In this document: positions 1 through 42,087 of the stretch, one piece after another
Layout: the number at the start of each line of letters is the position of its first letter
Numbering within the stretch: the stretch's first letter is position 1
UHGV virus genome: UHGV-1352645
Strand: one strand, 5' to 3'
Source of the DNA: a virus
DNA: 42,087 nucleotides
The notes under the pieces: generated by a model
What the model was told of the DNA's origin: nothing
Databases searched by the model: none
Seen by the model: the letters and a program-made list of their open reading frames with translations, nothing else
Made by a program: the position numbers and the translations under genes

Positions 1-26
1 GCAGCATTGACAGGTAGATTAGAGGC

Positions 27-608
27 TTACTGGTTCTGGCTGACGATGAACTTGATGAAGGCGGTGATCTTGTTTTTCTCTTCCTGCGGCAGCCTGGCGT
101 ATTCGTGGTGGTCATAGTCTATCAGACCAGCATTGCCAGGCGGCAGGATCAGCTCATATGCATCGCGGCCGAACGCCCGCGCGATAGCCGCCAGTACGCC
201 AATACTGGTGGAGCCTTCTACGTTCAGGATGCGATTTACGGTTGCCTGACCGATGCCGGCCGCTTCCGAAACCTTTTTCTCTGAGTTCAGATTCGGATGC
301 TCTCCCATCCATACACCCAGGGTAAAAGCTGCCTGCTTTTCTACGCTCCATTCCTGCGGGTCGATAATCTTCGGCAGGATCGGGTTGTCAGAAAGATGGT
401 CGACATCCAGCCAGAATCGCTCTTTCCTGGTGAAAGCTTCGATCTCGCGTGCGACGCTTGCGCCGATATTTTTTGTCCCTTTGCTCCACCTGTTAACGAG
501 ATTCGCTGATTTTTTGAATCTCTCGGCAAACCGGAGTTGCGTGTTATCGAAATCCTTCCGGATTATCTCGTTGAGGTTGTCGCGTCTTATGTCGTAGATG
601 CTTTTCAT
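27..608 (-). CDS. CI-like immunity repressor with two XRE-type HTH domains (N-terminal and central) and no peptidase S24 domain
   Basis: 193-aa ORF with HTH-like segments (QLRFAERFKKSANLVNRWSKG and VSEAAGIGQATVNRIL). It is divergent from a Cro-like gene and flanked by TTACC-N5-GGTAA operators. No Ala-Gly/Ser-Lys autopeptidase module is apparent. Confidence 0.55.
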   Translation of the reverse strand: MKSIYDIRRDNLNEIIRKDFDNTQLRFAERFKKSANLVNRWSKGTKNIGASVAREIEAFTRKERFWLDVDHLSDNPILPKIIDPQEWSVEKQAAFTLGVWMGEHPNLNSEKKVSEAAGIGQATVNRILNVEGSTSIGVLAAIARAFGRDAYELILPPGNAGLIDYDHHEYARLPQEEKNKITAFIKFIVSQNQ

Positions 609-661
609 TTCTATTTTTTTAGCCTGAAATTGTTACCTAACTGATTAAATTTAATAGAATA

Positions 662-693
662 TTACCATAAAGGTAAACTTACCAAAAAGGTAA
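662..693. promoter_or_regulatory. Putative OR operators: tandem TTACCATAAAGGTAA (662-676) and TTACCAAAAAGGTAA (679-693) between the repressor and cro-like genes; weaker half-sites at 633-637 and 709-723
   Basis: Two 15-bp palindromes 2 nt apart sit just upstream of a sigma70-like rightward promoter (-35 TTGATT 700-705, -10 ATAATC 723-728). Confidence 0.55.
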
Positions 694-762
694 CAGTCAT
701 TGATTTTTACACCAGATTGGTAATAATCAGGCTGTCTAAAGTTAGTCCGGGACTAAAAAAAT

Positions 763-996
763 ATGAGCGATGTGCAAAAATTTGACTTCAAACGCTGCTG
801 GCTCGACCTCTCTCCGGCAGAGCGTGAAGAGTTCGCAAGTGACGCCGGCACGACCAGCCACTACATTCAGGTTCACCTGACTGGTCGTAGAAGAATTCCA
901 CGTAAACCTCTGTTAGAAAGACTGTTTAAAGCCTGCAAATCCCGTAAGTGGATCTCCGCAAAATCCGACCTGGTCCTCTGGTTCCACGAACGTTAA
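763..996 (+). CDS. Cro/YdaS-like HTH regulator
   Basis: 77-aa protein with the motif TTSHYIQVHLTGRRRIPRKPL typical of the YdaS/Cro-like family. It is divergent from the repressor gene. Confidence 0.5.
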   Translation: MSDVQKFDFKRCWLDLSPAEREEFASDAGTTSHYIQVHLTGRRRIPRKPLLERLFKACKSRKWISAKSDLVLWFHER

Positions 997-1142
997 TCCT
1001 CAAAACTCACCCGCGCCGCCACCCCCAGGCGGCTCCTGCCTCTCCCTGAATACCAATCCGGTAATAATTATCCAAATACGGTTGATCTTTTTTTGGCTTG
1101 CTGCAAAATTACCAAAGACAAATGCAGAAAGAGGGCAAGTCG

Positions 1143-1346
1143 ATGAAGCGAATTACCCAGCGAGAGGCCATTGAGCAGGGGCTCACTCGGTTCTACACAG
1201 GGAAGACGTGTAAGCATGGCCATGACAGCGAGCGATACACCATCAGCGGCGAGTGCGTTACGTGCAATAACGAGCGCGCGCGCCGGCAGGCGCAGATGAG
1301 ATCAGAGCGTCTGAAAGCAGCCAGAAAGGCCAGGGAGGCAGCATGA
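1143..1346 (+). CDS. Small CxxC...CxxC zinc-finger protein (ORF track extends upstream to 1098)
   Basis: ATG at 1143 is preceded by a GAGGG Shine-Dalgarno. The product has CKHGH...CVTC cysteine pairs. Confidence 0.3.
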   Translation: MKRITQREAIEQGLTRFYTGKTCKHGHDSERYTISGECVTCNNERARRQAQMRSERLKAARKAREAA

Positions 1347-1373
1347 CGCCTTCAGCTTATATGGGGGTGCAGG

Positions 1374-2144
1374 ATGGCCAGTAGCTGGATAAAAGTCGAG
1401 GTGATCACACCAGACAAGCCTGAGATTTTCCAGATAGCGGAAATCCTGAATATCGACCCCGATGCGGTACTCGGTAAGCTCGTTCGCATATGGGCATGGG
1501 CGGATCAGCAGACTGTTGACGGTAACGCTGGCAGCGTTACAAAAGGAGTGCTTGACCGTATCGCTTTTATTACAGGATTCGCTGATGCACTGATCGCTGT
1601 TGGTTGGCTCGCTTACGACGGCAACAAGCTTATTCTCCCCAACTTTGAGCGACATAATGGGGAAAGCTCTAAAAAACGGGCACTTACAAACAGAAGGGTT
1701 GCAGCACACCGCAAAAATGAAACGCAGAAAGTAACGCTGGCTGCGTTACAAAAAGCGTTACCAGAGGAAGAGGAAGAGGAAGAGGAAGAAGTAAAAGATA
1801 AGATCCCCCCTAACCCCCCAAGGGGGAGGGAGCCAAAAAAATCTTATCCGTATCCTGAACAGCTCAATGCCGAAGCCTGGGATGAGTGGAAGGCCTACAG
1901 GTCAGAAATGCGGTTTAAAGCCTACGCGCCAACTGAACGGAGCGAGGGCGCAGCAATCACCGAACTGATTAACCTGTCTGGCGGCAACCACACACGGCAG
2001 ATGCAGATTGTGAAGCAGAGCATGGCGAAGGGTTGGAAAGGGCTGTTCGAGCTGAAAGGCGGCTCTGGGCAGCGAGATGTGAACACCATATCCCGTCCGG
2101 ACACCGAGATCCCGCCGGGATTCAGGGGCGGACCGGCGCCCTGA
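1374..2144 (+). CDS. Putative replication initiator / replisome organiser-like protein with an internal acidic (E8) linker
   Basis: 256-aa ORF in the position of lambda O. Its N-terminal region (WIKVEV...GKLVRIWAWADQQTVDGN) is reminiscent of phage replication organiser N-domains. The gene contains two copies of the palindrome GTAACGCTGGCWGCGTTAC and a GAGGAA x4 run. Confidence 0.3.
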   Translation: MASSWIKVEVITPDKPEIFQIAEILNIDPDAVLGKLVRIWAWADQQTVDGNAGSVTKGVLDRIAFITGFADALIAVGWLAYDGNKLILPNFERHNGESSKKRALTNRRVAAHRKNETQKVTLAALQKALPEEEEEEEEEVKDKIPPNPPRGREPKKSYPYPEQLNAEAWDEWKAYRSEMRFKAYAPTERSEGAAITELINLSGGNHTRQMQIVKQSMAKGWKGLFELKGGSGQRDVNTISRPDTEIPPGFRGGPAP

Positions 2145-2149
2145 CAGCC

Positions 2150-2177
2150 AGCGCAGCGCGGAAGCGCGTTTTTTTAC
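2150..2177 (+). terminator. Rho-independent terminator (GC hairpin plus T7 run)
   Basis: AGCGCGGAAGCGCG followed by TTTTTTT, directly after the stop of the 1374..2144 gene. Confidence 0.45.
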
Positions 2178-2187
2178 GCCTTAATGT

Positions 2188-2264
2188 TTACCAAAAAGGT
2201 AATAAAATATGCGCAAGACTATTGATATTGATCCGTTTATGGTTATAAATTACCAATAAGGTAA
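2188..2264. promoter_or_regulatory. Two TTACC-N5-GGTAA palindromes (2188-2202 TTACCAAAAAGGTAA; 2250-2264 TTACCAATAAGGTAA), the second ending 5 nt before the ATG at 2270
   Basis: Exact matches to the operator-like motif. Confidence 0.5.
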
Positions 2265-2269
2265 AAATC

Positions 2270-2617
2270 ATGCGAAAGACACTACAGGCACTTGGCCGGC
2301 TTAAAGCGGGCCAGATGAACAAAACCGAAACTGCGTATGCGCAAGAGCTTGAACTGCGTAGGCGCTACGGGGAAATCGCCTGGTACCGGTTCGAAGGCAT
2401 CAAGCTGCGTCTGGCTGACAACACGTTCTACACGCCTGACTTCGCCGTGATGCTGGCAAACGGCCAACTGGAAATGCACGAAGTGAAGGGGGGTTACTGG
2501 ACTGACGATGCCAGGGTGAAAACCAAAGTCGCAGCCGACCAGTACCCATTCCGGATCATCGGAGTAACGAAGCTCCCGGCAAAAGCCGGCGGCGGGTGGA
2601 AGGTCGAAGAGTTCTAA
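2270..2617 (+). CDS. DUF1064-like predicted PD-(D/E)XK nuclease
   Basis: 115-aa protein with YTPDF...EVKG motifs. Confidence 0.45.
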   Translation: MRKTLQALGRLKAGQMNKTETAYAQELELRRRYGEIAWYRFEGIKLRLADNTFYTPDFAVMLANGQLEMHEVKGGYWTDDARVKTKVAADQYPFRIIGVTKLPAKAGGGWKVEEF

Positions 2618-2678
2618 AACAACGATCTTCATTGATATCAATTGAATCAATAAGTTAAACGGGTAAGCGGGGGTAAGT

Positions 2679-2813
2679 ATGGATTTCGATTTCGTGAATT
2701 ACAGCCGGCGGTCGCTACTGCTGTTCGTGATGGTGGCAAACATCATTGGGTGGGTGGCAATCATCGCCGTCCTGTATGTGGCTTATCTGGCGATCGAGTG
2801 GGTGACAGCATGA
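2679..2813 (+). CDS. 44-aa single-pass membrane peptide (below the ORF-track size cutoff)
   Basis: GGGGGTAAG Shine-Dalgarno 2 nt upstream of the ATG. The product is hydrophobic (LLLFVMVANIIGWVAIIAVLYVAYLAI). Its TGA stop overlaps the ATG of the next gene (ATGA). Confidence 0.35.
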   Translation: MDFDFVNYSRRSLLLFVMVANIIGWVAIIAVLYVAYLAIEWVTA

Positions 2814-3238
2814 ACATCGAAACAGTAAACGAGCTCATCGCCTCCCTGGAGAGCGCGGGCGAGCTGTCGATCAGAGAGCAGAAGTTCCTGAAGCTGGCGA
2901 AAGCGTTTAAGCAGATGGCGGCGGAGAATGTGGCTCTGAAGAATGTATTTAGCCAGAAGGAAATCCCATCCGAAGCAGTCGATGCATTCATGGAAACCGC
3001 AGTAATGGATCATGACTGGAATGAAACCTCCGAGTGGTCATGGGTTGAAAACGAAACAGAGGTTATCCACGCCGTTCTGGGCGCACTTAAACCTGAAACC
3101 CCCGCCACCGATCGCATCGTAGCCGGGATTAAGGCTGATGGGGTGGTGCAGGCTGCAAACGAATGTTATGGCGCTGGTTATATCTGCGAAACATTGCTGG
3201 CGTATGCCCAGCAGCTGCGCGAGGGGGCCGACAAATGA
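2810..3238 (+). CDS. Hypothetical early protein (142 aa; ORF track gives 2750 but the coupled ATG at 2810 is more likely)
   Basis: ATGA overlap with the upstream peptide, and acidic protein-like composition. Confidence 0.4.
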   Translation: MNIETVNELIASLESAGELSIREQKFLKLAKAFKQMAAENVALKNVFSQKEIPSEAVDAFMETAVMDHDWNETSEWSWVENETEVIHAVLGALKPETPATDRIVAGIKADGVVQAANECYGAGYICETLLAYAQQLREGADK

Positions 3239-3519
3239 GCAAGCACCTAAAACTAACTGACGCTCAAATCTTCACGCTTCGCCGTATGTATAACGGCACA
3301 CGGTATTTCATGCGTGGTGACAAACAAAAAGGCGAGCAAGATAAGGGCTCCCACCGCGTTAATTGTCCCTCTATACCAGTGCTTTTTCGTGAGGGGCTTG
3401 TGAATTGGTGTAATCCAGCGTGCAGAAAATTTGATGGACTGTATTACAGCGTGAATTTAACCCCCTCAGGCTTCGATGCAGTTGTAGAGGGGAAAACCAG
3501 CAAGGAGCGAGCAGCATGA
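3235..3519 (+). CDS. Hypothetical early protein (94 aa)
   Basis: ATGA stop/start coupling with neighbours on both sides. In frame with the 3163 track ORF. Confidence 0.35.
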   Translation: MSKHLKLTDAQIFTLRRMYNGTRYFMRGDKQKGEQDKGSHRVNCPSIPVLFREGLVNWCNPACRKFDGLYYSVNLTPSGFDAVVEGKTSKERAA

Positions 3520-4007
3520 CTGATATCACCGAACTGGCGCAGAGCCTGAAGGCGGAAGACATTTCTTCTGAGCGCATGGAGTGGCTAAAGAAACTGGCTG
3601 ATATGGAGTATTGCGCTAGCAATCCAGGCCATTGGCTGATGAATCTCAAAGAAACAAATTACCTTGCTTCGCTTGCGCTGCAATGCCTTGAGAGCAATTC
3701 GGCGCTGGTAGAGGCGCTGGAGAAGGCGCAGCAGGTAGACGAAGAGCTTTGCAAGCTCCTGCCTCCAGGTGTTGAGTACATGGACCCTCCAGACGGCGGC
3801 GATGTCACGCCGCTTGAAGGAGTACGTCGAATGGTGGCTGATTACCGCCAGCGCATCGCCGAGCTGGAGTCCCGCACCGTGAAGTTGCCAGACTTACGGC
3901 AGATTGTATCTGGGGACAGATATGTCTGGTCTGATGGTGTTTATAACTACAGCCAGGACGTAAAGGTAGCGCTGGCCGACGCTGGCATCAAGGTGGAGGC
4001 TGAATGA
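3516..4007 (+). CDS. Ead/Ea22-like protein
   Basis: Contains the coiled-coil signature YRQRIAELESR typical of the Ea22 family, and sits in an early-operon context. Confidence 0.45.
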   Translation: MTDITELAQSLKAEDISSERMEWLKKLADMEYCASNPGHWLMNLKETNYLASLALQCLESNSALVEALEKAQQVDEELCKLLPPGVEYMDPPDGGDVTPLEGVRRMVADYRQRIAELESRTVKLPDLRQIVSGDRYVWSDGVYNYSQDVKVALADAGIKVEAE

Positions 4008-4135
4008 TGCTTAATTTAGATGGTCTTGGCGGGGCAATTGTTATTTTCGGCATCATCTGCGCGGTGGTTGGCTGGGGAGTAATTGAGCTCATCCTCTGGC
4101 TGTTCTCGTTCGTTCACATTTCTTTTGGAGGTTAG
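4004..4135 (+). CDS. 43-aa single-pass membrane peptide
   Basis: Start overlaps the previous stop (ATGATG). The product (GGAIVIFGIICAVVGWGVIELILWLF) is hydrophobic. A GGAGGT Shine-Dalgarno for the next gene lies at its 3' end. Confidence 0.3.
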   Translation: MMLNLDGLGGAIVIFGIICAVVGWGVIELILWLFSFVHISFGG

Positions 4136-4139
4136 GGTC

Positions 4140-5105
4140 ATGACCAAATCAACCATAACCAGAGAGCGCGCACGGCAAATTTTCCTAGGTAATGGACCAG
4201 AGCCAAGCGCATCAGAAGAACGAGAGTTGGCCCGCATGGCGCTGGCCGCAATGGACAGCGAGTCTGGGTGTTTGCCTCTCGACTACTTACAGGGACACAA
4301 AGACGGCCTGGAGTGGGCCTCCCAACTGGCAGAAGCCAATCACCCTGAAACCGGAGACTGGCTTTACGATGACCCTATCGAGCTGGCAAAAGCTATTCGC
4401 AAAGGTCCAGATATGCCGCCAGTGCAGCCGGCGCCGGTAGTGCCTGACGATGTGCTGAAGGCGTTGCAGAAGGTTGCGCGAATACGCCTTGATATGGATG
4501 GCTTCGACGGTGATCGCCGTGGCATCGCTGATTGCCTGTGTGATGCCGAAGAGGCGTTAATCGAGGTGGTAAACCGACGTGCCGCCATGTTTAACCATCC
4601 CGAGCAACACCTCGACATGGTAGACCATTCTGGTGATGTCAACGAAAAGGGCGGGGATGGCAACTCTCAGGTGATTCCGGATGGTTGGACATGCAACGAT
4701 AAAGCAAACGCAGCGCTGATGATGCTTGATCGGATTGAAACGGTAGACCCTGTTGATGATGACCGTATCGACGGCATTAAGCGCATTGTTCGTGAGCTCG
4801 CAGCCGCCCCGCATGATACCCCCGCTCTGAACTCGGTGCAGAGCGTCGTTACTGTGCCGGGTAAATGGATTCCGGTAAGCGAGCGGATGCCCGAAGAAGG
4901 CGGCCGTTACTGGTGCTATGTAGAGGAGCAAAACAGCCTGGGCAAAAGTCACTATCAATGGAATTGCTCCTGGAATGGCGATGTATGGTCTGACAAAGCG
5001 CTAACTGGACGTGTTACCCACTGGATGCCACTGCCAGCCGCCCCTCAGGAGGCTATTAACGCATTGATTTCGGTAGTTTCGCGGAATGAGCCGGAGGGGA
5101 AGTGA
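4140..5105 (+). CDS. DUF551-domain protein (Ead/Ea22-like C-terminus)
   Basis: The C-terminus has KWIPVSERMPEEGGRYW...THWMPLPAAP, typical of DUF551. The ATG at 4140 has a GGAGGT Shine-Dalgarno (track start 4083 is less likely). Confidence 0.5.
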   Translation: MTKSTITRERARQIFLGNGPEPSASEERELARMALAAMDSESGCLPLDYLQGHKDGLEWASQLAEANHPETGDWLYDDPIELAKAIRKGPDMPPVQPAPVVPDDVLKALQKVARIRLDMDGFDGDRRGIADCLCDAEEALIEVVNRRAAMFNHPEQHLDMVDHSGDVNEKGGDGNSQVIPDGWTCNDKANAALMMLDRIETVDPVDDDRIDGIKRIVRELAAAPHDTPALNSVQSVVTVPGKWIPVSERMPEEGGRYWCYVEEQNSLGKSHYQWNCSWNGDVWSDKALTGRVTHWMPLPAAPQEAINALISVVSRNEPEGK

Positions 5106-5293
5106 TGCCGTACTTCTTCCTGATTTTCGTCATCAGCAGCAATACATCGAATATGCAGGTGGTTCCTATGCAGAGTATGGAGCAGTGCAAAGCAGCCATT
5201 AAGGCGATGAAAGTTGCAGATGATAAGAGGTCCTGGGACGACGTTTCGCCGAGCGTAGATAATATTCAATGCGTAGAGGTGAAAGGTGCCTAA
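5102..5293 (+). CDS. Hypothetical small protein
   Basis: ATGATG start overlaps the upstream stop. Confidence 0.25.
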   Translation: MMPYFFLIFVISSNTSNMQVVPMQSMEQCKAAIKAMKVADDKRSWDDVSPSVDNIQCVEVKGA

Positions 5294-5624
5294 ATCCCCC
5301 GCAGAACGCAAAGCCGCGCAGCGCGCGCGGCAGTCCGCCGCCGGTGAGCGCAAAATTGAACTGGTGCTGGATGAACAGGAGCAGGAGATGCTGGCGCGGA
5401 ACTGCGCCGCCCGGCGCCCTGGTCGTGATCCCTACGAAATGGCCGAGTACATCGCGCTGCTGATCCGCCAGGATGACGCCCGGGTGCGCGGCCGGATTAA
5501 CGCCATCAGCAAACGCCGCTGCGGCAAGTGCGGCGATCAACTGCCGGTGGAATCCTGCCCTTGCACTGGTGATTCTCAGTGCTGGGCTACTCTTGGCTGG
5601 CACGAAACAAAACTACCGCTGTGA
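5286..5624 (+). CDS. Hypothetical protein with C-terminal Cys-rich zinc-ribbon-like motif (GTG start)
   Basis: CGKCG...CPCTGDSQC motif. The stop codon is embedded in the GTGACATGTCAC palindrome. Confidence 0.3.
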   Translation: MPKSPAERKAAQRARQSAAGERKIELVLDEQEQEMLARNCAARRPGRDPYEMAEYIALLIRQDDARVRGRINAISKRRCGKCGDQLPVESCPCTGDSQCWATLGWHETKLPL

Positions 5625-5661
5625 CATGTCACGACAGATTGACTAAATCCTTGCATGATTA

Positions 5662-5681
5662 TACTGTTTAAATATACAGTA
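5662..5681. promoter_or_regulatory. Consensus LexA (SOS) box TACTGTTTAAATATACAGTA overlapping a sigma70-like promoter (-35 TTGCAT at 5651-5656)
   Basis: Perfect CTGT-N8-ACAG with AT-rich spacer, 18 nt upstream of the ATG at 5699. Confidence 0.65.
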
Positions 5682-5698
5682 TTTTGGGGGTGAGGATC

Positions 5699-5956
5699 AT
5701 GGGTGGCAAAGACCGTAATTATACTGTCGTTTACCGCGGGGATTTTATCGACGCCGTACCTGATGGCCGATGGATGATGATCCAGCGTGGCAAGGAGTAC
5801 GGCGGCGGCTACTGGTTTGGTCGAGCTTATGCCGACTGCTTCTGGCTTGAGTTTGAGCGGCCAATGCCTCTATCAAGCTGTGTTGAGTACGTAGTGCTAT
5901 ACGACCATGTCGCTGCCCGAGCTCATGAGTTTGAGGATGAATTTAAACTAGAATGA
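5699..5956 (+). CDS. SOS-regulated small protein of unknown function (85 aa)
   Basis: GGGGGTGAGGA Shine-Dalgarno, then ATG at 5699 (track ORF begins at TTG 5684). Directly downstream of the LexA box. Confidence 0.45.
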   Translation: MGGKDRNYTVVYRGDFIDAVPDGRWMMIQRGKEYGGGYWFGRAYADCFWLEFERPMPLSSCVEYVVLYDHVAARAHEFEDEFKLE

Positions 5957-5957
5957 C

Positions 5958-5988
5958 CGCGGCCGCCGACTATGGCGGCTTTTTTTTG
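5958..5988 (+). terminator. Rho-independent terminator (GCCGCC-loop-GGCGGC plus T8)
   Basis: Hairpin and T-run seen directly in sequence after the 5699..5956 gene. Confidence 0.55.
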
Positions 5989-5998
5989 CGTGTTACTA

Positions 5999-6013
5999 TT
6001 ACCTAAAAGGTAA
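5999..6013. promoter_or_regulatory. TTACCTAAAAGGTAA palindrome upstream of the terminase operon
   Basis: Exact motif instance between the terminator and the small terminase start. Confidence 0.5.
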
Positions 6014-6033
6014 TTATTTTCGGGGTGTTTACC

Positions 6034-6618
6034 ATGCCAAAGGATCCGAAGCGCAAATCAACTCAGTACAAACCGTTGACGGTGATGCAGGAAGCCTACG
6101 CCCAGGAGTATGTGAAATGCCCTGAAAATCAGACGCAGGCGGCCATCAATGCCGGGTTCTCCCCAAAGTCTGCCCACGTCAAAGCCAGCACAATGATGCG
6201 TGATGAGCGTATCCAGAAACGAATCGCTGAGCTCATGGAGGAGCGCAACAAGCGCCTGCGCGTCAGTGCCGATTACGTGCTGCTGCGCCTGGTGGAAATC
6301 GACCAGATGGACGTGCTGGATATCCTGAACGACGACGGCAGCCTGAAGCCTATCCGCGAGTGGCCGAAAATCTGGCGAACCACGCTAAGCGGCTTTGATC
6401 TTTCCTCAACCATCATGAACATGGATGAGACCTCGATAGAGACCATCCTCAAGAAAATCAAATGGCCCGACAAGGTGAAAAACCTCGAGCTTATCGGTAA
6501 GCACGTTGACGTTAACGCGTTCAAAGAGCGCATGGAAGTTAACGTGAACGTTACCATTGCCGATCGCATGGCCGCCGCCCGGCGCCGCCTGAAAGAGCGT
6601 CAGGGTGGTGACCAGTGA
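6034..6618 (+). CDS. Terminase small subunit (Terminase_2-like)
   Basis: N-terminal LTVMQEAYAQEY...QTQAAINAGFSPKSA motif. It overlaps the large subunit start (GTGA). Confidence 0.6.
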   Translation: MPKDPKRKSTQYKPLTVMQEAYAQEYVKCPENQTQAAINAGFSPKSAHVKASTMMRDERIQKRIAELMEERNKRLRVSADYVLLRLVEIDQMDVLDILNDDGSLKPIREWPKIWRTTLSGFDLSSTIMNMDETSIETILKKIKWPDKVKNLELIGKHVDVNAFKERMEVNVNVTIADRMAAARRRLKERQGGDQ

Positions 6619-8093
6619 CAGACGCCGCTTTATCCCCGGAAGAACAGCTGATCGAAGATATCGCCAGCTTCACCCATGACCCGCTGGGCTATGCGCTGTA
6701 TGCGTTCCCGTGGGGCGAGGATGGCACCGAACTGGCGCACGCCTCCGGGCCGCGACAGTGGCAGGCTGACGCATTCCGCGAGATAGGCGAGCACCTGCAG
6801 AATCCCGCGACTCGTCATCAGCCGCTGATGATTTCCCGCGCATCCGGCCACGGCATCGGCAAATCTGCGTTCATATCGATGCTGATTAACTGGGCCATGT
6901 CCACCTGTGAAGATTGCAAGGTGGTGGTGACCGCTAACACCGACAACCAGCTGCGCACGAAGACCTGGCCGGAAATCATCAAATGGTCGAACCTGGCTAT
7001 CACGAAAGAGTGGTTCACCTGCACCGCCACTGCGATGTACAGCAACGATCCTGGACACGACAAACGCTGGCGCGCCGATGCTATTCCCTGGTCTGAGCAC
7101 AACACCGAGGCGTTTGCAGGCCTGCACAACGAGCGTAAGCGCATCGTTGTGGTGTTCGACGAAGCATCCAACATCGCGGATCTGGTCTGGGAGGTTGCCG
7201 AGGGCGCGCTGACGGACGAAGACACCGAAATCATCTGGGTGGCGTTCGGTAACCCGACGCGCAACACCGGGCGATTCCGTGAGTGCTTCCGCAAGTACCG
7301 GCACCGCTGGAAATGCGCGCAAATCGACAGCCGAACCGTCGAAGGCACGAACAAAGAGCAGCTCCAGAAATGGGTGGATGACTACGGCGAGGACAGCGAC
7401 TTTGTGAAGGTCCGCGTGCGGGGGATCTTCCCGGATGCGTCAGAAAACCAGTTCATTCCGTCTGGACTGACACAACCAGCCGTGGGCAGAGTGATAACTC
7501 CTGCGCAGGTTCAGCATGCTGCTGTGGTTCTTGGTGTCGACCCGTCACACCAGGGCAAAGACCCGGCAGTTATTTACCTCAGGCAGGGTTTGCATTGTAA
7601 AAAGCTTGGAGAGTGGCAACGAACCACTGATGACGTGTGGTTTGCTAAGGTGATCGCAGACTTTGAAGACCAGTACCAGGCGGATGCCGTATTTATTGAT
7701 TATGGCTATGGTACCGGCCTTAAATCAGTTGGTGATAACTGGGGGCGTTCCTGGACGCTAATTCAGTTTGGTGGCGGAACATCTGATCCCGAGATGGGGA
7801 ATAAGCGCGGCGAGATGTACAAATCTGCCCGCGATGCGCTGAAACTCGGGGCGCAACTCGACAGCCAGGATTTAGCCGACGAACTGAGCGCACCGGAGTA
7901 CAAAGTGCGCTTGAAAGACAGCCGGAAGATTTTGCAGGAAAAGGACGAAGTTAAGGAGTTGCTGGGGCGCTCGCCGAACAATGCCGACGCCTATGTGCTC
8001 ACCTATGCATTCCCGGTGACGAAGAAACAATTCAACTATGGGCAGCAAAGCCAGCAGCCCAACGTGATCAGCGAGTACGACCCATACGCATGA
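6615..8093 (+). CDS. Terminase large subunit
   Basis: 492 aa with a Walker A-like GHGIGKS and nuclease-domain acidic residues. Position and coupling with the small subunit fit. Confidence 0.8.
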   Translation: MTDAALSPEEQLIEDIASFTHDPLGYALYAFPWGEDGTELAHASGPRQWQADAFREIGEHLQNPATRHQPLMISRASGHGIGKSAFISMLINWAMSTCEDCKVVVTANTDNQLRTKTWPEIIKWSNLAITKEWFTCTATAMYSNDPGHDKRWRADAIPWSEHNTEAFAGLHNERKRIVVVFDEASNIADLVWEVAEGALTDEDTEIIWVAFGNPTRNTGRFRECFRKYRHRWKCAQIDSRTVEGTNKEQLQKWVDDYGEDSDFVKVRVRGIFPDASENQFIPSGLTQPAVGRVITPAQVQHAAVVLGVDPSHQGKDPAVIYLRQGLHCKKLGEWQRTTDDVWFAKVIADFEDQYQADAVFIDYGYGTGLKSVGDNWGRSWTLIQFGGGTSDPEMGNKRGEMYKSARDALKLGAQLDSQDLADELSAPEYKVRLKDSRKILQEKDEVKELLGRSPNNADAYVLTYAFPVTKKQFNYGQQSQQPNVISEYDPYA

Positions 8094-8096
8094 AAA

Positions 8097-8116
8097 AGCC
8101 CGCACATAGGCGGGCT
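8097..8116. terminator. Bidirectional hairpin AGCCCGC-ACATAG-GCGGGCT between convergent genes
   Basis: Lies between the terminase L stop (8093) and the minus-strand gene stop (8137). Adjacent to the GTGACATGTCAC palindrome. Confidence 0.4.
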
Positions 8117-8136
8117 GATTGTGACATGTCACGGTA

Positions 8137-8508
8137 TTATTTTTCGCTCAGTCTCTGCTTCAGCAGGTAACCTTCCAGCATCCAGATTTTATTTACCGCA
8201 TTTTCACGGGCAATCTTGCGCCCGATTTCAGGGTCGAAGTTTTCAGGACTGGCGCAGGCGCTTTCACCGGTGACGGTGAAGCCGTTGCGCAGCACCAGGA
8301 CGCAGAACGTCAGCAGAGAAAGTGATTCGTGCGGCTGGTAGTTTACCTCTCCGCCAGTATGTTTCGCTTTTATGGCTACGCCAAAGGCACCATCTTCTGC
8401 TGTGAAATATGCTTCCTGAGCAATGATGCTTTCGATGTGGGCAGGCGTAACTCGCGGCGCCGTTAAGCCTTTAGCCTGAATTTCAGATTCAATGTCTTTG
8501 TCACTCAT
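8137..8508 (-). CDS. Phage_gp49_66-family protein (N4 gp49 / Sf6 gp66-like)
   Basis: 123-aa protein with the motif GLTAPRVTPAHIESIIAQEAY...NGFTVTGESACASPENFDPEIGRKIA. Confidence 0.4.
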   Translation of the reverse strand: MSDKDIESEIQAKGLTAPRVTPAHIESIIAQEAYFTAEDGAFGVAIKAKHTGGEVNYQPHESLSLLTFCVLVLRNGFTVTGESACASPENFDPEIGRKIARENAVNKIWMLEGYLLKQRLSEK

Positions 8509-8520
8509 AGTCTAATCTCA

Positions 8521-8672
8521 CCTTAAAAAAATGCCCGGCGAACCGGGCGAAACAGGGATGATGGAAAGTGCCGTCCATGGCTGGGTGTCACAGGGTTTAC
8601 AGCATGAAGTCATCGCAATGGCGTCCTGCTGTAAAAAGGGCGGTGGTCAGAAAGGGAATAACTGCCACCGCC
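8521..8672 (-). terminator. Two leftward rho-independent terminators (hairpins 8530-8547 and 8638-8672, each followed by a T-run on the minus strand)
   Basis: On the minus strand the sequence reads GCCCGGTTCGCCGGGC TTTTTTT and GGCGGTGG...CCACCGCC CTTTTTAC. No ORF lies upstream of them. Confidence 0.4.
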
Positions 8673-9351
8673 AAACTTGCCTGGAACTACGGGTATCACG
8701 GTCCTGAGGCGTGATTGGGTTGTGGTGGCCGGCGCTGATCTCCGGCTTAGTGACGATAGGCGTATTGCGACGCCTCGTTTTACATCTTGTCCGAATTGCC
8801 GAACTCTATAACCTTCCAGGAATGGTTATATGGCTTTATCGGTCTTGCCAGCGCCCTAAGTGATGCTCACGCATTATCTGACAAGTTCTCGTTCACCTGA
8901 TTAGCGCATCAGCCTGCGCATTCACCACAACGGAAAGAGCACTGCGGCGGAATCGAACCGCATCTGCATAAGCCGCATTTCCCAGATATGCTACTTACAA
9001 TGCCCTTACCTGTTGTGAAGGTTTGCAGAGGACGCATTAACACGGCACTTTGGCTCGTCTCCATTTCTGGAGGGTCGCAAGCATTTCACTCTGCTCAGCT
9101 TGCTGTCTTAAATATCCTCGTCTCTTCCGAGGTGTCACACCGTACCGCCACGATGGTGAGTCGCTGTCGTGCATGCAGGGCATGGCTTTCACATTCCGGC
9201 TACCCGCTGGGCCATGTACCAAGGAGCCCTCGGACCGCTATCGGCGCATGTGCCATACGCCGGATGCTTTCACACCTGGAAGCGCACTCCGCCATCTGAG
9301 TAACGACAAAGCCACCAATGGAAGGGAGTGGGGTGCGCTTTCATGTTGTGT

Positions 9352-9366
9352 TTACCAAAAAGGTAA
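9352..9366. promoter_or_regulatory. TTACCAAAAAGGTAA palindrome upstream of the structural operon
   Basis: Exact motif instance about 90 nt before the gp6.7-like gene. Confidence 0.5.
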
Positions 9367-9457
9367 TAATTTATCGTCAAAAGGTCAATACACTACGACA
9401 AATAAATCATATGTGGTTAAATTGGTAATAATTTAAACGCGTATGGAGCGCAGCAAA

Positions 9458-9661
9458 ATGTGCATCAGCAAGCCGAAAGTGAGTTCTCCGCAGGTTCAGG
9501 CGGCGCCGCAGGTTTCCGATTCTGCTGTACAGAACGCCGCCGATAGCGATCGTCGTCGCCGTGCCGCAGCGGGCGGGCAGAAATCAACAATCCTGACGTC
9601 GAGCCAGGGTGTAACGCAGCCTTCTGGCGGTACTCAGGGTAAGACCCTGCTCGGGGCGTAA
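9458..9661 (+). CDS. T7 gp6.7-like small virion protein
   Basis: N-terminus MCISKPKV resembles T7 gp6.7 (MCFSPKIK), with low-complexity Q/S/A-rich composition. GGAGCG Shine-Dalgarno; the track ORF starts at 9443. Confidence 0.4.
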   Translation: MCISKPKVSSPQVQAAPQVSDSAVQNAADSDRRRRAAAGGQKSTILTSSQGVTQPSGGTQGKTLLGA

Positions 9662-9664
9662 TCC

Positions 9665-11344
9665 ATGGCCGAACTCTCTCCGAAACAGCATTACCTCAAA
9701 CACCTGGGGCAGCTCAAAAATGAGCGCACCAGCTTTGAGGAGCACTGGCGCGAACTGGCGGAATTTATTGATCCGCGCAGCACGCGCTTTCTTACGACGG
9801 AGAGAAACAACGGCAGCAAGCGTAATACCCGCATCGTTGACCCTACCGCCTCCAAAGCTGCCCGCACTCTGCAATCAGGCATGCTGTCAGGTATCACCAG
9901 CCCAACCCGCCCATGGTTTAAGCTGGCAACGCCGGATCCGGAGATGATGCAATATGGACCGGTAAAACGCTGGCTTGATGTGGTCATGACCAGGATGAAC
10001 GACGTCATGAACCGCTCTAACGTCTACCAGTCCCTGCCGATTATCTACCGGCACCTTGGTGTTTTTGGTACCGCGGCTATGGCGGTTCTCGAAGACGACG
10101 AAGATGTGATTCGTACTCATCCTCTGCCGATCGGAAGTTACTACCTGTCAAACTCGCATCGTTTGTCAGTCGATACCACGTATCGCGTTTTCTCCATGAC
10201 TGCCCGCCAGATTGTTATGCAGTTTGGCCTGGACAATGTCAGTAACGCCGTGCGCGGCGCCTGGGATAACGCGAACTATGAAGCATGGTTCGATGTGGTC
10301 CATCTGACAGAGCCCAATATCGATCGTGTGAATGGCAAGCTGAACTCCCGCAACAAGGCATTCAAATCGGTGTATTTCGAGTTGTCCGGAGACGGTGACA
10401 AGCTCCTTCGTGAGGCTGGTTTTGATGAGCCGCCTATCCTTTCACCGCGCTGGGAGATTAACGGGGAGGACGTTTACGGGAGCAACTGCCCGGGAATGAT
10501 GGCGCTCGGTACTGGTAAGGCGCTGCAGCTGGAGCAAATTCGCAAAGCTAACGCGATCGATAAGCTTGTTAACCCGCCAATGGTGGCCCCGACAGGTCTT
10601 AAAAATAAGCTGATCAACCTTGCCCCTGGCGGAGTTACTTATGTCGATGAGGTTGATGCTACCAAGCTAGTGCGTCCGGCTTACGCCGTCAGCCCGCAGC
10701 TTAATGACATGCTCGGCAGCATTGCTGATGATCGCCAAATGATTGAAGCCTGCTTCTTCTCTGACCTGTTTAACCTGTTCAGCACCATCAACACCAGGAG
10801 CATGCCAGTGGAAGCTGTGGCCGCAATGCAGGATGAGAAACTCCTGCAGCTTGGTCCAGTCCTGGAGCGACTTAATGATGAATTCCTTGATCCTTTCGTT
10901 GATCGCACATTCAACATCATGGCGCGCCGCAACCTCTTTCCTGAGCCACCGGAAGAACTACAGGGCACTCCTCTGAAAGTTGAATATGTCTCCATTTTGG
11001 CACAGGCCCAAAAATCCATAGGGATCAGCAGCGTTGAGCGCTTTGTTGGCTTTGTTGGGAATCTTGCAAAAGCCAATCCTGCGGCGCTCGACAAACTCAA
11101 TATCGACCAGACGATTGACGAGTACGGAAATATGCTCGGCGTCCCGGCCACGATCGTTAACTCTGATGATGAGGTGCAAGCTACGCGCGAGCAGCGTGCT
11201 CAAATGGAGCAACAGCAGCAGATGATGGCTATGGCCCAGCAAGCTGGCGCAACCGCTAAGACCCTGAGCGATACCAACACCGCTGACCCTAGCCTGTTAA
11301 AAACCCTCTCTGATGCTGCTCAGCAGCCGGCGGTGACGCAATGA
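9665..11344 (+). CDS. Portal (head-to-tail connector) protein, T7 gp8-like
   Basis: 559 aa with a C-terminal Q-rich tail (EQQQQMMAMAQQAGA) as in T7 gp8. Gene order matches T7. Confidence 0.8.
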   Translation: MAELSPKQHYLKHLGQLKNERTSFEEHWRELAEFIDPRSTRFLTTERNNGSKRNTRIVDPTASKAARTLQSGMLSGITSPTRPWFKLATPDPEMMQYGPVKRWLDVVMTRMNDVMNRSNVYQSLPIIYRHLGVFGTAAMAVLEDDEDVIRTHPLPIGSYYLSNSHRLSVDTTYRVFSMTARQIVMQFGLDNVSNAVRGAWDNANYEAWFDVVHLTEPNIDRVNGKLNSRNKAFKSVYFELSGDGDKLLREAGFDEPPILSPRWEINGEDVYGSNCPGMMALGTGKALQLEQIRKANAIDKLVNPPMVAPTGLKNKLINLAPGGVTYVDEVDATKLVRPAYAVSPQLNDMLGSIADDRQMIEACFFSDLFNLFSTINTRSMPVEAVAAMQDEKLLQLGPVLERLNDEFLDPFVDRTFNIMARRNLFPEPPEELQGTPLKVEYVSILAQAQKSIGISSVERFVGFVGNLAKANPAALDKLNIDQTIDEYGNMLGVPATIVNSDDEVQATREQRAQMEQQQQMMAMAQQAGATAKTLSDTNTADPSLLKTLSDAAQQPAVTQ

Positions 11345-11646
11345 CTGATTACCTGAGCGAAGAAGAGCGTGAAGAACTGGCAGCAGATGAGCTCAAAAGG
11401 CAGCAGTTACGGCGCGAGAACGAACTTAATGACCTGCGCCTCATCTGCGAGACAGAACACGGCCGCCGTTTCATCTGGCGCCTGATTGAGCAGGCTGGAG
11501 TGTGGCGTACGACTTATACCGGTGAGGCGCTCTCGGCAGCCTTCGCCGAAGGAAAACGTAACACGGGACTGAAAGTCTTTTCCGACGTGATGGAAGCGTG
11601 TCCCGATCAGTATCTGGCAATGGCCAAAGAGGCCAGCGAGGAATAG
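11341..11646 (+). CDS. Hypothetical protein (101 aa) between portal and scaffold
   Basis: ATGA-coupled to the portal stop. Confidence 0.35.
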   Translation: MTDYLSEEEREELAADELKRQQLRRENELNDLRLICETEHGRRFIWRLIEQAGVWRTTYTGEALSAAFAEGKRNTGLKVFSDVMEACPDQYLAMAKEASEE

Positions 11647-11648
11647 CG

Positions 11649-12326
11649 ATGAATTTATTTGAGCGTCTGATGTATCGGCGTTTGTGCAATGAGCAGCCTG
11701 CAGATGGTGGAGCATCTCCAGCAGCATCCGAACCATCCCCGGCTCCTGCGGCTGAGCAATCTGAAGCAGCGCAACAACCAGCAGCAGATCCAGAACCTTC
11801 GCCAACTGATGGTGATAAACCTGATCCGACTGGCGATAAGCCAGCTCCTTCTGCTGAGCCATCGGTTCCAGAAAAATATGAACTAACGGCACCTGAAGGC
11901 ACTGAGCTGGACTCAAAAGCTGTTGAGCTGTTTGAGCCCGTGGCGCGCGAGCTTGGTCTTTCTAATGACCAGGCGCAGAAGTTGGCTGGACTGTGGCCAC
12001 AACTGCAGGAGCAAATCCAGAACCGCCAGGCTGAGTCGTGGGGGCAGCAGGTTGAACAGTGGGCAGCTGACACGAAGGCTGACAAAGAAATCGGTGGCGA
12101 CAAATTAACGGTATCCGTCGGACACGCGCAGAAGGCGCTGGATACCTTCGCATCGAAAGAGTTCCGCGAATTCCTTGACTCGACCGGCCTGGGTAACCAC
12201 CCGGAAATGGTTCGGGCGTTCGCAAAGGTAGGCAAGTTGATGAGTGAAGACAGTTTCGTCACTGGCCAGGGTAACGGATCGCCGAAAAACGATCTGGTCG
12301 AAGCGTTTTATCCAAGCAAAAAATAG
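11649..12326 (+). CDS. Capsid scaffolding protein (gp9-like)
   Basis: Acidic, Pro/Ala/Glu-rich N-terminal half and helical C-terminal half. GAGGAA Shine-Dalgarno; lies between portal and capsid genes. The track ORF extends upstream to 11598. Confidence 0.55.
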   Translation: MNLFERLMYRRLCNEQPADGGASPAASEPSPAPAAEQSEAAQQPAADPEPSPTDGDKPDPTGDKPAPSAEPSVPEKYELTAPEGTELDSKAVELFEPVARELGLSNDQAQKLAGLWPQLQEQIQNRQAESWGQQVEQWAADTKADKEIGGDKLTVSVGHAQKALDTFASKEFREFLDSTGLGNHPEMVRAFAKVGKLMSEDSFVTGQGNGSPKNDLVEAFYPSKK

Positions 12327-12338
12327 TGAGGTGTAATC

Positions 12339-13346
12339 ATGGCTTTAATTGGTCAGACGCTGCCTTCTCTTCTTGACGTGTACAGCCGTACCGACAAGAA
12401 CGGGCGGATCGCTAAAATCGTCGAGCAACTGGCGAAAAGCAACGATGTCATTACCGATGCGATTTACGTGCCGTGTAATGACGGTTCCAAGCACAAAACC
12501 ACCATTCGTGCCGGTATTCCCGAGCCGGTGTGGCGCCGTTACAACCAGGGCGTGCAGCCTACCAAAACCCAGACCGTTCCGGTGACTGACACTACCGGTA
12601 TGCTGTACGACCTTGGCTTTGTGGACAAAGACCTGGCCGATCGCTCCGGTAATGCGGACTCGTTCCGCGTGTCCGAGAACATGGGCAAGCTGCAGGGCTT
12701 TAACAACAAAGTTTCCCGCTACACCTTCTACGGCAATACCGATGCTGAGCCGGAAGCGTTCATGGGTCTGGCTCCGCGCTTCAACACTCTGAGCACTTCC
12801 AAAGCGGCCAGCGCGGAGAACGTATTCAGCGCCGGTGGTAGTGGTTCTACCAATACCTCCATCTGGTTCATGTCCTGGGGTGAGAACACTGCGCACATGA
12901 TCTATCCGGAAGGTATGGTCGCCGGGTTCCAGCATCAGGATCTGGGTAATGACCTGGTCAGCGATGCTAACGGCGGTCAGTTCCTGGCTTACCGTGATGA
13001 GTTCAAATGGCATCTCGGCCTGTCAGTCCGTGACTGGCGTTCGATCTCGCGCATCTGCAACATCGATGTCACCACCTTGACCAAAGATGCTGCAACCGGC
13101 GCCGACCTCATCAGCATGATGGTTGATGCGTACTACGCGCGTGATGTAGCAATGCTGGGCGATGGTAAAGAGGTCATCTACTGCAACAAGACCATCCATG
13201 CCTGGCTGCACAAGCAGGCTATGAATGCGAAAAACGTTAACCTGACGATCGACGAATATGCCGGTAAGAAAATCGTTTCTTTCCTGGGTATTCCGATCCG
13301 TCGCGCTGACGCCATCCTGAATACTGAATCAGCCGTAACGGCGTAA
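12339..13346 (+). CDS. Major capsid protein
   Basis: 335 aa in the canonical position after the scaffold. It is followed by a strong terminator about 700 bp downstream. Confidence 0.7.
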   Translation: MALIGQTLPSLLDVYSRTDKNGRIAKIVEQLAKSNDVITDAIYVPCNDGSKHKTTIRAGIPEPVWRRYNQGVQPTKTQTVPVTDTTGMLYDLGFVDKDLADRSGNADSFRVSENMGKLQGFNNKVSRYTFYGNTDAEPEAFMGLAPRFNTLSTSKAASAENVFSAGGSGSTNTSIWFMSWGENTAHMIYPEGMVAGFQHQDLGNDLVSDANGGQFLAYRDEFKWHLGLSVRDWRSISRICNIDVTTLTKDAATGADLISMMVDAYYARDVAMLGDGKEVIYCNKTIHAWLHKQAMNAKNVNLTIDEYAGKKIVSFLGIPIRRADAILNTESAVTA

Positions 13347-13355
13347 GGGGGGATC

Positions 13356-13748
13356 ATGCTGCTCGACCAGCAAGCGCTTTTTTCCGCAGCTCAGGCCATT
13401 ACGGCCACGGCTGCTTCGACCAACGTCATTGATACCGGCAGCAATAAAGATGTCGGTAAATATGGCGATATCCCGCTGCTTATCCAGGTAGTTGAAGGTT
13501 TCAACAACCTGACCAGCCTGACTGTGACGGTGCAAACCGATGACAACTCTGCATTCAGTTCCGCTGCGGACGTTCTGTCCATGACGATCCCTCTGGCGTC
13601 TCTGGTGCTGGGCTATAAGTCGCCGGTTATCACGTTGCCGATGAAGATGGAACGCTACATCCGTCTGAACTATACGGTGACTGGTACTGCGCCGACCACT
13701 GGCAAAGTCACTGCGGGTATCACCGGAGGCGTGCAAACCAATGCCTGA
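13356..13748 (+). CDS. Hypothetical virion-associated protein (possible minor capsid or decoration protein)
   Basis: GGGGGG Shine-Dalgarno; Thr/Val-rich beta-type composition. Confidence 0.35.
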   Translation: MLLDQQALFSAAQAITATAASTNVIDTGSNKDVGKYGDIPLLIQVVEGFNNLTSLTVTVQTDDNSAFSSAADVLSMTIPLASLVLGYKSPVITLPMKMERYIRLNYTVTGTAPTTGKVTAGITGGVQTNA

Positions 13749-14019
13749 GTACAAAGTCGCTAAGCGGTCATTCATCAATGGCCGCCTGCATGAGCCGGGC
13801 GACATCGTTACCTACGACGGTGAGCCGGGAAGTAATCTGGTTTCCGTTGATGCCAGCCTGAGCGAAAAGATTGTCCCGGCCAGTGCAGAAGAGTTAACCG
13901 AGCTCGACGATTTGCGCAAACAGTATGAAGAAATGTTCGGCGAAGCGCCGCATTTCAATACCAAAGCGGAAACTCTGAAGGCGAAGATCGCCGAAAGGCG
14001 AAAAGAACTCGGGGTGTAA
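13741..14019 (+). CDS. Hypothetical protein (92 aa)
   Basis: Start overlaps the upstream gene. Confidence 0.3.
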   Translation: MPEYKVAKRSFINGRLHEPGDIVTYDGEPGSNLVSVDASLSEKIVPASAEELTELDDLRKQYEEMFGEAPHFNTKAETLKAKIAERRKELGV

Positions 14020-14031
14020 GCCCTCATAACC

Positions 14032-14056
14032 AAAGGGGCGAAAGCCCCTTTTTAGT
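14032..14056 (+). terminator. Rho-independent terminator AAAGGGGC-GAAA-GCCCCTTT plus T-run after the capsid gene block
   Basis: Perfect 8-bp stem, GAAA tetraloop, T-run. Confidence 0.65.
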
Positions 14057-14067
14057 TGGTGGATGAT

Positions 14068-14679
14068 ATGGCATCAGTGATCAATATCTGCAATATCGCG
14101 CTGGCACGTATAGGCAACAGCCGGACGATTAATAGCCTCACCGAAAAGACCAAAGAGGCATATACCTGCAACCTGTTTTACGAGTCCATGCGCGACGCAG
14201 TTCTGGCAGACAACGACTGGAACTTTGCCATGTCGCGCGTTGTCCTGGCTGACCTTGGCGACCCTGCGCCGGGATGGTTGTTCCGGTATCAGTACCCGAC
14301 CGACTGCGCGCGCATAGCTGCCATATTACCGAAGTGGTTCACTGGGTCTCATATCGTTCTGCAGGATAAGCCTGTTTTTGAAGTTGGCAGCAATGAAGAT
14401 GGCACTGGCCGCGTCATTCATACCAATGAGTCTCAGGCGGTACTGCTATACGTGAAAAGCATTACTGACCCGACGATGTTTGATGCCCTGTTCGCTGATG
14501 CGCTTTCGTGGCGTATGGCGGCAGAAATAGCCATGCCTATCGCGGCAAATGCCAGTCTCGGCCAGCAGGCAATGGCCAATTATCAGCAGGTGCTTACGGC
14601 GGCCATGCAACGCTCTCTGGATGAGGCACATGAACCGCAGCAAGCGATGTCAGACCTTGCTAGTGCGAGGATCTGCTGA
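14068..14679 (+). CDS. Tail tubular protein A (T7 gp11-like)
   Basis: N-terminus VINICNIALARIGNSRTINSL...NDWNF resembles T7 gp11 (VNDILASIGEPPVSTL...RGWTF). Confidence 0.6.
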   Translation: MASVINICNIALARIGNSRTINSLTEKTKEAYTCNLFYESMRDAVLADNDWNFAMSRVVLADLGDPAPGWLFRYQYPTDCARIAAILPKWFTGSHIVLQDKPVFEVGSNEDGTGRVIHTNESQAVLLYVKSITDPTMFDALFADALSWRMAAEIAMPIAANASLGQQAMANYQQVLTAAMQRSLDEAHEPQQAMSDLASARIC

Positions 14680-17156
14680 TGGCTTATTCACTGGTGCAGC
14701 CGTCGCTGGCTGGCGGCGAGATATCGCCTTCACTGTATGGTCGAATCGATCTTGAAAAATACCAGACGTCATTGCGCCGCTGCCGCAATTTCATCGTCCG
14801 GCAGTCAGGCGGCATTGAAAATCGTCCCGGGTTCCGGTTCCTTGGGAGCGCGAAATATGCAGACCGTTACTGCCGGCTAATACCTTTCCAGTTCAGCGTA
14901 TCGCAAACCTATGCGCTCGAGCTCGGTGATCACTATTTCCGTGTCTGGTCTAACGGCGCGCTGGTTACGGACGGCGGCAGCCCTGTTGAAGTTGCTACCC
15001 CATGGCCGGTTAGCGTCATCTCTGAGCTGAAATTTACGCAGTCTGCCGATGTGATGACGGTGTGCCACAACGATTATCCGCCGCTTGAGATCCGCCGTTA
15101 CGGAGAGGCTGACTGGCGCACCGCCGCAGTGACAACAACCAGCGGGCCATTCCAGGACCTGAACACAGACGACTCGGTAACTGTGTACGCCTCAGGCCGA
15201 ACTGGATCCGTAACGTTGACTGCCAGCAGCCCGATTTTCAAAAGCCAGCACGTGGGAAAACTGTTCTACATGGAACAGAAAGCGGTAGATAGTGTTGGTC
15301 GGTGGGAAACCGATAAAGACATCGGGATCGGTGACGAGTGCCGATATCAGGAGAACTTTTATCGCTGTGTTGACGGCGGTTCTAATGGCACCACCGGCAC
15401 TGTTGCTCCGACCCATACAACGGGAGATTCCTGGGATGGCTGGGGTCTTGGTGGCCGTAACGGTGTGCTGTGGCGCTATCTGCATAGTGGTTTTGGCGTG
15501 TGCCGTATTACTGCCGTCGCCGGAGATGGACTAACTGCAACGGCCGACGTTGTGCCACGTCAGGATGGTGAGATCGAGCTGCCAGCGCAAGTGGTAGGTA
15601 GCACCTTCGCCACTTACAAATGGGCGCATTATGCCTGGAACGATACAGACGGCTACCCGGGTACAGTTACCTATTACCAGCAGCGGCTGATTTTCGGCGG
15701 CAGCCTGGCATTTCCTCAAACTATATGGTGTAGCCGTACCGGTGATTATCACAACTTCTATCGCAGCAACCCGAAGGTTGACGACGATGCGATAACCTAT
15801 AACTACGCCGGTCGCCAGCTGAACAAAATCCTGCATCTTCTCGATGTCGGTCAGCTTATCGTGCTGACCAGCGGCGGAGAGTTCAAGGTGACAGGCGACA
15901 GCAACGGCAACCTGACGGGAACCGGTGGCTTTGCGATGTCCGGTCAGTCGTTCAACGGTAGCAGCGATCTGGCACCAATCAACGTTGGTAGCGTTGCACT
16001 GTACGTTCAGCAGAAAGGCTCCATCATCCGTGACCTGTTTTACTCATTCGACCAGGACAGCTATCAATCCAGTGATCTGACCCTCCTTGCCAGTCATCTG
16101 TTTAACGGTTACAGCATCAGGGATTGGGCCTTGTCTGTACAGCCGTTCAGCGTTGCATGGTGTGCGAGGAGTGATGGCATGCTTCTTGGGCTGACTTATC
16201 TCCGTGAGCAGCAGGTATATGCCTGGCATCCGCACCCGATGACTAATGGCTATGTCGAATCGATCTGCAGTATTAGCGAAGGGCAGGAAGATGCGGTCTA
16301 TGCGCTTATTCGCCGTACGGTGAATGGATCGACAGTTCGTTATGTTGAGCGACTGAATACCCGGCAGTTTACGGAGCAGCAGGATGCATTTTTCGTAGAT
16401 TCCGGGCTGTCATACAGCGGAGAAAATACCGATTCGACACGCACGATGACGATTAGCACCGCTGGTGGCTGGACCTACCAGGATGAATTCACGCTAACGT
16501 GCAGCTCTGCAATCTTCGACTCATCGAGCACTGATTACGAGATCCATATTCCCTACACCGAAGGCGGTGTCAGCAAATCGATGCGTTTGAGCATTGCTGG
16601 TGTTATCTCATCAACAGTGGCTACCGTATTAGCAAACCGTGATGTGCCGACAGCGCTGCGCAACACTGCGCAATCAACATGGTCGATAGCACGTCGGACA
16701 TTTGCGGGACTGTCTCACCTCGAGGGGCAGGCGGTTAGCATTCTTGCCGACGGTAACGTTGAACCTCAGCAGGTTGTATCAGGTGGCGAAGTGACGATCG
16801 AAAACCACTCGTCAGTGGTGCATATCGGTTTGCCGGTAGCCGCGGTTATCGAAACGCTGGACGTGAATGTTGCAGGGCAGTCTACGCTGCTGGATAAGAC
16901 CAAACTCATCAATCAGCTTTGCGTAATGCTCAACAGCGGGCGCTCGGTTTGGGCCGGAACAGATGATGCTCACTTACTGGAGTATACCCAGCGTGAGTGG
17001 GAATTCTACGACGACCCGGTAGGGCTAAAGACGGGCATCATCGATATGAACCTCGATGCAAACTGGGAGCGTAACGGGCGGGTTGTAATTAGCCATTCCG
17101 ATCCGCTGCCGCTTGGCATTCTGGCCATTATACCGCGCGTAACGGTAGGGGGCTGA
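14679..17156 (+). CDS. Tail tubular protein B (T7 gp12-like)
   Basis: 825 aa. N-terminal AGGEISPSLYGRIDLEKYQTSLRRCRNF...RPGF is similar to the T7 gp12 N-terminus. Confidence 0.75.
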   Translation: MAYSLVQPSLAGGEISPSLYGRIDLEKYQTSLRRCRNFIVRQSGGIENRPGFRFLGSAKYADRYCRLIPFQFSVSQTYALELGDHYFRVWSNGALVTDGGSPVEVATPWPVSVISELKFTQSADVMTVCHNDYPPLEIRRYGEADWRTAAVTTTSGPFQDLNTDDSVTVYASGRTGSVTLTASSPIFKSQHVGKLFYMEQKAVDSVGRWETDKDIGIGDECRYQENFYRCVDGGSNGTTGTVAPTHTTGDSWDGWGLGGRNGVLWRYLHSGFGVCRITAVAGDGLTATADVVPRQDGEIELPAQVVGSTFATYKWAHYAWNDTDGYPGTVTYYQQRLIFGGSLAFPQTIWCSRTGDYHNFYRSNPKVDDDAITYNYAGRQLNKILHLLDVGQLIVLTSGGEFKVTGDSNGNLTGTGGFAMSGQSFNGSSDLAPINVGSVALYVQQKGSIIRDLFYSFDQDSYQSSDLTLLASHLFNGYSIRDWALSVQPFSVAWCARSDGMLLGLTYLREQQVYAWHPHPMTNGYVESICSISEGQEDAVYALIRRTVNGSTVRYVERLNTRQFTEQQDAFFVDSGLSYSGENTDSTRTMTISTAGGWTYQDEFTLTCSSAIFDSSSTDYEIHIPYTEGGVSKSMRLSIAGVISSTVATVLANRDVPTALRNTAQSTWSIARRTFAGLSHLEGQAVSILADGNVEPQQVVSGGEVTIENHSSVVHIGLPVAAVIETLDVNVAGQSTLLDKTKLINQLCVMLNSGRSVWAGTDDAHLLEYTQREWEFYDDPVGLKTGIIDMNLDANWERNGRVVISHSDPLPLGILAIIPRVTVGG

Positions 17157-17157
17157 T

Positions 17158-17628
17158 ATGCGGAAAGTTGAGATAGTCAGCGTTACTGACGAGCATATCT
17201 GCGCCATTCTCCCGCATGTCCGCCAGGCAGACCACGATGAGTTTATGGCTGCCGCCGGGATGACTCCGGAGGAAGTCATCAATCGAGCCATGAAAAGCGC
17301 TTCGGTAGCCGCTGCAGGGATGATTAACGGCCAGGTGGTAACCATCTTCGGTATATCTCCGGCATCGATCATCACCGGACGAGGTATTCCGTGGCTGGTT
17401 AGCACCGACCATATTGAGCATCAGCCACTGACATTCCTCCGCCATTGCCGACCGGTTCTTCGTGACATGTCACGTGGATATCGCGTGCTTGAAAATTACG
17501 TCGATGCACGCAACCACGCGGCTAAAGCCTGGCTTCACTGGATGGGATTCACCCTTGCCGACCCTGAGCCATACGGATTGATGAGAATGCCTTTCCACCA
17601 TTTCATTAAGGAAATTGACCATGTGTGA
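17158..17628 (+). CDS. Hypothetical virion or assembly protein at the T7 gp13 position
   Basis: 156-aa ORF coupled to its neighbours. It contains the GTGACATGTCAC palindrome. Confidence 0.35.
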   Translation: MRKVEIVSVTDEHICAILPHVRQADHDEFMAAAGMTPEEVINRAMKSASVAAAGMINGQVVTIFGISPASIITGRGIPWLVSTDHIEHQPLTFLRHCRPVLRDMSRGYRVLENYVDARNHAAKAWLHWMGFTLADPEPYGLMRMPFHHFIKEIDHV

Positions 17629-18118
17629 ACCAGCTACCGCAGCACTAGCCGTAACCGCAGTTGCTGGCGGTCTCAGCGCTTACAGTCAGATCCAGACGGG
17701 CCGCGCCAATGCCGCGCTGGCGAACGCCAACGCCGACGCGCAGGAGCAGGCCGCCCGCGACACTGTCAACACCGCCAATGATCAGGCTTACCAGCAGCGC
17801 CAGCAGGCCCGGCGGGTTGCCGGGCAGCAGACCGTTGCGCTGGCAACCGGCGGCGCCGACCTGACCAGCGGCAATGCGCTGGACCTGACAACTGAAACCA
17901 TGCAGCAGGGCACGCTTGACGCGCTGACCACCATCAACAATGGCCAGCGACAGGCCGCCGGGTTGCAGTTCCAGGCTGATACCAGCCGCGCTCAAGGGAA
18001 AATTGATAAGCAGTCCGGAATGCTTGGCGCAGGTTCAACACTGCTCAACTCCACGCTGACCGGTCTTAATGCATACAAGACACTGGGCGGTACCTGGAAG
18101 CCGCTTTCCGCTAAGTAA
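17621..18118 (+). CDS. Internal virion protein B (T7 gp14-like)
   Basis: Starts MC..., with Ala/Gln-rich composition and similar length to T7 gp14. AAGGAA Shine-Dalgarno. Confidence 0.5.
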   Translation: MCEPATAALAVTAVAGGLSAYSQIQTGRANAALANANADAQEQAARDTVNTANDQAYQQRQQARRVAGQQTVALATGGADLTSGNALDLTTETMQQGTLDALTTINNGQRQAAGLQFQADTSRAQGKIDKQSGMLGAGSTLLNSTLTGLNAYKTLGGTWKPLSAK

Positions 18119-18130
18119 AAGGAGCTGACT

Positions 18131-20875
18131 ATGCCAACCGTTCCGCAATATCAACGCCAGAGCCAGACGCAAACCGCGCCGGTGATGACGAGTAATCTTC
18201 GTGTGCCGGAAAATCCGCTGGTGCAGGGCATCCAGCAGGCTGCTGATACGTCGATCAATATGATGGCTGATGCAAAGCGCAAGGCTGATGTCGCGCTTAG
18301 CCAGGATGCTCTGCTGCAGTTTAATCAGTTCGGTGATGACCAGTTCAACAATCCTGACAATGGTCTGATAACGAAGCAGGGAAAGGCTGCGCTCGGGCAA
18401 AGCGATGTCGTCATGCAGAACATGCAGCAGAAAGCTCAGGACTTGCTGGGTACCGTGCCGGATGGCGAGGCCCGTCAGCAGTTATCTTTTCAATTGCAGC
18501 AGTCGATGCAGTCATTTCACAACCAGGCCCGCCGGTATGAGGTTGGCCAGTTCCAGCAATTTCAGGATCAGGCGTTTACTTCTGGAAACTCCCTAGCCGT
18601 AACTCAGTCCACCGATCTTTATAACGATAACCAGGCCTTCGTGGGTCTTGCCAAACAGCGTTTTGATGCTATTGATCAGTATGCTGATGCTCATGGCATG
18701 CCTGATGAATGGCGCGTGCAGCAGAAAACGCAGCTGAAGGAGCAGATGGGGCAATCGGCCTGGGTCGGAAACATTGCTCAAAAATACAGCGAATTACTTC
18801 AAACAAACGGCGAACCAGGAGATCTTGATGGTGTTGGCCGCGTTGTGGCTCACGGTAACTCTGGCGCAGCCAGGGGCCTGAGGAATAACAACCCCGGTAA
18901 TATTGAAGCAGGTTCAAACCCCTGGGAGGGGCAGACGGGGAGTGATGGCCGTTTTGCTACTTTTGCGACGCCCGAGCATGGGATCCGCGCGCTGGGTAAA
19001 AACCTGCTGTCGTACCAGCGCCAGGGATACGACACCGTGAGCGAGATCGTTAATCGTTGGGCGCCGGCCAGCGATGGCAATAACACCGATGCTTATATCA
19101 AGGCGCTGTGCAGCGCTCTTGGTGTGGGAGCTAATGACCCGCTTGATGTGTCCAACCCTAAAACCCTTGCAGCTTTGTGTGCCGGTATTGTTAAGCATGA
19201 AAATGGCAGTGTTCCATATAGTGCTGACCAGCTTGAAACTGGCGTGTCGGCTGCGCTCGGGTTAACTAACCTTGATTCACCAAAGCGCTATACGGGAAAT
19301 GCCGCTTTTGATGCTATGAGCCCTCAAATGCAAATGCAGGCATTGAGGCAGGCTAACGAGCTTAATAACCAGTACCGTCAGCAGTATGCTGAACAACTTA
19401 GCTCTGTAGTGAAGGATGCATATTCAGCTCTTGATGAGGGGCTTAGACCGGCTCAATTACCTTCTGAGGCTGATTTTATCCGGGCTAATGGCCCTCGCGT
19501 TGGGGCGTTGAAATGGCAAGATATGCAGGCGCAGATACAATATGGCGGCGTAATTGGTGCAGCTAAGGACCTTACCCCTGAAGGACGACAGGACATTCTT
19601 GAGCGACTTCGCCCACAGGATCCAAATGCTCCTGGCTTTGCAGCTAACCAGCAACGATGGGAGAAAATGCAGAGCAAATTTAAGCAAATGGATACAGAGT
19701 GGCAGGCACAACAGGGGCGCAACCGCTTAGTTTCATCCTTGCAAAATAACTTCCCCTTAGATCCTAACGACAAAAGTAACCAGGCAGCCGTGGACCATTA
19801 CTTTGCTCAGGATATTGCGCCTTCGTTTTCGATATCTGATCCGCAGAGCATCAATGCGCTGGCCACCGTCACAACTAAAAGCGGCATGATACCAACGCAG
19901 GTCAAAACTATGCTTAACAGCGGAGCAACCTCAAGAGATCCTGCACTGGTTGTTCCTATGGCAAAATTCTACGGCCAGTTATTCGATAATAACCCGGCGG
20001 CCGCGGCAACCCTTGATAAGGGAACGATGGCATTTTATGGGAAGGTTTACGATTATTCCCGCGCTGGAGTTCCGGAGGATAAGGCTGTGGACATGGCATA
20101 TAGCCAGGTATTCCAGCAGGATGACCGGATGAAACAGATGCTTTCCACTGCCATGCGAGACAAAAAATATGTCGCCGCACGGACAACTGCTGCACAAAAC
20201 AACGCCAGCAGCCTGACCTCATTTGGTTCTTGGTCTCCAGACATTACCGATCCAGGCAAATCAAATGCGGCCTATCAGCGTGATTACCAGACAATTTACG
20301 ATGCAAACTTTGCACAGACTGGTGGCGATGCAGACCAGGCTGAGAAAATGACCAACGCCATGATCAGAACCACATGGGGAGTTTCTACTATTAATGGTAG
20401 TGCAGAGGTTATGAAATATGCCCCAGAAGCGCTTTATGGGGTAAACAGTGGATCTGGTAACTGGATAGAAGGCCAATGGTATCAGGAGAAAAACGAGCTT
20501 AAAGCTAAAGCTTTTGGTGGTGCTCGTAGTGATACTGATTTGGTTATCGTTCCTGATGGTGTCACGCCAAGAGATAAAAGCTATGCGGTCATGGTGAGAC
20601 AGAAAAATCAGGACGGTTACGATGATGTCCGTCCGTATTATGGTGAGAATGGGCTTCCCGTTCGCTTCAAACCAGATCAGCAGACATCTCCGATGTACAG
20701 GCAAACCATGCAGTTCCAGCAGCAACGAGTCGATGAGGCTAGAGTGAAGCGAGAAGGAAATCCATTACCGCAGTTCAGTAACAATGAAGGCTATACGCCG
20801 CCAGATCTGACTAAGCCTTTTGGCTATGGTTCAGCCAATAACCTTCCTAGCAACATTTACGCAGGGGGCAAATAA
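18131..20875 (+). CDS. Internal virion protein C (T7 gp15-like) with an inserted putative cell-wall-binding or hydrolase-like segment
   Basis: 914 aa in the gp15 position. Segment aa 240-330 reads GNSGAARGLRNNNPGNIE...WEGQ...RFATFATPEHGIRA...WAP. Confidence 0.55.
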   Translation: MPTVPQYQRQSQTQTAPVMTSNLRVPENPLVQGIQQAADTSINMMADAKRKADVALSQDALLQFNQFGDDQFNNPDNGLITKQGKAALGQSDVVMQNMQQKAQDLLGTVPDGEARQQLSFQLQQSMQSFHNQARRYEVGQFQQFQDQAFTSGNSLAVTQSTDLYNDNQAFVGLAKQRFDAIDQYADAHGMPDEWRVQQKTQLKEQMGQSAWVGNIAQKYSELLQTNGEPGDLDGVGRVVAHGNSGAARGLRNNNPGNIEAGSNPWEGQTGSDGRFATFATPEHGIRALGKNLLSYQRQGYDTVSEIVNRWAPASDGNNTDAYIKALCSALGVGANDPLDVSNPKTLAALCAGIVKHENGSVPYSADQLETGVSAALGLTNLDSPKRYTGNAAFDAMSPQMQMQALRQANELNNQYRQQYAEQLSSVVKDAYSALDEGLRPAQLPSEADFIRANGPRVGALKWQDMQAQIQYGGVIGAAKDLTPEGRQDILERLRPQDPNAPGFAANQQRWEKMQSKFKQMDTEWQAQQGRNRLVSSLQNNFPLDPNDKSNQAAVDHYFAQDIAPSFSISDPQSINALATVTTKSGMIPTQVKTMLNSGATSRDPALVVPMAKFYGQLFDNNPAAAATLDKGTMAFYGKVYDYSRAGVPEDKAVDMAYSQVFQQDDRMKQMLSTAMRDKKYVAARTTAAQNNASSLTSFGSWSPDITDPGKSNAAYQRDYQTIYDANFAQTGGDADQAEKMTNAMIRTTWGVSTINGSAEVMKYAPEALYGVNSGSGNWIEGQWYQEKNELKAKAFGGARSDTDLVIVPDGVTPRDKSYAVMVRQKNQDGYDDVRPYYGENGLPVRFKPDQQTSPMYRQTMQFQQQRVDEARVKREGNPLPQFSNNEGYTPPDLTKPFGYGSANNLPSNIYAGGK

Positions 20876-23800
20876 TGCCGACGTATGAACAGGATCCGAA
20901 AGAGTTGCTTGGCGAGGACATTCAGCAGATAGCCACGCCAGATGACAGCGATTTTTATATGGAAACGCCTTCTTTGCTCTCTGCCGTAAATCCATTTACC
21001 AGCGATCAGCGCATTCAGCAATCCAGGCAAGCAGCTTTCCGCATAGATAACTCCCTGGGTAGTTTTATCGCCAGCGCTCCGTTCAGCCAGTTTGACCGAG
21101 TTGACGGCTATAACCCGTTTGATAATGATGCCGCAGATATTAAAGGCTATGAGGACTTTGCTGATTCATTTATCAACTCCGGATCGCCAGAGGAAACTCT
21201 TGCTATTAAGCACCGCATAGATCAGCAGAAGGCGGACAGGGAATATCTATCCGAGGTCGGAGGCGCAGGAACGATTTCAAGTCTGGCAATGGGAATGATT
21301 GATCCGGTTAACGTCGCTGCGATGTTCATTCCAGCCGGAGCCGTGGCCCGCGGCGGGAGCATAGCAGAAACAGCTGGGCGCTTTGCCTTAGCTAACGCCG
21401 CAGGCGGAGTTGCGTCAGAAGCGTCATTGCAGGCGACGCAGGAAACAAGATCGGCGATGGAGAGCATTTCAAACGTAGCGGTTGATGCGCTTGTTGGCGG
21501 TATTCTTGGCGCTGGCGCACAGGTTCTTGCAGGGCCCGCTCAGCGCTCCGCTGTTGCTAATGCCATTGGTGAAAATTTGCGGGGCATGGACTCTCCGCAG
21601 AGCATTGGCGCCGCGCAGGTGTTCAATACGACGCTAGATCAGGAGCAACTAGCTGGGCTTGGTCTCGCAAATAAAACACTCAGCGTCACGCCTGCTGGCC
21701 GGCTGGCTCAGTCTCCATCACTGGTTTCCCGACAGATAAACCAGCAACTGGCTGAGAATAACTATTTCTTTGCCAAAAATGACGAAGGCCTAGCTACATT
21801 TACGGCAGCAGAAACAAAGATTAAGCAATACGATGCCATGCTCTATAAGCAGATGGAAACCACCCGAGACGCTTATCAGCAGTACAGCAAGTCCGTCAGC
21901 GCCAGCGGTGCGAAGAGGATGAACTTTGTAGATTTCAATGAGGCTGTGGGCATGGCTATGCGCCGCGGCGATCAGAGTGATATTCCTGAAGTGGCGCAGG
22001 CGGCCACCAGTATTCGACCTATTTTCGAGAGCACAAAAGCCCGTATGCAGGAGCTTGGGATCCTTCCGGAAGATGTCGATGTTGTGACGGCACAAAGCTA
22101 TCTTCCACGTATTTATAAATTCGATAAGATACTTTCAGACCGCACTGAATTCAGGGGGAGGATAGCCAACTGGATACAGGGTATTAGTGCTAAAGGAGCT
22201 GATAAAGCCGGGCAGAGAATTGAAAAGATAAATGCAGGTCTGAAAAATGCGGAGGAATCAGCGCCGCGCGCTGAGGCCCTGGCGAGTGATATCGCCGAAG
22301 CCGAGAAATGGTCCGGGAAAAAAATCCTACTAATGGAAGAGCTGGATAAACGCAATAAGCTCATATCTCAGGAAGCTGACACACAGGCGCGCCTTACCAG
22401 AATAGAAAAACAATTGGCTGATACTTCATCAGAAAGACTTCAGGCCAGAATGATGAAAGAAAGCTCTGATCTTAAAACACGGCTTGATGATATAGCCCAG
22501 GCTAAAGAAGAACTTCCGGTCTATCAGCGCCATATGGAGTTGCTGGATAACCCACGGAAATACCGTTCTGAGCTTCGCCGACTGCAAAAACGGGCAAATT
22601 CAACTATAAGGCTGAATGCAAGCCGCGAGCGGGCTCTAAAGCAGATGGAACCTCTATCCCGAGAGGAAGCAGAGGACGCTGCTGACGAGATCGTGAATAA
22701 AATAATCGGCGCACCTTCCGGACTTGTTCCTGCAGATATTATCCCAGAGAGACTCGTTGGTCGGGCTGGTTTCACCAAAAGCCGAACTCTGCTTATTCCC
22801 GATGAACATATAGAGGATTTCCTGGAGTCAGACGTCAATCACATCATGGAAAGCTACCTCAGGCAGGTGGCTCCGGAAATCGAACTGACAGCGCAGTTCG
22901 GCCGTAAAGACATGGGGGATCAGATTCGCCAGGTTAGCGAAGAATATACGCGGCTGATCAAAGAGGCGAAAACGCCTAAACAACGTGCAGCGCTTGAAAA
23001 ACAACGCGAAGCAGATATCAGGGATATAACTGCAATGCGCGACCGCCTTCTAGGCACCTACGGCGCCCCGCAGGATCCTCGCAGTTTCTTCGTTCGGGCC
23101 GGGCGGGTTGCAAGGAATGTTAACTTCCTTCGCCTGCTTGGCGGCATGACCGTCGCCGCGGCCACCGATCTGATGCGGCCGATGATGCAGCATGGTCTGC
23201 GTAAATCTCTCGGTCCTATGGCCAGCATGCTAAGGAACATGGATGCCGTAAAGATCGCCACAAAAGACCTGCGCGAAATGTCTGTTGGCCTGGAGTACGT
23301 TCTTTCAACGCGAACCAAAGCTATTGCCGACCTGACCGATCCCTACAGCCGGCGCACTGCATTCGAGCGCGGTCTTAACTGGATGACGCAAAAGTTTGGG
23401 AACTGGACATTGATGAACCAGTGGAACAGCGTGCTTAAATCGTGGTCAGGAATGATTGTGCAGTCGAGGATACTTGATGCGGCTCGGCAGATATCCAGCG
23501 GCGGCGAGATAGCCAAAACCGAATTACGCAAGATGGCGCAGGTTGGTATCAATGAGGATATGCTGCGGCGCATCGGTGAGCAGTTCGGTAAGCACGGCGA
23601 GGATATGGATGGACTTCTAACCGGCCACAGCCACTTGTGGGACGATCGTCACGTTAGGGAGATATTCCAGGCCGCGGTGCTGAAGGATGTCGATTCGGTG
23701 ATTGTAACCCCTGGCGTGGGCGATACGCCGCTGTTCTTCAGTAAAGAGGGGTGGAAACTGATCACCCAGTTCAAAACGTTTATCTTTGCTCAGCACAATC

Positions 23801-24264
23801 GCGTACTGGTATCTGGTATTCAGCAGGGGGATGCATCATTCTATCTGGGCGCTCTGGGTACTGTCGCGCTCGGGTCTATGGTCTATATGATGAAGCAAAA
23901 GCTTAGCGGCCGCGATATCGACTACAGCTGGAATAACCTTGTGAAAGAGGGGATTGACCGTGGCGGTATGATTGGCTGGTTGTCTGAGCCACTGAATACC
24001 GTCGAGAACGTTAGCGGCGGCCGGTTTGGTCTTGGCGCGATGTTTGGTGCGCCGCCGGTATCCAGATTCCAAAGCCGCAATGCCATTGGTGCTATGCTGG
24101 GGCCGACCTTCGATCTCGGTGGTGATGCTGCAACGGTGGCTCATGGGGTACTGAACGGGGAATTTGACAGCCAGCAAACCCACGCGGTCCGTAAAATGCT
24201 ACCATTTCAGAATCTGTGGGCGATATCACCGTTACTAAACAAAGTTGAAGAGCAGATGAAATAG
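20875..24264 (+). CDS. Internal virion protein D (T7 gp16-like) apparently lacking the N-terminal lytic transglycosylase domain
   Basis: 1129 aa. Central and C-terminal regions resemble T7 gp16 (for example the glycine-rich C-terminus). No SLT-type E-S...GLMQ motif is seen at the N-terminus. Confidence 0.6.
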   Translation: MPTYEQDPKELLGEDIQQIATPDDSDFYMETPSLLSAVNPFTSDQRIQQSRQAAFRIDNSLGSFIASAPFSQFDRVDGYNPFDNDAADIKGYEDFADSFINSGSPEETLAIKHRIDQQKADREYLSEVGGAGTISSLAMGMIDPVNVAAMFIPAGAVARGGSIAETAGRFALANAAGGVASEASLQATQETRSAMESISNVAVDALVGGILGAGAQVLAGPAQRSAVANAIGENLRGMDSPQSIGAAQVFNTTLDQEQLAGLGLANKTLSVTPAGRLAQSPSLVSRQINQQLAENNYFFAKNDEGLATFTAAETKIKQYDAMLYKQMETTRDAYQQYSKSVSASGAKRMNFVDFNEAVGMAMRRGDQSDIPEVAQAATSIRPIFESTKARMQELGILPEDVDVVTAQSYLPRIYKFDKILSDRTEFRGRIANWIQGISAKGADKAGQRIEKINAGLKNAEESAPRAEALASDIAEAEKWSGKKILLMEELDKRNKLISQEADTQARLTRIEKQLADTSSERLQARMMKESSDLKTRLDDIAQAKEELPVYQRHMELLDNPRKYRSELRRLQKRANSTIRLNASRERALKQMEPLSREEAEDAADEIVNKIIGAPSGLVPADIIPERLVGRAGFTKSRTLLIPDEHIEDFLESDVNHIMESYLRQVAPEIELTAQFGRKDMGDQIRQVSEEYTRLIKEAKTPKQRAALEKQREADIRDITAMRDRLLGTYGAPQDPRSFFVRAGRVARNVNFLRLLGGMTVAAATDLMRPMMQHGLRKSLGPMASMLRNMDAVKIATKDLREMSVGLEYVLSTRTKAIADLTDPYSRRTAFERGLNWMTQKFGNWTLMNQWNSVLKSWSGMIVQSRILDAARQISSGGEIAKTELRKMAQVGINEDMLRRIGEQFGKHGEDMDGLLTGHSHLWDDRHVREIFQAAVLKDVDSVIVTPGVGDTPLFFSKEGWKLITQFKTFIFAQHNRVLVSGIQQGDASFYLGALGTVALGSMVYMMKQKLSGRDIDYSWNNLVKEGIDRGGMIGWLSEPLNTVENVSGGRFGLGAMFGAPPVSRFQSRNAIGAMLGPTFDLGGDAATVAHGVLNGEFDSQQTHAVRKMLPFQNLWAISPLLNKVEEQMK

Positions 24265-24705
24265 CTATTCACAGCTAGTGATGGCGTATGTGTCAAATAC
24301 ATTGCCATCACTAAATACATATCTATACTCAATTTCGCCACCAAGCCCAACAAATGCTCTTGTTTGCCTGTTAGTGCAAATGCTTGATTTTGAATAATTC
24401 TTCATTACACCCTTTAATTTACTTTCTAAATTTACATCTCCATTATAAATTTGTGATAAATATTCTTGGTTGTAATTTAAGCGTGCTACAAATAACAATT
24501 TGTTAAATATCGAATTTACTGAAATAATAGACATGTTATCATTCAATTTTATGGGAAGTGACTTGCCTGCTTCTGATGCAACTTTACTTGCATATGCGCA
24601 CATATCTTCCTTTATCAAATTTTTAAAGCATATGTCGTTTGCATAAGAAAAAATTGGTAATGTAAACAACAAAGTTGCTGTGATGGTGCAAACCAGCTTA
24701 ATCAT
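24265..24705 (-). CDS. Secreted moron protein with signal peptide (MIKLVCTITATLLFTLPIFSYA), function unknown
   Basis: Very AT-rich coding sequence unlike the rest of the phage. Predicted Sec signal and several cysteines. Confidence 0.45.
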   Translation of the reverse strand: MIKLVCTITATLLFTLPIFSYANDICFKNLIKEDMCAYASKVASEAGKSLPIKLNDNMSIISVNSIFNKLLFVARLNYNQEYLSQIYNGDVNLESKLKGVMKNYSKSSICTNRQTRAFVGLGGEIEYRYVFSDGNVFDTYAITSCE

Positions 24706-24717
24706 TTGGTGGCCTTT

Positions 24718-25167
24718 ATGTTCAAAAAGATGATAAACAGATTAATCGGCAAGAAGGAAGTTAGCAATACGGTGCAGCCACTTGTTTTTAAGGATAACCT
24801 AGCTGCATTCGAGTATGCCTGTAGTTATCTTGACACAAAGATATTAATGAACTCAGCGTTGCCGGCCATTATAATCCCAGGACCTGATGGGGATCAGCCT
24901 TACAGTACGCAATCCGGAGTCCAGAGAGCTATATTGCGCGTATGCTCTGATGACGGTGGGTTCACAGTAATCGCTGAATCGGCTTATGCCAACGGTCCAA
25001 AACTACAAATCGGAGATCTGGTCGCATGGATGCCGGTGCATCAGATTGAAGAGTTAAAGGACCAGGTAGATGATCCCCGCTTTGCCATTGTCGGATTTAT
25101 CTTGGGTACCCTTCATCCGGTTCTTTCGTCTAATGGATGGAAAGGGAAGGAGGCATTCAGGAAATAG
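24718..25167 (+). CDS. Hypothetical protein divergent from the secreted moron (track start TTG 24706)
   Basis: GGTGG Shine-Dalgarno, ATG at 24718. Only 12 bp separate the divergent starts. Confidence 0.4.
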   Translation: MFKKMINRLIGKKEVSNTVQPLVFKDNLAAFEYACSYLDTKILMNSALPAIIIPGPDGDQPYSTQSGVQRAILRVCSDDGGFTVIAESAYANGPKLQIGDLVAWMPVHQIEELKDQVDDPRFAIVGFILGTLHPVLSSNGWKGKEAFRK

Positions 25168-25179
25168 TCAGCAACAAAC

Positions 25180-25197
25180 AGGCCGCTTTCGCGGCCT
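25180..25197. terminator. Hairpin AGGCCGCTTTCGCGGCCT (bidirectional)
   Basis: Perfect 7-bp GC stem between the 24718..25167 (+) and 25204..25356 (-) genes. Confidence 0.4.
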
Positions 25198-25203
25198 TAA
25201 TTA

Positions 25204-25356
25204 TCACTGACCGCCGGGGCGGGAGTCAGCAGAACGTCCGCCACAGCGTGAGCCGTCAGCTGCGGTGTCATCAGGGTGCTGGCAGTTACCAGCGAAAGCC
25301 TGTGTAGCTGAACCCAGAGACAACAGAACAAACAGCACTGCGAATGCTTTTTTCAT
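25204..25356 (-). CDS. 50-aa secreted peptide (signal MKKAFAVLFVLLSLGSATQAFA)
   Basis: Below the ORF-track cutoff. Bracketed by two near-identical terminator hairpins. Confidence 0.3.
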   Translation of the reverse strand: MKKAFAVLFVLLSLGSATQAFAGNCQHPDDTAADGSRCGGRSADSRPGGQ

Positions 25357-25424
25357 TTTAACTTACCATGTGTAGACCACTTAACGTGGCCCGAACATTG
25401 TAGACCTGACCTCAGAATTCAGCC

Positions 25425-25450
25425 ATTAAAAAAGGCCGCTTGCGCGGCCT
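25425..25450 (-). terminator. Rho-independent terminator AGGCCGCGCAAGCGGCCT plus T6 on the minus strand, after the YafO-like gene
   Basis: Near-identical copy of the 25180-25197 hairpin, followed on the minus strand by TTTTTT. Confidence 0.55.
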
Positions 25451-25454
25451 ACAA

Positions 25455-25991
25455 CTAAATTAAGAAGTCAGGGTGCCAAATGCTTGCTTGCCTAGGCATG
25501 GACTGCAATCCTTTTAGGTTTAGTATCCTTTCACACTCTTTAATTAGCTTCACCATCTGAGCTTCTTCTGCTGCGACCCTATGCGCACTAGAAGGAGGGC
25601 CCCAAAAATCAAGGAGAAAACAATTACGCTCCGATGTAACAAAATAAATTAAATAAACATCACTAGTTGGAATAGTTTTCATTTTTTTTGTAGTCTGATC
25701 TATTTTACCAGACTCCCAGTTTTTCCAACAAGATTGAGTTCCACTCTCGCCATGCTCACTTGAGTAGTAATTTAGATCAACATGAACCTTTCGTAAGTGG
25801 TATGGTTTAACATCTGGTGGCCTACGAAATAAACTATCCTTCCCAAAGTGTGGATGATGCCCATATCGATAATGATCTTTAAATGAATCGACAAAGTCAC
25901 TTAATTGCGGATCCTTCCTGAATTGACCAGGGAGGATTAATCCCTGGTATTCATTCCGCATCGTCGAATAACTCCCCCTGCATTTCCTCAA
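25455..25991 (-). CDS. YafO-like toxin candidate (probable start ATG at 25961, 168 aa)
   Basis: Motifs FGKDSLF, HLRKVHVDL, YLIYFV and PPSSAH parallel E. coli YafO (FGRDALY, FERVAHIHL, HLVYCQ, PEPH). The ATG overlaps the upstream gene's stop (ATGCGGAATGA). AT-rich. Confidence 0.4.
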   Translation of the reverse strand: MRKCRGSYSTMRNEYQGLILPGQFRKDPQLSDFVDSFKDHYRYGHHPHFGKDSLFRRPPDVKPYHLRKVHVDLNYYSSEHGESGTQSCWKNWESGKIDQTTKKMKTIPTSDVYLIYFVTSERNCFLLDFWGPPSSAHRVAAEEAQMVKLIKECERILNLKGLQSMPRQASIWHPDFLI

Positions 25992-26466
25992 GGGTTCTGG
26001 AATACATACGATCAGATAGCGAAATAACTTGCTCTCTGGTCATGGATGGAAGTTTGCTATAAATAGGTTTTTCTACAAGAGAGCAACCTTTTAACGTCTT
26101 TAATCCGCCCTTTACATTACTGCTGTACTTCAATAACTGAATAAGCTTACCTTCTTCAACCGATAATTGAGCCACGGGCTCAAGATTATAATCCATTAAA
26201 CAAGATAAAGCTTTCATCTGAAGACTTTGGCGAATATCCTTGCGAGAAGGCTCCCTCGCATAAAAACCTGACATACCACGAAGTTTTTCCTTTCCAGATC
26301 CTAAATTAATCAACCTGACAAACTCGCCGTCAATTAATAAAACTTCGCCCACAACAGACTCAGTTGTCCTAGCAGCGCTTCCGGCAAGAGCTGCCCGGAT
26401 TCTATCTCGTCCGTCGTCTTTCTTTTGCGGTGCGGGAGGAGGCGGAAGAGGTTTTTTGGTGGACAT
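25951..26466 (-). CDS. 171-aa partner protein of the YafO-like toxin; no recognisable family (candidate antitoxin)
   Basis: Pro-rich N-terminus (KKPLPPPPAPQKK). Translationally coupled upstream partner with AT-rich codon usage. Confidence 0.4.
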   Translation of the reverse strand: MSTKKPLPPPPAPQKKDDGRDRIRAALAGSAARTTESVVGEVLLIDGEFVRLINLGSGKEKLRGMSGFYAREPSRKDIRQSLQMKALSCLMDYNLEPVAQLSVEEGKLIQLLKYSSNVKGGLKTLKGCSLVEKPIYSKLPSMTREQVISLSDRMYSRTLEEMQGELFDDAE

Positions 26467-26711
26467 AGTGACCTCCTTGAATTATCTGTTGGATGAACAT
26501 TGTACCTAAAGCATACACTGGCTGGCAAAAAAAACAGCAGTTGAAAGAAATAGTGAACATAATAATTCATATATGGATTGATTTTGTGTTTTAATACGCC
26601 ATATATTACCTTTGTGGTAAATTTACATCGCCTAAACCTTGTGCCATAGTGATCGGGCATCGGCAAAATCCGGTGCCGGGATTGGCGTCCCGGATTGCTA
26701 AACGGCGCACA

Positions 26712-26735
26712 ACACGCGCATTGCGTGTTTTTTTG
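26712..26735 (+). terminator. Terminator-like hairpin ACACGC-GCATT-GCGTGT plus T7 in the leader upstream of ant
   Basis: Inverted repeat plus T-run about 150 nt before the ant ATG. Confidence 0.35.
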
Positions 26736-26886
26736 TGCACGCGCTTTGTCGCACCTATCAATGGTGGGCTGGGCGGGGGTCCGAAAGGACGCCGGTATCC
26801 GTTTAGGCCGGTACGCCAACTCCGTTCAGTTCACCACCAGTAATTGGCGTTGCGGTGGTGATAACTCTACTAAGCGGGGTATCACA

Positions 26887-27576
26887 ATGAACACCAAACC
26901 TTCCATTTTCAACTTCGAATCCGACTCAGCTATTCGCGCCATTATGATCGATGGCAATCCTTGGTTTTTTGCATCCGATGTATGCCGCGCGATCGGCATC
27001 GCAAACCACCGTGATGCAGTTCGTAAACTTGATGATGACGAAAAGGGCGTCGGCTCAACCGACACCCTTGGCGGTGAGCAGGAATCAGTAATCATCTCCG
27101 AGTCCGGCCTCTACACTCTGATCCTCCGATGCCGCGATGCGGTGACGCCCGGCACAATCCCTTACCGCTTCCGCAAATGGGTAACAGGTGAAGTGCTGCC
27201 GCAGATCCGCAAGACCGGGCGCTACATCCGGGAAGAGTTATCGCCGGCGGACAAAGCCCGCATGCTGGCGCAGGAGATGACGAGCAACATGCTGCCGGCC
27301 ATCATGGACGCGCTGCAGATCGAGCAGAAGACTTACGATTACCCGCTGAAGCCCGGCTATCGTGAGCGCATTCATTGCCCTGATGGCGTGCGCGGCCTGG
27401 TGGATAAATCAATGCTGATGGACATGCTGCGCAAGATGGACGCCGACGGGCATGATGTGGCAGGCGCCGTAACGGAATTAACGGCAATGCTGAGTTACAT
27501 CACGGGGGTCAGTACCTGCCTGCGCGATATAGAGACGCACGCTCAGTATGTGATGGCTAAGGCCAATGGTTACTGA
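26887..27576 (+). CDS. ant: Antirepressor, Bro-N domain plus C-terminal domain (Ant)
   Basis: N-terminus has the Bro-N signature FNFESDSAIRAIMIDGNPWFFASDVCRAIG. ATG at 26887 (track ORF 26695 is an upstream extension). Confidence 0.7.
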   Translation: MNTKPSIFNFESDSAIRAIMIDGNPWFFASDVCRAIGIANHRDAVRKLDDDEKGVGSTDTLGGEQESVIISESGLYTLILRCRDAVTPGTIPYRFRKWVTGEVLPQIRKTGRYIREELSPADKARMLAQEMTSNMLPAIMDALQIEQKTYDYPLKPGYRERIHCPDGVRGLVDKSMLMDMLRKMDADGHDVAGAVTELTAMLSYITGVSTCLRDIETHAQYVMAKANGY

Positions 27577-27599
27577 GGCTGCTGGCGCAGGGAAGCGCC

Positions 27600-27632
27600 C
27601 ACAAAAAAGCCCGCTATGCGGGCTATTAAAAA
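27600..27632. terminator. Bidirectional terminator AGCCCGC-TAT-GCGGGCT (strong T-run on the minus strand)
   Basis: Lies between the ant stop and the hicA stop. Confidence 0.55.
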
Positions 27633-27823
27633 TACTTATCTAAACCAGCGTCTTTCAATATGTTATTTGCTGTATGTTTCGATTTCACAGTAAACGGAAC
27701 AGAAAAATTTCTTGATGACAATGGACTATACCATATCTCATGACTGCCTTTTCCTTGCCTTACAAAATAACATTTTGCAGACTTAAGGATATCAACGAGC
27801 TTGGGGTATAGTCCTGTTCCCAT
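27626..27823 (-). CDS. hicA: HicA-family mRNA interferase toxin
   Basis: 65 aa with GKGSHEIW...NILKDAGL, characteristic of HicA. Confidence 0.7.
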   Translation of the reverse strand: MGTGLYPKLVDILKSAKCYFVRQGKGSHEIWYSPLSSRNFSVPFTVKSKHTANNILKDAGLDKYF

Positions 27824-27826
27824 ACA

Positions 27827-28084
27827 CTACAGTGCCATTCTGTCAGTGAAGTTCTGTTCCTGAATGAAGGATAAATGCAGCCGTTTGAGGTTGCCTTTGT
27901 ATCCGTTCATTTCATATAGCTCAGGAGCTATCTCCCACACTCTTTCGGTCAGATCTTCGTAAGAGTCAGCTTCGGTGGAGAGCCCAAGATCTTCACAGTA
28001 TGCCACCCATACATTCTCTTCAGTATCGTGACACACATTTACTTTGAAAAGGCTCGAGAATTTCAACACATCATCAGTTCTCAT
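27827..28084 (-). CDS. hicB: HicB-family antitoxin (N-terminal DUF1902-type domain only)
   Basis: Contains FKVNVCHDTEENVWVAYCEDLGLSTEADSYEDLTERVWEIAPE. Upstream of hicA with a 3-nt gap. The track ORF extends upstream to 28132. Confidence 0.55.
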   Translation of the reverse strand: MRTDDVLKFSSLFKVNVCHDTEENVWVAYCEDLGLSTEADSYEDLTERVWEIAPELYEMNGYKGNLKRLHLSFIQEQNFTDRMAL

Positions 28085-28175
28085 GGTCGCCTCCTGTTTT
28101 ACCTTATTGGTAATACTAAGCCACTCATGCAATCCGTCAAGAATTATTTTAAATGTGCTTCCTGGCTATCAATCC

Positions 28176-28436
28176 CTATCTGAGTTGCTGCCGCAACTGC
28201 ATTGCACAGAAATCCAGGTGTGTTTGCAGCTCCCGCATCGACAACTGCGAGCTTGTCACATAGTTAACCAGTGCCACCAGTTCCGCCGCCGCACCGCTGA
28301 CATCGTGGCCATCTCGCTCCATTTCCCTGAGCAACTCCATCAGTTGTGATTTTACAACCAGGGATCTGACCCCTTCCGGGGTGTGAATACGATCCGCAAA
28401 ACCTTCGTCGACAGGATACTGGTACCGCTCTGGCAT
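28176..28436 (-). CDS. Small protein homologous to the C-terminal domain of the Bro-N antirepressor (candidate SOS-induced antirepressor or regulator)
   Basis: Its segment ERYQYPVDEGFADRIHTPEGVRSLVVKSQLMELLREMERDGHDVSGAAAELVALVNYVTS aligns with Ant residues KTYDYPLKPGYRERIHCPDGVRGLVDKSMLMDMLRKMDADGHDVAGAVTELTAMLSYITG. ATG at 28436, 19 nt downstream of a LexA-like box. Confidence 0.5.
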   Translation of the reverse strand: MPERYQYPVDEGFADRIHTPEGVRSLVVKSQLMELLREMERDGHDVSGAAAELVALVNYVTSSQLSMRELQTHLDFCAMQLRQQLR

Positions 28437-28454
28437 TAGGATTACTCCGATAAA

Positions 28455-28474
28455 TACTGTATATATATACATAT
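28455..28474. promoter_or_regulatory. LexA-like box TACTGTATATATATACATAT (one mismatch: ACAT instead of ACAG)
   Basis: CTGT-N8-ACAT immediately upstream of the leftward operon 28436 to 27626. Confidence 0.5.
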
Positions 28475-28510
28475 ATCAAAAGGTAACAGGGTTTTCCAGA
28501 AGGTTTTTAT

Positions 28511-28525
28511 TTACCTTAATGGTAA
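28511..28525. promoter_or_regulatory. TTACCTTAATGGTAA palindrome in the divergent promoter region between the leftward antC-like/hicBA operon and the tail fibre gene
   Basis: Motif instance; a half-site CAAAAGGTAA lies at 28476-28485. Confidence 0.45.
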
Positions 28526-28623
28526 TGTTTTTGCTCGTTTTGATCTGTTTTATTCATATATGGTTTGATGGGTAATAGAATGCTTCTATGCACGCGCGCC
28601 AGCGCTGACCACTGGAGCAGACT

Positions 28624-31600
28624 ATGACAGTTTCAACGCAGGTAAGCCGTAACGAGTACACCGGTAACGGCGCCACAACCCAATACGATTTTACGTTCCG
28701 CATTCTTGATAAAAGCCACCTGCTGGTGCAGACCCTGGATACCTCAGAAAACATCGTGACGCTAACACTCGGTACCGACTACACGGTTACCGGCGTGAAC
28801 CGTTACAACGGGGGTAAGGTGGTTCTGACATCAGCGCTACCAGCTGGCTACAAAATCTCTATCGAGCGCAGCACGCCGGTTACGCAGGAAGCCAGCATCA
28901 GGAACCAGGGGGGCTTTTTCCCTGAGATCCACGAAGATGCTCTCGATAAGTTGACCATGCTGGTGCAGCAGGCATATGGATGGTGGTCTGGTCTATCTCT
29001 CAGGAAGCCATCGTGGCTCGCGAACTATTACGATGCGCTGAATAACCGTATTCGTAACCTGCGTGACCCGTCACAGGCGCAGGATGCGGCTACTAAGGGG
29101 TATACCGATAACCTGGTTAATCAGGAGGCTCAGGCCAGAATTGCAGCGGACCTTGTTCTGCAGGAGAATATTGATTCTGAGGCTCTCGCAAGAAAACTTG
29201 CGGATGAAACTCTTCAGAGCAATATCGACAATGAAGCCACTGCAAGAATTAATGGTGATAACGAATTACGTAATGTAATCGCTGCAAATATTAATAAAAC
29301 CATCCGCGTTCCAGAGAACTACGTCCCGCCGCTTGCCAGCATTATGGCCCGCAGTAACACGCTTATGGGATTCAACGCCCAGGGGGCGCCGATACCAGTG
29401 GCAACACAAACACAGACGGCGGATCTGGCTATCAAGCTGGCATCAGAGGGCGGGTCTCAACTGATTTTTGGCCTTGGCAATATTATCAACTTCACTTCGT
29501 TAATATTTTCATCTGTCGATACCCCGTCTGCTTATCAGTCAAATGGTTTTTACGAGCAGTGCGATGGCGGTGAGGCAATATGGCAATATACCGGGAACAC
29601 AATCCCGGAAAAGGCCGGAACTCATGCTATAACTGAAGGGAAAATTTATAACGCCAATGGCGACGAATACGCATTAGAGATACGAGGCGGAGCCATTAAG
29701 GTTCTCGCTAACGGCGCAAAGGCGTATACCTATAATGAATGTACCGACCAGACAACCGATGATTTTGTCTGTCTCGGGCAAGCCAGTAATGGCATTCTTT
29801 CCCGCCTGACGCTCGGAGTGTCCACGGGAAATAACTTAGCAACATATGACGGCGGAACCCGCTTAGATCTGATTTATCCGACCAATATGTACCGCATTGG
29901 TAAAGAGCCAATAAAGGGGTATTCCGGAGTTAATTACCATTTCGGTGCATCTTCCCTTATGGTTTATGCTGGTAAGTCTTACACTTATGCAGTTACAGGG
30001 AAACGCCTGGACGGCTGGCGTCATGGTGTGGATGAAATTACCGAAAAATGGGAAGCCGTTAATAAGCAGGCATACTGGGGATCTGTCAGTCTTCAGAGGA
30101 CGAATATTTACGGGGGGATGTTTGACGGCGATCATACCATCCAGAAAATGCCAGAAGAGTGTTCGGCTGGGGTTGCGATTCTGGCACTTAACCCGGAAGG
30201 GTTCACCAAGCATGGAACAGTCATCAGGAGTACGTTCAACTGGGCGTGTGTGGAAATGCCTGCCATGCTGGAAGCCACTGTCTTCAATCAGAAAGGTCAT
30301 GCCTTCGACAACAATACACTCGACTATGAGTATATTGTTCCTGCCTGGGTTGCCGCAGGATTAACATCCAGAGTCGGTAACTTTAACCGCGTAACAAATT
30401 ACGATTGTAAATTTGAGGGTGGACGCAGGGGGACTTACAGAAACGCCTGCGACTGGTCTGCGCTTTATAACTGTGAAGTGACAAACCGTCTGGCTTGGCG
30501 AAATGCAGCGAACGTTTCAGGTGCTGTGCCGGAATATATCGCCGTCTGTACTGGTACCGCAATGCATGTCTCTGGTGGTTACTGGGGGCCAGCAGCGGCC
30601 AAAGATTATAATGCTCAGTATGGTTCTGTGTATGGCACGGCCCAGAATCACGTATTCACTGGCGTATATACCGAGTGGACATACAACTTTTATACCGTCA
30701 GCGCCTGGGGCTTCAACGGCAAAGCATCCCGTCTGCAGGGCTTCCATCTGGATTGTGTCAGCCAGTACAAAGATAACTTTACCGAATATGCGTCGATCCG
30801 TTTTGAAGGTGGTTGCTTCGGCACCATTGACGACGGAGGCAATTACACCTATCCCGAGGGCTTCTATCATTATGATACGCCTAACGGTGTTTCCGCATAC
30901 AGCTGGGGGACGCCAATAAGGGATCTTGGCGCATTCCGGCATAACGGCTTCGATTTCAAATACGGCCCTTACAATATGTATATTCCGGCCGGAACTGACT
31001 GGGATGCTATTCGCAACCGGCCATATGCTAAAGAGATTTTTAACCCTTATGGTATTCAGTTGAATGCCGGCCCGGCATTCTTGCCATGGCAGGTTCCGGC
31101 CATAAAATCACATATCTGCATCTGGATTAAGGACCACTCAGGCAACTTTAATCCGCGAAATATTTATGCCTGGATCACTGCGGCGAGCCAGGACGGCCCG
31201 AATGCAGACGAAGCTCTGTATAAATCATTTGCCGAACCGATGTTTGATTTCGGCAATGGCTACAAGATGCTGATGATCCCCAACAAACGACTGAGCGCTT
31301 TTGATGGCCAGTACACTTATGCCCGAAATGCCAGCATCATTGTTGATGTGCCGACTGATGGCAGTACGCCCATCACTCTGAAGGCAGTCGAGGCGTATAC
31401 CGGGGGCATTCCTATATTTCCAAATGGATGCGGAAACTATACTCCTGAAACAAACGGGACCTCTGTAACAAGCCCTGTGACCAACCCGGTAGGCTTTGAC
31501 AGTTCGCTTGGTGGGGGGATCTTTGGCAACGGTGATATCATCGGGCCATGGGTGCATATGCGGCGTACACAGTCAGGCTACATCGTCTCCCCGACACTGA

Positions 31601-32778
31601 CCAGTGGCTACACGCTGGAGCAGAAAATGGTGACAGGCGGCTGCACGCTGGAAGCTGCATTTAAAGTGGCATTCAGCGCGACAGTGACAACTGTCAACAG
31701 CAACGGCACCACCATCATCACCGTGCCTGCGGCATACCTACCGTACGTTGCTGTGGGTATACCGCTGTATATCACCGGCGGCTCATCAACCGGCGTGACC
31801 GGTCAAGTTCGGCTGATTAAACGTCTGCTTAACAGCGACGGCACATCATCGCCGCGTTATCTTGTCCAGGGGACTGTCGGGGCCGCGGGTGATACGCTGA
31901 CTATCGATCAGGCTCAAGTTCCGGCTTATACGTTTTATAACGACCGTAACTTCAATGCTATTACCGCAACCTCGGTCACTATCAGCGGAGTGTCAGTAGC
32001 AAACGCCCACAGGTCTACATACTCTTCAGCTATTGGCTATGGTGGCGCATCCGGAGCTAAAGCGCTGGAGTTTTACGTCAATGGTGGAACCGCCTACACG
32101 CAAAGGATTGTTGCCACGTCTACGACGGTAATGAGCCTGGAAACCGGCGGGAACCTGTCAGTAAACGGGAATACCTACCCGAATGCTGACGGCACCTATT
32201 CGCTTGGCACCCCATCCGGTCGCTGGTCGCAGGTCTTTGCATCGAATAGCGTTATCGGGACGTCAGACGAGACGCACAAAACCCGCCCACGGGCAGACAC
32301 GCCGGCGGAAACCGACGCCTATTATGAAATCGGGCAGCTACCCGGCGTCTGGCAGTGGCTGGAAAAATATATGGTCGAAGGGGATGACGCCCGCCTGCAC
32401 TCCGGGCCGACCGTGCAGGCGGCGATTGCCGTGATGGATAAGTACGGTCTGGACTGGCGGGAATATTCCGCGTTCTGCTATGACGAGTGGGACGCACAGG
32501 ATGCGATTATCGAGACCTGGGATGACGAGTGGGAGGTGATACCCGGCACCCCGGATGAACTGGACGAGGAGGGTAACGTGGTTGTTAAGGCGGTACCGGA
32601 AACGCGCACCCTCATCAGAGCGGCCGGGAGCAACGTTATTCAGGAGGCGCGAGAAGCCGGTAACGTCTACGCATTTCGCAAGGAGGAGCTGCTCTTCTGG
32701 ATTTCCCGCGCGACCATCGCAAAACAGCAGGATATCGAAAAACGCCTGGCGGCAATAGAAGCCAGCATGTCATCGTAA
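28624..32778 (+). CDS. Tail fibre / tailspike protein with T7 gp17-like N-terminal adaptor domain, large central (probably enzymatic) domain and C-terminal chaperone-like domain
   Basis: N-terminus YTGNGATTQYDFTFRILDKSHLLVQTL...TDYTV resembles T7 gp17 residues 1-150. A coiled-coil follows (DNLVNQEAQARIAADLVLQENIDSEA). Total 1384 aa. The C-terminal segment has SDETHKT. Confidence 0.8.
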   Translation: MTVSTQVSRNEYTGNGATTQYDFTFRILDKSHLLVQTLDTSENIVTLTLGTDYTVTGVNRYNGGKVVLTSALPAGYKISIERSTPVTQEASIRNQGGFFPEIHEDALDKLTMLVQQAYGWWSGLSLRKPSWLANYYDALNNRIRNLRDPSQAQDAATKGYTDNLVNQEAQARIAADLVLQENIDSEALARKLADETLQSNIDNEATARINGDNELRNVIAANINKTIRVPENYVPPLASIMARSNTLMGFNAQGAPIPVATQTQTADLAIKLASEGGSQLIFGLGNIINFTSLIFSSVDTPSAYQSNGFYEQCDGGEAIWQYTGNTIPEKAGTHAITEGKIYNANGDEYALEIRGGAIKVLANGAKAYTYNECTDQTTDDFVCLGQASNGILSRLTLGVSTGNNLATYDGGTRLDLIYPTNMYRIGKEPIKGYSGVNYHFGASSLMVYAGKSYTYAVTGKRLDGWRHGVDEITEKWEAVNKQAYWGSVSLQRTNIYGGMFDGDHTIQKMPEECSAGVAILALNPEGFTKHGTVIRSTFNWACVEMPAMLEATVFNQKGHAFDNNTLDYEYIVPAWVAAGLTSRVGNFNRVTNYDCKFEGGRRGTYRNACDWSALYNCEVTNRLAWRNAANVSGAVPEYIAVCTGTAMHVSGGYWGPAAAKDYNAQYGSVYGTAQNHVFTGVYTEWTYNFYTVSAWGFNGKASRLQGFHLDCVSQYKDNFTEYASIRFEGGCFGTIDDGGNYTYPEGFYHYDTPNGVSAYSWGTPIRDLGAFRHNGFDFKYGPYNMYIPAGTDWDAIRNRPYAKEIFNPYGIQLNAGPAFLPWQVPAIKSHICIWIKDHSGNFNPRNIYAWITAASQDGPNADEALYKSFAEPMFDFGNGYKMLMIPNKRLSAFDGQYTYARNASIIVDVPTDGSTPITLKAVEAYTGGIPIFPNGCGNYTPETNGTSVTSPVTNPVGFDSSLGGGIFGNGDIIGPWVHMRRTQSGYIVSPTLTSGYTLEQKMVTGGCTLEAAFKVAFSATVTTVNSNGTTIITVPAAYLPYVAVGIPLYITGGSSTGVTGQVRLIKRLLNSDGTSSPRYLVQGTVGAAGDTLTIDQAQVPAYTFYNDRNFNAITATSVTISGVSVANAHRSTYSSAIGYGGASGAKALEFYVNGGTAYTQRIVATSTTVMSLETGGNLSVNGNTYPNADGTYSLGTPSGRWSQVFASNSVIGTSDETHKTRPRADTPAETDAYYEIGQLPGVWQWLEKYMVEGDDARLHSGPTVQAAIAVMDKYGLDWREYSAFCYDEWDAQDAIIETWDDEWEVIPGTPDELDEEGNVVVKAVPETRTLIRAAGSNVIQEAREAGNVYAFRKEELLFWISRATIAKQQDIEKRLAAIEASMSS

Positions 32779-32913
32779 AAATGGAACAAGATAACGGCCA
32801 TGGATGGCTGCACCCAATAAGGATTTATTACCGATTATCCGTATACGGTTTATTGTGTATGATGAACCTACCCAACTAAGGAGGTTCATCATGTATAGTA
32901 AACGGTGGTCATC

Positions 32914-33318
32914 ATGTCTGCATCGCTAACCGCTGATACAATAAATCAGGGGCTTAGCTACGGTGCGCTGGCGGCAGTTATCGCCGGCGTACCTCCTGAA
33001 GTGGCGCTGGGGTCGCTGGCCGGGGCGGTAATTTTTGTTACCTCTGCTGTTGAGTATCCGGTCAAGCGCCGCGTTCTCCTGGCGCTACTTAGCTTTCTCT
33101 GCGGCCTTCTCTTCTACAAACCAACAGCATCAATCCTTATCGGCGTTGCGAGCATGATCCCCACCATCACACAGGACTCGTTCGAGCGGGGCATTGTCTA
33201 CTCCGCCGGCGCGTTCGTTGCCGCAATTGTCGCGGTACGGGTTGGGATATGGCTGTATCACCGCTCTGACAATCCGCGCGATTTAATCCCGGGAGGAAAA
33301 GACGATGACAGGCCATGA
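32914..33318 (+). CDS. Holin-like membrane protein (3-4 TM), possible dual start (GTG 32905 / ATG 32914)
   Basis: Hydrophobic segments AAVIAGVPPEVALGSLAGAVIFV, LLALLSFLCGLLFY and VYSAGAFVAAIVAVRVGIWLY. First gene of the lysis cassette. Confidence 0.45.
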   Translation: MSASLTADTINQGLSYGALAAVIAGVPPEVALGSLAGAVIFVTSAVEYPVKRRVLLALLSFLCGLLFYKPTASILIGVASMIPTITQDSFERGIVYSAGAFVAAIVAVRVGIWLYHRSDNPRDLIPGGKDDDRP

Positions 33319-33610
33319 TCTGCTGCTTATCGCTAATTCCATCATCTGCGGCGGTATAGCGCTGCGGGTGATGTTCTTCCAGCGCAACGGATCGCGCCAT
33401 CGCCGCTGGGGCGGGTGGATAGCCTATTTCCTCATCGTGGCGGCGGCCAGCATCCCGCTGCGCACCGCGTACTCATACCTGTACCACTTCCCTATGACCG
33501 CAGATCTTTCTGAGGTCGTTATCAATGCTGTGATGTTCGCCGCGGTGCTGAAGACACGCGGCAACGTCGTGCAAATCTTCAAGATATCGAGGTCGCAACA
33601 TGGACATTAA
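33305..33610 (+). CDS. Second holin / antiholin-like membrane protein (3 TM)
   Basis: 101 aa with LLLIANSIICGGIALRVMFF, WIAYFLIVAAASIPL and VVINAVMFAAVL. ATGA-coupled. Confidence 0.45.
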   Translation: MTGHDLLLIANSIICGGIALRVMFFQRNGSRHRRWGGWIAYFLIVAAASIPLRTAYSYLYHFPMTADLSEVVINAVMFAAVLKTRGNVVQIFKISRSQHGH

Positions 33611-34229
33611 CGAGTTTCAGAAAGCTGCCGGCGTTAGCCTGGCGCTGGCCACACGCTGGCATCCGCACATCGTGGCGGCCATGAAAGAGTTTGGCATCAT
33701 CAAGCCGCTGGATCAGGCGATGTTTATTGCCCAGGCCGGGCATGAAAGCACTGGCTTTACCCAGCTCGTTGAGAGCTTCAATTACAGCGTGGCAGGGCTG
33801 GCTGGTTTCGTCCGTGCCGGGCGACTGACGCAGGGCCAGGCTAATTCCCTCGGGCGCCGGCAGGGTGAACCATCGTTGCCACTGGAGAGGCAGCGGTCCA
33901 TTGCCAATCTGGTGTACAGCAAACGCATGGGGAATAACGGGCCGACAGACGGCTGGTTTTACCGCGGGCGCGGGCTTATCCAGATCACCGGGCTGAACAC
34001 CTATCGCGACTGCGGCAACGGCTTGAAGGTGGATCTGGTTAAGCAGCCGGAGCTGCTGGCGCAGGACGAGTATGCAGCGCGGAGCGCGGCGTGGTACTTC
34101 GTGAAATATGGATGCCTGAAGTACACCGACGACCTGATGCGCGTCACGCAGATCATCAACGGCGGGCAGAATGGCATCGACGATCGCCGTGTGCGTTACC
34201 TGTCGGCCAAGAAGGCGCTGGCATCATGA
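33600..34229 (+). CDS. Endolysin, glycoside hydrolase family 19 (chitinase-like lysozyme)
   Basis: GH19 catalytic signature AQAGHESTGF...YRGRGLIQITGLNTY. Confidence 0.8.
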   Translation: MDINEFQKAAGVSLALATRWHPHIVAAMKEFGIIKPLDQAMFIAQAGHESTGFTQLVESFNYSVAGLAGFVRAGRLTQGQANSLGRRQGEPSLPLERQRSIANLVYSKRMGNNGPTDGWFYRGRGLIQITGLNTYRDCGNGLKVDLVKQPELLAQDEYAARSAAWYFVKYGCLKYTDDLMRVTQIINGGQNGIDDRRVRYLSAKKALAS

Positions 34230-34708
34230 TCACGGCATTCGTGAAAACATACTGGAAACAATTGCTTATCGTATCGATGCTTGCTGCTCTGGTGGCCAGC
34301 GGCGTTGTCGCCTGGAATATTCACGGTGACAGGCAGTACGACGCCGGGTATGCGCAGGCGAAGGCTGATCGCAAAGCAGAAGATGAGAAAGCCCGTCAAC
34401 ATGACGAACAGGAGAAAGCAACCAATGAACGTGAAGCGCAGCAGAGGATCGACCAGGCGCGCAATGATGCTCTTGATGCTGCCGCTCGCGCTGGCCGGCT
34501 GCAGCAGCAGCTCGTTGCCATCCGTGAGCAGCTCAGGCAGTATAACGCCACTGTCGGCGCTGGGTCGTCAGCCGCAGACACCGGAGTTTTGCTTGCCGAC
34601 GTGCTCGAAAAATCTCTCGAACGAAACCGGCAACTGGCAGAATACGCTGACCGGGCAGCTGAAGCCGGAAGGGTCTGCGAAAGACAGTACGATGAACTAA
34701 CCAGGTAG
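34226..34708 (+). CDS. Rz-like i-spanin
   Basis: N-terminal TM (LLIVSMLAALVASGVVAW) followed by coiled-coil periplasmic region. Directly follows the endolysin. The track ORF 34091 is an upstream extension. Confidence 0.65.
   Translation: MITAFVKTYWKQLLIVSMLAALVASGVVAWNIHGDRQYDAGYAQAKADRKAEDEKARQHDEQEKATNEREAQQRIDQARNDALDAAARAGRLQQQLVAIREQLRQYNATVGAGSSAADTGVLLADVLEKSLERNRQLAEYADRAAEAGRVCERQYDELTR
34464..34700 (+). CDS. Rz1-like o-spanin lipoprotein embedded in the +1 frame of Rz
   Basis: MMLLMLPLALAGC lipobox with Cys, Pro/Ser-rich mature peptide, fully nested within Rz. Confidence 0.6.
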   Translation: MMLLMLPLALAGCSSSSLPSVSSSGSITPLSALGRQPQTPEFCLPTCSKNLSNETGNWQNTLTGQLKPEGSAKDSTMN

Positions 34709-35000
34709 CATGGTATTTTTCATGGTACTGTTTCCCGGTGACGGTATATAAAACGGTACGTAGAATTTATCGTTTCATAAACTTGTTTTCAGTCAATTGG
34801 TTACGAGCACTGTAAATAATTGAGTGGGAATGATTAACGGCTACATTATAGCTAATCATATCTACTCAAATTGAAATGCAACCCTCTGTTTTTACAGAGG
34901 GTTTTTCTTTATATCACATCAACACTATTCACTCTATCTCACATTTTTTGACGGTATACCTGACGGTATTACCATTACGGTATACTCTCGTACCGTCAGA
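34705..35000. other. Candidate attP region: two clusters of (A/C)YGGTAY repeats (34710-34759 and 34951-34996) flanking a roughly 190-bp core, immediately upstream of the integrase gene
   Basis: Direct repeats ACGGTAT at 34951, 34963 and 34977 plus an inverted TACCGT at 34991. ATGGTAT/ATGGTAC/ACGGTAT/ACGGTAC at 34710-34759. Confidence 0.35.
34880..34910 (+). terminator. Rho-independent terminator AACCCTCTG-TTTTTA-CAGAGGGTT plus T-run downstream of the lysis cassette
   Basis: 9-bp perfect stem plus TTTTCTTT. Confidence 0.6.
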
Positions 35001-35025
35001 AAAAATGATGCATCACGGGTGAAAT

Positions 35026-36276
35026 GTGCTTACCGATACCAAACTAAAAAACCTGAAACCGCAGGGCAAAATGTACAAGGTCTCCGATCGCGACGGTCTA
35101 TACGTAGCCGTGCTGATCTCAGGCACCATCTCGTTTCGTTACGATTACCGCATCAACGGCCGCCGGGAGACGCTGGTTATCGGTCAGTATGGTCGTGACG
35201 GTATCACACTGGCTGAAGCCAGGGATGAACTGATAGCCGCTAAAAAGCTGCTGAACGCAGGCCAGTCGCCGGCTGCGGCGAAGCGTGACGGTATCAAGCG
35301 GATCCGCGGAGCCGAAACATTTACGGTACATACCGACGCCTACATGAAACATGTTGTCCTGGCTGACAGCACGCGGGCTATGAAGCAATCAGTAATCGAC
35401 CGGGATATTTTGCCTGTTCTCGGAAACAAAATGATGTCAGAGATAACGACCCCTATGGTGCGTGATCTTTGCGATCGCATAGTCGAGCGCGGCGGACGCG
35501 CGACGGCGGTGCAGGCGCGCGAAATAATCAGCAGCGTGTACCGGTACGCCAATGACCGCGGTCATGGGTTATTCAACCCTGCCGCAGATATTAAGCCGCT
35601 ATCTATCGCAAAATTTGAGGAGCGAGAGCGTTTTCTTAATCCAAGGGAAATCGGTATTTTCTTCAGAGCCCTGAATGACTTTAGCTCCATGGGGACTTTA
35701 AAAATGGCGATCAAACTAGTCCTCATAACCATGGTCCGAAAATCTGAATTCGTTAACGCAAAATGGTCTGAAATAGATTTCCATCACAGAACATGGACGA
35801 TCCCGGCTGAGCGCATGAAGAAAAGAAAGGCGCACGTGATTTTCTTGTCTGATCAGGCTATGGATCTCCTTGTCGGCTTAAACATGTGTGCTGGTGGGAG
35901 TGAATACCTTGTTCCTGGCAGATATGACATTAGGAAGCCGCTTTCTAACGCAGCGCTAAATTCCCTCATCGACAGGACAGTAAAATCAATTAACGATGCA
36001 GGTGAACCATTACAGCGTTTCACTGTGCACGATCTCAGAAGGACCTGCAGCACCAACTTGCATGAAGCTGATTATCCATCTGACTGGATCGAGATGGGAC
36101 AGGCCAGAGCGCAGAAAGGAACTCGAGGAGTATATAACAAGGCGAAATACGCAAAGCAGCGGGCCTACATGCTGCAGCAGTGGGCAAATATGGTTGATGC
36201 ATGGATAAACGGGGAGCATTACGACCTGGTGCCGTTCTCCCCGTCTGCATTTGAAAAGTGGATGAATGAACAATAG
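35026..36276 (+). CDS. int: Tyrosine integrase, P4-like (N-terminal arm-binding DUF4102-type domain), GTG start
   Basis: LTDTKLKNLKPQGKMYKVSDRDGLYVAV...TLAEARDELIAAKKLL N-domain. C-terminal catalytic region has HDLRRT and a conserved Tyr region. Confidence 0.85.
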   Translation: MLTDTKLKNLKPQGKMYKVSDRDGLYVAVLISGTISFRYDYRINGRRETLVIGQYGRDGITLAEARDELIAAKKLLNAGQSPAAAKRDGIKRIRGAETFTVHTDAYMKHVVLADSTRAMKQSVIDRDILPVLGNKMMSEITTPMVRDLCDRIVERGGRATAVQAREIISSVYRYANDRGHGLFNPAADIKPLSIAKFEERERFLNPREIGIFFRALNDFSSMGTLKMAIKLVLITMVRKSEFVNAKWSEIDFHHRTWTIPAERMKKRKAHVIFLSDQAMDLLVGLNMCAGGSEYLVPGRYDIRKPLSNAALNSLIDRTVKSINDAGEPLQRFTVHDLRRTCSTNLHEADYPSDWIEMGQARAQKGTRGVYNKAKYAKQRAYMLQQWANMVDAWINGEHYDLVPFSPSAFEKWMNEQ

Positions 36277-36292
36277 TCCGCCCGGAGGCGGC

Positions 36293-36484
36293 TCATTGTG
36301 TCGCCTTCGAAGAATTCTCAAAGAGTCCGCGCAGGAACTTAACCATCGCGTTTGCAGAATCCCGCTGCTCACGGTAGCGCGCCGCTTCTCTCTGCAGGTG
36401 AATGATCTCACCATTCCTCTGGTTGATAATGGCGCGCGCCTCTTCGAGTTGTCGTATCAGCGAGGCCTCTTCGGCAATGTTCAT
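36293..36484 (-). CDS. Hypothetical small coiled-coil protein (last gene of the leftward operon)
   Basis: 63-aa ORF whose stop overlaps the methyltransferase start (ATGA). Confidence 0.3.
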   Translation of the reverse strand: MNIAEEASLIRQLEEARAIINQRNGEIIHLQREAARYREQRDSANAMVKFLRGLFENSSKATQ

Positions 36485-37074
36485 GCGGCCTCCGTCTTCA
36501 CTACCGGCACTGCGCAGCCTGGCAGCAACTCAACCGCCGGCGCCGTGCACTGGTTGCCCCACACGTCGAAACCGTGAGACGACTGGCGGGCAAAGAGCTC
36601 AATGCGCGGGACATCGCCAAGCAGCTGCACCAGTTTCTCGCGGATAACGTCTGGTTTGCGCGAGTTCTCCAGGCGCGGCGCCGTGACGTGCTGGCAGATT
36701 GATGCGTCCATGCGGGCCGGCAGTTTCCCGCGCACCGCAAACAGGCAGTCTTCGCTGTTCGCCCGGGTCATATGTCCCATGCCGATCGCACTGTTCCCTT
36801 TATGCTTGTTCGTCTTGTGCCAGGTGAATCCCTTCATTGTCATCAGGCGGAATCCCCAGGCTTCCATGACTTTCAGCGCCTCTACCGGCTGAGTCGGTAC
36901 CCACCACATAGCCAGAAGGCAATCGTCGGCGGCGAGCTCCCATACTGGCAGCCTGCAGATATCCAGCACATTCATCACCGGGTATTTGAAACCGGCGCCG
37001 CGGTCACCGTCGGCTGCCTTGTCGCGGTATGCCCATGGCGGATCCGCATAAATCAGGGTGTATTTTCCGCTCAT
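36481..37074 (-). CDS. MT-A70 family N6-adenine DNA methyltransferase
   Basis: IYADPPW motif near the N-terminus. 197 aa. Confidence 0.75.
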   Translation of the reverse strand: MSGKYTLIYADPPWAYRDKAADGDRGAGFKYPVMNVLDICRLPVWELAADDCLLAMWWVPTQPVEALKVMEAWGFRLMTMKGFTWHKTNKHKGNSAIGMGHMTRANSEDCLFAVRGKLPARMDASICQHVTAPRLENSRKPDVIREKLVQLLGDVPRIELFARQSSHGFDVWGNQCTAPAVELLPGCAVPVVKTEAA

Positions 37075-37820
37075 GCTGCACCGCCTTCAACGCGCTTAAA
37101 CGAAATAACCCAAACCCAGGGGTCAGCCTTCCAGCTTCCTTCGCCGTAGATGGATGACCACAACTCAGCAAAGTTGTCGTATGGCGTCATAACCTCGCCG
37201 CCGCTATCCGGGTCAGAGTATGTAGGCCGCCACCCGGTAAGCTCCATGCCTTCAGCTTGAGCATCTTCTTGGCTAATAGCGTTCAGCCGCTCAACCCGCA
37301 CGTCGGTGATTTCCAGAAGAATGCGGCTGGCTGCTCTCGGCATATGAATGGAAGGTTTCCAGCACGAACGACCATCTTCATAACCATCGTCATCACCCCA
37401 GGTGAAATCGCCATCAGCTGCATAAATGGCGTGACCAGAGTAATAGCCGTTGCCAAACGGCATTTCATGAATAACCGTAGCCGGCCGGTCTGGCGTCCAT
37501 GGTTGGATTCGACCATCCTCATCCAATTCGTGGCTGACTACTCCCCACGTTTCACGCACCCAGATGCGGTCGCCGACTGCTCCGAACGGGCAGCAATGCT
37601 CCTGAATGAAAAGGTGATAATCGGCAATAGGTGAGTTGCCAGGCGCAAGGTCAGAAACGTGCACCATGCTTTCTAATTTTTTCGATGAAAACCAAAAATC
37701 CCCTGGTCGTGATTTCGATGGCTTCGGCTGTACCTTCATAACCCGCCGAGTCTGCGTCTTCCGGCCGTCGAGGATGGCCCGCACCATCTCCCCGTTAAAA
37801 ATCATTCCGCGTTCTTTCAT
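37071..37820 (-). CDS. ASCH-like domain protein
   Basis: N-terminus MIFNGEMVRAILDGRKTQTRR matches the ASCH GxKxxExR-type motif (compare YqfB AGRKTITIR). Coupled to the methyltransferase. Confidence 0.45.
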   Translation of the reverse strand: MKERGMIFNGEMVRAILDGRKTQTRRVMKVQPKPSKSRPGDFWFSSKKLESMVHVSDLAPGNSPIADYHLFIQEHCCPFGAVGDRIWVRETWGVVSHELDEDGRIQPWTPDRPATVIHEMPFGNGYYSGHAIYAADGDFTWGDDDGYEDGRSCWKPSIHMPRAASRILLEITDVRVERLNAISQEDAQAEGMELTGWRPTYSDPDSGGEVMTPYDNFAELWSSIYGEGSWKADPWVWVISFKRVEGGAA

Positions 37821-37967
37821 ACTGCCACCTTCTTGCTATTCAGTTGCTCAGCCAGGCGCTGAGCCTTCAGCGGGTTCTGGATAACCTGGCCGCCCGGCGC
37901 CAGCCAGCCACGCCGCACGGACGAATAAACCAGCGTGATACTTCCTACGCGAATGCTGTCGTGTGGG

Positions 37968-38261
37968 TTAGTCATAAATCACCCCGGCGGTGGCGCAGAT
38001 CCCGGCATAGCATCCCTGGCGAAGCCGGTTCCCGCGGCCAATGCACTGATCGCGGCGTATAGCGATACGGGCCCGCTCAACCTCGCCAGTGGCCGCATCC
38101 ATGCACTCAAGCCAGAGGCGAGCGGCCAGGCGGAACTGGCCTTTGTTCTCGCGGGCAATAGCGCGCTGCTCGATCTCCATTGCCGCCGGCGTTACGGCGA
38201 CAAGAGGGGGTGCTTTGCGCTGCGAGACATAATCCGCGTGGTATTTTTCCATCCGATTCAT
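37968..38261 (-). CDS. PerC-like transcriptional activator (probable internal start; track ORF extends to 38498)
   Basis: Contains KGQFRLAARLWLECMDA, resembling the PerC signature GLWRRAAARWLDVM. Confidence 0.4.
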   Translation of the reverse strand: MNRMEKYHADYVSQRKAPPLVAVTPAAMEIEQRAIARENKGQFRLAARLWLECMDAATGEVERARIAIRRDQCIGRGNRLRQGCYAGICATAGVIYD

Positions 38262-38370
38262 CGTATCCAACCCTCTCGAAAAATGACCGCCAGCAGGAAC
38301 AGCCAGGCGGATACAGCGGCCAGGTACAGAAACCATCCTGACCACCTTTCCCAGTACCTCGCCAGCGACG

Positions 38371-38619
38371 TCACGCCGCGTTACCAACCGGGCGAAATAC
38401 TCGCTGCTCAACCGGAGGCTTTTTTCCAGCAAACTCTGTGGTGCCGTTCTGCTGACGTTCATCAAGCCAGCGCTCGATCTCTTCGCTGTTCCAGGCACAG
38501 CGCTTGTCTGTGATCCAGAAACGCTTAGGGAACTCCCCGTTTTTCTCCATGCGGTCGATAGTGCTCATCGATACAGGCACCACCGCCAGCAGTTCCTTTT
38601 TGCCTAATGCACCTTTCAT
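38371..38619 (-). CDS. AlpA-family DNA-binding protein (excisionase/regulator-like)
   Basis: MSTIDRMEKNGEFPKR motif. GAGAGG Shine-Dalgarno. Confidence 0.65.
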   Translation of the reverse strand: MKGALGKKELLAVVPVSMSTIDRMEKNGEFPKRFWITDKRCAWNSEEIERWLDERQQNGTTEFAGKKPPVEQRVFRPVGNAA

Positions 38620-38667
38620 CGTTACCTCTCTTTTTTCAGTGCGGCGCCGGGCGCGCCGCGGTGGTGA

Positions 38668-39549
38668 TTACATATGGACTTCGTTCAGTTCGTCTTTGCG
38701 GATGCCGTATACATCGGTGGCAGCGTCCAGTAACTCCTGGTTGCCAGCCAGACGGTGGGCCGCGTATTTGTATGCCTTGTCCAGTTCTGCAACGTTACGA
38801 GCCGCCATAGCCGCAGAAGAGAAGCCAGAGAGAATGTCTTCTGGGGCGCGGTCGTCAGTCTTTTTCGCCTTCTCTTCATGGTGCTGATCGGGGTGCGAAT
38901 TGATCAGCTGATTCATCCCCGCAGCGGTGCTAGCCGGTGGCGTAATGTCGCGCTCAACACGCGGTGCTGCTTCCTGCAATTCGTCAGGGGTGTAGACGCC
39001 AAGGAGAACATCAGGGGCGTGCAGGCGTGCCCAGCGCTTAACACACAGGTAAGCCAGTTGCTGACGCGGATCCTGCTCCCAGAGGGGTGAGTTGCGCACT
39101 CCGGCTTGCGCCATGCTGATGGTCAGGGTGCGAGGCTCAGATTCGCCTTTAAGGGTTGCCCACACTGTCACTGTCAGGCTCGGCGATTTGTCGGTTTTCC
39201 CGCTTACCTTTGACCAGTCGCCATCCCATTTGTAGTTCAGACGAGTGGCCAGAAGGTTTGAGGAAGAGACAACCGCATTAACCAGTTGCGCTTCATAGCC
39301 AAGCGTGCCGTTTACCACATGAGTTTTCTGCGCTACCGCGAACGGGTTCATTCCCCACTGCGCCGCTTGCATAGTCACCGCCATACAGTCTGCCGGCTTC
39401 CCTGCAAGATGCGCCGGAACAGTAACCCTGCTCTGAGCCATCAGCTCAGCAAAGCGCACTAACTGGTTGATGCCTTCCGGGCTGAAGATTGCCGCGGCGG
39501 TGCCGACGGTAGCGCCAGGCTGAGAAGTGATTGCGATATCGTTGCTCAT
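38668..39549 (-). CDS. recT: RecT single-strand annealing protein
   Basis: RecT-family core (GYEAQLVNAVV...) lying downstream of an exonuclease gene. Confidence 0.75.
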   Translation of the reverse strand: MSNDIAITSQPGATVGTAAAIFSPEGINQLVRFAELMAQSRVTVPAHLAGKPADCMAVTMQAAQWGMNPFAVAQKTHVVNGTLGYEAQLVNAVVSSSNLLATRLNYKWDGDWSKVSGKTDKSPSLTVTVWATLKGESEPRTLTISMAQAGVRNSPLWEQDPRQQLAYLCVKRWARLHAPDVLLGVYTPDELQEAAPRVERDITPPASTAAGMNQLINSHPDQHHEEKAKKTDDRAPEDILSGFSSAAMAARNVAELDKAYKYAAHRLAGNQELLDAATDVYGIRKDELNEVHM

Positions 39550-40367
39550 ACGTACATATCCTGTTTACGTGCCCACTCAGGGCGTTTAATAACTTCAAAT
39601 CCACCCCAGTCTCCTGTTTCGCGGCACTGGTGATAGGTATTCAGATCCCGGCGGTATAGCGCATGCCCTGTGTCCACGTCCTGCGCATCCAGTTCGAACA
39701 CCCGCACCGGGTAGCGGCCGCAGTCAATGGTTTCGCTCACTGCCAGGAAGAAGAATCCATGTGGATCGCCGGTGGTTTGCTGCGCGCCTTCGCGGTACAT
39801 CGCGTCCTGTACGTGGTACCGGAATTCCTCAATGTGGCGCGAGAAACGCTCCATATCGGCAACCTTCTTCACGTCCAGCAGGACAGGGTGATTCTTCAGG
39901 CGCTTGTCCGGGCGTATGCGGCACAGCTCGCCAGTCTCCGGATCCGTCCAGTAGTGGGAGGCTTCGCAGAATCCTTCTGCCTCAAGAAGCCAGCGCGCTG
40001 CCGGGTGCGCCATTGCGCTATCACGCATCAGTTTCAGCTTCCGGCCCTGTTCGGCGTCCATTACCGTCATGCCCATGTTCTCGACGTCTTTCAGGAAGGC
40101 TTCCTGATCTGCTTTCCCCTGGTTGGTTCTCAGGTTGAACTGCGGCGCCACGATGAAGCGCTTATCGAACTCTTCCGGCTCCAGAAGAAGGCAGTGCAGG
40201 GCAGTACCCATATCAAGAGCTTTCAGCTTTTCGGTATCGACCGGTGCTGATTTCTGCCACTGCAGAAGGGCCGGGCTCAGCGCCACCATATCCAGCTGTG
40301 ATTTACTCACGCCGTCTCCGGCGTGGTAGTCCTCATTGCTGATATCGAAGTAAATTCCTGGTGTCAT
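39546..40367 (-). CDS. RecE-like 5'-3' exonuclease (exonuclease VIII C-terminal PD-(D/E)XK domain only)
   Basis: N-terminus GIYFDISNEDYHAGDGVSKSQLDMVALSP matches the RecE nuclease-domain start. Coupled to recT. Confidence 0.6.
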   Translation of the reverse strand: MTPGIYFDISNEDYHAGDGVSKSQLDMVALSPALLQWQKSAPVDTEKLKALDMGTALHCLLLEPEEFDKRFIVAPQFNLRTNQGKADQEAFLKDVENMGMTVMDAEQGRKLKLMRDSAMAHPAARWLLEAEGFCEASHYWTDPETGELCRIRPDKRLKNHPVLLDVKKVADMERFSRHIEEFRYHVQDAMYREGAQQTTGDPHGFFFLAVSETIDCGRYPVRVFELDAQDVDTGHALYRRDLNTYHQCRETGDWGGFEVIKRPEWARKQDMYV

Positions 40368-40669
40368 GCCGCGTTCCTCGCCGTATCCAGCTGGTCAGCC
40401 AGATCCCACTTTGCGATGATGCTGGTCAGCGCGGCCTGGTACGCCGCGAGAGCTTCTTCGAATTCCGGGCTCATCATCAGTTCTTCCAGAATCTCGGTGC
40501 GCACGCCTTTGCGCTCCAGTTCGTAGAAAGGTTTCTGCAGCTGGTGGTATTTGAGCGCGTCGATCAGCTCCACCTGGCGCTCATAGTGCATCTGGCTCAG
40601 CTGGTAGTTGCTGTCGATGCTGGTCATGATTTTTTTCAGGTTGTTAATCTGCTGAGTGTTCATACGCAC
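40364..40669 (-). CDS. Hypothetical protein (101 aa)
   Basis: Coupled ORF in the recombination operon. Confidence 0.3.
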   Translation of the reverse strand: MRMNTQQINNLKKIMTSIDSNYQLSQMHYERQVELIDALKYHQLQKPFYELERKGVRTEILEELMMSPEFEEALAAYQAALTSIIAKWDLADQLDTARNAA

Positions 40670-40670
40670 C

Positions 40671-41738
40671 TCAGTACTTGATAGAGACTGCAGATACCTT
40701 CCCGCTGGCGATGGCGATCAGTGCCTTCTCTGCCATTTCCTGCGTAAGTCCGCTTTCAATCAGGTCTGCGATAGCCTGTCGATTGATGCTGCGGCGGTGC
40801 TCTTTATCAGCGGCCCGGCGCGCTTCTTCTTCCGCAATGCGCTTCTGCTCAGCCAGGCGTGCTGATTCAACTTCCTCCTGACGGCGGCGCTCCGCTGCGA
40901 TAGCAGCGTTCTTTTCCTGCTCAGCTTTTTCCGCAGCGGCTTTTGCTTCACGCTCTGCTTTCTGCTGGGCTTCAATTTTTTCGTGCTCTGCGCGTTCAGT
41001 TGCAGCTCTGGCTTCAGATTCACGGCGTGCAGCAGCATCAATTTCAGCCTGTGCCTTTGCCTCTGCATCACGCTTAGCCTGTTCAGCGGCTTCACGGCGG
41101 ATATTCTCTTCACGCTCAAGGCGTGCTTTTTCTTCTGCCTCTTTGCGCAGGCGATCAAGCTCAGCGGCTTCATGTTCGCGCTTTTGCGCTATTACCAGCG
41201 ACGCTTCCAGTTGCTGAATAGTTGAATCTTTAGCCACTCCCGCCTCTGCTGCGCGTTCCTGCCAACTGTCATCCAGCACCACGGATTTAGCTTCCAGAAT
41301 GCGCGCCTGAATATCAGCAGAAGGAAGGTAGTTACCGGCAGAGTCGATCACGTCAGCCAGCGCACGCAAATCCATAAGGCGCTGCTGCAGTGCTTCGGTG
41401 CGCGCCTTTTCAGCCTCTTCCCACTCGGTAAGAGGGCGGCGTACTTCATCGCGCAGCTGATCGCATTCGGTGACGAAACGGCGCAATTCGGCTTCAACCA
41501 CTTTCGGCTGCTCCTTAAGGCGCTTCAGGTAATCCCTGCCAGGTTTCTCTACAGCAGTTTTGCTGCGTGATACCTGTGCGGCCAGCGATGCAATACGAGC
41601 CCGTCCCTTTGCAGTGCTCAGGTCAGGAACTTCGTTTACTCCGGCGCGGATCTTTTCCAGGAAGGAATCAAGCCCGTTCTCAACGTAAATTGCCGGCGCC
41701 ATGTCTGGCGCGATTTCGATAATTGCTAAATCAGTCAC
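40671..41738 (-). CDS. Large coiled-coil protein with K/E/A/R-rich repeats (first gene of the leftward early operon; GTG start after a GGGGGTGAG Shine-Dalgarno)
   Basis: About 355 aa with a long EAKA/REAE-type helical repeat region. The track ORF extends upstream to 41843. Confidence 0.4.
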   Translation of the reverse strand: MTDLAIIEIAPDMAPAIYVENGLDSFLEKIRAGVNEVPDLSTAKGRARIASLAAQVSRSKTAVEKPGRDYLKRLKEQPKVVEAELRRFVTECDQLRDEVRRPLTEWEEAEKARTEALQQRLMDLRALADVIDSAGNYLPSADIQARILEAKSVVLDDSWQERAAEAGVAKDSTIQQLEASLVIAQKREHEAAELDRLRKEAEEKARLEREENIRREAAEQAKRDAEAKAQAEIDAAARRESEARAATERAEHEKIEAQQKAEREAKAAAEKAEQEKNAAIAAERRRQEEVESARLAEQKRIAEEEARRAADKEHRRSINRQAIADLIESGLTQEMAEKALIAIASGKVSAVSIKY

Positions 41739-41897
41739 TTTCTCACCCCCATACCCATTTCCGTTTTTGCTGCCAGTTTGCTGACGAACGCCCAGCTGAT
41801 TGCTTCCGGCAGCGTGCGAAACTTCCAACTCATCAGCCCGCATGCCGTAACGCAGTACCAGCCGTTAATGATTTGCCATTGCATACACACCTCACTA

Positions 41898-42049
41898 TTA
41901 CCATTTGGTAAATGTCAGGGGTATGAGAAAGCCACCCGGTGGTGGGTTTCTGGTAATTCAACGCCCTGCTGTTACCGTTAAGGTAATAATCTGATCAATT
42001 TTCGAATTAGTCAATAGATGTGACGAGGAAAAGTTTACCAAAATGGTAA
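41898..42049. promoter_or_regulatory. Putative OL operator cluster: TTACCATTTGGTAA (41898-41911, 4-nt spacer), TTACCGTTAAGGTAA (41972-41986), TTACCAAAATGGTAA (42035-42049)
   Basis: Three motif copies upstream of the leftward early operon. Mirrors the OR cluster on the other side of the repressor gene if the genome is circular. Confidence 0.5.
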
Positions 42050-42087
42050 ATGTATGAGGCGCGGGAAGTTATCCCCCCGGCAGGATT

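Follow-up and report, generated by a model that had tools for sequence, protein, structure and literature searches.

Dispersed palindromes as predicted Rep operators at the promoters of an epsilon15-like Klebsiella phage

The palindrome (A)TTACC-N5-GGTAA(T), dispersed through the genome of a temperate Klebsiella phage, is very probably the operator of the immunity repressor Rep, placed at essentially every phage promoter in one of two geometries, with induction presumably brought about by the antirepressor Ant. The window analysed, a stretch of 42,087 nt, is a complete epsilon15-like (Uetakevirus-type) podophage and not, as a sequence-only reading had proposed, a temperate T7-like phage. That its end joins its start, which the same reading had assumed, is borne out by Klebsiella phage Kp4865-1, with which end plus start are colinear over 498 nt. 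The phage adds another member to a known system, because the same sites are already annotated in Salmonella phage epsilon15; what is new here is that most of the copies appear to lie on predicted sigma-70 promoters.

The exact palindrome TTACCNNNNNGGTAA was found 11 times in the window, where dinucleotide-preserving shuffles of the same sequence led to an expectation of 0.02, and 16 times (0.63 expected) with at most one mismatch, both counts being far above chance. All 11 exact copies are intergenic, as had been claimed, in a genome with an intergenic share of 8.8% (P ~2.5e-12), and the one-mismatch matches within coding sequence (28803, 29889, 39038) do not exceed the chance number. The spacer measures 5 nt throughout, with the copy at 41898-41911 as the one exception. 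The nine exact copies listed earlier (662, 679, 2188, 2250, 5999, 9352, 28511, 41972 and 42035) have correct coordinates, and the three listed variants are present (41898 with an N4 spacer, 1050 with ATACC, 34969 with GGTAT); the list was incomplete, having overlooked the exact copies at 26606 and 28099 as well as the degenerate copy within PR at 709 (Table 1).

Table 1. Predicted operators and associated regulatory features of the window
Feature	Position	Strand	Remark
rep, immunity repressor, SPC32H/epsilon15 Rep homologue	27-608	-	full-length homology
OR3, exact operator TTACCATAAAGGTAA	662-676		conserved in all six genomes
OR2, exact operator	679-693		exact palindrome, 17 bp from OR3
OR1, degenerate operator ACACCAGATTGGTAA	709-723		between -35 (TTGATT, 700-705) and -10 (AATAAT, 722-727) of predicted PR (TTGATT-16-AATAAT, 700-727); epsilon15 counterpart TCACC-N5-GGTAA
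First PR gene, Cro-like small regulator	763-996	+	phrog_35 'transcriptional repressor', E 8.8e-9
Variant operator ATACCAATCCGGTAA	1050-1064		upstream of gene 1143-1346; nnACC-N5-GGTAAT at this position in six of six genomes
Auxiliary exact operator	2188-2202		just past terminator 2155-2177; 62 bp upstream of 2250 operator
Exact operator on -10/+1	2250-2264		predicted promoter TTGATA-18-TAAATT, 2222-2251
Exact operator before terS (6043-6618)	5999-6013		follows terminator 5961-5988; abutted by invariant extended -10-like TGnTACTAT (5991-5999)
Exact operator before gp3-like and portal genes	9352-9366		62 bp upstream of half-operator
Half-operator TGGTTAAATTGGTAA fused to extended -10-like TGgTAATAAT	9414-9428	+	block invariant in six genomes
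Exact operator on -10/+1	26606-26620		predicted promoter TTGATT-18-TATATT, 26578-26607
Exact operator on -10/+1	28099-28113		predicted leftward promoter 28140-28113; DUF1902/HicA pair 28084-27626
ant, small antirepressor	28176-28436	-	65% identity to SPC32H Ant
LexA-like box TACTGTATATATATACATAT	28455-28474		upstream of ant; aligns with LexA-type boxes of relatives
Exact operator between divergent ant and tailspike promoters	28511-28525		50 bp from half-operator 28561-28575, which adjoins tailspike -10 (TTCATA-17-TAGAAT, 28553-28581)
Variant TTACCATTACGGTAT before int	34969-34983		overlaps integrase arm-type repeats (GACGGTAT) and -10-like TATACT
OL3 remnant, 4-nt spacer	41898-41911		just upstream of first PL gene; epsilon15 homologue is an exact N5 site
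OL1, exact operator	41972-41986		on -10/+1 of predicted PL (TTGACT-17-GATTAT, 42014-41986, minus strand)
OL2, exact auxiliary operator	42035-42049		63 bp upstream of OL1

The palindrome is kept at matching positions in five relatives (epsilon15, SPC32H, Kp4865-1, Tyrion and phiV10), with 8-11 exact copies per genome. In the GenBank record of epsilon15 (AY150271.2), seven ATTACC-N5-GGTAAT sites carry the annotation 'protein_bind: repressor, lysogeny', apparently of bioinformatic origin, three of them at OL and four remote (before terS, gp3, the tailspike gene and RuvC). The remark that such dispersed sites had not been described was therefore wrong; they are annotated as repressor-binding in that record and conserved across the genus. 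The operators at 5999, 9352 and 28511 are homologous to the epsilon15 sites 12-27, 2931-2947 and 19895-19911, respectively, each annotated 'repressor'. Among the epsilon15-like phages (Uetakevirus: epsilon15, SPC32H/SPN1S, phiV10, Tyrion), the palindrome ATTACC-N5-GGTAAT and the genome architecture are the same as here, and the sites at OR, at OL and before terS, gp3, the tailspike gene and DUF1064/RuvC are syntenic. The present phage differs in its Klebsiella host, in two extra operators on the promoters of a Bro-N/Ant-domain gene and of the DUF1902/HicA pair, in the decay of OL3 to a 4-nt spacer, in an OL pair that is 63 and not 62 bp apart, and in a LexA box that ends in CAT instead of CAG.

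All 59 exact copies of the six genomes have the same two 5-nt half-sites, whereas the loop varies, and this invariance without compensatory changes indicates protein-DNA recognition. An RNA-level role, in which the small hairpin would act before genes as an element of processing, translational control or stability, is barely credible: the hairpins are weak (-3.8 to -5 kcal/mol, z-scores -1.2 to -2.8), compensatory variation is missing, and OR, OL2 and the other auxiliary copies lie upstream of promoters and would be without a useful transcribed context. What speaks for it is the overlap with ribosome-binding regions, the 2250 operator ending 5 nt before the ATG and the 28099 operator lying 14 nt from the start codon, together with the intergenic RNase III sites annotated in the epsilon15 record.

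As the protein that recognizes the half-sites, the product of the gene at 27-608, favored already by the sequence-only reading, is supported by homology and by the epsilon15 annotation. It matches PDB 5D50, the Rep of Salmonella phage SPC32H, over its full length (E 2.3e-75) and the C-terminal fragment 5D4Z (E 1.3e-38), and is 64% identical to both the epsilon15 and the SPC32H Rep. Two papers that cite the work on SPC32H Rep describe it as a tetramer on palindromic sites (PMC9638917), in which the N-terminal domain binds DNA and the C-terminal domain, of a DNA-looping type, brings about tetramerisation (PMC9986798). The same layout is predicted here: DNA binding by the N-terminal domain, an HTH_3 fold in the middle domain, and tetramerisation and Ant binding by the C-terminal one. 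The strong Pfam match to HTH_3 (residues 109-152) falls where the literature on SPC32H Rep puts its middle dimerisation domain, so that the label 'double-HTH' was only loosely right, the DNA-binding domain being N-terminal. The Pfam matches of Rep are of HTH type only and include no Peptidase S24 (LexA/S24-type) domain; the C-terminus, where an S24 domain for RecA-stimulated autocleavage would be sought, instead matches the tetramerisation/Ant-binding domain of SPC32H. Across the six phages the identity of the Reps falls to 44-46%, while the N-terminal segment 'NLVNRW' is invariant and the half-sites are the same. The ant gene is divergent from the tailspike gene, an arrangement of the SPC32H type, and its LexA-like box has one mismatch (CAT for CAG).

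The operator clusters on either side of rep had been read as OL and OR, and the sequence supports this: divergent rep and cro-like genes are present, with a tripartite operator (662, 679, 709) overlapping PR. The Cro-like gene is the first gene of PR, which raises the question of whether another phage protein, either this one or the regulator at 5286-5624, mainly binds the dispersed sites, by sharing or mimicking the operator, and sets the timing of the lytic genes, as opposed to silencing in the lysogen. Such a protein would have a precedent in lambda-type switches, whose operators serve both Cro and CI, and the gp3 and tailspike promoters have in common a conserved CATATnTGGTT-N5-GGTAATA block that is suggestive of a further factor. 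The idea is nevertheless very improbable, for OR and OL, beside rep, carry identical half-sites, the invariant N-terminal helix of Rep tracks the invariant half-site, and the epsilon15 annotators gave the sites to the repressor; a sharing by the Cro-like protein would be additional to Rep binding and not a replacement for it.

The -10 hexamer of a sigma-70-like promoter adjoins 5 of the 11 exact sites (0.13 expected, P ~3e-7), and four of these five promoters point toward the downstream gene; the promoters are consensus matches only, several of them weak, and those before terS and gp3 are without a good -35. The predicted promoter at 2222-2251 would drive the DUF1064/resolvase-like gene 2270-2617, and that at 26578-26607 the Bro-N/Ant-domain antirepressor gene 26695-27576. 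The predicted transcript at 2250 has a leader of only ~12 nt. The exact sites beyond these five are phased to promoter-proximal ones, upstream of which they lie at 17, 62-63 or 50 bp. No promoter coincides with the auxiliary operators 2188, 9352 and 42035 or with the OL3 remnant. Of the modules said to be preceded by extra copies, replication/recombination, terminase, structural genes and tailspike are so preceded. The integrase copy is uncertain as an operator because it overlaps the arm-type repeats; the same GGTAT variant has been kept in epsilon15 and SPC32H, where it is not annotated as a repressor site.

The remote copies had been likened to the stoperators of mycobacteriophage L5, which are reportedly asymmetric 13-mers that lie within transcription units, depend on orientation and act on elongating polymerase. 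Applied here, the remote copies would stand off promoters and halt read-through RNA polymerase, as gp71 does in L5. The sites at 2188, 5999 and 1050 come immediately after a terminator and precede the next gene, the first gene of PL is separated from the PL start by the OL3 position (exact in epsilon15), and read-through is plausible in a genome that is mostly one long rightward array. The description 'after terminators' itself stood at 2188, 5999 and 34969 (terminator 34880-34911), and is weak at 9352. However, the sites are perfect 5+5 palindromes, in which the consistent orientation of an asymmetric site is impossible; the -10 hexamers adjoin them far beyond expectation, the remaining copies are phased 62-63 or 50 bp from promoter-proximal sites, and the 15-kb structural operon has no copy inside it or between its tightly packed genes, so that sites within transcription units and away from promoters, as in L5, were not seen. 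The analogy is accordingly weak, and stoperators as the main function are distinctly unlikely. The promoter-abutting sites and fixed spacings fit promoter occlusion and a cooperative or looped tetrameric Rep better than L5-style stoperators. A roadblock role could exist alongside promoter occlusion, and the auxiliary operators 2188, 9352 and 42035 and the OL3 remnant could be such roadblocks.

The spacing between operators was followed further in IMG/VR relatives. The 62-bp distance between 2188 and 2250 is identical in six of six genomes, and the 17-bp tandem of the OR3-OR2 type occurs in 109 IMG/VR contigs. Successive exact operators at these 109 loci are separated by 17 bp (n=109, a count fixed by the search pattern), 62 bp (n=104), 63 bp (n=74) or 76 bp (n=33), with almost no other distance, the 62-63 bp class totalling 178. 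The sequence between the paired sites has a pairwise identity of 49% (62-bp pair before DUF1064), 57% (62-bp OL) and 69% (63-bp OL). The spacing thus appears to be under constraint, kept while the intervening sequence diverges, with part of the conservation due to shared ancestry. The centre-to-centre distances are not all whole helical turns, 17 bp being 1.6, 50 bp 4.8 and 76 bp 7.2 turns. It has also been considered that Rep tetramers bridge operators genome-wide, by short 62-63 bp bridges and by longer links between operators at module junctions, a putative network that is rather doubtful here. If it existed, the prophage would be held as repressor-closed loops, with the operators at once locking promoters and forming roadblocks after terminators.

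For promoter occlusion by Rep, the following course of events is proposed. In a lysogen, Rep would occupy three sites at PR and two at PL, along with the decayed third one there, and also the promoters of the DUF1064/recombination module, terS-terL, the gp3-portal structural operon, the tailspike gene and the two accessory units, the Bro-N/Ant-domain antirepressor and the DUF1902/HicA pair. In the first geometry, seen at PL, at 2250, before terS and at the Bro gene and HicA pair, the operator covers the predicted start of transcription and the last part of the -10 hexamer, which would lead to direct occlusion of RNA polymerase; PL and 2250 have an extra perfect auxiliary operator 62-63 bp upstream. 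In the second (PR, gp3 and tailspike), a degenerate half-operator lies in the promoter spacer beside the -10 and would be helped by one or two perfect upstream operators at 17/30, 62 or 50 bp. A tetramer with two DNA-binding pairs could hold the primary and auxiliary sites at once, either cooperatively or by forming a small loop. For induction, the LexA-controlled small Ant would disassemble Rep and not cleave it, and the second Ant-domain protein, itself under a Rep operator, might add a positive feedback. The earlier suggestion that one repressor silences every transcription unit of a phage without its own RNA polymerase is plausible on these grounds.

Several known systems share parts of this scheme. 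With L5 gp71 it has in common one immunity repressor and many genome-wide sites beyond the early switch, and such dispersal points to prophage silencing that is independent of a regulatory cascade; the sites here are palindromic and promoter-associated, unlike those of L5. As with lambda CI, the rep and cro-like genes diverge, OR is tripartite, OL lies beyond the repressor gene, and the repressor is oligomeric, with cooperativity or looping likely. In contrast to lambda, Rep is without the S24 autocleavage domain, induction would be by antirepressor, and the late and structural promoters have operators too; nothing in this phage points to a Q- or N-type antitermination cascade. The c repressor of Streptomyces phage phiC31 binds a 17-bp inverted repeat at many intergenic loci near phage promoters, and is similar in being an immunity repressor of dispersed inverted repeats, but it belongs to an unrelated protein family and host and acts at a different promoter type. 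Rco of Bacillus plasmid pLS20, a TetDloop repressor, is described in PMC9986798 as resembling SPC32H Rep in its homologous N-terminal DNA-binding domain, as looping DNA by means of a p53-like C-terminal tetramerisation domain, and as being inactivated by an antirepressor; it switches the conjugation of a plasmid through two clusters of operators and has no phage-wide set of sites, whereas looping by SPC32H-type Rep is putative.

The repression mechanism of SPC32H-type Rep is called not well characterised in the 2023 structural paper (PMC9986798), and the conserved pairing of operators at 62-63 bp bears on how it represses. The arrangement may be of use in predicting immunity groups among Klebsiella prophages, the half-sites being common even to Reps that are only ~45% identical, and also in annotating promoters across the epsilon15-like group and in engineering strictly lytic derivatives for phage therapy. 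The Klebsiella prophage offers an example unlike the lambda textbook case, in which every promoter, those of the terminase, head, tail and tailspike genes included, appears to be locked directly by one tetrameric repressor under the control of an antirepressor.

The window comprises the complete genome of a temperate, epsilon15-like Klebsiella podophage. Its first 12 kb match phages Kp4865-1 and ST512-KPC3phi13.3 (92-95% identity over 64-69%), and its terminase region matches epsilon15, SPN1S, SPC32H and Tyrion. PHROG and Pfam scans recovered the expected gene order, which begins with rep, a cro-like gene and the replication initiator, continues through a DUF1064/resolvase-like gene, terS and terL to the portal, capsid, tail and internal virion protein genes, then an accessory block, ant, the tailspike gene, the lysis genes and int, and closes with a leftward RecT/exonuclease operon. 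The same scans found no RNA polymerase gene in the window, and the T7-like context assumed by the sequence-only reading had to be replaced by that of an epsilon15-like podophage lacking such a gene.

The palindrome TTACC-N5-GGTAA was searched as TTACCNNNNNGGTAA and is clearly above chance in the 42,087-bp window, with 11 exact matches against 0.02 expected from dinucleotide-preserving shuffles, and 16 matches against 0.63 when up to one mismatch was allowed. The nine exact coordinates reported earlier were all correct, so that the observation itself stands, but the list was a slight undercount, missing 26606-26620, 28099-28113 and a degenerate copy, ACACCAGATTGGTAA, at 709-723 within the predicted promoter PR. 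The spacer is 5 nt throughout, the sole copy with 4 nt being that at 41898. All 11 exact copies lie in the intergenic fraction, which amounts to 8.8% of the window on the gene map of this analysis (P about 2.5e-12). The window end and start, previously assumed to join, are contiguous, the joined sequence being colinear with Klebsiella phage Kp4865-1; the clusters at 41898-42049 (OL) and 662-723 (OR) therefore do flank the gene for the putative immunity repressor, Rep.

The dispersed palindrome had been presented as undescribed, which was wrong: it is conserved in this phage group and was already annotated as repressor-binding in epsilon15, whose GenBank record AY150271.2 contains seven features designated "protein_bind, repressor, lysogeny" with sequences of the form ATTACC-N5-GGTAAT. 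Exact copies of the 15-mer number 11 in epsilon15, 10 each in SPC32H and Kp4865-1, 9 in Tyrion and 8 in phiV10 (chance expectation about zero), and intergenic alignments showed these to be positional homologues of the window copies. The OR tandem was also found in 109 IMG/VR contigs, mostly of about 40 kb.

Homology, together with this conservation, supports the interpretation of the sites as repressor operators. Rep (27-608, minus strand; 193 residues) matches SPC32H Rep (PDB 5D50) over its full length (E 2.3e-75) and is 64% identical to epsilon15 gp38. PMC9638917, a secondary source, describes SPC32H Rep as a tetramer on palindromic sites, with DNA-binding pairs contributed by different dimers, that is disassembled by tetrameric Ant, the small antirepressor. 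PMC9986798, likewise secondary, places the DNA-binding domain of SPC32H Rep at the N-terminus, the dimerisation domain in the middle and the tetramerisation domain, of the DNA-looping "TetDloop" type, at the C-terminus, and calls the repression mechanism not extensively characterised. Among the window phage, epsilon15, SPC32H, Kp4865-1, Tyrion and phiV10, Rep identity drops to 44-46%, with an invariant N-terminal block including NLVNRW, and the TTACC/GGTAA half-sites are common to all six. Their exact copies have identical half-sites (59 of 59) and variable spacers, the pattern that would be expected of protein-DNA recognition. In the Klebsiella and epsilon15 groups, A and T predominate in the spacers. 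A change of motif was sought in phiV10 and Tyrion, where Rep is only 44-48% identical; the half-sites were the same, a result explained by the invariant N-terminal helix of Rep, and only the spacers were more G/C-rich. Palindromes of this kind could instead act as RNA hairpins, a reading that was rejected given their weak folds (-3.8 to -5 kcal/mol) and the lack of compensatory changes. A site for a host regulator was likewise set aside, since no enterobacterial transcription factor is known to have this consensus.

Taken as Rep operators, the sites are placed relative to predicted promoters in two ways, as indicated by a consensus promoter scan and alignments (see table). In type A, the final one or two bases of the -10 hexamer are also the first of the operator, which hence covers the predicted transcription start. 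By the scan's own rule, a -10 hexamer is abutted by 5 of the 11 exact sites, against 0.13 expected from the intergenic background (P about 3e-7). One of these five, a leftward promoter match (6040-6013) next to the terS operator, probably arose by chance, its -35 being inside terS and not conserved. In type B, a half-operator (nnnnn-N5-GGTAA) adjoins the -10 from within the promoter spacer, and perfect operators are found upstream, at centre-to-centre distances of 30 and 47 bp (PR), 62 bp (gp3) and 50 bp (tailspike). The type-A promoters PL and 2250 also possess a perfect auxiliary operator, 63 and 62 bp upstream, respectively. The gp3/portal and tailspike promoters have in common the block CATAT(G/A)TGGTT-N5-GGTAATA(A/G)AAT (9407-9432, 28555-28581), invariant in the six phages, which may represent a signature shared by late promoters or the site of an additional regulator, e.g., the product of 5286-5624 (phrog_536).

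Predicted operator-promoter arrangements in the window, and repressor sites annotated in epsilon15 (AY150271.2)
Genome	Feature	Type	Promoter elements	Promoter position	Strand	Operator or half-operator	Remark
Window	PL	A	TTGACT-17-GATTAT	42014-41986	minus	41972-41986	
Window	DUF1064 module	A	TTGATA-18-TAAATT	2222-2251		2250-2264	
Window	Bro-N/Ant-domain gene	A	TTGATT-18-TATATT	26578-26607		26606-26620	
Window	DUF1902/HicA pair	A	TTGACG-16-TAGTAT	28140-28113	minus	28099-28113	
Window	terS	A	extended -10-like TGnTACTAT	5991-5999		5999-6013	promoter element invariant
Window	PR	B	-35 TTGATT, -10 AATAAT			709-723	
Window	gp3/portal promoter	B	TGGTTAAATTGGTAA then TAATAAT			9414-9428	block invariant in six genomes
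Window	tailspike promoter	B	TTCATA-17-TAGAAT			28561-28575	
epsilon15	repressor site					12-27	before terS
epsilon15	repressor site					2931-2947	before gp3 and portal gene
epsilon15	repressor site					19895-19911	before tailspike gene
epsilon15	repressor sites					32479, 32554, 32616	three OL positions
epsilon15	repressor site					35906-35922	before RuvC-like gene

The distance between paired operators is itself conserved. Before DUF1064 it is 62 bp in all six genomes, and the OL pair is separated by 62 or 63 bp in each of them. Successive exact operators were then surveyed in 1.2 Mb of IMG/VR loci (the 109 viral contigs with the OR tandem), where distances were almost confined to 17 bp (109 cases, a count fixed by the search pattern), 62 bp (104), 63 bp (74) and 76 bp (33). 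Between the paired operators, 56 different sequences occurred at 62 bp and 34 at 63 bp, with pairwise identity down to 49% (62 bp, before DUF1064), 57% (62 bp, OL) and 69% (63 bp, OL). Within 2188-2285, nearly the same sequence, AAAAT(A/C)ATGCG(C/A)AAGAC, follows both operators of the 62-bp pair, which suggests that the 2188/2250 pair may be the product of a local tandem duplication in which the start of the downstream gene was copied too. An upstream ORF of 16 codons between the two operators was rejected for lack of conservation in both epsilon15 and phiV10.

The remote copies had been likened to the stoperators of phage L5, which are asymmetric, orientation-dependent and situated within transcription units. 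The sites in the window, in contrast, are palindromic and promoter-linked, and none occurs inside the 15-kb structural operon, making a stoperator mechanism less likely than repression at promoters. A supplementary role as roadblocks is conceivable for the copies that closely follow terminators (2188, 5999, 1050) and for the OL3 position, which lies downstream of PL. The variant at 1050 is probably a genuine weaker operator, judging from its conservation as nnACC-N5-GGTAAT in six of six genomes. The one at 41898 is homologous to an exact OL site of epsilon15 but has decayed, its 1-bp spacer deletion being common to the window and Kp4865-1. The GGTAT variant at 34969, conserved in epsilon15 and SPC32H, overlaps both a -10-like hexamer and a cluster of GACGGTAT repeats (integrase-binding sites in the epsilon15 annotation), and its role as an operator is uncertain. 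Six ACGGTAT copies (repeats of the GACGGTAT type or their complements) surround the int start at 34741-35295 and, matching the sites annotated in epsilon15, are likely attP arm-type sites.

From promoter-linked operators we infer Rep binding, promoter activity, looping and feedback as follows. In the lysogen, Rep tetramers would occupy operators at every phage promoter, excluding RNA polymerase directly at type-A promoters, and filling the weak proximal site of type-B promoters by cooperation with the strong upstream sites. Because the 62-63 bp spacing is fixed and Rep has a tetrameric, looping-type architecture, a small loop or bridged complex is the most economical reading of the pairing. 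Induction would proceed as in SPC32H, where cleavage of LexA derepresses ant, whose product disassembles Rep. The window encodes an Ant (28176-28436, minus strand; 86 residues) 65% identical to that of SPC32H, and upstream of it a LexA-like box (28455-28474) that aligns with the boxes of relatives. This box reads CTG-N10-CAT, rather than ending in CAG, and is identical in Kp4865-1. In SPC32N, one base change in the ant LexA box leads to constitutive Ant expression; by analogy, the window phage may be leaky or easily induced. A second Ant-domain protein is encoded at 26695-27576 (Bro-N), residues 214-285 at its C-terminus being 49% identical to Ant. With a type-A operator at its predicted promoter, this protein would be switched on once Rep is inactivated, resulting in positive feedback.

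Further loci were noted. A near-consensus LexA box, TACTGTTTAAATATACAGTA (5662-5681; region 5640-5702), overlaps a promoter-like TTGACT-15-TATACT. Just downstream lies the gene 5699-5956 (85 residues; phrog_2100, without a Pfam match), the final gene ahead of the terS terminator and operator. ST512-KPC3phi13.3 carries this gene, but nothing in the annotated epsilon15 record corresponds to it; in the window phage it would be the second gene under SOS control. A DUF1902 (HicB-like) gene followed by a HicA-toxin gene (27626-28084, minus strand) forms a toxin-antitoxin-like pair with a Rep operator lying over its predicted promoter, and control of such a module by the immunity repressor would be unusual. 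A tRNA T-arm-like GGTTCGATTCC stem at 8943-8962 (minus strand), where SPC32H has a tRNA-Arg, may be a tRNA remnant; neither ARAGORN nor Rfam found a tRNA there. A weak DicF-like Rfam match at 8638-8685 (minus strand) was below threshold (22 bits vs. a gathering score of 48).

Given the epsilon15 annotation and the conservation in relatives, the dispersed palindrome is a known property of this phage group, of which the window is a new member. The contributions of the present analysis are the promoter geometry, the conserved pairing at 62-63 bp and two extra accessory promoters predicted to be Rep-controlled in the Klebsiella phage, and the set of 109 IMG/VR contigs could serve to delimit immunity subgroups on the basis of their spacers.

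Follow-up and report, generated by a model that had tools for sequence, protein, structure and literature searches.

The terminase-portal interval of a Klebsiella phage

The window analysed here (the whole stretch of 42,087 nucleotides of virus genome UHGV-1352645) is, judged from its sequence, that of an epsilon15/phiV10-type (Uetakevirus-like) temperate phage of Klebsiella. Its genes are found in the order small terminase, large terminase, a gp49-family gene on the minus strand, a non-coding segment (8509-9440) and portal, and a portal-protein search of the genome contigs returned a single locus. The non-coding segment belongs to an accessory slot that separates the portal gene from the terminase genes. 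The position of the gp49-family gene is itself a variable accessory-gene slot, occupied by other genes in relatives, and a terminator scan placed a leftward terminator (8116-8097) downstream of this gene. The features of the locus are collected in Table 1.

Table 1. Features of the interval, listed by position in the window.
Feature	Position	Strand	Evidence
Phage_gp49_66-family gene	8137-8508	-	Pfam PF13876, E 3.5e-35
Terminator T2, GCCCGG-UUCG-CCGGGC then U7	stem 8533-8548, U-run 8525-8531	-	terminator scan
Invariant hairpin UACAGCA...UGCUGUA between T1 and T2	8596-8635	-	inverted repeat I1
DicF-like segment ending in T1	8633-8685	-	Rfam DicF 22.2 bits
Terminator T1	stem 8638-8672, U-run 8633-8637	-	
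3' trailer hairpin AUCACG-CCUCAGGAC-CGUGAU, directly after the tRNA/B slot	8695-8715	-	8/8 aligned relatives
Module B, 207-nt tRNA-shaped RNA	8722-8928	-	covariation, position of relatives' tRNA-Arg
Module A, long imperfect hairpin	8926-9017	-	stem covariation
Variable spacer upstream of hairpin A	9018-9113	-	100% shared with locus L056 only
Structured 5' leader of the predicted leftward transcript	9114-9345	-	RNAalifold, conservation
AT-rich control region separating the portal operon (rightward) from the predicted leftward RNA unit	9352-9433	.	
Candidate leftward promoter	-35 TTGACC 9388-9383; -10 TACCTT 9365-9360	-	prediction

From the gp49-family gene to a small plus-strand ORF that precedes the portal gene, only short ORFs are present. 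The ORFs of 50-128 aa in 8509-9440 gave no match in a Pfam search and, with one exception, none in a PHROG search; the two longest (8988-9299 and 9050-9436) are disrupted by stops and frameshifts in relatives. The exception is the plus-strand ORF 8531-8707 (58 aa), which matches phrog_4647 ('unknown function') and is open in phiV10-type relatives; its ATG lies within a terminator stem, it is devoid of a Shine-Dalgarno sequence, and its status as a gene is doubtful. A protein gene or pseudogene in the segment was rejected on these grounds (Pfam, PHROGs, ORF disruption in relatives), and the view taken in a preliminary description of this DNA, that no credible protein gene is present, holds with the 58-aa ORF as its caveat.

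The control region contains the palindrome TTACCAAAAAGGTAA (9352-9366) and two copies of GGTAATAATT (9362 and 9424), and the whole block is invariant in 10 Uetakeviruses. The palindrome TTACC-N5-GGTAA occurs 12 times in the window (about 10 sites), versus 0.04 expected; sites are located upstream of several operons, one of them 25 nt before the small terminase gene, and this dispersed motif appears to be operator-like. A consensus sigma-70 scan of the minus strand near 9355 passed no promoter, the candidate TTGACC/TACCTT included. A promoter-scan match at 9138-9111 was discarded, as it is not kept in relatives.

The preliminary description had correctly placed the segment after the packaging genes and had proposed, by analogy with T7, a genome terminus or terminal repeat next to a TTACC-GGTAA site at 9352, or else an origin. 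That site is present; as the mark of a terminus it fails, being one of about 10 dispersed copies that recur upstream of several operons. A long non-coding stretch adjoining packaging genes, with palindromes and an AT-rich segment carrying repeated GGTAATAATT, would suit a genome end, terminal repeat, pac site or replication origin. However, the relatives are classed as Uetakevirus and are not T7-like, the order being terminase then portal with the region between them. The region is internal in all of the related contigs, at least 45 in number, and in linear phage records (at 2.5-3.3 kb in phiV10 and 3.5-4.1 kb in Tyrion), and no second copy of it is found within the window. An origin is further argued against by the lack of iterons, GGTAATAATT being present in only two copies. 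We give almost no weight to any of these functions for the region; a pac site nearby is conceivable.

Base-paired structures of the minus strand

Read leftward from the control region, the first structured element is the leader, which consists of several hairpins with conserved loops, such as CGGCG-UAUGGCACAUG-CGCCG. It is 81-99% conserved in relatives; RNAalifold on 13 relatives gave 37 pairs, 10 of which are changed on both sides, and on the minus strand G.U combinations outnumber A.C combinations 53 to 3. An Rfam search of the leader gave no match. The spacer that follows has an unexceptional fold (z -1.16).

Module A is a hairpin whose arms (5', 9017-8998; 3', 8944-8926) enclose a variable apical part of 53 nt. 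Among 51 distinct stems, 96.8% of the cells are paired versus 89.9% after shuffling, 14 of the 18 pairs show double changes, and a U.G wobble is conserved in 39 stems. Folded alone, the module reaches -35 kcal/mol (z -3.44). The apical parts come in 62 different versions, and T-loop-like hairpins are found in 16 of 71 cases versus 0.4 expected. In the window this hairpin is GGTTCGATTCC (8959-8949), the only T-loop-like piece in the region, with a partial match to tRNA-Sec (14.7 bits, Rfam); the T-arm-like GCGGTTCGATTCCGC noticed earlier at 8947-8961 on the minus strand is present and lies within the same apical part. Permissive Rfam scans assigned module A to no family.

Module B has the shape of a tRNA. 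A 6-bp acceptor stem (GUGGUG/CACCAC) encloses a D-like arm (GCGC-AGGCUGAU-GCGC) and a T-like arm (GCCGG-AGAUCAGCG-CCGGC) whose loops are mutually complementary, and at the position of the anticodon arm a long stem encloses a multi-hairpin insert of about 157 nt. Throughout the family a variable insert of 5-170 nt replaces the anticodon arm. The 24-bp palindrome previously noted at 8807-8830 is there, as one hairpin inside the insert, other hairpins taking its place in homologues. The insert class of the window is conserved with compensatory changes in phages of Hafnia, Aeromonas and E. coli; insert variability could in part reflect weak constraint.

Copies of B were extracted by anchoring on the loops, with the acceptor stem left unconstrained, which yielded 92 distinct scaffolds. 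In these, 97.7% of the cells are paired, versus 89.0% after shuffling (a level reached by 0 of 500 shuffles) and 27-47% when slid, and double changes are seen in 5 of 6 acceptor pairs, 3 of 4 D-stem pairs and 4 of 5 T-stem pairs. Because the D and T stems were selected for pairing, only the acceptor-stem statistics are unbiased: 504 Watson-Crick cells, 24 G.U, 6 A.C and 18 others. The kissing-loop pairs served as search anchors, and nine C-to-U changes within them keep a G.U pair. The scaffold loops are conserved across genera. The surplus of G.U relative to A.C, confined to a single strand, speaks for selection on RNA rather than on duplex DNA. Conserved RNA structure is present on the minus strand across 9345-8722, and the preliminary suggestion of a non-coding RNA or tRNA remnant came close, given this covariation and G.U excess and the tRNA-Arg that occupies the slot in relatives. 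The folding energy of the whole region is unexceptional (z -0.96 for the minus strand, -2.24 for the plus strand) and does not discriminate the strands.

Models of known RNAs do not recognise B. ARAGORN found 0 tRNA and 0 tmRNA in the window, and the Rfam tRNA model gave no match at E<=10 on the region or on B; with ARAGORN and Rfam, including a 331-nt search, B was recognised as neither tRNA, tmRNA, YrlA nor STnc100. B is thus called 'tRNA-shaped' for its topology and position. Its T-like loop is non-canonical, CCA is encoded in a minority of copies, and the 3' tail in the window is A-ACCC. At gathering thresholds the only Rfam matches in the window were isrK and C4, both outside 8509-9440, and B was assigned to no family when the region, B alone, minimal B elements and the P1 array were scanned permissively. 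Two other assignments were discarded. Hammerhead, pistol and other small ribozymes had been considered; a covarying stem closes the loop that contains CUGAUG, and there is no Rfam ribozyme match. An integron attC-like site is at odds with GTTGTGG, which misfits GTTRRRY, with the lack of an integron integrase and with the strand-specific G.U pattern.

Downstream of B, the trailer hairpin is also found 3' of tRNA-Arg in relatives. The DicF-like segment remains under the Rfam gathering score (22.2 bits versus 48; E 0.045 in a 1.4-kb search). The stem of T1 carries compensatory changes in the phiV10 type, and the hairpin between T1 and T2 stays 100% identical even where the overall identity of a relative is 80%. 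Both leftward intrinsic terminators seen in the preliminary description are real: T1 and T2 are kept in 8 of 8 relatives, whatever protein gene comes next. The remark that no gene lies upstream of them was in one sense wrong, the upstream genes being RNAs.

A cassette slot and its interpretation

Alignment to related phages, a check proposed at the outset, revealed conserved flanks around a hypervariable middle: in 49 closely related loci the flanks are about 90-99% identical and the middle exists in 33 versions. A tRNA-Arg(UCU) lies exactly at the B position in 22 of these loci and is absent from the other 27; ARAGORN calls it, on the minus strand, as tRNA-Arg(TCT). Its 5' junction (...CGUUGUG/G, the slash marking the border) and its 3' junction (A-CCA-G/AAUCACG) are those of B as well, and by genomic position and flanks the B slot is that of a tRNA.

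Two scans of IMG/VR each gave at least 120 stretches with B homologues, and such homologues were also found in 127 phage records (P1, CUS-3/IME10, Pylas, Magnus and Stx2 phages among them) and in 834 of 5426 complete E. coli genomes (15%), with nothing annotated under the matches. B is a widespread phage RNA family without annotation in RefSeq or Rfam. A literature search by keyword and sequence string returned no description of A or B; PMC10690425, which catalogues 10,006 viral RNA motifs without names, may include them. In CUS-3 and IME10, A and B occupy the stretch that separates the holin gene S from the gene for the antiterminator Q. In P1, a single array contains tRNA-Asn, tRNA-Thr and, after them, the A/B modules. 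A tRNA on the same strand within 300 nt accompanies only 15% of B copies.

We read 8509-9440 as a leftward non-coding RNA unit in a cassette slot, with a tRNA-shaped RNA, B, that is processed and carries a working insert, and assign this reading a probability of roughly two in three. We infer its promoter and the processing, stability and function of B as follows. Transcription would start in the AT-rich control region near 9355, under the operator-like palindrome, and would run leftward through the structured leader (9345-9114), the long hairpin A (9017-8926) and the tRNA-shaped B (8928-8722), then through the trailer hairpin and the DicF-like segment with T1. The unit would end at the invariant hairpin and T2, the gp49-family gene being expressed by read-through of T2. 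The A/B position is a cassette site, filled in near-identical phages by tRNA-Arg(UCU) or by any of numerous alternative RNAs of tRNA-shaped or tRNA-like form. On the model of tRNA precursors, RNase III may cut the ~18-bp stem of A, and RNase P together with 3' trimming may free B, which would be stable. A tRNA-like scaffold would be built from the acceptor stem, the D-like arm and the T-like arm, the two arms being joined by predicted Watson-Crick kissing of their loops, and the variable insert would be the working part, acting as a base-pairing RNA in trans or as a protein decoy, as proposed for STnc100/PasD. Of the options first raised for the segment, a non-coding or tRNA-derived RNA was upheld, and the terminus and the origin were not.

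The same elements might act in cis only. The leader, A, B and the terminators would then serve the accessory gene downstream (the gp49 family here, lysis genes in lambdoid phages) as a leader for regulation or processing, by processive antitermination, by attenuation or through RNase P/RNase III signals that set mRNA ends, and the insert would be functionless. Several arrangements are consistent with such a role. T2 adjoins the Shine-Dalgarno sequence (8524-8517) of the gp49-family gene, which could thus be expressed only via read-through of T1 and T2; A and B of CUS-3/IME10, between the Q and holin genes, come just after a hairpin-plus-U-run; Aeromonas phage 62AhydR11PP has B upstream of its small terminase gene; and the conserved, structured leader is directly downstream of the presumed start site. 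In contrast, the P1 modules are found in a tRNA array of ~1.1 kb with several A and B copies in series, and a genuine tRNA-Arg is interchangeable with B. Furthermore, the internal helices of the window's insert class are kept by compensatory change across unrelated phages and contexts, and the related STnc100 and PasD are reported to be abundant Hfq-bound trans-acting sRNAs (bioRxiv 10.64898/2026.05.13.724894). We hold a role confined to cis to be unlikely.

A second alternative places the function at the level of DNA: the arms would be 'boundary sequences', recombination hot spots for mosaicism, and the middle would consist of decayed tRNA genes or junk. A hypervariable middle between nearly invariant flanks is what such sites would give, and the record of CUS-3 has 'bsq3' and 'bsq4' on both sides of the homologous segment; identical A modules in unrelated phages (98% identity in the N4-like phage Pylas, for example) and the presence of tRNA-like fragments point the same way. 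Against this, double substitutions maintain pairing in A, B and the leader, loops are conserved across genera, and G.U exceeds A.C on one strand (24 to 6 in the acceptor stems, 53 to 3 in the leader), together with the U.G wobble of the A stems. As a full account it is distinctly improbable. The RNA and DNA-level views can both hold, as exchange of cassettes would also be favoured by conserved scaffold arms.

The RNA-unit reading can be extended, tentatively, to many enterobacterial phages (P1, lambdoid, epsilon15-like, N4-like and Vi1-like phages and siphoviruses), which may possibly share a natural 'tRNA-scaffold display'. In such a display a conserved body of tRNA shape and tRNA-like processing, composed of an acceptor stem and of two arms that a kissing-loop elbow locks, would carry a hypervariable, rapidly exchanged RNA domain engaged in an arms race. 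The insert would serve, for example, as a decoy for host defences that target RNA or tRNA or as a host-targeting regulator, with hairpin A, of the RNase III type, as the carrier of a second variable cargo.

For 8509-9440 itself, a false lead towards a genome end is removed and all features listed in the preliminary description are accounted for. If A and B are expressed and stable, an unannotated class of tRNA-shaped RNAs would exist in P1, P22-like and Stx phages and in E. coli prophages, with B inserts exchanged like cassettes at tRNA slots and late-operon leaders. STnc100 and PasD, prophage sRNAs that are poorly understood, would thereby be tied to tRNA mimicry; 'boundary sequences' and many gaps left empty between annotated phage genes would find an explanation, and a testable hypothesis on how phages diversify small RNA cargo would be at hand.

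Comparison with known systems

The closest known relatives of B are STnc100 and PasD, abundant Hfq-bound trans-acting prophage sRNAs encoded near Q, with different seed regions and unresolved functions (bioRxiv 10.64898/2026.05.13.724894). Like them, B is carried by phages or prophages, in many cases close to the gene of the antiterminator Q. When the Rfam consensus line of STnc100 is set against the B consensus, both have a closing stem UGGUG/CACCA followed by AAU, a first hairpin and a variable interior, and in both a last hairpin (CCGG...CCGG) adjoins the CACCA of the closing stem; B thus shares the architecture as well as the prophage context. In the P1 array, a sister element preceded by A and of B-like architecture matches STnc100 (RF02076) at 33.9 bits. 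Nevertheless, the B of the window gives no STnc100 match even in the 331-nt search, and the gathering threshold of 47 bits is not reached. The hairpin loops of B, AGGCUGAU and AGAUCAGCR, differ from those of STnc100 and are highly conserved and mutually complementary; moreover, B is without a terminator of its own and its inserts, of 5-170 nt, are far more varied.

With the Uetakevirus tRNA-Arg(UCU), B has in common the slot, strand, junctions, upstream A hairpin and downstream trailer and terminators; it is also four-armed like a tRNA, its acceptor stem stacking on the T stem. Unlike a tRNA, it lacks an anticodon arm and loop as well as a T-loop or D-loop of canonical type, and its acceptor stem is of 6 bp with a freely varying sequence. 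By cloverleaf criteria, which include an acceptor stem of 7 bp, a 7-nt loop on the anticodon arm and a GTTCRANNC loop on the T arm, B falls outside the tRNAs, a 157-nt domain standing in for the anticodon arm; as it lacks this arm and is undetected by ARAGORN or the Rfam tRNA model, B cannot decode. Like B, tmRNA and YrlA join a tRNA-like acceptor/T-arm module to a large domain foreign to tRNAs, and a B variant whose T-loop is canonical matches the tmRNA model weakly (15.7 bits). The YrlA and tmRNA scores are far below threshold, and in contrast to tmRNA, B has no tag reading frame, with neither an ARAGORN call nor an Rfam match for tmRNA in the window. The tRNA cluster of phage T4 contains stable 'species 1/2' RNAs that are co-transcribed with the phage tRNAs.

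The stretch 8638-8685 on the minus strand resembles DicF (RF00039) in its 5' single strand, its UUUGGCGG...CCGCCC, its U-run and its phage origin; it differs in scoring below threshold, and most of the similarity lies within the terminator hairpin. The A/B homologues of CUS-3 lie exactly between the annotated 'boundary sequences' bsq3 and bsq4 (GenBank CP000711), at a recognised mosaic joint. The boundary sequences of HK620/CUS-3-type lambdoid phages are a concept of recombination at the DNA level, whereas here the variable piece is a covarying RNA.

An engineered 'tRNA scaffold' for RNA expression was reportedly described by Ponchon and Dardel in 2007. In it, as in B, foreign RNA replaces the anticodon arm, and the tRNA body is processed and stabilised like a tRNA; that scaffold is synthetic, and B may, by analogy, represent its natural equivalent.

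Gene order and mosaic structure around the gap

A megablast search with 8400-9500 against phage genomes retrieved phages of Klebsiella, Escherichia and Salmonella that belong to the genus Uetakevirus (epsilon15/phiV10 group). Because of these relatives and of the local gene order terminase-gp49-gap-portal, the T7 analogy from which the preliminary description had derived a candidate genome terminus in the ORF-free gap (8509-9440) is inapplicable. The palindrome TTACC-GGTAA at 9352, which the preliminary description had mentioned beside the proposed end, looks like an operator and not an end: TTACC-N5-GGTAA(TAATT) was found 12 times (~10 sites) in the window versus 0.04 expected, and the sites recur upstream of operons. 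One is 25 nt ahead of the small terminase gene, another precedes the portal operon, and others stand 56 nt upstream of isrK and 113 nt upstream of a 1384-aa gene. The motif probably serves a phage regulator as its operator. A terminus is one of the less likely explanations of the gap.

When the window was aligned with two relatives and compared with 45 IMG/VR loci (portal proteins 92-100% identical), the region resolved into a three-part mosaic. Conservation is ~90-99% on the left (8509 to ~8716) and on the right (9114-9442), and the middle is hypervariable (33 versions in 49 loci). A minus-strand tRNA-Arg(TCT) is present in the middle of 22 of the 49 loci; the other 27, including the window, have a middle of 0-905 nt without detectable tRNA. 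The exact 397-nt middle of the window was absent from all compared loci, and locus L056 is identical to it across 8904-9113 with a different core. Read leftward on the minus strand, the middles are modular.

In the left part, a trailer hairpin, terminator T1, an invariant hairpin and terminator T2 were kept in 8/8 aligned relatives, whichever protein gene follows. The T1 segment bears a sub-threshold resemblance to DicF (22 bits, Rfam). A 52-nt block (8586-8641) that includes the hairpin TACAGCA...TGCTGTA has 100% identity in phages of the phiV10 type, against ~80% in its surroundings; covariation was absent from the block in this comparison. The gene downstream of T2 occupies a swappable accessory position (same slot compared in L001, L005, L192 and L193), which holds a gp49-family gene in the window, DUF2829 in MK422448, a 263-aa hypothetical protein in BUCT711, a 64-aa 'protease' in SPN1S and DUF551 in Tyrion; the junction of T2 with the ribosome-binding site is kept despite this exchange.

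Features in and around the gap
Feature	Position	Strand	Remark
TTACC-N5-GGTAA sites	657, 1050, 2183-2207, 2250, 5994-6018, 9352, 26601, 28099, 28511, 41972
Small terminase	6025-6618		Pfam Terminase_2
Large terminase	6615-8093
Phage_gp49_66 gene	8137-8508	minus	between large terminase and gap
T2	8525-8548	minus	intrinsic terminator
T1	8638-8672	minus	intrinsic terminator, stem
Module B	8928-8722	minus	207 nt; directly after A, in place of tRNA
Module A	9017-8926	minus	apical part bears the T-loop-like hairpin of the preliminary description
Candidate leftward promoter	overlaps palindrome 9352-9366	minus	-35 TTGACC (TTGACA in other Uetakeviruses), 17 nt, -10 TACCTT
Small ORF	~9458-9661	plus	between gap and portal
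Portal	9665-11344		Pfam Head-tail_con; after small plus-strand ORF
isrK	26657-26733	plus	Rfam gathering level, 78 bits
C4 antisense RNA	26757-26841	plus	Rfam gathering level, 68 bits; adjoins isrK

The view that the gap lacks a credible ORF was borne out: no Pfam match was obtained for gap ORFs of 50-128 aa, and in relatives the frames of the two longest are broken by stops and frameshifts. The one exception is a 58-aa ORF (8531-8707, plus strand) overlying both terminators, which matches phrog_4647 (unknown function, E 2.6e-12) and whose frame is open in phiV10-type relatives; its start codon lies within a terminator stem and it is without Shine-Dalgarno sequence. This ORF, of doubtful reality, is probably a propagated annotation artefact, a small protein being the lesser possibility. 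The two leftward terminators, the 24-bp palindrome and the T-arm-like 15-mer were all present as first described. ARAGORN found no tRNA and no tmRNA. The Rfam scan that had been proposed recovered isrK and C4 at gathering thresholds, both ~17 kb away, and nothing in the gap; as the two stand side by side, this Uetakevirus-like phage may carry a P1/P7-type RNA module for immunity (antirepressor control).

Structured RNA modules of the minus strand

Module A is an imperfect long hairpin consisting of CACAACAGGUAAGAGCAUUG, a variable 27-211 nt and CAGUGCUCUUUCCGUUGUG. Among 51 distinct stems, 96.8% of cells were paired (89.9% when shuffled, 34-60% when slid), both sides had changed in 14 of 18 pairs and a U.G wobble was retained in 39 stems. 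T-loop-like hairpins were found in 16 of 71 A elements versus 0.4 expected, and the window's A folded alone at -35 kcal/mol (z -3.44). A copy with 98% identity lies downstream of the tRNA array of Klebsiella phage Pylas, an N4-like lytic Schitovirus (L011, 1501-1596); its presence in this unrelated phage points to a recent horizontal transfer of the A RNA module alone.

Module B is tRNA-shaped, with an acceptor stem and D-like and T-like arms. To avoid circularity, B elements were extracted by anchoring on the two loop motifs only, the acceptor stem being left free, which yielded 174 distinct elements with 92 distinct scaffolds. The inserts between the arms measured 26-212 nt in this set; an earlier extraction had included inserts down to 5 nt and whole elements of 56-220 nt. 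Acceptor cells comprised 504 Watson-Crick, 24 G.U, 6 A.C and 18 other combinations. Overall, 97.7% of cells were paired, compared with 89.0% in shuffled sets (0/500 shuffles reached 97.7%) and 27-47% in slid ones, and double changes were observed in 5/6 acceptor, 3/4 D-stem and 4/5 T-stem pairs. The D-like (GCUGAU) and T-like (AUCAGC) loops are Watson-Crick complementary and, as anchors, invariant by construction; nine C-to-U changes in this loop pair each leave a G.U pair. The insert class of the window also occurs in a Hafnia myovirus, an Aeromonas phage, an IMG/VR contig and, in the same slot, an E. coli Uetakevirus-like prophage. Its consensus fold is a cloverleaf whose stem at the anticodon-arm position is long and branches into several hairpins, compensatory changes being seen in some of them; the 24-bp palindrome is one of these hairpins and is replaced by different ones in homologues.

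Comparison of 13 relatives by RNAalifold identifies the right flank (9114-9345) as a structured RNA, the leader, with 37 pairs and double changes in 10. On the minus strand G.U outnumbers A.C by 53 to 3; for one of the pairs, 7 sequences have G.U, 5 have G-C and 1 has C-G. The first helix starts near 9337, and the start site is therefore expected in the AT-rich segment. A leftward promoter in this segment is something we only infer; the candidate fails a consensus scan.

Whole-region folding energies were uninformative for strand and molecule. Taken with the compensatory changes, the G.U/A.C asymmetry in A, B and leader points to selection acting on minus-strand RNA and not on duplex DNA; a recombination role at the DNA level is a less likely explanation.

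Distribution of A and B and relation to known RNAs

IMG/VR scans returned at least 120 stretches with the 3' scaffold of B and at least 120 with the D-like arm, and judged by sequence B is a widespread family. Part of the cassette was matched in 127 phage records and in 834 of 5426 complete E. coli genomes, where no PGAP annotation underlies the matches. A tRNA on the same strand lies within 300 nt of only 15% of the B copies. In CUS-3 and IME10, A/B lies between the Q and holin genes, in CUS-3 exactly between the annotated 'boundary sequences' bsq4 and bsq3, and in phage Meifeng B is immediately followed by tRNA-Arg and tRNA-Thr. In P1, A/B follows tRNA-Asn and tRNA-Thr in an array of ~1.1 kb upstream of tciA. 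This array (OP279344, 680-1800, minus strand, tRNA-Thr to tciA) is unannotated, save that the record places a 57-aa 'hypothetical protein' on a portion of it. At least three A-type hairpins lie in the array, along with two B elements, one STnc100-like element and more long hairpins. In Klebsiella phage ZCKP8 (NC_071150), B is upstream of two unannotated tRNAs; the tRNA-model matches (1846-1919 and 1926-1999, minus strand; 60 and 67 bits) immediately follow B, where the record has a 'hypothetical protein'. Weak 'tmRNA_permuted' matches (25-26 bits, gathering 47) at 2139-2244 in P1 and 2287-2395 in ZCKP8, both on the minus strand and upstream of tRNA or A/B arrays, may represent a further type of tRNA-like module.

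The structures of A and B, their strand, their cassette behaviour and their distribution follow from the comparisons above. The proposed mechanism is modelled on tRNA precursors, on rRNA processing stems and on STnc100/PasD: RNase III would cleave the stem of A, B would be released by RNase P with 3' trimming and stabilised by its tRNA-shaped body, and the insert would work in trans; the gp49-family gene would be expressed via read-through of T1 and T2. The main rival to such a trans-acting RNA is a purely cis-acting leader role.

A, B and leader matched no Rfam family, including in short permissive scans, and B failed the tests for formal membership of STnc100, tRNA, tmRNA and DicF. In the P1 array, a third element likewise stands behind an A hairpin; it matches STnc100 at 33.9 bits (gathering score 47) and follows the plan of B: UGGUG-AAU, hairpin, variable interior, hairpin CCGGG...CCCGG, CACCA. 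STnc100 and PasD are reported as related, abundant, Hfq-bound prophage sRNAs near Q, with differing seed regions and unresolved function (bioRxiv 10.64898/2026.05.13.724894). On these grounds B is filed as a sister family to STnc100/PasD.
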